20,000 bases of DNA, from the IMG/VR virus record IMGVR_UViG_3300047094_001085; one strand, given 5' to 3'. This document shows, one piece after another, positions 1-20,000 of the stretch (position 1 is the stretch's first letter; each line of letters starts with the position of its first letter). The notes under the pieces are model-generated. The model worked only from the letters and a program-made list of their open reading frames with translations. It was not told where the DNA came from and did no database searches. The DNA is from an uncultured virus (IMG/VR IMGVR_UViG_3300047094_001085) (lineage: Duplodnaviria > Heunggongvirae > Uroviricota > Caudoviricetes). The position numbers were made by a program, and so were the translations under genes.

Positions 1-641
1 TGGGAAACCTTTTCTTTGTGAGATGGAAATAAATTAATTATTTCTTCACTTTCTAATGGTTCTGTAAATAAGTTAAATATAACTTCGTTAGGGTGTTTTT
101 CACCATAAAAACTTATATCATCCACTAAATCATTTAAATTATACCATTGAAATGATGAATTTTTATTAATCATATGAATATTATTATTGTTCAATAAATC
201 ATATAATATGTTTTTTTTGATATTTTTACTGAATAAAGCTGGTAATCTAAAAATTTTTACATTCTCGTAGTTTAAATGTTTAATCACCATTTTTTCAAAA
301 AGATATCTATTTGAACCATAAGAAAAATCTTTAAATATTGGTTCAAAATCTTCATTAACACCTACAGGTGAATTCCCATATACATCAATCGTAGATATTA
401 CGTACACGTTTTTATATTTAACACGCCCAATTAATTTAATAATATCGACGACAGTTTCAATATCTGTTTTAGTATCTTTGTTAATTAACCATTTCGTTGA
501 CGGTAAACAAGATAAATACAATTCACATCCATCAGGTGGTGAATAGTCATTAATTGACTTTGAATTATACTCAAAATCAAAATTTATACTTTCTTTTAAA
601 GTTTGTCCTACTAAACCGGTGTTTCCTATTAATATTTTCAT
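1..641 (-). CDS. Extended SDR / NAD-dependent epimerase-dehydratase family protein (3' end runs off the window; absent from the ORF track)
   Basis: Manual translation from ATG at 641, which overlaps the upstream TGA as ATGA: MKILIGNTGLVGQTLKES...VISTIDVY...YGSNRYLFE...IFRLPALF...NSSFQWYNL. Shows a GxxGxxG Rossmann motif, an IST-DVY strand, a YxxxR active-site variant and the RLP motif. No stop before position 1. Confidence 0.85.
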   Translation of the reverse strand, partial: MKILIGNTGLVGQTLKESINFDFEYNSKSINDYSPPDGCELYLSCLPSTKWLINKDTKTDIETVVDIIKLIGRVKYKNVYVISTIDVYGNSPVGVNEDFEPIFKDFSYGSNRYLFEKMVIKHLNYENVKIFRLPALFSKNIKKNILYDLLNNNNIHMINKNSSFQWYNLNDLVDDISFYGEKHPNEVIFNLFTEPLESEEIINLFPSHKEKVS

Positions 642-1684
642 CGAACTAAGTTTAATTTTATATCTTTTGATTGAACTAACATATAATCTTTTAATTGAAA
701 TTGTAATAATCTTTCAGGGTACGAGCAATAGTAATAATACAACGAATCTACGTGACCTTCATGACCTTTTAAATTATAGTTCCCTTGTTCATGAAAAATA
801 TTTTTAGGAACTTTTTTAAATTGTTTTAAATTTTCATTAAAAAATGAATCATTTAGTTTATCATAATTATTATATAATTCACAATATTGTTTCATTGAAG
901 ATTTACTTCCGTAAGCAAATAAATCACATATAACATTTGTGTGTTGAAAAATATGAACTATCTTTCTATTGTGAGTATAATACAAACTGTCACACGCCCA
1001 ACAAGATGTTCCATAGTCCATGTGAGTATGTTGATTGTCGTGATTAGGTGTGAAAATAATATCGTGAGTTTTTATATCTGAGATTGTTTTATCCGTTAAA
1101 TTAAATGCTGTCATATCACAATCAAATCTAATTTTTAAAACCACATCATATTCGATATTATTTTCTATCGAATATTCTTCCATTAATTTATACGATTTAT
1201 TAATGGAATATAATTGTGATTTAATAAAAATTTCCGGAGAAGAAAAATTAAAATAGTTATCTCTAATTTCTTGGGATTCAATCCATTCTTTATTATTTTC
1301 TATCTCATATTTTTTCACATTAGTAAATTTGTTTATTTCAGAGATTACTGATGTTGGAACAGATAAATCGTTTAATAATGTTTCATTACCTTTTAATCCA
1401 ATATTGTCCCATGTGTGTATAAACACATGATAATTTTCATTATTACAAAATTGGGTAATACCTTTTAACACTGAATTTTTTCTAATATGCCCACTTAATA
1501 AAATTGCAATTTTTAAATTACCACTATTAGTATTTTTTGCAGGTAGATTCAAATACTCACTACAATTTAATATTTCATTTTCTAAATGTTCTACAGTTTT
1601 ATTACCATGTACAATTAATTCATAGTTTGTAAAATTTCTATTTAAATACTTGTTAAATAGATATGATAGTTCTTCATTACTCAT
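638..1684 (-). CDS. Putative glycosyltransferase-like protein (KIAxxxSGxxR...YDxVxxxRFD family) with a short N-terminal helical extension
   Basis: Motifs KIAILLSGHIR, VFIHTWD, SQLYSI, YDVVLKIRFD, DLFAYGS and PERLL match an uncharacterised family common in polysaccharide loci and large viruses. The function is inferred. Confidence 0.55.
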   Translation of the reverse strand: MSNEELSYLFNKYLNRNFTNYELIVHGNKTVEHLENEILNCSEYLNLPAKNTNSGNLKIAILLSGHIRKNSVLKGITQFCNNENYHVFIHTWDNIGLKGNETLLNDLSVPTSVISEINKFTNVKKYEIENNKEWIESQEIRDNYFNFSSPEIFIKSQLYSINKSYKLMEEYSIENNIEYDVVLKIRFDCDMTAFNLTDKTISDIKTHDIIFTPNHDNQHTHMDYGTSCWACDSLYYTHNRKIVHIFQHTNVICDLFAYGSKSSMKQYCELYNNYDKLNDSFFNENLKQFKKVPKNIFHEQGNYNLKGHEGHVDSLYYYYCSYPERLLQFQLKDYMLVQSKDIKLNLVR

Positions 1685-2663
1685 TCTTAATTATGTTTAA
1701 AATATAATCTTCAATAATATAAATTCCTTGTATTTTTCCGGTGAAACAGGAAATAATATTATTTGTTTGTTTTATTACCGGATATCGACTATCCGATTCG
1801 TCATTTACTTTACTTTTTATTGATAAAAAATATGAATCATATTTAAAATACTCATTAAATTCAGGCATGAATATTTTAACTCTATCTTCAAATTCTGTTA
1901 TTTTATTTAATATAAACTCATTAGTTATTATTGTTTTATAATCATCAATCTCTTCAATAGTTGAAAATCTTTTTAGTGGTGTTAATTTAACATCTGTCAA
2001 TGTGAATTTATTTTCCTTATAAGGATAAATAGAAAATAGTTCACCATCAACAAATGTAACAGAATCAAAGTCAGTTGATTTGATTTTATCGTAAATTAAT
2101 GTGATTGTTAATTCATAAAAAAAATCATTATCTATCAGACCCATAAAATTATTTGTAGCGTCAATAACTAAATCAGAATTTTTTGATAGTTCTACTAACT
2201 TTACTTTATCAACTGTTTCATACTTAATTAAGCCGTTTAGTTCTTTTTCAAAATGAGTTTTAATTTTTTGAAAATTAATATGTTTTTCGTTTGTCAACAA
2301 ACAACCTTCGGTGTTTTTAAAATTATGTTCAATTAAATCTGAAGGATACTCTTCAAAAATTTTTAAATAAGTATTCAAATCCATCAAGGATAATTTTTTA
2401 GGGACACAGTAAAAGTTTTTATCTATGTCTGTAACACAAAAACCATAATCATGTATAAACCTATAAAAGGTTGTTTTACATAAGTTTCTGGTTTCAAAGT
2501 TTCTGGCGTAATGATATCCGTAATGTAATCTATTTTGATTATTATATGAAGTTCCAATAAATATTTCGTCAGTTTTTTCGTATAATGTTACGTTATGGTT
2601 TTTTTTTAATACATTTGCTAAATGACACCCAACCCATCCTGTTCCAATAATTGATATATTCAT
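1677..2663 (-). CDS. FAD-dependent oxidoreductase (DAO-like)
   Basis: N-terminal IIGTGWVG (GxGxxG), VTLYEK, GTSYNNQNRLHYGYHY, D-x-VIDAT and C-terminal FTGKI. Confidence 0.85.
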   Translation of the reverse strand: MNISIIGTGWVGCHLANVLKKNHNVTLYEKTDEIFIGTSYNNQNRLHYGYHYARNFETRNLCKTTFYRFIHDYGFCVTDIDKNFYCVPKKLSLMDLNTYLKIFEEYPSDLIEHNFKNTEGCLLTNEKHINFQKIKTHFEKELNGLIKYETVDKVKLVELSKNSDLVIDATNNFMGLIDNDFFYELTITLIYDKIKSTDFDSVTFVDGELFSIYPYKENKFTLTDVKLTPLKRFSTIEEIDDYKTIITNEFILNKITEFEDRVKIFMPEFNEYFKYDSYFLSIKSKVNDESDSRYPVIKQTNNIISCFTGKIQGIYIIEDYILNIIKNE

Positions 2664-2664
2664 T

Positions 2665-3225
2665 TTAATTATGTACGGTTAATATTTTGTTTATTTTTTT
2701 TGTTCTAATGTTAGGGTATTTCATACATTCTTCAACAAATATTCCGTCACAGTATTGTGATTCGGGTTGATTGATTCCCACTTTTTTTGCTATATCAGTT
2801 CTTAAAACAAATGAGCCCCAATCAATTCTACATTTAATTGGTATAGAATCCAATACATTATAATTAAAGTGATTATGAATACAATTGAACATAACCATAT
2901 CACAATCAATTAAATTAGACATTAATTCACTCACAGTATTAGGTGTGTAGTAATCTTGAATAGATGTTTGTATTACAAATTCAGTGTCTATTAACTCTAA
3001 AGTTTTTTTTCTATTGTAGTGACCCCAAAAAGATGTAGGGGTTTCATTATTAATAATTGTTATTTTATCGGAATTAAAGAATTTAACACATTCTTCAATA
3101 TATTCATTTTTTTCATCACAATGAATTATACATTTCCAATTAGAGTTTTTTTGTAACATTAGGGAACTTATAAATTGATAAGAATCTACAGTTTCTTTGT
3201 ATGCGGTGGCTAAAAAAGTTATCAT
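2665..3225 (-). CDS. Small GT-A fold (GT2-like) glycosyltransferase
   Basis: Q-x-x-x-NWKCIIHCD, WGHYNR, QTSIQDYY at the DxD-equivalent position, IDWGSFVLR, CDGIFVE and C-terminal LTVHN. Confidence 0.7.
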   Translation of the reverse strand: MITFLATAYKETVDSYQFISSLMLQKNSNWKCIIHCDEKNEYIEECVKFFNSDKITIINNETPTSFWGHYNRKKTLELIDTEFVIQTSIQDYYTPNTVSELMSNLIDCDMVMFNCIHNHFNYNVLDSIPIKCRIDWGSFVLRTDIAKKVGINQPESQYCDGIFVEECMKYPNIRTKKINKILTVHN

Positions 3226-4733
3226 TATTTTACTATCTTAATATGTGTTTTTAATTTATCATAATTATTAATAACAAATGGTTTTAATATGTTGTTATAA
3301 TCTTCAAATTGTTTTTTAGATTTTTCTTCATCATTATTTCTTGTTTGACTTTCATAATGATATGAAACTAAATTACTATTACAGTAATTATCTAAACCTA
3401 ACATCAAACATTTCAAATTTAATTCAACATCTTCAAAACAAGTTGAGTATTTTTCATTGAAATATTCACATTTTATAAATACATCCTTTTTAATTATTAG
3501 TAACGCAGCTGTTGAACCAATAATCTTTCTATTAGTATTTGAAAAATTATAGTAACTATTTAGTCCGTGGTGTGAGATTAATAAATTTTGTTTACTGTCT
3601 AATAAACATATTACACCGTCGTGTTGTATTGTTTTATCTTCAAAATGTAATCTACATCCAACCGTGCCAACTTTAGGTGTTGTTTTAAAAATATTTAACA
3701 TTCCATAAATTACATTATTCAATAATTTGATATCGTTATTACAGAATAATAAAAATTCGTATTTGTCTGTCACGTGATTTTTAACAACATCATTATTAAT
3801 CTTTGCAAAATTATAATAATCATATTCAATTAACTTTATATTATTATAATCTTTTATATAACTTTTTAATGTTTCTTTTTCATCATCCGTTGAACCGGTG
3901 TCGGCAATAAAAATGTCAAATAATTCAGGGTTACAATGATTGTAAAATGAATCGACACATTCTTTCAACATTTCAATATTCCCTTTGGTTGGAATGATAA
4001 CGGCTACTTTACCAATATTTTTAATTGGTTTTTCTTTTATTTCCGGAATGTAAATTTTTTCAGGTTTTAAATCTAATGGTAAAACGTGTTTCCATTTCTC
4101 CACAAACTTTTCTTTTGTTTCGTAAAATTCTTGGTTAGGTTTACCAACCGATTGATGTGTAATTTCAAAAGATGATGTAACACCAATCTTAACTCCGTCT
4201 AAATAATTTGGTAAACAAAATAAATGGTCATAAAAGTGGAATCTTCCAATACTTTCATCAAACGTATGTTTTATTTTTGTCTTATTAAATGATAGGAATA
4301 AACCGTCTATAGAAACTACGGGAATAATTACTGGTAATTTTGGTGAATACTTACTTAACCACTTATCTTTATCAGGTTGATGGTAAACTTGTCCCACCAT
4401 TGTTTGTTGCATTTTTTCCCAAAACACACCTGATTCAGGAAAGTATGATGTACCGGCTTTTCCAATAATACCATATTCCGGATTATCGGAGTAATCTTTT
4501 AAAAGTTTTTTACCCCACCCATTTTCTAATTTAATATCATTATGGCAACAAACAACAATATCAAAATTTGAATGAGAAATACCTTTGTTGTAAATCTCAC
4601 TCAAACTAAATTCGTTATTGTTTTTATATTCTAAAATTTGAACATCTTTTAGACCAACAGTTTGTAACAAATGTTGTTTAAATTTGTTATTAAATTGTTC
4701 ATCTTTATGTGTTGAATATATTACTGTTATCAT
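3225..4733 (-). CDS. Two-domain glycosyltransferase: N-terminal StrF-like GT-A domain plus C-terminal GT2 domain
   Basis: Domain 1: SLSEIYNKG, VCCHNDI, GIIGKAG, SIDGLFL, FHFYD. Domain 2: VAVIIPTK, IADTGSTD, YNFAKINN, LLFCNNDI, VGTVGCRL, IQHDGV, TAALLII, FEDVELNLK, HYESQTR. Confidence 0.9.
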   Translation of the reverse strand: MITVIYSTHKDEQFNNKFKQHLLQTVGLKDVQILEYKNNNEFSLSEIYNKGISHSNFDIVVCCHNDIKLENGWGKKLLKDYSDNPEYGIIGKAGTSYFPESGVFWEKMQQTMVGQVYHQPDKDKWLSKYSPKLPVIIPVVSIDGLFLSFNKTKIKHTFDESIGRFHFYDHLFCLPNYLDGVKIGVTSSFEITHQSVGKPNQEFYETKEKFVEKWKHVLPLDLKPEKIYIPEIKEKPIKNIGKVAVIIPTKGNIEMLKECVDSFYNHCNPELFDIFIADTGSTDDEKETLKSYIKDYNNIKLIEYDYYNFAKINNDVVKNHVTDKYEFLLFCNNDIKLLNNVIYGMLNIFKTTPKVGTVGCRLHFEDKTIQHDGVICLLDSKQNLLISHHGLNSYYNFSNTNRKIIGSTAALLIIKKDVFIKCEYFNEKYSTCFEDVELNLKCLMLGLDNYCNSNLVSYHYESQTRNNDEEKSKKQFEDYNNILKPFVINNYDKLKTHIKIVK

Positions 4734-5329
4734 ACCAATCCTGTCGAACCAAATCCGTTACTACCTCTTTCTTTATCAATTACTTCTTCTCTTTGGTCCA
4801 AATGAACCCAACCCCCATTTACAACGGGACACAATACCGCTTGACCAAATTTCATACCTTTATGGATAGTTACGGGGTGATTGTTGGTGTTAAAAATAAT
4901 TCCCTTAACTTCTCCGGTATAACCATTATCAACAGTCCCCGGTGAGTTTAAAACCATAAGTCCTTGATTGATTGCCAATCCACTTTTAGTTCTAACTTGT
5001 ATTTCATAACCATCTTTAATATCGAATGATAATCCACTTGGAACTAATGCTCTACCAAAAGGTTCAATTGTAACCTCTTCTACGGAGTGTAAGTCAAAAC
5101 CTGAATCACTATCGTAATTATATTTTGGAGTTACTGCGTCAGGATGAATTTTTACAAACCCTAATGGTAGTTTAGTTCTTGAATTCATCATATCATCCTC
5201 AAGTTGTTTTAAGTCAAGTCCAAATTCTCCCATTATTTCTTCATAGGATAGTTCATCCAAATCAATGTTGGCCATTCGTTTTAATTCTTCGGCCTTATTT
5301 TTTAAGAAATCTAAATCTTCGTTTAACAT
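4730..5329 (-). CDS. dut: Trimeric dUTPase with an acidic N-terminal extension of about 50 aa
   Basis: All five motifs are present: SGFDL, RTKSGL, GTVDNGYTGE, KFGQAV and RGSNGFGSTG. Confidence 0.96.
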   Translation of the reverse strand: MLNEDLDFLKNKAEELKRMANIDLDELSYEEIMGEFGLDLKQLEDDMMNSRTKLPLGFVKIHPDAVTPKYNYDSDSGFDLHSVEEVTIEPFGRALVPSGLSFDIKDGYEIQVRTKSGLAINQGLMVLNSPGTVDNGYTGEVKGIIFNTNNHPVTIHKGMKFGQAVLCPVVNGGWVHLDQREEVIDKERGSNGFGSTGLV

Positions 5330-6039
5330 TATTCTAAATTTTTTAATTTTTTTATTAAATCAATCAATACTAACACATCACGTTCACAGTATGCAGATAT
5401 CTCTTCTAACATATTTTTATTCCAATATGCGTCGTGTACTTTATCTCCGGTAACATCACCTTCTTTTGGGGAAGGGACTTCCATTGAAGTACACATTAAA
5501 TCCAATGAACCAATTGCGGTATATGCTCCGTATTGCCAAATTTCTCTGGTATCAATAGCTTTTACTTCCCACGGTTTTGTATCATAAGATGGTAGAATCG
5601 ATGGGGGTAATAATCCGTTGATTATCATTCTTTTTGCTGTCATTGGAATATCAAAGTTTTTTAAATTGTGACCACATAGGAAAAAATCTAATTTTCCGCA
5701 ACGTTCTAATAAATTTTGACATTCTTTTAATAATACTTTCTCATCATCACCTGAAAACGTTTGTTTTTTAATCTCACCATTTTCCATTACAAAGGCAACA
5801 CTCATACAAACAATTTTTGCGAATTCAGGAACTAATGCGGTTCTTGTTGCAAATACGTGATTTTTTTGGTTTACTTCAATTTCCTTATCTTCAGGAAAAC
5901 GTTTTAAGAACCAATCGTAATATTTGTCAAATTGTTTCGATAATTCAGGTCTTTTTTCTAAACAAGTGTCGTAATCTTTTTCAATTCCAACTGTTTCAAT
6001 ATCTAAAAATAATATTTTGGTTAATGGTATTTTAATCAT
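5329..6039 (-). CDS. Stand-alone DnaQ/DEDDy 3'-5' exonuclease (PolB-exonuclease related)
   Basis: ExoI LFLDIETV, ExoII GHNLKNFD and ExoIII YCERDV. KPWEV..DT..W and PSPK...G..V segments are as in Bacteroidota homologues I recall. Confidence 0.9.
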   Translation of the reverse strand: MIKIPLTKILFLDIETVGIEKDYDTCLEKRPELSKQFDKYYDWFLKRFPEDKEIEVNQKNHVFATRTALVPEFAKIVCMSVAFVMENGEIKKQTFSGDDEKVLLKECQNLLERCGKLDFFLCGHNLKNFDIPMTAKRMIINGLLPPSILPSYDTKPWEVKAIDTREIWQYGAYTAIGSLDLMCTSMEVPSPKEGDVTGDKVHDAYWNKNMLEEISAYCERDVLVLIDLIKKLKNLE

Positions 6040-6487
6040 TTGATTCTAAATTTTTTATAATGTCCGGATTTTGTTTGATTGTTTGTTTTGTAATTAAATC
6101 TTTAATTTTGGTTGTTGACCAATTGTGAGACCTTGTTGTGTAAATTACTTTGATTGGTAAATGGTCACCGGTAAATCTTTTACCGATGTAATCATCCCCC
6201 AATATTCTAATATCAGGTTTGTAAAATTCCATTAATTGAATCAAATCTTCTTCAGTTTGATAAGTTACTACCTCATCAATGTATTTGATTGACATTAATG
6301 TTTTATATCGTTCATATAATGGAATTACAGGTTTATATTTTGTAAATCTAGTCTCTGAAGGGTCTCTCTGTAAAAAAACCATAAAATAGTCACAATGACG
6401 TTTAGCCTCTTCAAAGGTATAGATATAACCCGGGTGAAGTAAGTCAAAATTACCTGCGGTAAAACCAATTGTTTTTTTTGTATTCAT
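6032..6487 (-). CDS. Cytidylyltransferase-like nucleotidyltransferase (TagD / glycerol-3-phosphate cytidylyltransferase family)
   Basis: GNFDLLHPGY (HxGH variant), ERY..L.SIKYIDEV, LGDDY and RSHNWSTTKIK (RTxxxSTT motif). Confidence 0.88.
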   Translation of the reverse strand: MNTKKTIGFTAGNFDLLHPGYIYTFEEAKRHCDYFMVFLQRDPSETRFTKYKPVIPLYERYKTLMSIKYIDEVVTYQTEEDLIQLMEFYKPDIRILGDDYIGKRFTGDHLPIKVIYTTRSHNWSTTKIKDLITKQTIKQNPDIIKNLESND

Positions 6488-6489
6488 TT

Positions 6490-7710
6490 TTATTTAATTA
6501 AACTTTTGTAAAATTCTGCTCTTGTAACAGTAACATTATTAAGGTCATATTTGTCTTTTACTGTGTTATATAATCTCTCACCTAGTTCAGTTATCATTTC
6601 AGGATTTTGAACTAATTTTTTAATTGATTTTGACCAATCACTATGGTTTCTACTTTCAGGAATTAAAATAGCATTTCCATCGGCAGTAAATTCACCATTC
6701 TTTAAACAATGTTTTAAATCAATTGTGTATGGGCCAATTTCTGAAGCAATCAATGCTTTTTTATAGAACCCCGCCTCAATCACTTTTAATTGTGATTTCA
6801 TTCTGTTGAAGATGTGATTTTTAATTGGTGCCAAAGATATGTCAAATTTTGAATAATTCATAGCGTAAGAGTTAACAGGTTTTGTCCAAACTCTAACGTA
6901 AGGTAATTCTTTATCTGAAATATAGTTTTCATCTTTAAATTCCTTTAAAAATTTAATATAATTTTCATCTAACGTTTTATAATTGTTTGTAAAAATTCCC
7001 TCATAATTAACCCACACTGTTTCGTGAGGTAAAATATCTCTTTTCTTTTGTTCTCCGGTGGTTGGATTAATTTCAGTTACAGAACCTCTTGTATCGAACC
7101 CACAAATTACATATTGTAATTTATCGTTGATGTCTTGATTCTTTTGAACAAACGCGTCTAATAAACCTAAATCGTGTAAGTGAGATGAACCTCCTAACCA
7201 ACCAATTCTAATTTTATCAGATGGTGGTGTCACTTGATTAAATTGAGGTTCTTTAGGGTCGATTGCGTTTGGTAACACCAATACATTCTTATTGAGTTTA
7301 CGAATTTCATTTGCAAATATATCCGTTGTTGTTGTTACCCAATCAGCTTCTTTTAAGTTTGCAACAATTTTTTCGTGAATTTTGTTTTGTACAATAATAC
7401 TGTGGATTGGGTGGTCAACAGTAGGTAACCAATAATCATCAATATCAATAATAACAACTTTACCAATCGACTTTAAATACTTAATGATTGATGGTGTTTG
7501 GTCGTAATGACTACCGATGTTTCGGTGTACGTGAATAATTTGGTATTTGTCCCAATATTTAATATCGTTTATCTTAGGTTCGTAATCAATATCAACGTGA
7601 AAATCGTCAGGATATAAATTTTGTAAGAACACGTGAGGGTCAATAGACCTGAATTTACCAACTCCGGTTTTATCTGAAGGGAGTACTAAAACATTAATTT
7701 TTTCTTTCAT
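6490..7710 (-). CDS. GT-B fold (GT4-like) glycosyltransferase
   Basis: GVGKFR..P, DIDDYW, ADWVTTTT, VLPNAID, IGWLGGSSHLHDL and DISLAP....FNRMKSQLKVIEAG.....IAS...PY. Confidence 0.9.
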   Translation of the reverse strand: MKEKINVLVLPSDKTGVGKFRSIDPHVFLQNLYPDDFHVDIDYEPKINDIKYWDKYQIIHVHRNIGSHYDQTPSIIKYLKSIGKVVIIDIDDYWLPTVDHPIHSIIVQNKIHEKIVANLKEADWVTTTTDIFANEIRKLNKNVLVLPNAIDPKEPQFNQVTPPSDKIRIGWLGGSSHLHDLGLLDAFVQKNQDINDKLQYVICGFDTRGSVTEINPTTGEQKKRDILPHETVWVNYEGIFTNNYKTLDENYIKFLKEFKDENYISDKELPYVRVWTKPVNSYAMNYSKFDISLAPIKNHIFNRMKSQLKVIEAGFYKKALIASEIGPYTIDLKHCLKNGEFTADGNAILIPESRNHSDWSKSIKKLVQNPEMITELGERLYNTVKDKYDLNNVTVTRAEFYKSLIK

Positions 7711-7730
7711 AGTTTAATATTATAACAGAA

Positions 7731-7759
7731 AGTATAATTAAAGAGTGTTAGAATATCAA
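7731..7759 (-). promoter_or_regulatory. Sigma70-like promoter for the glycosyltransferase operon
   Basis: The minus strand reads TTGATA (7759-7754), a 17-nt spacer, then TATACT (7736-7731), 20 nt upstream of ATG 7710 and just downstream of a terminator. The AT-rich background lowers specificity. Confidence 0.6.
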
Positions 7760-7770
7760 CTATTAAGAAA

Positions 7771-7800
7771 TAAAAAACCCCCAAGTTTCCTTGAGGGTTT
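7771..7800 (-). terminator. Rho-independent terminator
   Basis: Minus-strand RNA AAACCCUCAAG-GAAA-CUUGGGGGUUUUUU: stem with one G-U pair, a GAAA tetraloop and a U tract, about 20 nt after the stop of 7822..8415. Confidence 0.85.
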
Positions 7801-7821
7801 AGTTTTTAGAGTAAATAAAGT

Positions 7822-8415
7822 TTAAGATATTTTTTTAATCTTAGTAACCTTACCCTCAAATATATGCTTTCCTACTTTAAAAGAAAATACTTCGTTTGAT
7901 TTTTGTGTTGATTCGGCTAAAATTCCGTTTTCTTGTAGTACTTCCTCTACAACTTCTTTTAACATATCTCTTAATTGTTTGTTATTGAAGTTAGATTGAG
8001 GTTGAGTTTGTTCTTGTACTTTTTGTTTTGGTTGACCTACTTGATTGCCTCTTGCGTCTGTGTTCATTAATCTTGCTGCTTTATCAATTAAGTCATTAGA
8101 TAGAGTTGGTCCACCCATACCTGCCGGCTGAGCTATTGGATGTTCAATCATCAATCGTTTAATCTCATCCGGTAATTTTGAAGCCATAACTCTATCTTGA
8201 GTCATTGGTTGGTTAACTTGTTGTACCGGTACTGAGGCTTCTTGTAACATATCTTGAGGTAAGTTATAAGTTGCCGGAGGAGCATTGTATGTTGCAACTT
8301 CAGGTGTACTATATGTGTCCATAGATGGTAGACCACCTCTTGGTGTTTGATTATGTTTTTCCATTATTTGTTTGGAAATCATAAGTTTTTGAATTAAATC
8401 ATTTTCGCTTGTCAT
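7822..8415 (-). CDS. Hypothetical protein (Q/P/M-rich, largely disordered, basic C-terminal beta hairpin)
   Basis: 197-aa ORF coupled to the upstream gene. C-terminus FKVGKHIFEGKVTKIKKIS. No family recognised. Confidence 0.75.
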   Translation of the reverse strand: MTSENDLIQKLMISKQIMEKHNQTPRGGLPSMDTYSTPEVATYNAPPATYNLPQDMLQEASVPVQQVNQPMTQDRVMASKLPDEIKRLMIEHPIAQPAGMGGPTLSNDLIDKAARLMNTDARGNQVGQPKQKVQEQTQPQSNFNNKQLRDMLKEVVEEVLQENGILAESTQKSNEVFSFKVGKHIFEGKVTKIKKIS

Positions 8416-8416
8416 A

Positions 8417-9097
8417 TTATTTTTTAATTAAACTTTGAGATTGTTGGATTAGTTCTGAAACTTTTGGTCTTAAATCATTTTTTTCTTGATTGGATAAATT
8501 TCTACGAATTTTATCTTCAATACCAGCATATATTCTTTTATATGATTCTGCGGCTTTAGATAAATCAACACCTTCTAATGAATCGGCACCATCTTTCTCA
8601 ATAATATCATTAATCATATCATTAACTGTGGTGATAATTACATCATCAATTACATCATTAACTTCAACTTCAGTTTCTGGTGTAGTTGGTTCAGGTTCTT
8701 GTTGTGGTGTGACTTGAGAAAAATCAGCATTAATAATAACACGATTCATACTTTTATCACCATTTGGATTGTAGTTTGGTTTTGGTTCGTTAAATGTCTC
8801 ACCTGTTGGTTTAAAAGAGAATATTTTGTCCGCTCTGAAAAGCCTCCATCCCGGTAAAGGTTGTTCACCTAAATACGCGGTGTGTGATGCTCCTTGAGAG
8901 TCCCACGCTCTTACAACAGGATTATCCGCTTTTGAATAACCAAAACAAACCGGTTCAATTAAACGTAATCCACGTCCACCTGGTTCATCCCCATCATAGT
9001 AAATTATAATCTTATCTCGTTTTTTTATAGCGTCGACTATAGAGTCAACTGACGCTATTTCTAAAATAAGTGATTTAAATGTGTTGTAAAGTTTCAT
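8417..9097 (-). CDS. WYL-like domain protein lacking an HTH, with an acidic linker and helical C-terminus
   Basis: AIKKRDKIIIYY...RLIEPVCFG...VRAWD...WRLFRADKI fits the WYL consensus (I.Y...R.V.P......Y+.A.....R.FR+DRI). Confidence 0.72.
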   Translation of the reverse strand: MKLYNTFKSLILEIASVDSIVDAIKKRDKIIIYYDGDEPGGRGLRLIEPVCFGYSKADNPVVRAWDSQGASHTAYLGEQPLPGWRLFRADKIFSFKPTGETFNEPKPNYNPNGDKSMNRVIINADFSQVTPQQEPEPTTPETEVEVNDVIDDVIITTVNDMINDIIEKDGADSLEGVDLSKAAESYKRIYAGIEDKIRRNLSNQEKNDLRPKVSELIQQSQSLIKK

Positions 9098-9390
9098 TAT
9101 GCACTTGGAGTTGTGTATGGTTTTACTTCTTTGTATTTGTTAACAACTATTTCAGATTTTCTTTCCATAATGTCTTGAATTGCACCCGCACCTTGGTTAT
9201 AAACATCTAAAAATCCACCAGTACCTTTACCTTGTTCATCACCATCGGCTAAAGCGTCAGGATTAACTGATGAGTATTGATTTGTGATTTTAAAGTCATT
9301 CTTTGGGAATAACATTTTTCTTTGCATATCCGCAATTGCTGATAATTCATTTTCAGGTTGTGCGAAATCTAAAGGTTCTAAATTTGCCAT
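9097..9390 (-). CDS. Hypothetical protein
   Basis: 97-aa ORF whose stop overlaps the next start (TAATG). Contains DALADGDEQGKGTG. Confidence 0.7.
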   Translation of the reverse strand: MANLEPLDFAQPENELSAIADMQRKMLFPKNDFKITNQYSSVNPDALADGDEQGKGTGGFLDVYNQGAGAIQDIMERKSEIVVNKYKEVKPYTTPSA

Positions 9391-9391
9391 A

Positions 9392-9862
9392 TTAAATTAT
9401 TTTTTTTATTAATTCGTTTATTCTTTTTAAACTTTCTGTAATATCTTTGTTAATATTACCGGTGGTTGAACTATGACTTTTACTTTGTCTATTCATTGTA
9501 TTTAAATTATCTTTAGTGTGAGTTTGTATAAATTGATTTGGTAAAACTTCAGATTTTGATTTCTTACCCATATATACGTTATTTCTCATTCCACCTAATG
9601 TGTCGTTAACCCAATTTTTTACATAGTGTCCACCATTCAAAATAAAAGGTAAATCGTTTTCTAAACCATTAAAGTTATCAAACCAATTTTTCATTCGTTT
9701 TAATTGTTGATAAGTGGTTTCACGACTATCTCTTAATTCTTGATTTCTTTTAAATCCTTCAATGGTTGAATCATCTGTGTTTGCAGAATCAAAGCATTGT
9801 TGTAAATATTCTACAACATCTTCAGGTAATTGAACGGTATTTCCATATAAATCCTTATTCAT
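9392..9862 (-). CDS. Hypothetical phage protein
   Basis: 156-aa ORF. G..R..EL......YQQLKRMKNWF...GG....WV resembles an uncharacterised phage family. C-terminus ITESLKRINELI. Confidence 0.7.
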   Translation of the reverse strand: MNKDLYGNTVQLPEDVVEYLQQCFDSANTDDSTIEGFKRNQELRDSRETTYQQLKRMKNWFDNFNGLENDLPFILNGGHYVKNWVNDTLGGMRNNVYMGKKSKSEVLPNQFIQTHTKDNLNTMNRQSKSHSSTTGNINKDITESLKRINELIKKII

Positions 9863-10685
9863 TAGATTTTAACGCTTTGATTAACATATTGATACTGATA
9901 CCTTCTTTATCGGCGATTTTTTTAATTGATTGAATATTTTTCAATAATATTTTACTTATTCCTTTATCTTTTACTACATCGGAATTATTTGACGATTTTT
10001 TGGTTAACATATCCTCAACCATTTTAATCATTTTTTTTCTTTGTTGTTCTTCAATACTATCTTTTTCAGACAATCTTTGTTTTAATTCACCATCTTCTCT
10101 TTTTTGTTTTGGTAATTTACCAAATTGTTTAGCTCTTTCAATCGCATTCTCAACACCCATTTCTTTAAGTGTTTTAACCGTATCTTTAAAATCCATATCT
10201 TTGGTTTCTTCATACCCAAATGCTTCAGAATAGTCAACCTCATTAATGACTTCATCAGAACCTTCTTCACTTTCACCATAATAAACTCTATAACCTCTAG
10301 TAAGTGGGTCGTTTGTAATTCTCGCCATAGCCACGGTCTGGTCCATAGTTTTATGAGGTGTTAAGGTTTGGTTAAGATATGGTATTTTTGAACTTAACAT
10401 AGTTCCGTCAGAATCAACTAATTCGTCAATTTCTTTTTTAGGTTTAATACTTTTTAACTTTTTGGTTAACGCGTTTTTAGAAACTTTTGTTTTAGATTTT
10501 AAAACATTCCCAACAATATTTTTAACTTTTTTAGAATCTTTTTTATCGAAGTCAATTCTCTCATCATTCTTTCGAGATTCAGTTAAAGTATCCGCAATAG
10601 AATAATATAAGGAGATTTTGTCCGCTCTCTCTTTCAAAAAGAAGTAATAATTATTACTATAGTACTCTGTATTAAAATTTATCAT
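9855..10685 (-). CDS. Hypothetical K/E-rich protein
   Basis: 276-aa ORF, first gene of the leftward unit, overlapping the next gene by 8 nt. Confidence 0.75.
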   Translation of the reverse strand: MINFNTEYYSNNYYFFLKERADKISLYYSIADTLTESRKNDERIDFDKKDSKKVKNIVGNVLKSKTKVSKNALTKKLKSIKPKKEIDELVDSDGTMLSSKIPYLNQTLTPHKTMDQTVAMARITNDPLTRGYRVYYGESEEGSDEVINEVDYSEAFGYEETKDMDFKDTVKTLKEMGVENAIERAKQFGKLPKQKREDGELKQRLSEKDSIEEQQRKKMIKMVEDMLTKKSSNNSDVVKDKGISKILLKNIQSIKKIADKEGISINMLIKALKSNE

Positions 10686-10697
10686 ATAACTTTTTCA

Positions 10698-10725
10698 TAT
10701 AAATACTTCGTTTTAATGTATTTAT
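10698..10725. promoter_or_regulatory. Back-to-back GTATTTAT motifs in a 50-bp divergent intergenic region (candidate late promoters)
   Basis: TATAAATAC at 10698-10706 (GTATTTATA on the minus strand) and GTATTTAT at 10718-10725 (+). Each lies 10-12 nt from a start codon. Confidence 0.55.
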
Positions 10726-10735
10726 CATAAAAAAG

Positions 10736-13027
10736 ATGGCACAACAAAATATAAATCAATACGTCTATCCAAATTGGGGTCTAAATTTTGCTTTAGAATC
10801 CTACGATATGTCTTTAACATCCGATGAGAGGGGATACAATGAAGAGGTTGTATTTTCCCCATATTTGATTGCTCAGACCTATGGTAATAGATTACCATTT
10901 TATTTTGACATTAATAATCCATTAAGTGTTCAAGATTTAACATTAACATATAAGGACTACAATCGAAATAATATTTTTGTTTCTCAAAATTTTTACAATC
11001 CTAATGAATTAGATATCACATGTTTTAAATCACATACTTCTTGTGATATTGGATTAACGGGTATTGATAATGGTTTGGTTACTAAAATGACCGGAGAAAC
11101 AATTACATTCACTGAAGGATTATTTTCTGATGACTTAAAATTCAACAGGATGTATTTTGATAGAAGATTAAAATTATTCCAAGTAACCGGAAACACTCAA
11201 TCTCCTAATGTTAGATTTTCAGGGTTTAATAAAACGGTTTTATATGAAGTTGTAAGTAAATATAGTCCTTATGAAGGTAGATACCACGAATTATATGGTG
11301 GATTCTATCAAGGGTTCTATAAATTATTTGGATATGATTACGAAATATTCCCTGAAAGAATGAATAGAGGGTGGTCTGTTGAAATGTTGTTAAAACCAAG
11401 ATTATCTAATGAATATATTCCAACATCGGGAGAAACAACATTAAATAAAATTTACCCACAAAATAAAAACATATTTTTTTATTTAGGGGCAAGAGCGGAA
11501 AATAAATTTTATCATTATGCTAATGGAACACCAAATTGTTTTACGGGGTATACTCGTGTAACATCTGATTTATACAATTGTATTCAAACTTGTGCTTGTT
11601 GTAATAGAACGGTAACGGATAGTAGATGTATCTATGTTTATCCTCCGAGGTCATTATATGGTATTCACGACCCACACGTTAATTATGGATGTCACGAATG
11701 TCGTGGTATTCCTGAACAAAAAATAACTTGTGGTTGTAATTGTAATTTAGACCCGTGTGAATCTTGTGGATGGGAATGTCAGACACATACTTGTGCGTCA
11801 ATTATTGAACCAACTCCAACACCTACACCAACACCGACCTCAACACCGACAAATTGTGTTCCGACTACACCAACGTGTACGGAAACTTGTAGTGATTGTA
11901 ATCCTTGTTATGATTTTGGTAATTGTGAAACTTGTGTACCTACGGGATATTCATCAATAGAATATACGTGTGAAACAAATCCATTGTTTGATGCTATGTC
12001 TAACGCATTATCGTTTAAATTATGTGGTGACCCTAAAAACCCTCAAATAGGTGTTAAGGTTTTAAGATTTACCGGTGGTTGTGAAACTAGTGGAACTTGT
12101 TCGACTAGTGGATTAACTTATACAACAGGATATACGGTTACAGAATATTGTTCGCCTGGTGGAATTTATCCAACTTGTTACACAGAAAACCCTGCGTGGT
12201 TAGATGAGGAACATTGGTTTCAATTAGACGCTGTATGGGAAAGATACACTTGGCTTGATGATTGTGATTTATGGTATAGAGGTGGATTGGGTATTATTAC
12301 TCAAGAACAATATTTAGAATCATTAGCTCATAACTCGGTATCATTAATTACCATACCATATACCTCACAATTAAACATCGACCCAGCAAAAATTGAATTG
12401 GTTAATTTAAATGCAAGATGGTTAGAGGAAGAAAAATACAGAAGAGGAAGATTAAAAATTTATATTAATGGTAAAATATTTTATACCATAGAAGATTTTC
12501 AAGAGATAATACCAAGAGCGTTAAGTACTGATAAGGAAAAACAAGTTGGTGTTCCTTTTAATATATCATGGGGTGGCGGAACTCAAGGTTTACGAGAAAA
12601 TTTAACATTCTCATCTTGTACATTACCTAATGGACCATATCAACAAGACCCTGAATGTTTCCCTGTTAATGATTTGACAGGAACAACATTTAATGGTATG
12701 AACACAAATATTGTTATTGAACAAAATTTTGCGGGAACATTTGAAGGAGGAATCTCTCAATTTAGAATGTATGTAACGCCATTATCGGCTCCGGAAGTTA
12801 AACACAATTTTAATATATTGAAAAATACATTTAGAATGTTTAATCCTGATTGTCCTGATTGTAGTACGGAAATTTGTCCTCCGGATGATTTTACCTACAC
12901 AATAGGTGATATCTCAACTACAACAACAACAACTATTCCTGTAACGACTACAACAACAACTATTCCGATAACGACCACAACTACAACAATACCTGTAACA
13001 ACAACGACAACAACAATAATACAATAA
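10736..13027 (+). CDS. Putative virion structural protein: LamG/concanavalin-like beta-sandwich interrupted by a Cys-rich, PT-containing insert, with a Thr-rich tail
   Basis: LamG-like segments GWSVEMLLKP, WFQLDAVW, GRLKIYINGK, ISWGGG and FEGGISQFRMYVTPLSAPEVKHNF. About 28 Cys are encoded in 11537-12178. Confidence 0.65.
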   Translation: MAQQNINQYVYPNWGLNFALESYDMSLTSDERGYNEEVVFSPYLIAQTYGNRLPFYFDINNPLSVQDLTLTYKDYNRNNIFVSQNFYNPNELDITCFKSHTSCDIGLTGIDNGLVTKMTGETITFTEGLFSDDLKFNRMYFDRRLKLFQVTGNTQSPNVRFSGFNKTVLYEVVSKYSPYEGRYHELYGGFYQGFYKLFGYDYEIFPERMNRGWSVEMLLKPRLSNEYIPTSGETTLNKIYPQNKNIFFYLGARAENKFYHYANGTPNCFTGYTRVTSDLYNCIQTCACCNRTVTDSRCIYVYPPRSLYGIHDPHVNYGCHECRGIPEQKITCGCNCNLDPCESCGWECQTHTCASIIEPTPTPTPTPTSTPTNCVPTTPTCTETCSDCNPCYDFGNCETCVPTGYSSIEYTCETNPLFDAMSNALSFKLCGDPKNPQIGVKVLRFTGGCETSGTCSTSGLTYTTGYTVTEYCSPGGIYPTCYTENPAWLDEEHWFQLDAVWERYTWLDDCDLWYRGGLGIITQEQYLESLAHNSVSLITIPYTSQLNIDPAKIELVNLNARWLEEEKYRRGRLKIYINGKIFYTIEDFQEIIPRALSTDKEKQVGVPFNISWGGGTQGLRENLTFSSCTLPNGPYQQDPECFPVNDLTGTTFNGMNTNIVIEQNFAGTFEGGISQFRMYVTPLSAPEVKHNFNILKNTFRMFNPDCPDCSTEICPPDDFTYTIGDISTTTTTTIPVTTTTTTIPITTTTTTIPVTTTTTTIIQ
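12917..13024 (+). repeat. Coding 27-bp repeat x4 encoding TTTTTTI(P/I)(V/I/Q)
   Basis: Translates as TTTTTTIPV TTTTTTIPI TTTTTTIPV TTTTTTIIQ, with synonymous variation between units. Confidence 0.9.
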
Positions 13028-13037
13028 GTAAATTAAT

Positions 13038-13463
13038 ATGTCACAGTCAATAATAATTAGAAGTATAAATTACGATGGGGAGATTGCCAATATAATCTTT
13101 ACACCTGACGTTGATAATGTAGTAATTAATTTGGGACAACAAACATTGCCGTTTTTGTTTAGACCTTATTTATTAACACCACCAAGAGATGTTTATGGGG
13201 TGTATACAATTATAGTTATGTTTAATGGTGTCGAATGTCCTAACATTTTAAATGTTCCAAGACCAACCCCAACTCCAACACCAACACCAACTAAAACAAG
13301 TACTCCAACACCAACAGTTACACCAACGGTTACACCAACACCAACATTTGACCCATGTAAAGTTCCGACACCAACTCCAACACCAACAAAAACATCAACA
13401 CCAACACCGACTCGAACACCCACACCAACACCGAGTTGTACCAACCCTTGTGGTTGTTCATAA
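13038..13463 (+). CDS. Small PT-repeat protein (beta-rich N-domain, (PT)n stalk, Cys-containing C-terminus)
   Basis: 141 aa with two PT tracts split by FDPCKV, ending SCTNPCGCS and followed by a terminator. Confidence 0.8.
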
Positions 13464-13470
13464 TAATATT

Positions 13471-13500
13471 AAATCCTCCAATAAAATGGGGGATTTTTTT
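13471..13500 (+). terminator. Rho-independent terminator
   Basis: AAATCCTCCA-ATAAAA-TGGGGGATTT followed by a T run, 7 nt after the stop at 13463. Confidence 0.8.
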
Positions 13501-13558
13501 GTTATATAAGAAAAAAAAATATTGTTTTTAATATTGGTGAGGCAAATACTAATTTCAT

Positions 13559-13578
13559 AAGTATTTATAGGATAAATA
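13559..13578 (+). promoter_or_regulatory. AAGTATTTATA motif upstream of the giant ORF (candidate late promoter)
   Basis: The same 11-mer occurs on the minus strand at 10708-10698. Here it is followed by an inverted ATAAATA (13572-13578). Confidence 0.5.
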
Positions 13579-13593
13579 AGTTTATACATATAG

Positions 13594-16500
13594 ATGGCAA
13601 ATATACCTATTTCACAGTTACCTCAAGCGTTTTCGGCATACCCGGAATCATTGTTAGTTATAGTAAACTATGACCTGGTACCTACAGGACAAACAAATTA
13701 CATATATTATTCAGCATTAACCGCACAATTTAGTTCGGGTACATCGGGTACTTCCGGTACATCAGGTACAAGTGGAAAAAGTTTCATTTGGAAAGGTACT
13801 TGGTCGCCTTCAATTAATTATGATGATGGAGACGTTGTTTATTATAATGGTAGTTCATATCTTGCAACAACAACAATACCTTCAGGTGGAGGTGCTCCGG
13901 ACACTAATTTTAATTGGGGTTTGATTGCTCAAGCAGGAACAAGTGGAACTTCGGGTTCAAGTGGAATAGATGGTACGTCAGGTACAAGTGGAATAGATGG
14001 TACATCAGGAACTAGTGGAACAGATGGTACATCAGGTTCAAGTGGTTCATCAGGAATAAGTGGTTCATCAGGTACATCCGGTTCATCAGGTACATCCGGT
14101 TCATCAGGTATTGATGGGACTTCAGGGACTAGCGGAACAGGTGGGTCTTCAGGAACATCAGGTTCTAGCGGAACATCAGGTTTAAGTGGGACTAGCGGTT
14201 CTTCAGGGACTAGTGGTTCTTCAGGAACTAGTGGTTCTTCAGGTATAAATGGAACATCCGGTACGAGTGGTTCATCGGGTATAAACGGTACTTCAGGTTC
14301 AAGTGGTTCAAGTGGAACAAATGGTACTTCAGGTTCTTCAGGGGCAAGTGGTTCTTCAGGAACGTCAGGGTCTTCAGGAACATCAGGTTCTTCAGGTATA
14401 GACGGAACAAGTGGTTCGTCAGGAACTTCGGGTTCGTCAGGAACAAGTGGTTCGTCAGGAACTTCAGGGTCTAGTGGTATAGATGGAACTAGTGGAACAT
14501 CAGGTTCTTCAGGGACTTCGGGTATAGACGGAACAAGTGGTTCATCAGGAACATCAGGGTCTTCAGGTACAAGCGGAACCAGTGGTTCGTCAGGAACATC
14601 AGGGTCTTCGGGTATAGACGGAACAAGTGGTTCATCAGGAACATCAGGGTCTTCAGGTACAAGCGGAACCAGTGGTTCGTCAGGGACATCAGGTTCATCA
14701 GGAACATCAGGTTCAAGCGGTGTAGATGGAACAAGTGGTTCATCAGGAACATCGGGTTCATCAGGAACTAGTGGTGTTGATGGTACATCAGGTTCTTCAG
14801 GGACATCAGGAACATCAGGTTCTTCGGGAACATCAGGTTCGAGTGGGACAAGTGGTTCTTCGGGGGTTAATGGAACTTCTGGGACTTCAGGTTCTTCAGG
14901 AACGTCAGGGTCATCAGGAACTTCAGGTTTAAGCGGTGTTGATGGAACAAGTGGTTCTTCAGGGACATCAGGTTCAAGTGGAACATCAGGGTCTAGCGGT
15001 ATTGATGGCACTTCAGGCTCAAGCGGTATAGATGGAACTTCAGGAACGTCAGGTTCTTCGGGTTCAAGTGGAACAAGTGGTTCTTCAGGAACATCAGGTT
15101 CATCAGGAACTTCAGGAACGTCAGGTTCTTCGGGTTCAAGTGGAATAGATGGTACTTCAGGTTCAAGTGGAACAAGCGGTTCTTCGGGTACTTCAGGTTC
15201 AAGTGGAACTTCAGGTACAAGCGGCTCAAGTGGAACTTCAGGGTCTTCAGGAACTTCAGGTTCAAGTGGAACTTCAGGGTCTTCAGGAACTAGCGGAATA
15301 GATGGAACTTCAGGTTCATCAGGAACTAGTGGAACTTCGGGTTCTTCAGGAACATCAGGTTCAAGCGGAATAGATGGTACTTCGGGTTCAAGTGGAACAA
15401 GCGGTTCTTCGGGAACATCAGGTTCAAGCGGTGTAGATGGAACTTCAGGTTCTTCAGGAACATCAGGTTCAAGTGGAACATCAGGTTCAAGTGGAACAAG
15501 TGGTTCAAGTGGAACAAGTGGTTCTTCAGGAACTAGCGGTATAGATGGAACAAGTGGTTCATCAGGGACTTCAGGTTCTAGCGGAACAAGTGGTTCATCA
15601 GGAACTTCAGGCTCTTCAGGAACTTCAGGTACAAGCGGCTCAAGTGGAACTTCAGGTTCAAGTGGTTCATCAGGAACTTCTGGTTCAAGCGGTGTAGATG
15701 GGACTTCAGGTTCTTCAGGGACAAGCGGTTCTTCAGGGACTTCAGGGTCTTCAGGAACAAGTGGTACATCAGGGAGTAGTGGTGAAAGTGGGATTTCCGC
15801 AGGACAAGTATACTACTTCAATGAATCACAAAATTCAGATGTTTCAGGATATAAAGTTTTAGCGACAGACCCATCAGGTGCTGCACAACAAACGGTTACA
15901 ACAAATTTAACAGGAAGTCAACAAAATGTGATGGTTTCCGATTACATAACACCACAATTAGGTTTTGCCGTAATTCCGGGTGGTGTACAAAGATTTCATT
16001 TACATTACTTAAAACCGGCGAGTAATGACGATATTGATGCTTATGTTGAAATACAATTAGCTAATTCAACGGGTACCGCTATAGGACCAACAATAACATC
16101 TAATGTTGCGTTAATTGGTTGGGTTAGTGCCGTAATACCGGTCGAAGTTAATGTCGATATTGTATTACCAACAACAACTATAGACCCAACAAACAGAATG
16201 ATTGTTAGGTTATATCTTAGTAATAATGATTCAACAGCGCATTCAGTTGTTTATTATACTGAAGGTAATTCATATTACTCATTTGTATTAACATCAGTTG
16301 GTGCGATTGCGGGCACAAGTGGTACTTCAGGGTCTTCAGGAACTTCAGGTTCATCAGGAACTTCAGGTACAAGCGGCTCAAGTGGAACATCAGGTTCAAG
16401 TGGTATTGATGGAACAAGTGGTTCGTCAGGAACATCAGGGTCAAGTGGAACTTCAGGTTCTTCAGGTATAGATGGAACAAGTGGTTCGTCAGGAACTTCA

Positions 16501-19500
16501 GGTTCAAGCGGGACAAGTGGTTCTTCAGGTATAGATGGAACATCGGGCTCAAGTGGAACAAGTGGTTCTTCAGGTATAGATGGTACAAGTGGTTCTTCAG
16601 GAACATCAGGTTTAAGCGGTGTTGACGGAACAAGTGGTACATCAGGTTCTTCAGGAACATCAGGTTCTTCAGGTATAGATGGCACATCAGGTACTTCAGG
16701 TTCATCAGGAACTAGTGGTATAGATGGTACATCAGGTTCAAGTGGAACAAGTGGTTCTTCAGGTTCTAGTGGTACATCAGGTTCTAGTGGTACATCAGGT
16801 TCTAGTGGTACATCAGGTACAAGTGGTTCTTCAGGAACATCAGGTTCAAGTGGAACAAGTGGTTCTTCAGGAACTTCAGGTTCTTCAGGTATTGACGGAA
16901 CTAGTGGAACAAGTGGTTCATCAGGAACAAGTGGTTCGTCAGGAACTTCAGGTTCAAGCGGAATAGACGGCACATCAGGTTCAAGTGGTTCATCAGGAAC
17001 ATCAGGTTCAAGTGGAATAGATGGGACATCAGGAACATCAGGTTCTTCAGGAACTTCGGGTTCAAGTGGGACTTCAGGTTCAAGTGGGACATCAGGTTCA
17101 AGTGGTGTAGATGGAACTTCAGGTTCAAGTGGGACTAGTGGTTCTTCAGGAACGTCAGGTACAAGTGGTTCTTCAGGAACGTCAGGCTCTTCAGGAACTT
17201 CGGGGACTTCAGGTTCTTCGGGGACTTCAGGTTCTTCGGGAACAAGCGGGTCGTCAGGGACTTCAGGTTCAAGTGGTATAGATGGTACGTCAGGAACAAG
17301 TGGGTCTTCAGGTTCTTCGGGCACAAGTGGTTCTTCAGGAACTTCAGGTTCTTCAGGTATTGACGGAACTAGTGGTACAAGTGGCTCTTCAGGAACATCA
17401 GGTTCAAGTGGTTCATCAGGAACATCAGGTTCAAGTGGAACTAGTGGTTCATCAGGAACATCAGGTACAAGTGGTTCTTCAGGTACAAGTGGTTCTTCAG
17501 GAACATCAGGAACTAGTGGTTCTTCGGGAACATCAGGTTCTTCAGGAACATCAGGAACTAGTGGTTCTTCGGGAACATCAGGTTCTTCAGGTACAAGTGG
17601 TACATCAGGCTCAAGTGGAACATCAGGTTCTTCAGGGATTAATGGAACTTCGGGGACTTCAGGTTCTTCAGGAACATCGGGTTCAAGTGGTACGTCAGGT
17701 TCAAGTGGTACTGATGGTGGTAATCTAACAGCGTCTAACTATGTTGCTAAAGGTGTTAAAGGTGGTACAGCTCAAACTATAACAAATGGGTCTGACCAAG
17801 TCGTAACATTTGTTGATGAATTTGACCCTCAAGGGTGGATTACATCTAATAAGTTTCAACCAACAATTGCGGGATATTATAATATTCAAGTTGCTGTATG
17901 GTGGAATCCTGCGTCAACAACAACAGGTCAAAACAATATTCAGATTAGAAAAAATGGTAGTACACAAGTCGCAATTCAACAATCACCACTTGTGACTACT
18001 GAAGGGTATGGTCAAGAAATTGACATTATAGTGTATTTTAACGGTACAACAGATTATGTTGAAGTCACCGCTTATACATCTAACCCAACATCTCAAAATA
18101 TAAACGGAGCTTCTTCAGGTACTTGGATTACAGGGTCATTAATTGTTGGTGGTGGAACAAGTGGAACAAGTGGTTCTTCAGGAACATCAGGGTCTAGTGG
18201 TACATCAGGAACATCAGGTTCAAGTGGAACTTCAGGTTCTTCAGGGGTAAATGGTACTTCAGGAACATCAGGTTCAAGTGGTTCGTCAGGAACTTCAGGT
18301 TCAAGTGGAACAAGTGGTTCTTCAGGTAATAGTGGAACTTCAGGAACATCAGGGTCTAGTGGGACAAGTGGTTCATCAGGAACTTCAGGAACATCAGGTT
18401 CTAGCGGTACAAGTGGTTCATCAGGTACATCAGGAACATCAGGTTCTAGCGGTACAAGTGGTTCATCAGGTACATCAGGAACATCAGGTTCAAGTGGAAC
18501 AAGTGGTTCATCAGGAACTTCAGGAACATCAGGTTCAAGTGGAACAAGTGGTTCATCAGGTAATAGTGGAACTTCGGGAACTTCAGGTTCAAGTGGAACA
18601 AGTGGTTCTTCAGGTAATAGTGGAACTTCGGGAACTTCAGGTTCAAGTGGAACAAGTGGTTCTTCAGGTAATAGTGGAACTTCGGGAACTTCAGGTTCAA
18701 GTGGAACAAGTGGTTCATCAGGGTCTAGTGGAACAAGTGGTTCATCAGGTTCAAGTGGAACAAGTGGTTCATCAGGTTCTAGCGGTACAAGTGGTTCATC
18801 AGGTAATAGTGGAACTTCAGGGACATCCGGTTCATCAGGGACAAGTGGTTCTTCAGGTAATAGTGGAACGTCAGGTACTTCAGGTTCTAGCGGTACAAGT
18901 GGTTCATCAGGTAATAGTGGAACGTCAGGTACTTCAGGTTCTAGCGGTACAAGTGGTTCATCAGGTAATAGTGGAACTTCAGGGACATCCGGTTCATCAG
19001 GGACAAGTGGTTCATCAGGTTCAAGTGGAACTAGCGGTTCTTCAGGTAATAGCGGAACTTCAGGAACTTCAGGTTCAAGTGGTACAAGCGGTTCATCAGG
19101 AACTTCAGGTTCTAGCGGTACAAGTGGTTCGTCAGGTAATAGTGGAACGTCAGGTACTTCAGGTTCTAGCGGAACAAGTGGTTCATCAGGTTCTAGCGGT
19201 ACAAGTGGTTCATCAGGGTCTAGTGGAACTAGCGGTTCTTCAGGTAATAGCGGAACTTCAGGAACTTCAGGTTCTTCAGGTAATAGTGGAACTTCAGGAA
19301 CATCAGGGTCTAGTGGAACAAGTGGTTCATCAGGTTCAAGTGGAACTAGCGGTTCTTCAGGTAATAGCGGAACTTCAGGAACTTCAGGTTCAAGTGGAAC
19401 AAGTGGTTCTTCAGGAACATCAGGTTCAAGCGGTACTAGCGGTTCATCAGGTAATAGTGGAACATCGGGAACTAGCGGTTCTTCAGGTAATAGTGGAACT

Positions 19501-20000
19501 TCGGGAACAAGTGGTTCATCAGGAACATCAGGTTCGTCAGGTAATAGTGGAACTTCAGGAACTTCAGGTTCGTCAGGTAATAGTGGAACTTCGGGAACAA
19601 GTGGTTCATCAGGAACATCAGGTTCTTCAGGTAATAGTGGGACTTCAGGAACATCAGGTTCGTCAGGTAATAGTGGAACTTCGGGAACAAGTGGTTCATC
19701 AGGAACATCAGGTTCTTCAGGTACTAGTGGGACTTCAGGAACTTCAGGTTCAAGTGGAACAAGTGGTTCATCAGGAACATCAGGTTCGTCAGGTAATAGT
19801 GGAACTTCGGGAACAAGTGGTTCATCAGGAACATCAGGTTCTTCAGGTAATAGTGGGACTTCAGGAACATCAGGTTCGTCAGGTAATAGTGGAACTTCGG
19901 GAACAAGTGGTTCATCAGGAACATCAGGTTCTTCAGGTAATAGTGGGACTTCAGGAACTTCAGGTTCAAGTGGAACAAGTGGTTCATCAGGAACATCAGG
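13594..20000 (+). CDS. Giant (>2135 aa, 3'-truncated) Pro-free Gly-X-Y repeat fibre protein with CBM5/12-like, unassigned beta and C1q-like domains
   Basis: Manual frame +1 translation from ATG 13594: MANIPISQLPQAF...GTSGTSGTSGTSGKSFIWKGTWSPSINYDDGDVVYYNGSSYLA...W, then (G-T/S-S)n blocks. No in-frame stop seen up to 20000. Missing from the ORF track, presumably because it has no stop in the window. Confidence 0.93.
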   Translation, partial: MANIPISQLPQAFSAYPESLLVIVNYDLVPTGQTNYIYYSALTAQFSSGTSGTSGTSGTSGKSFIWKGTWSPSINYDDGDVVYYNGSSYLATTTIPSGGGAPDTNFNWGLIAQAGTSGTSGSSGIDGTSGTSGIDGTSGTSGTDGTSGSSGSSGISGSSGTSGSSGTSGSSGIDGTSGTSGTGGSSGTSGSSGTSGLSGTSGSSGTSGSSGTSGSSGINGTSGTSGSSGINGTSGSSGSSGTNGTSGSSGASGSSGTSGSSGTSGSSGIDGTSGSSGTSGSSGTSGSSGTSGSSGIDGTSGTSGSSGTSGIDGTSGSSGTSGSSGTSGTSGSSGTSGSSGIDGTSGSSGTSGSSGTSGTSGSSGTSGSSGTSGSSGVDGTSGSSGTSGSSGTSGVDGTSGSSGTSGTSGSSGTSGSSGTSGSSGVNGTSGTSGSSGTSGSSGTSGLSGVDGTSGSSGTSGSSGTSGSSGIDGTSGSSGIDGTSGTSGSSGSSGTSGSSGTSGSSGTSGTSGSSGSSGIDGTSGSSGTSGSSGTSGSSGTSGTSGSSGTSGSSGTSGSSGTSGSSGTSGIDGTSGSSGTSGTSGSSGTSGSSGIDGTSGSSGTSGSSGTSGSSGVDGTSGSSGTSGSSGTSGSSGTSGSSGTSGSSGTSGIDGTSGSSGTSGSSGTSGSSGTSGSSGTSGTSGSSGTSGSSGSSGTSGSSGVDGTSGSSGTSGSSGTSGSSGTSGTSGSSGESGISAGQVYYFNESQNSDVSGYKVLATDPSGAAQQTVTTNLTGSQQNVMVSDYITPQLGFAVIPGGVQRFHLHYLKPASNDDIDAYVEIQLANSTGTAIGPTITSNVALIGWVSAVIPVEVNVDIVLPTTTIDPTNRMIVRLYLSNNDSTAHSVVYYTEGNSYYSFVLTSVGAIAGTSGTSGSSGTSGSSGTSGTSGSSGTSGSSGIDGTSGSSGTSGSSGTSGSSGIDGTSGSSGTSGSSGTSGSSGIDGTSGSSGTSGSSGIDGTSGSSGTSGLSGVDGTSGTSGSSGTSGSSGIDGTSGTSGSSGTSGIDGTSGSSGTSGSSGSSGTSGSSGTSGSSGTSGTSGSSGTSGSSGTSGSSGTSGSSGIDGTSGTSGSSGTSGSSGTSGSSGIDGTSGSSGSSGTSGSSGIDGTSGTSGSSGTSGSSGTSGSSGTSGSSGVDGTSGSSGTSGSSGTSGTSGSSGTSGSSGTSGTSGSSGTSGSSGTSGSSGTSGSSGIDGTSGTSGSSGSSGTSGSSGTSGSSGIDGTSGTSGSSGTSGSSGSSGTSGSSGTSGSSGTSGTSGSSGTSGSSGTSGTSGSSGTSGSSGTSGTSGSSGTSGSSGTSGTSGSSGTSGSSGINGTSGTSGSSGTSGSSGTSGSSGTDGGNLTASNYVAKGVKGGTAQTITNGSDQVVTFVDEFDPQGWITSNKFQPTIAGYYNIQVAVWWNPASTTTGQNNIQIRKNGSTQVAIQQSPLVTTEGYGQEIDIIVYFNGTTDYVEVTAYTSNPTSQNINGASSGTWITGSLIVGGGTSGTSGSSGTSGSSGTSGTSGSSGTSGSSGVNGTSGTSGSSGSSGTSGSSGTSGSSGNSGTSGTSGSSGTSGSSGTSGTSGSSGTSGSSGTSGTSGSSGTSGSSGTSGTSGSSGTSGSSGTSGTSGSSGTSGSSGNSGTSGTSGSSGTSGSSGNSGTSGTSGSSGTSGSSGNSGTSGTSGSSGTSGSSGSSGTSGSSGSSGTSGSSGSSGTSGSSGNSGTSGTSGSSGTSGSSGNSGTSGTSGSSGTSGSSGNSGTSGTSGSSGTSGSSGNSGTSGTSGSSGTSGSSGSSGTSGSSGNSGTSGTSGSSGTSGSSGTSGSSGTSGSSGNSGTSGTSGSSGTSGSSGSSGTSGSSGSSGTSGSSGNSGTSGTSGSSGNSGTSGTSGSSGTSGSSGSSGTSGSSGNSGTSGTSGSSGTSGSSGTSGSSGTSGSSGNSGTSGTSGSSGNSGTSGTSGSSGTSGSSGNSGTSGTSGSSGNSGTSGTSGSSGTSGSSGNSGTSGTSGSSGNSGTSGTSGSSGTSGSSGTSGTSGTSGSSGTSGSSGTSGSSGNSGTSGTSGSSGTSGSSGNSGTSGTSGSSGNSGTSGTSGSSGTSGSSGNSGTSGTSGSSGTSGSSGTS
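13783..13926 (+). other. CBM5/12 (ChiC-BD)-like small aromatic module within the giant ORF
   Basis: WKGTWSPSINYDDGDVVYYNGSSYLA...P.....W fits the W....Y..GD.V.Y.G..Y.A...P...W pattern. Confidence 0.75.
13936..15798 (+). repeat. Gly-X-Y block 1 (about 207 triplets; GTS/GSS with periodic GID/GVD/GIN/GLS)
   Basis: 1863 nt = 207 x 9. Gly phase is identical at both ends and no interruption was seen by eye. Confidence 0.92.
15799..16311 (+). other. 171-aa non-repetitive beta-rich domain between blocks 1 and 2
   Basis: AGQVYYFNESQ...YKVLATDP...IPGGVQRFHLHY...YVEIQL...DPTNRMIVRLYL...VVYYTEGNSYYSFVLTS. Alternating hydrophobic strands; no family assigned. Confidence 0.7.
16312..17715 (+). repeat. Gly-X-Y block 2 (about 156 triplets)
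   Basis: 1404 nt = 156 x 9, same vocabulary as block 1 (GTS, GSS, GID, GVD). Confidence 0.92.
17725..18153 (+). other. C1q/TNF-like jelly-roll (trimerisation/adhesin) domain, about 143 aa
   Basis: VTF.DEFD....SNKFQPTIAGYYNIQVAV...IRKNG...IVYFNGTTDYVEV.AY...TWITGSLI fits the gC1q pattern F..P..G.Y.F...L.KNG...L..GD.V...F.G.L. Confidence 0.75.
18154..20000 (+). repeat. Gly-X-Y block 3 (>=205 triplets; GTS/GSS/GNS), runs off the window
   Basis: Gly phase is kept from 18154 to 19999. GNS replaces GID/GVD. Confidence 0.92.

Follow-up and report, generated by a model that had tools for sequence, protein, structure and literature searches.

Does a phage that carries a set of glycosyltransferase (GT) genes near genes for Ser/Thr-rich surface proteins use the enzymes on those proteins? 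This question is raised by a 20,000-nucleotide stretch (hereafter, the window) for which an initial annotation had proposed a phage-built glycan coat or glyco-stabilised fibre. The window comes from an uncultured T4-like lake jumbo phage of roughly 300 kb, whose T4-like identity rests on gp23, gp20, gp21 and TerL genes in the window's own record, which is 47.7 kb long and whose right end falls within a collagen-like gene. A complete and collinear relative with 78-96% amino acid identity, G003, and near-complete relatives (records at least 90% complete, n = 4) have been used for comparison. The window is best explained as the junction of two modules, each inherited and transcribed on its own (Table 1). 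The minus-strand module would start at a sigma-70-like promoter behind a terminator and comprise a soluble GT4, an optional cytidylyltransferase, an exonuclease, a dUTPase and then a swappable glycan cassette; the plus-strand module would be the start of a fibre module composed of a Cys-rich PT-linker protein, a small PT-rich protein and a giant collagen-like fibre devoid of Pro. Glycosylation of the virion in this lineage is plausible from the sequences. Our main reading, tentative and with a probability of about 0.37, is that the phage O-glycosylates its own Ser/Thr/Pro-rich fibres by soluble enzymes and a PF11397 starter enzyme, with the two modules inherited and transcribed separately.

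Table 1. Features of the window, ordered by position.
Feature	Position	Strand	Basis
Rossmann-fold SDR/epimerase-like protein, C-terminal 213 of 254 aa; gene passes left edge	3..641	-	PF01370
348-aa protein, function unassigned	638..1684	-	phrog_13607 (unknown function)
328-aa oxidoreductase-like protein, N-terminal FAD/NAD-binding Rossmann motif	1677..2663	-	PF01266 3.3e-7, PF13450 7.4e-5
p186, 186-aa short GT2-like (GT-A) glycosyltransferase	2665..3225	-	Atlas score, WcaA match
GT502, 502-aa two-domain GT-A glycosyltransferase, semi-core head of swappable cassette	3225..4733	-	PF13712 + PF00535
dUTPase, conserved right flank of variable cassette	4730..5329	-	PF00692 5e-21
3'-5' exonuclease (DnaQ/PolB-exo-like)	5329..6039	-	PF10108 8e-12, phrog_25228 2.6e-35
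Cytidylyl/adenylyl-transferase-like enzyme, 151 aa, RfaE domain II or TagD type	6032..6487	-	PF01467
GT406, 406-aa soluble GT4-type (GT-B) glycosyltransferase, lineage core	6490..7710	-	phrog_7162, profile matches
Sigma-70-like promoter TTGATA-17-TATACT, before GT406	7731..7759	-	sequence pattern
Terminator-like hairpin and T-run, 11 pairs; closes upstream five-gene unit	7775..7800	-	
Five conserved genes (197, 226, 97, 156 and 276 aa), divergent from fibre genes	7822..10685	-	
Divergent TATTTAT(A) pair, candidate structural-gene promoter element	10698..10725	minus 10705-10698, plus 10719-10725	
763-aa Cys-rich protein, first gene of fibre module	10736..13027	+	composition
141-aa Pro/Thr-rich protein	13038..13463	+	S+T 37, Pro 28
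Terminator-like hairpin, 10 pairs, after PT-rich gene	13471..13496	+	
TATTTATA motif, 25 nt before collagen-like gene	13562..13569	+	like arrangement in G003
Collagen-like fibre protein, >2135 aa, open at window end	13594..19998	+	PF01391 2e-226

What was first observed holds for the most part. The initial annotation had counted four GT-like genes with five domains; three genes with four domains (GT406, GT502 and p186) stand, while the fourth candidate, the 348-aa gene, has no GT match. GT406 is matched in 76 of 80 loci with 67-98% identity and hits phrog_7162 ("glycosyltransferase") at an E-value of 5e-43. Its family profile matches PglA (2.7e-9), TarM (1.8e-6), MshA (2.8e-5) and also BshA, all confined to the C-terminal sugar-nucleotide part of GT4/GT-B enzymes, and its PDB relatives are 6kih, MshA (3c4q), BshA (3mbo) and PimA (2gej). 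GT502, with PF13712 at 2.6e-22 and PF00535 at 2.4e-16 in Pfam, is present in the cassettes of 13 of 14 sampled relatives. For p186, an Atlas score of 0.99 was obtained to viral clusters in which PF00535 is found in 99-100% of members, besides a weak match to WcaA (E 0.0034). The nearest named relatives of these GTs are lipid-linked glycan, teichoic acid, small-molecule or EPS enzymes, and the GT4 and GT2 families are not diagnostic of the acceptor. No hydrophobic 19-aa window occurs in any GT or sugar enzyme, GT406 included.

The other predicted sugar enzymes fared variously. The nucleotidyltransferase was recovered (PF01467, 2e-13); it scores alike for RfaE domain II and TagD (TIGR02199 8e-19, TIGR01518 1.2e-18), both under the equivalog cut-offs, and is optional in the lineage (21 of 80 loci). 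For the annotated FAD oxidoreductase, the weak N-terminal matches to PF01266 and PF13450 cover residues 3-65 only, and the protein has no sequence relative in PDB. The annotated SDR, complete in G001, is Rossmann-fold and epimerase-like, but its N-terminal match to PF01370 (Epimerase; E 0.0025) is weak, below the Pfam cut-off, and a sequence relative was again absent from PDB. In the 348-aa protein numerous His, Cys and Asp positions are invariant, and it has 221 homologues, nearly all labelled hypothetical; no Pfam or NCBIfam match was found, nor any PDB match of its family profile at E<=10. Its alignment by hhalign to a GT25 alignment gave a probability of 0.06, and its count as a GT is not supported. 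As for the description of all these genes as one operon, the sugar genes do lie on the minus strand, interleaved with the dUTPase (75 of 80 loci, tblastn) and the exonuclease (also 75 of 80), and the unit extends past the left edge of the window through more sugar genes (GT47-like and sugar-isomerase-like) up to PhoH.

Even relatives that are 98% identical have exchanged the cassette that follows the dUTPase, which is hypervariable, with 40 configurations found. This phage has GT502, then the GT2-like gene, the two Rossmann-fold enzymes and the 348-aa protein, and one 98%-identical relative has GT92 and DegT genes in their place.

On the plus strand, the three consecutive Ser/Thr-rich genes were recovered with 1,300 Ser and Thr in total, against the thousand or so first estimated, and the distance of about 3 kb is 3,026 bases from the GT406 start to the start of the 763-aa gene. 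The 763-aa protein (375 relatives in IMG/VR) has 36 Cys, 141 Ser and Thr, a PT linker (residues 359-368) and, at its C-terminus, a tail of (T6-I-P) x4. Among 44 distinct homologues, 41 retain the PT tract; the poly-T tail varies, and in some relatives the poly-T run joins an extra domain. Both kinds of tract may simply be linkers. The 141-aa gene is matched in 66 of 80 loci. The collagen-like ORF contains 1122 Ser and Thr and 569 Pro-free G-X-Y triplets of G-(T/S)-S type, arranged in three runs (207, 157 and 205) with two globular inserts; X is T in 281 and S in 221 triplets, Y is S in 528, and the 1,138 X/Y positions hold no Pro and 34 acidic residues. Its N-terminus has a CBM5/12-like domain (PF02839, 3.5e-4) and matches tail-fibre PHROGs, and its G003 homologue reaches 2,914 aa or more.

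The difference in promoter types between the GT operon and the fibre genes, already noted in the initial annotation, is conserved in relatives. The sigma-70-like pattern is kept upstream of GT406 in 18 of 29 distinct relatives, with TATTTAT there in only 2 of 29, and in G003 just 2 of 354 ORFs are preceded by it; the hairpin and T-run before GT406 are visible for most relatives' upstream sequences. TATTTAT, on the other hand, precedes the 763-aa gene in 33 of 33 distinct relatives and shows a strand bias in G003 (94 versus 42 of 354 ORFs). Between the two modules, the five-gene unit, matched in 77-78 of 80 loci and in no Pfam or PHROG family, has the TATTTATA motif 13 nt ahead of its first start codon. 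From these signals the GT operon, which also holds nucleotide-metabolism genes, forms a transcription unit of its own, of early type, and its expression need not coincide with that of the fibres.

The co-occurrence of the GT set with the GTS/PT-repeat genes, suggested as a check of the initial annotation, was not borne out. GT406 was found in 26 of 26 distinct relatives, with a nearby collagen-like ORF in only 8 of the 26, and three of the four near-complete relatives retain the transferases and have no collagen-like gene anywhere; for the variable cassette genes, no significant association with collagen-like genes was detected (p = 0.09 to 0.28). The specific link between these GTs and this fibre fails this test, and the initial interpretation is partly supported: the general idea of a glycosylated fibre gains support from another gene of the relatives, a PF11397 transferase lying beside Ser/Thr-rich genes.

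The PF11397 transferase (392 relatives in IMG/VR; E 9.4e-72 in G003) is present in all four near-complete relatives, at the far end of the fibre module, and in none of 14 control bacteria. No such gene lies within the window or its record, which stops inside the collagen gene. Of 53 distinct contexts, 47 have an immediate upstream same-strand neighbour of the PF11397 gene whose Ser plus Thr fraction is 0.22 or higher, and in 44 this neighbour carries an [STP] tract of 7 or more residues; the background in the G003 proteome is 11 and 13 of 279, respectively. TATTTAT, the motif seen at the fibre genes, is found upstream of the PF11397 gene in 30 of 55 distinct regions (reverse-complement control, 1 of 55), and the gene is followed by variable GT, methyltransferase and carbamoyltransferase genes. 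We take PF11397 to be CAZy family GT60, whose enzymes start mucin-type O-glycans. PMC8724618 and PMC6939170 describe GT60 enzymes that initiate such glycans on Ser/Thr-rich domains in protists. A PF11397 (GT60-type) polypeptide GlcNAc-transferase would start the chains on the fibres, while the soluble enzymes would synthesise activated sugars and extend the O-glycans in the cytoplasm, on fibre proteins prior to assembly; glycan diversity would come from cassette swapping. Gene content, the solubility of the enzymes, synteny, the exchange of cassettes, the promoter classes and the position of PF11397 next to Ser/Thr-rich genes in relatives are shown by the sequences; we infer the acceptor, each sugar and the presence of a PF11397 gene in this particular phage.

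A strong rival, although on the unlikely side, is that early soluble transferases act at the inner membrane face on lipid-linked intermediates of the host's LPS, capsule or EPS, with carrier and export supplied by the host. The surface of the infected cell would be altered, for example excluding superinfecting phages or stopping re-adsorption of progeny, and the Ser/Thr fibres would be unrelated neighbours. The conserved terminator and sigma-70-like promoter suggest early expression, the nearest named families (HpsN, PgaC, WcaA, RfaE/TagD, PglA and TarM) belong to EPS, LPS and teichoic acid, JGI annotates homologues as "glycosyltransferase involved in cell wall biosynthesis", and GT406 is retained whichever fibre type a relative has. 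Peripheral GT4 and GT2 enzymes do not require a membrane segment. Fibre-linked GT islands of pelagimyophages have also been read as host O-chain modification (PMC7029224). However, the Pfam scan of G003 (353 of 354 ORFs, each at least 70 aa) detected no priming or polyprenyl-phosphate transferase, flippase, polymerase, O-antigen or other ligase, Gtr-type gene or integrase family, and since no integrase was seen, classical lysogenic seroconversion is inapplicable. The PF11397 transferase of the lineage, placed after Ser/Thr-rich genes and absent from the control bacteria, also speaks against this reading, the characterised members of the family, taken as GT60, acting on polypeptides (PMC8724618, PMC6939170). 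Far less probable, and disfavoured by us, is DNA glycosylation, in which GT406, perhaps with other transferases, would act on hydroxylated pyrimidines as in T4 or RB69/DLP3. It would explain why GT406 sits next to the dUTPase and exonuclease in an early-type operon, it fits the strict conservation of this core gene, and GT406 shares its PDB relatives with the RB69 and DLP3 DNA arabinosyltransferases, whose top structure matches include 6kih, 3c4q, 3mbo and 2gej (PMC13326640, Table 1). Yet the sole thymidylate-synthase homologue of G003 retains Asp169 and Asn177 (...QRSVDTFLGLPFN...); dCMP hydroxymethylases carry N177D. D169N is the criterion for 5-hydroxy-dCMP synthase and N177 sets substrate specificity, as given in section 28 of PMC13326640. 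Furthermore, no C5-methyltransferase, TET/JBP, MazG-type dCTPase or T4 alpha/beta-GT family was found in the 353 ORFs, which encode three amino-methyltransferases instead, and about 12 GT-like genes and the hypervariable cassettes would be left unexplained.

It is also unlikely, though less so than a DNA target, that there is no functional link at all, the transferases serving another intracellular target, the fibres being glycan-free and the proximity reflecting a shared plastic genome region. PT and poly-T tracts would then be flexible linkers, as the poly-T run between domains in relatives suggests, and the Pro-free helix would owe its stability to globular trimerising inserts, to its great length and to the cold of the lake water. 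The separate promoters and independent inheritance of the modules are consistent with this, as are the plastic regions described for T4-like phages, where fibres lie among unrelated genes (PMC7029224). The phage collagen-like protein EPclA is stable without glycans (PMC3368898), but its named stabilisers, Pro in the X position and charged residues, are absent from the repeats here. Also against this reading are the recurrent pairing of PF11397 and Ser/Thr-rich genes and the layout of G003, whose fibre module has glycan genes on both sides.

We regard the window as the junction of two modules, namely an early-type operon of glycosyltransferase (GT) and nucleotide-metabolism genes with a swappable glycan cassette, and the first genes of a fibre module. 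The best single explanation is that the phage decorates its own Ser/Thr-rich fibres, to which we give a probability of about 0.37; this is because the enzymes are all soluble, a complete relative is without export or carrier genes, and a core polypeptide-type transferase of the relatives lies behind Ser/Thr-rich genes. The GT operon of the window would presumably take its own part in this decoration.

The IMG/VR virus record containing the window (G001; 47,659 bp, linear, 16% complete by the CheckV estimate) extends beyond the left edge of the window by 27.7 kb, and its right end falls within the collagen-like gene. T4-type core genes (Gp23 major capsid protein, Portal_T4, the prohead protease Peptidase_S77, and the large terminase, Terminase_6N) were found in the left extension, and the best relatives of the capsid protein in cultured and other phages, i.e., an uncultured 484-kb phage, Microcystis phage Mel-JY01, and Flavobacterium phage immuto, are just 40-46% identical to it. 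No match to phages was obtained by megablast with window positions 1-13600 or by tblastn with the 763-aa protein. In IMG/VR, this protein has 375 relatives on contigs of up to 322 kb, and four records of relatives rated at least 91% complete have 272-322 kb, giving a range of about 270-320 kb for the lineage. Because of these relatives, the near-complete records, and the T4-type genes, the window can be assigned to an abundant lineage of T4-like lake phages of about 300 kb. At least 14 lake-water DNA runs contain at least 96% of the sampled words of the window. The "moraphage" jumbo lineage was ruled out as the identity of this lineage, since it is outside the T4 group in its authors' tree as excerpted from PMC12619734. 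The major capsid protein of G001 has 638 aa, with the Gp23 family match mainly at residues 372-623, and its tblastn matches in other phages come in two pieces that account for no more than 50-63% of its length, which suggests that it has a large additional or inserted domain. A complete relative (G003) of 318 kb is collinear with the window at an amino-acid identity of 78-96%.

Positions of the features discussed, in the window and in records of the phage and its relatives (L-numbers denote loci or segments of the records)
Feature	Record	Position	Strand	Remarks
Two-domain GT-A transferase (GT502)	window	3225-4733	minus	502 aa; PF13712 and PF00535 domains
dUTPase	window	4730-5329	minus	unbroken
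GT4-type transferase (GT406)	window	6490-7710	minus	406 aa
TTGATA-17-TATACT site	window	7759-7731		
Terminator-like strong hairpin	window	7800-7775		
TATTTAT(A) site	window	10698-10725		
763-aa protein	window	10736-13027	plus	36 Cys, PT linker, four T6 runs at end
PT-coding stretch with high RNA-contig depth	window	12993-13456		
141-aa protein	window	13038-13463	plus	Pro+Thr = 46%
TATTTAT(A) site	window	13562-13569		
Collagen-like ORF	window	13594-19998	plus	open over 2,135 codons to the window end; N-terminal CBM5/12-like domain, two globular inserts
Major capsid protein	G001, L003	17996-19912	minus	
Split dUTPase	G003, L085	15375-17268		
Thymidylate synthase homologue	G003, L091	7216-8502		P0391
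Genes for the four-domain FkbM/GT32-like/GT4/GT9 protein, an FkbM methyltransferase, a sulfotransferase, and an APS kinase, next to the 3' end of the collagen-like gene	G003, L100	3633-9941		

Three consecutive genes with hydroxyl-rich tracts had been reported in the initial annotation; they are real and contain 1,300 Ser and Thr residues in total. The collagen-like ORF has 569 G-X-Y triplets of uninterrupted periodicity in runs of 207, 157, and 205 (PF01391, E 2e-226), with Thr or Ser at X in 502 and Ser at Y in 528 of the triplets. As to helix stabilisers, i.e., imino acids and charged pairs, the 1,138 X and Y positions hold no Pro, 34 acidic residues, and no basic residue. A PHROGs search with the two globular inserts found nothing, and the homologue in G003 has at least 2,914 aa in total, divided over contig ends. 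The gene is an assembly break point: G001 stops within it, both contig ends of G003 fall in it, and loci L005-L015 run to contig ends at the same place. Since assemblies break within the gene, its true length and copy structure are uncertain in short-read data. Among distinct homologues of the 763-aa protein, 41 of 44 keep the PT tract, and the poly-T tail is variable. Homologues in L011, L026, L036-L038, and L051-L053 have an extra C-terminal domain beyond the poly-T run, with the end "...GHAYISF.DM.RLI.E.GEICLA...", and therefore the poly-T stretch can act as an inter-domain linker.

Every gene between positions 1 and 10685 is on the minus strand. Four of these had been proposed as GT-like, and three are supported. 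GT406, whose family has homologues in the thousands, matches phrog_7162, and the family profile aligns to GT4/GT-B enzymes (PglA, TarM, MshA, BshA) over their C-terminal, donor-binding portion; its single-sequence PDB search gave no match. GT502 has the two domains listed in the table, and its single-sequence PDB search returned 5hea alone, at a non-significant E of 0.11. The 186-aa protein is GT2-like by its Atlas neighbours and a weak WcaA match. For the fourth, the 348-aa protein, GT identity is unsupported: its profile found nothing in PDB, hhalign against GT25 gave a probability of 0.06, and the sole lead in the Atlas is DUF7796 with a score of 0.87. The SDR match is present but under the Pfam cut-off, the FAD oxidoreductase match is limited to the first 65 residues, and neither protein has a significant PDB relative. 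The 151-aa nucleotidyltransferase is solid at superfamily level and scores equally as RfaE domain II and TagD. The middle of this supposed sugar operon is occupied by a dUTPase and a 3'-5' exonuclease, and to the left of the window the same-strand genes encode GT47-like, xylose-isomerase-like TIM-barrel, and PhoH proteins, followed by a weak GT1-like match and a GT2 gene. No anthrose or rhamnose pathway was found in the window. The dUTPase of G003, unlike the copy in the window, is split into 226-aa and 101-aa halves around an inserted 294-aa ORF without a Pfam match, which may be a mobile insertion, e.g., a homing element or intein-like sequence.

The terminator-like hairpin and the TTGATA-17-TATACT site lie directly before GT406, in the only long gap. 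The generic sigma-70 consensus is not enriched in the window (89 matches vs 87.7 expected), and the TTGATA/TATACT-type pattern is found upstream of GT406 orthologues in 18 of 29 distinct regions, most of the others having near variants behind the hairpin. Among the 354 ORFs of G003, this sigma-70-like pattern precedes only two, namely GT406 and the GT47-like gene. Within 60 nt upstream, TATTTAT(A) was found strand-specifically for 94 of the 354 ORFs vs 42 for its reverse complement, including scaffold, protease, portal, sheath, baseplate, and fibre genes. All 33 distinct relatives compared have it ahead of the 763-aa gene, and only 2 of 29 have it ahead of GT406; the earlier caveat that the GT and fibre units have different promoter types was thus right and holds lineage-wide. 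TATTTAT(A) sits 11-31 nt before many structural genes and is a candidate promoter element of the lineage, unlike the T4 late consensus. TATAAATA was ruled out as a T4-type late promoter (3 matches vs 2.67 expected), and the copy ahead of the 763-aa gene is the TATTTATA motif in reverse complement, a motif that serves the divergent five-gene unit. Contigs of RNA libraries from four runs map to core genes of both modules; most are 90-95% alike and hence stem from relatives. As the libraries may contain DNA, the contigs are evidence neither of transcription nor of its timing, and the thin coverage of the left part of the window carries no meaning. At the PT-coding stretch listed in the table, the summed RNA-contig depth is up to 16,877, with many joints and loose ends into other PT-coding sequences, which is likely to be low-complexity cross-matching from other organisms and not expression.

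By tblastn, the proteins of the window were compared with 80 loci of relatives. From the five unknown genes to the dUTPase, with GT406 and the exonuclease between them, the gene block is conserved in 75-78 of the 80 loci, the misses being loci with short flanks. The cytidylyltransferase (the 151-aa protein), FAD-like, 186-aa GT, and 348-aa genes were found in 21, 7, 6, and 2 loci, respectively. Left of the dUTPase, 40 distinct gene configurations were found. The PF13712 two-domain GT is present in 13 of 14 sampled configurations, the 14th being cut off by the locus edge, and its cassette partners vary (GT92, GT10, GT11, GT25, GT2, GT4, GT7C, GT34, several methyltransferases, DegT, and a HAD plus nucleotidyltransferase gene). 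In one relative, whose 763-aa protein is 98% identical, GT92 and DegT genes replace the 186-aa GT, FAD-like, and 348-aa genes.

Co-occurrence of the GT set with the fibre genes had been proposed in the initial annotation as a check on their connection. For 26 distinct alleles with full flanks, and with a collagen-like ORF defined as at least 50 triplets within 8-10 kb, GT406 was present in all 26 and a collagen-like ORF was nearby in eight. Such an ORF accompanied 3 of 5 alleles with the cytidylyltransferase vs 5 of 21 without (p = 0.28), and 2 of 2 with the FAD-like and 186-aa genes vs 6 of 24 without (p = 0.086). Three of the four whole records at least 91% complete have no PF01391 match, and GT406 and a GT502-like gene are kept in all four. 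Since GT406 is kept without a collagen-like gene, the test fails to tie this GT set to a collagen-type fibre.

Of the 354 ORFs in G003 with 70 aa or more, 353 were scanned with Pfam (E<=1e-5). There are about 12 GT-like genes and one ABC_membrane_3 protein in G003. Beyond the far end of its collagen gene, i.e., to the right of the window by collinearity, there are a 1,447-aa FkbM methyltransferase/GT32-like/GT4/GT9 protein, an FkbM methyltransferase, a sulfotransferase, and an APS kinase, as well as a 642-aa PT-rich protein, a 415-aa PF11397 protein (E 9.4e-72), and a GT25 protein. The FkbM, sulfotransferase, and APS-kinase block hints at methylated or sulfated glycans. A similar sulfotransferase and APS-kinase pair is also encoded in the relatives L016 and L017, where no collagen-like gene is nearby.

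PF11397 is a family that we take to be CAZy GT60. Each of the 4 near-complete records has its gene, at a distance of 12-25 kb on the downstream side of the 763-aa gene, and none of 14 control bacteria has it; neither the window nor its 47.7-kb record, which is a fragment, has a match. The PF11397 protein has 392 relatives in IMG/VR. From 74 loci with at least 1 kb upstream, 53 distinct immediate upstream neighbours of 160 to 3,315 aa were obtained, of which 47 have S+T of at least 0.22 and 44 an [STP] tract of at least 7 residues (11 and 13, respectively, of 279 ORFs in the G003 background); these contexts are related by descent, and the counts are not independent events. The genes directly after it vary (GT25, GT34, GT10, GT11, PLOD-type GT, methyltransferase, carbamoyltransferase, DegT, and GNAT). 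TATTTAT is present upstream in 30 of 55 distinct contexts vs 1 of 55 in the control, and the sigma-70-like pattern never is. Since a collagen-like ORF was found in the flanks of just 4 of 80 loci, the usual partners are other Ser/Thr-rich fibres. A PDB search with the PF11397 protein gave spurious T7 RNA polymerase matches only, and no paper describing a GT60 or PF11397 enzyme from a phage turned up in a literature search. Full-length homologues with 46-49% identity are present in the cultured jumbo phages XacN1, Xoo-sp13, CM1, and RAS14 (the last two infect Stenotrophomonas), in none of which a GT406 homologue was found at E<=1e-8. The homologue in XacN1 is followed by a carbamoyltransferase and further ORFs, with a GT9 gene and a 3,313-aa ORF nearby; unlike the gene in the relatives of the window, it is beside replication genes and not directly behind a Ser/Thr-rich fibre gene.

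The enzymes might instead remodel the host surface, which the early promoter and the enzyme families fit; seroconversion or O-antigen modification, however, would involve membrane components and a temperate lifestyle, and no flippase, polymerase, ligase, polyprenyl-phosphate transferase, Gtr-type family, or integrase was seen in the 353 ORFs of G003. No sugar enzyme of the window has a hydrophobic 19-residue window, and we consider host-surface remodelling possible but, on the whole, doubtful. It is unlikely that the operon and the fibre genes have no functional link. The negative co-occurrence and the promoter-class split are facts that any model must explain.

Glycosylation of DNA is the least probable of these alternatives, and we think it very unlikely. 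In thymidylate-synthase homologues that make a hydroxylated pyrimidine, N177D is presumably an alternative signature. The sole thymidylate-synthase homologue of G003 (PF00303) keeps both Asp169 and Asn177, as tested in this relative and not in the window phage, and no C5 DNA methyltransferase, TET/JBP, MazG-type dCTPase, or T4 alpha/beta-GT was seen in the 353 ORFs. D169N is the mark of 5-hydroxy-dCMP synthases in the excerpted text of PMC13326640, and by the criteria of that paper the homologue looks like an ordinary dTMP synthase. GT406, which is GT4-type, shares PDB neighbours with the DNA arabinosyltransferases of RB69 and DLP3 (PMC13326640). Its fold is silent on the acceptor. DNA glycosylation is therefore weakened by the ordinary appearance of the synthase and kept among the alternatives by the shared neighbours. 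The synthase homologue has 428 aa with extra sequence within the fold (Pfam match at residues 6-343 for 234 model positions), and the canonical active-site residues are kept.

The fibre-decoration reading can be compared with several known systems. BclA, an exosporium glycoprotein of Bacillus, has GPT repeats with Pro in X and Thr in Y, and the cuticle collagen of Riftia and the collagens of mimivirus are also glycosylated. "Sweet is stable" by Bann in 2000 reportedly dealt with Thr-glycosylated collagen. The window shares with BclA and Thr-glycosylated collagen a hydroxyl-rich collagen-like G-X-Y filament of a microbial surface, and O-glycans have there been shown or proposed to stabilise the helix; unlike BclA, its repeats have Thr/Ser in X, mostly Ser in Y, and no Pro. 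In EPclA, a collagen-like tail fibre of an E. coli prophage, about half of the X positions are Pro and charged residues are numerous; the protein carries no glycans and has a melting temperature of 42 C. In the excerpt cited, its stability is put down to Pro in X and charged residues, and Thr glycosylation is named as an alternative mechanism (PMC3368898). As in EPclA, a collagen domain of a phage fibre lies between globular or trimerising domains (PMC3368898), whereas the protein of the window is without either stabiliser.

In the pelagimyophages the "host recognition cluster" is hypervariable, and the cyanomyophages have "LPS" clusters; for these fibre-linked GT islands, the authors favour host O-chain modification in the passages cited (PMC7029224). 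The window resembles them (PMC7029224) in that GT and sugar-nucleotide genes, rfaE-like included, are mixed with or adjacent to the tail-fibre genes of a T4-like aquatic myovirus, some of which have collagen repeats, and in that gene content is hypervariable between relatives. In the loci compared here, the flanks are mostly conserved. It differs in that its lineage is larger and has the core PF11397 transferase, and in that the cassette lies between dUTPase and PhoH, behind its own early-type promoter and outside the fibre block. Virion O-glycans of mycobacteriophages have been measured at the C-terminal ends of subunits of the capsid and tail tube (Freeman et al. 2023, as cited in PMC12619734), and there too the proposal is that transferases of the phage modify its own structural proteins (PMC12619734). 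Unlike this, the system of the window is predicted from genes, and fibre proteins bearing PT, poly-T, and G-T/S-S tracts would be its acceptors. GT60 polypeptide alpha-GlcNAc-transferases of protists (Dictyostelium, T. cruzi) start mucin-type O-glycans on Ser/Thr-rich domains, and Gnt1 acts on Skp1 hydroxyproline, as excerpted from PMC8724618 and PMC6939170. Similarly, the full-length PF11397 gene directly behind Ser/Thr/Pro-rich genes in the relatives is a predicted initiating enzyme beside a mucin-like acceptor; unlike the protist enzymes, its activity, donor, and acceptor are only predicted, and the gene is outside the window and G001. As it stands, the window is one more member of a known pattern, and what is new here is the negative co-occurrence result, the conserved promoter-class split, the thymidylate-synthase check, and the composition contrast with EPclA.

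Fibre decoration may be extended to a fuller scheme, which as a whole we think unlikely. The giant Pro-free collagen fibre would fold to a triple helix only if its Ser/Thr residues are O-glycosylated; a GT60-type polypeptide GlcNAc-transferase would start the chains, and the early swappable cassettes, that of the window included, would extend them, giving a self-made, rapidly diversifying mucin- or collagen-like glycocalyx that sets the adsorption range and shields the virion from defences or grazers. If fibre decoration itself, our main reading, is true, abundant lake phages would run a eukaryote-like mucin-type pathway in the bacterial cytoplasm, their collagen-like fibres would be a natural test of glycan-dependent Pro-free triple helices, and the "LPS genes" of aquatic T4-like phages would be re-read as virion decoration and not host remodelling.

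Elsewhere in G003, we found Hsp70, DnaJ, ClpB-like, ClpP, SmpB, class II tRNA-synthetase-like, and Tad6-like proteins, a SprB-repeat structural protein, and three DNA amino-methyltransferases. The genome also has 22 tRNAs, including three tRNA-Pro(UGG), tRNA-Thr(UGU), tRNA-Ser(UGA), and tRNA-Gly(UCC) (L088, L089), which read CCA, ACA, TCA, and GGA. In the PT-rich and collagen-like genes of the window (13038-19998), CCA, ACA, and TCA are the commonest codons for Pro, Thr, and Ser, and GGA is the second Gly codon (208), behind GGT (328).

Follow-up and report, generated by a model that had tools for sequence, protein, structure and literature searches.

The window analysed here, a 20,000-nucleotide stretch of DNA from an uncultured virus, carries on its plus strand an open reading frame (13594..19998; 2135 aa) that has no stop and runs past the window end, so that the encoded protein exceeds 2,135 residues. 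This frame is a real gene of a T4-like phage from lake-water metagenomes, and we read it, with a probability of roughly two in three, as encoding a very long homotrimeric collagen-type virion fibre, for which a tail or side fibre is the likeliest identity. Long arrays of proline-free Gly-X-Y triplets alternate in it with globular nodes (Table 1).

Table 1. Layout of the fibre gene and of the gene preceding it.
Feature	Positions	Strand	Basis and remarks
Gene of 141 aa with a (Pro-Thr)n linker, conserved together with the fibre gene	13038..13463	+	directly upstream
N-terminal 48 aa	13594..13737	+	presumed virion-attachment end, from position only; no recognisable family in Pfam, PHROG and protein-set searches
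Short Gly-X-Y run, 5 triplets (GTS x4, GKS)	13738..13782	+	same run, with 6 triplets, in L182 and L184
CBM5/12-like (chitin-binding-type) motif, 51 aa	13783..13935	+	Pfam CBM_5_12, borderline
Gly-X-Y block 1, 207 triplets (GTS 97, GSS 80, GID 13, GVD 5, others)	13936..15798	+	without Pro, Lys or Arg
D2, 171-aa beta-sandwich (jelly-roll) node	15799..16311	+	AF2, Foldseek
Gly-X-Y block 2, 157 triplets	16312..17724	+	without Pro, Lys or Arg
D3, 143-aa C1q/TNF-like jelly-roll node, predicted trimeriser	17725..18153	+	profile, AF2, Foldseek, three-copy model
Gly-X-Y block 3, at least 205 triplets (GTS 103, GSS 78, GNS 23)	18154..20000	+	cut by the window end; arrangement uncertain past base 18662

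The frame contains 574 Gly-X-Y triplets in four uninterrupted runs of 5, 207, 157 and 205 triplets (residues 49-63, 115-735, 907-1377 and 1521-2135, the last cut by the window end). These counts agree closely with the first-pass annotation, which had put the long blocks at about 207, about 156 and at least 205 triplets and their sum at about 570. Across the 569 triplets of the three long blocks, X is Thr (281), Ser (221), Ile (29), Asn (23), Val (9) or Leu (3), with Ala, Glu and Gly occurring once each, and Y is Ser (528), Asp (33), Asn (7) or Gly (1). The earlier statement that X and Y are almost only Thr and Ser, with no Pro, Lys or Arg inside the blocks, is confirmed by direct count; the sole Lys of the Gly-X-Y runs lies in the 5-triplet run. 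The usual, if not strictly defining, stabilisers of collagen, imino acids or Asp/Glu-Lys/Arg pairs, are thus absent: the 569 triplets have 33 Asp and a single Glu but no basic partner for them, and no Pro. Of the 33 Asp residues, 31 follow Ile or Val, giving GID and GVD. Pfam Collagen (PF01391) scores 732.5 bits on the frame against a cut-off of 27.2.

The glycine register is strict. Gly is replaced in 0 of 569 triplets, as against 108 of 1138 X and Y positions that depart from Thr/Ser or Ser, respectively (Fisher p = 7e-10, 2e-6 and 4e-5 for the individual blocks). The underlying DNA repeat copies are only about 60-90% alike and encode Ser by five to six codons and Gly by three to four. Given that the DNA copies have diverged and Gly is invariant, the period is maintained in the protein and does not simply reflect a recent repetition of DNA.

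The N-terminal 48 residues are about 90% identical, as judged by eye, to the N-termini of two complete orthologues, L182 (2,845 aa) and L184 (2,673 aa). When the N-terminal region was sought in a 5.8-billion-protein set, 0 of 974 candidates scored, all within lengths of 1174-3737 only, yet the region is present in the viral contigs that carry these orthologues. The CBM5/12-like piece reaches 27.4 bits against CBM_5_12 on the isolated N-terminal fragment and 21.0 on the whole protein (cut-off 26.2); its PDB sequence matches to chitin-binding modules are weak (E 0.03-0.6), and PHROG tail-fibre families match it at 1e-8 to 3e-5. D2 is predicted with an AF2 pLDDT of 90.4, and its best Foldseek matches are CocE/NonD-family hydrolases (TMq 0.65-0.68); a phmmer search of D2 against PDB sequences returned nothing. 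For the internal domain D3, the initial suggestion of a C1q-like fold is upheld by profile, structure prediction and structure search. Its profile matches adiponectin (2.5e-5) as well as C1q and C1q-related factor (about 3e-3) in the PDB, its AF2 model has a pLDDT of 89, and Foldseek places it on C1QL1/3 (TMt 0.79-0.81, E about 1e-6), at an identity of only 11-18% to solved heads. Pfam C1q (PF00386) has no match on D3 of the window and is found in two distant relatives. Additional structural matches of D3 include TNF ligands, BclA (3tyj, 2z5w, 2r6q, 3twi), phage tail knobs and fibre tips; we take these proteins of the C1q/TNF fold to be trimers.

Modelling a trimer of a block-plus-domain fragment, a check proposed with the first-pass annotation, gave results in favour of a trimer. 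Three copies of residues 1342-1556, comprising D3 and its Gly-X-Y flanks, were modelled along with three controls and scored 0.93 (runs 0.93, 0.93 and 0.92) against 0.00 for the best control, a score that expresses confidence, not geometry. Of 30 proteins whose solved structure is a pair of one chain, 20 reach the pass mark, and of 23 with a single-chain structure, 1 does. The runs share at least 85% of their contacts, pLDDT is at least 80, and the confident contacts take in both Gly-X-Y flanks; in one copy, the flank contacts fall on residues 10, 13, 16, 19 and 25, which are Gly positions with a period of three. Given that C1q-like trimers and collagens have already been solved, the pass of D3 may reflect its likeness to them.

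The relatives of the fibre place the same nodes among collagen repeats. D2 retrieved 332 cluster representatives at E<=1e-3, and among the best 150, whose architecture was read, 112 have at least 10 Gly-X-Y triplets; 42 of these 112 carry at least 10% Pro in X/Y and 34 carry no Pro. D3 is flanked by Pro/Gln-rich collagen repeats of the GPQ/GAQ type in four relatives (P0002, P0005, P0006 and P0007) and by Pro-free GTS/GSS/GAN repeats in another (P0017). The 80 D2-bearing viral loci reduce to 63 distinct ORFs, 53 of which have at least 50 triplets; Pro makes up 2% or less of the repeats in 45 of these 53 and is missing from them in 23. At the D2-bearing loci, seven ORFs carry 500 triplets or more, those lying complete inside contigs measure up to 3,989 aa with up to 1,026 triplets, and the Gly register is kept in relatives across runs of up to 563 triplets. 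One relative (L164; 3,616 aa, 967 triplets, 1 Pro) has tail-fibre PHROG matches and ends in Peptidase_S74 (PF13884; 2.3e-15), the trimeric, intramolecular chaperone domain of phage tail fibres. The window's N-terminus, D2, D3 and upstream gene all recur in the orthologues L182 and L184, which add a distal region of about 680 aa that is absent from the window's cut ORF and in which Pfam found no Peptidase_S74. Neighbours of the fibre genes in relatives include tail fibres, tail collar, gp10-like baseplate, tape measure, gp23 and portal genes. Over 72 aa, the 141-aa upstream gene shows about 81% identity to its counterpart immediately before the fibre gene in L182 and L184. PHROG 15511 matches upstream of many fibre genes, the 141-aa gene included, fall on Pro-Thr stretches, are probably compositional and were set aside. 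Ser/Thr Gly-X-Y chemistry as such is widespread in viral contigs (156 pattern loci, two of which, L072 and L081, turned out not to be Ser/Thr repeats).

In the fibre that we propose, the short N-terminus would anchor the protein to the virion, and trimer nodes (D3, probably D2, and a C-terminal domain outside the window) would bring three chains into register. The proline-free (Gly-Thr/Ser-Ser)n segments between the nodes would then form triple helices of the collagen type, with Gly facing the axis. Along the shaft, the CBM5/12-like, jelly-roll and C1q-like nodes would be candidates for binding glycans or surfaces. The distal tip would lie beyond the window, in the region that spans about 680 aa in the orthologues. 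Collagen rises by about 0.286 nm per residue, so that 574 triplets would extend to a shaft of about 490 nm (574 x 3 x ~0.286 nm), and such a length would give the phage a wider capture radius in dilute water. At about 0.5 um, the proposed fibre would by far exceed typical phage fibres such as the T4 long tail fibre (about 145 nm), which counts against this reading.

Several known systems share parts of this design. Similar to BclA of the Bacillus anthracis exosporium and to animal C1q and adiponectin, a collagen repeat here adjoins a predicted trimeric domain of the C1q fold; unlike in these proteins, D3 is internal, has repeats on both sides, and the repeats have no Pro in X. The repeats of BclA are Thr-rich (GPT) and O-glycosylated. 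EPclA and EPclB, collagen-like tail-fibre proteins of E. coli O157:H7 prophages, also join globular domains by a Gly-X-Y stalk in a phage side-tail protein and are described as trimeric by ultracentrifugation and dumbbell-shaped by EM (Ghosh et al., 2012; PMC3368898). They carry 48% Pro in X and many Asp/Glu-Lys/Arg pairs and measure about 55-62 nm, whereas the present repeats have no Pro and no basic residue, the window's 574 or more triplets are about ten times longer, and no globular domains are in common. The cyanophage P-SSM2, like the present virus a T4-like aquatic myovirus with Gly-X-Y tail-fibre genes, encodes two collagen-like tail-fibre candidates, orf023 and orf028 (Sullivan et al., 2005; PMC1079782). 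Their triplets, in contrast, are GPT, GPP, GPA and GPS; Pro occupies 45 of 60 X positions in the one and 56 of 89 in the other, and no run exceeds 35 triplets.

A parallel in repeat type is Bucl8 of Burkholderia, which likewise sets a Gly-small-Ser repeat without Pro or charges on a trimeric scaffold (Grund et al., 2020; PMC7682875). Bucl8 has 6-38 triplets with Ala in X and belongs to an outer-membrane channel, whereas the window encodes a phage fibre with Thr/Ser in X. In that report, (GAS)19 gives a triple-helix CD signal at 25 C that is lost at 50 C, the CD peak is shallow, and the host-guest Tm quoted is only 33 C. By analogy, a triple helix of the present repeats may be marginally stable without help. 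The first-pass annotation went too far in its premise that collagens of bacteria and phages depend on Pro or charge pairs, given this reported CD signal and the 23 of 53 ORFs without Pro. Its description of the helix as unusual fits the literature searched, where we found no experiment on any (GTS/GSS)n sequence, but not the metagenomes, where the chemistry is widespread.

The alternative that survives best, which we nonetheless hold to be unlikely, is that the repeats are flexible, perhaps heavily O-glycosylated, mucin-like tethers that space the trimeric nodes, with the period a by-product of the expansion of 9- and 18-base DNA units. A near-pure Gly/Ser/Thr composition is typical of flexible linkers, both genes upstream of the fibre gene carry (Pro-Thr)n or Thr-rich linkers, and the low Tm quoted for a related triplet (PMC7682875) would suit this explanation. 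A linker, however, needs no such constancy of Gly as is kept here while X and Y drift and the DNA units diverge, nor a register held over up to 563 triplets in relatives. The seating of the same nodes in Pro-rich collagen repeats and the contacts between the flanks in the three-copy model likewise argue for a triple helix.

It is conceivable, although we would not expect it, that the shaft is a triple helix of about half a micron without Pro or charge pairs, stabilised by a cold habitat, repeated trimer clamps and phage-encoded O-glycosylation (perhaps sulfation) of Ser/Thr by the large multi-domain glycosyltransferases beside the biggest fibre genes: a phage glyco-collagen. In the window, glycosyltransferase genes occupy 3225-4733 and 6490-7710, and multi-domain enzymes of this kind are encoded beside L166 and L177. 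At a Pfam threshold of E<=1e-6, glycosyltransferase genes, which would also favour the tethers, lie no more than 5 kb from the fibre gene at 7 of 20 Ser/Thr-rich loci and at 1 of 8 other loci, a difference that is not significant (Fisher p = 0.37). When giant Ser/Thr loci are set apart, the counts become 5 of 8 versus 3 of 20 others (p = 0.02), with the split made post hoc and the loci related to one another. A PHROG scan placed glycosyltransferases near 5 of 15 fibre genes.

We see very little chance that the giant arrays are largely an assembly artefact, in which repeats of several related phages were collapsed, expanded or joined into chimeras. The closest record among those compared, G001, matches the window exactly to base 18662, with identical blocks 1 and 2; past this base it has a different in-frame block 3 (192 versus 205 triplets) and, like the window, ends inside the array, as do many viral contigs carrying the Ser/Thr Gly-X-Y repeat. 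In lake samples where many related repeats co-occur, the arrays have summed word depths tens of times those of the domains, and among the Logan contig pieces listed for four runs none reaches across a whole array, with repeat-to-repeat joints numbering in the hundreds. Against an artefact, both versions of block 3 keep the frame and every Gly, and zero-difference contig pieces from the four runs bridge every domain-array junction. The diverged DNA also holds unique islands that these runs cover without differences, two inside block 1 and one inside block 2, together with both edges of each block. Moreover, relatives with 700-1,026 triplets lie whole within contigs, with genes on both sides.

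Least probable of all is that each chain folds back on itself as a polyglycine-II/polyproline-II bundle, the arrangement known from snow flea antifreeze protein and from phage S16 gp38. A Gly-X-X period with small residues fits PPII helices, and gp38 is a phage fibre using such a bundle. The known bundles, however, consist of GGX-type motifs in helices of 6-11 residues joined by turns (PMC13243192), whereas here GGX is 1 of 574 triplets, runs of 157-207 triplets are unbroken, and GID/GVD/GNS punctuation is irregular (1 to 31 triplets apart). The predicted trimer nodes that flank the repeats and the collagen-type relatives also speak against a bundle. Of the two structures first offered, triple helix or bundle, the comparison and the three-copy model favour the former.

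Rules for collagen stability were derived from sequences that are rich in Pro/Hyp or carry charge pairs. In the present repeats, Gly-Thr/Ser-Ser triplets follow one another by the hundred, in a register conserved across many phages, and stand beside nodes that elsewhere hold ordinary collagen repeats. If they form triple helices, these triplets would represent a minimal collagen sequence that is easy to express, and would reveal by what means phages in dilute water make adhesive fibres of extreme length; otherwise, they would constitute a new class of strictly periodic linker that calls for an explanation. Should the glyco-collagen reading be true, no natural collagen known would be longer or chemically simpler than those of lake phages. 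Proline-free collagen-type repeats are common in environmental phages and apparently untried at the bench.

Searches of 50,697 deposited phage records gave no match to D2 or the N-terminal 114 aa (tblastn), and hence no cultured virion shows such a fibre; the same records gave none to window positions 1-13600 (megablast) or to a 763-aa neighbour (tblastn), for which phmmer against PDB sequences also found nothing. The virus, a tailed phage, encodes a T4-type portal, prohead protease and terminase. Its portal has its nearest cultured relatives in a Microcystis phage (40%) and Flavobacterium phages (36%), and those of D3 are Pelagibacter and Methylophilales podophage proteins. The stretch 15700-18200 is present in 20 runs of 20 studies, 19 of them labelled lake water.

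Read from 13594 on the + strand, the frame of the fibre gene continues without a stop to the final base of the window and yields 2,135 residues, in which four Gly-X-Y runs sum to 574 triplets. Run positions and residue counts obtained by script bear out the triplet counts and coordinates of the first-pass annotation (207, 157 and 205 triplets by script in the three long blocks, against its about 207, 156 and at least 205), together with the absence of Pro, Lys and Arg from these blocks (all 569 triplets counted). Position X holds Thr or Ser in 502 of the 569 triplets (otherwise Ile 29, Asn 23, Val 9, Leu 3, and Ala, Glu and Gly once each), and Y is Ser in 528 (Asp 33, Asn 7, Gly 1). No Gly is replaced among the 569, whereas 108 of the 1138 X and Y positions hold something other than the usual residue. 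The DNA units of the arrays share only about 60-90% identity with one another and draw on TCA, AGT, TCT, TCG, AGC and TCC for Ser and on GGT, GGA, GGG and GGC for Gly; moreover, the frame crosses three non-repeat pieces with confident folds and many relatives. The fibre ORF is real coding sequence rather than a simple-repeat accident, and the opposite-strand ORFs within the arrays are by-products of the repeat. Owing to the Gly, Ser and Thr codons, its G+C content is raised (0.41-0.49 vs 0.23-0.36 elsewhere in the window). Assuming the canonical collagen rise, the extended fibre would measure about 490 nm.

Features of the fibre protein (aa), its neighbourhood (window positions) and related loci
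Feature	Position	Strand	Remarks
Gly-X-Y run	aa 49-63	+	5 triplets; script search for uninterrupted runs
CBM5/12-like motif	aa 64-114	+	27.4 bits on fragment, 21.0 on whole protein; cut-off 26.2
Gly-X-Y block 1	aa 115-735	+	207 triplets; script search for uninterrupted runs
D2, beta-sandwich	aa 736-906	+	predicted fold, pLDDT 90.4
Gly-X-Y block 2	aa 907-1377	+	157 triplets; script search for uninterrupted runs
D3, jelly roll	aa 1378-1520	+	predicted fold, pLDDT 89
Gly-X-Y block 3	aa 1521-2135	+	at least 205 triplets, truncated by window edge; script search
Divergent sugar-modifying cluster	3-7710	-	upstream of fibre gene
Possible epimerase	3-641	-	weak match
Possible FAD/NAD-binding enzyme	1677-2663	-	
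Two-domain GT2-type enzyme	3225-4733	-	
Cytidylyltransferase-like gene	6032-6487	-	
Second glycosyltransferase	6490-7710	-	
763-aa Cys-rich protein	10736-13027	+	TPTPTP and (TTTTTIP)n stretches
141-aa protein	13038-13463	+	long (Pro-Thr)n linker; directly upstream of fibre gene
L173 fibre ORF	complete within contig		3,989 aa, 1,026 triplets, longest run 563
L164 fibre ORF	complete within contig		3,616 aa, 967 triplets
L166 fibre ORF	complete within contig		3,343 aa, 892 triplets
L177 fibre ORF	complete within contig		2,733 aa, 705 triplets
SprB-repeat genes	L166:1386-3515; L177:1664-3793; L192:1395-5057; L194:1342-3498; L202:4911-7067; L209:4236-6422		

The first 48 residues of the protein match no family, residues 64-114 weakly match chitin-binding modules, and the N-terminal part has PHROG tail-fibre matches. 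The top structural matches of the D2 model, the node between blocks 1 and 2, are CocE/NonD-family hydrolases (TMq 0.65-0.68), and the matching part is presumably their C-terminal jelly-roll domain. For D3, the node between blocks 2 and 3, the earlier description as a C1q-like domain holds: the model matches C1QL1/C1QL3 heads (TMt about 0.8) as well as TNF-family ligands, BclA, the phi812 central-spike knob and cyanophage tail-fibre tips, and a profile search finds adiponectin (2.5e-5), with C1q and C1q-related factor near 3e-3. Among cultured phages, D3 has relatives only in Pelagibacter podophages, as small proteins whose genes lie two positions downstream of the one for the tail fibre, and in one Methylophilales phage.

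A three-copy model of aa 1342-1556 (12 triplets, D3 and another 12 triplets; alignment of 34 rows) reaches a score of 0.93 (runs 0.93, 0.93 and 0.92), against 0.00 for the best of three controls. Of 30 proteins solved as one-chain pairs, 20 attain the score mark, compared with 1 of 23 single-chain structures. Contacts agree between runs to 85% or more, pLDDT is 80 or higher, and confident inter-chain contacts span both repeat flanks of D3. Those in one copy involve residues 10, 13, 16, 19 and 25, all of them Gly positions, as expected from a Gly-cored three-chain helix. Given that C1q-like trimers and collagens are abundant among solved structures, the model may nevertheless pass through its likeness to these.

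D3 is common to seven long proteins; in the four inspected, Pro/Gln-rich repeats (e.g. GAQGPQGPSG) flank it on both sides, and two carry Peptidase_S74 according to precomputed Pfam annotation. In short relatives or fragments, the D3-type domain adjoins GPQGVQGPAG, GPTGPTGATG or the Pro-free GTSGSSGSSGTSGANG. The D2 family comprises 332 cluster representatives (E<=1e-3); 112 of the top 150 contain 10 triplets or more, with Pro at 10% or more of X/Y in 42 of them and at zero in 34. The same nodes thus stand beside both repeat kinds, marking Pro-free Ser/Thr and ordinary collagen repeats as interchangeable shafts. Viral contigs contain 105 D2-coding stretches, and the 80 loci kept give 63 distinct ORFs, 53 of which have at least 50 triplets (23 of the 53 without Pro, 45 with at most 2%); 200 or more triplets occur in 23 ORFs, and 500 or more in seven. 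A DNA-pattern scan for four GTS-GSS-like units returned at least 156 stretches, and the longest Gly-X-Y run is Pro-free in 138 of the 156 matches listed. The Pro-free Ser/Thr kind is thus common in metagenomic phages. A third flavour, Gly-X-Gln (GNQ, GEQ, GFQ, GDQ, GYQ), is nearly Pro-free and occurs in D2-bearing fibres (L229, L236 and L224: at most 1% Pro, up to 418 triplets), whose genes adjoin Phage Tail Collar and Gp10_C-like baseplate genes.

Complete orthologues of the window gene, of 2,845 and 2,673 aa, lie at L182 and L184, respectively. They share its N-terminus, D2 and the gene upstream and have a D3-like domain, and their C-terminal ~680 aa form a Gly/Cys-rich repeat region with no family match. 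The L164 protein has Peptidase_S74 at its C-terminal end and many tail-fibre PHROG matches. From such relatives and the neighbouring genes, we infer the location of the fibre on the virion. Some related shafts carry regular imperfections: L166 has an Ala-for-Gly triplet (…GSS-ATS-GTS…) every ~9-10 triplets at aa 2532-3107, the distal blocks of L182/L184 have 3-residue breaks at the same spacing, and L164 has two-residue breaks (…GLS-GA-GTS…) at aa 91-1282. The window's own blocks lack such imperfections.

Collagen-like phage tail fibres are established: EPclA (PMC3368898) is a trimeric dumbbell, which differs in being rich in Pro and charge pairs. P-SSM2 carries Gly-X-Y tail-fibre candidates (PMC1079782), which are Pro-rich in the sequences checked here (GPT, GPP, GPA and GPS triplets). 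For Bucl8 (GAS)19, without Pro or charge, PMC7682875 reports a triple-helix CD signal and cites 33 C as a host-guest Tm. The full-text literature, with subscription journals largely outside it, yielded no paper on (GTS/GSS)n phage fibres. We would therefore class the protein as a collagen-like phage fibre, a known type, here of extreme composition and length.

Alternatively, the repeats might form a disordered mucin-like tether. Their composition fits, and two upstream genes have Thr/Pro-rich linkers, but the untouched Gly register is left unexplained, and we consider this reading rather improbable. Of these upstream genes, the 763-aa one has no match in Pfam, PHROG or PDB sequences; it falls in viral (Uroviricota) hypothetical clusters of the protein atlas, with a lead to ConA-like/Laminin_G_3 lectins. 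The 141-aa gene is kept upstream of the L182 and L184 fibre genes, and a stretch of it is paralogous (77% over 83 bases) to part of a 167-aa gene in the same record (L005:7003-7506, -), located between the portal and terminase genes.

The sugar-modifying cluster is interspersed with a dUTPase and a 3'-5' exonuclease. At L166, L177, L198 and L180, the fibre genes adjoin large multi-domain glycosyltransferases (GT1 and GT9, some with an FkbM-type methyltransferase), and at L173 and L186 the fibre gene is followed by GT9 or GT1 genes. Downstream of the orthologues (L182:9407-14609, L184:8762-14145) lie GT25, cytidylyltransferase-like, APS kinase and sulfotransferase genes, a set hinting at sulfated glycans or sulfated Ser/Thr. 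Over all loci scanned, glycosyltransferase adjacency (7 of 20 Ser/Thr-rich loci vs 1 of 8 others, p 0.37; p 0.02 when split by size post hoc) makes the link to the fibre a weak lead. Near the Ser/Thr-rich fibre gene of L194, a 2OG-Fe(II) oxygenase gene (16930-17514) lies beside a collagen-like structural gene.

That the arrays are an assembly artefact is very unlikely and a real concern for their lengths only, mainly that of block 3. The record closest to the window is G001 (47.7 kb, linear, an estimated 16% complete), its reverse complement, with all sampled words common to both and no difference up to base 18662. Beyond it, block 3 has different in-frame arrangements (192 triplets in G001 vs 205, all Gly kept in both), and both records stop inside the block. 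In these two records of one phage, GNS-marked units occur in differing order at 18663-20000. The discrepancy is either strain polymorphism through unit gain or loss, or assembly ambiguity. Contig pieces from four lake runs match without difference at 13118-14009, 15664-16356 and 17664-18186, spanning all domain/array junctions, and at islands in blocks 1 and 2 (14215-14396, 14811-14982, 17040/17113-17352). The architecture is thus independently recovered, though this covers the architecture only and not array lengths, chiefly of block 3, or the C-terminus. Positions 15700-18200 are present in 20 runs of 20 studies (63-88% of sampled words each), 19 of them labelled lake water.

A polyglycine-II bundle is the least probable reading of all, since such bundles depend on GGX-type motifs and on turn-joined helices 6-11 residues long (PMC13243192), whereas GGX occurs in only 1 of 574 triplets, the runs are unbroken and the GID/GVD/GNS punctuation is irregular (spacing 1-31 triplets).

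The other 28 kb of G001 encode a T4-type portal (PF07230, 4e-77), a prohead protease (PF03420), a T4-type large terminase, PhoH and several glycosyltransferases. The closest cultured relatives of the portal, from a Microcystis phage (40%) and Flavobacterium phages (36%), are distant enough to indicate a remote T4-like lineage. At six related loci, the fibre gene is preceded, a few genes away, by one for an SprB-repeat protein that is about 710-730 aa long (1,221 aa in L192), and the phage contig of L206 carries an IS605 OrfB / Cas12f-like TnpB gene (17052-18962) within a few kb of its fibre gene.
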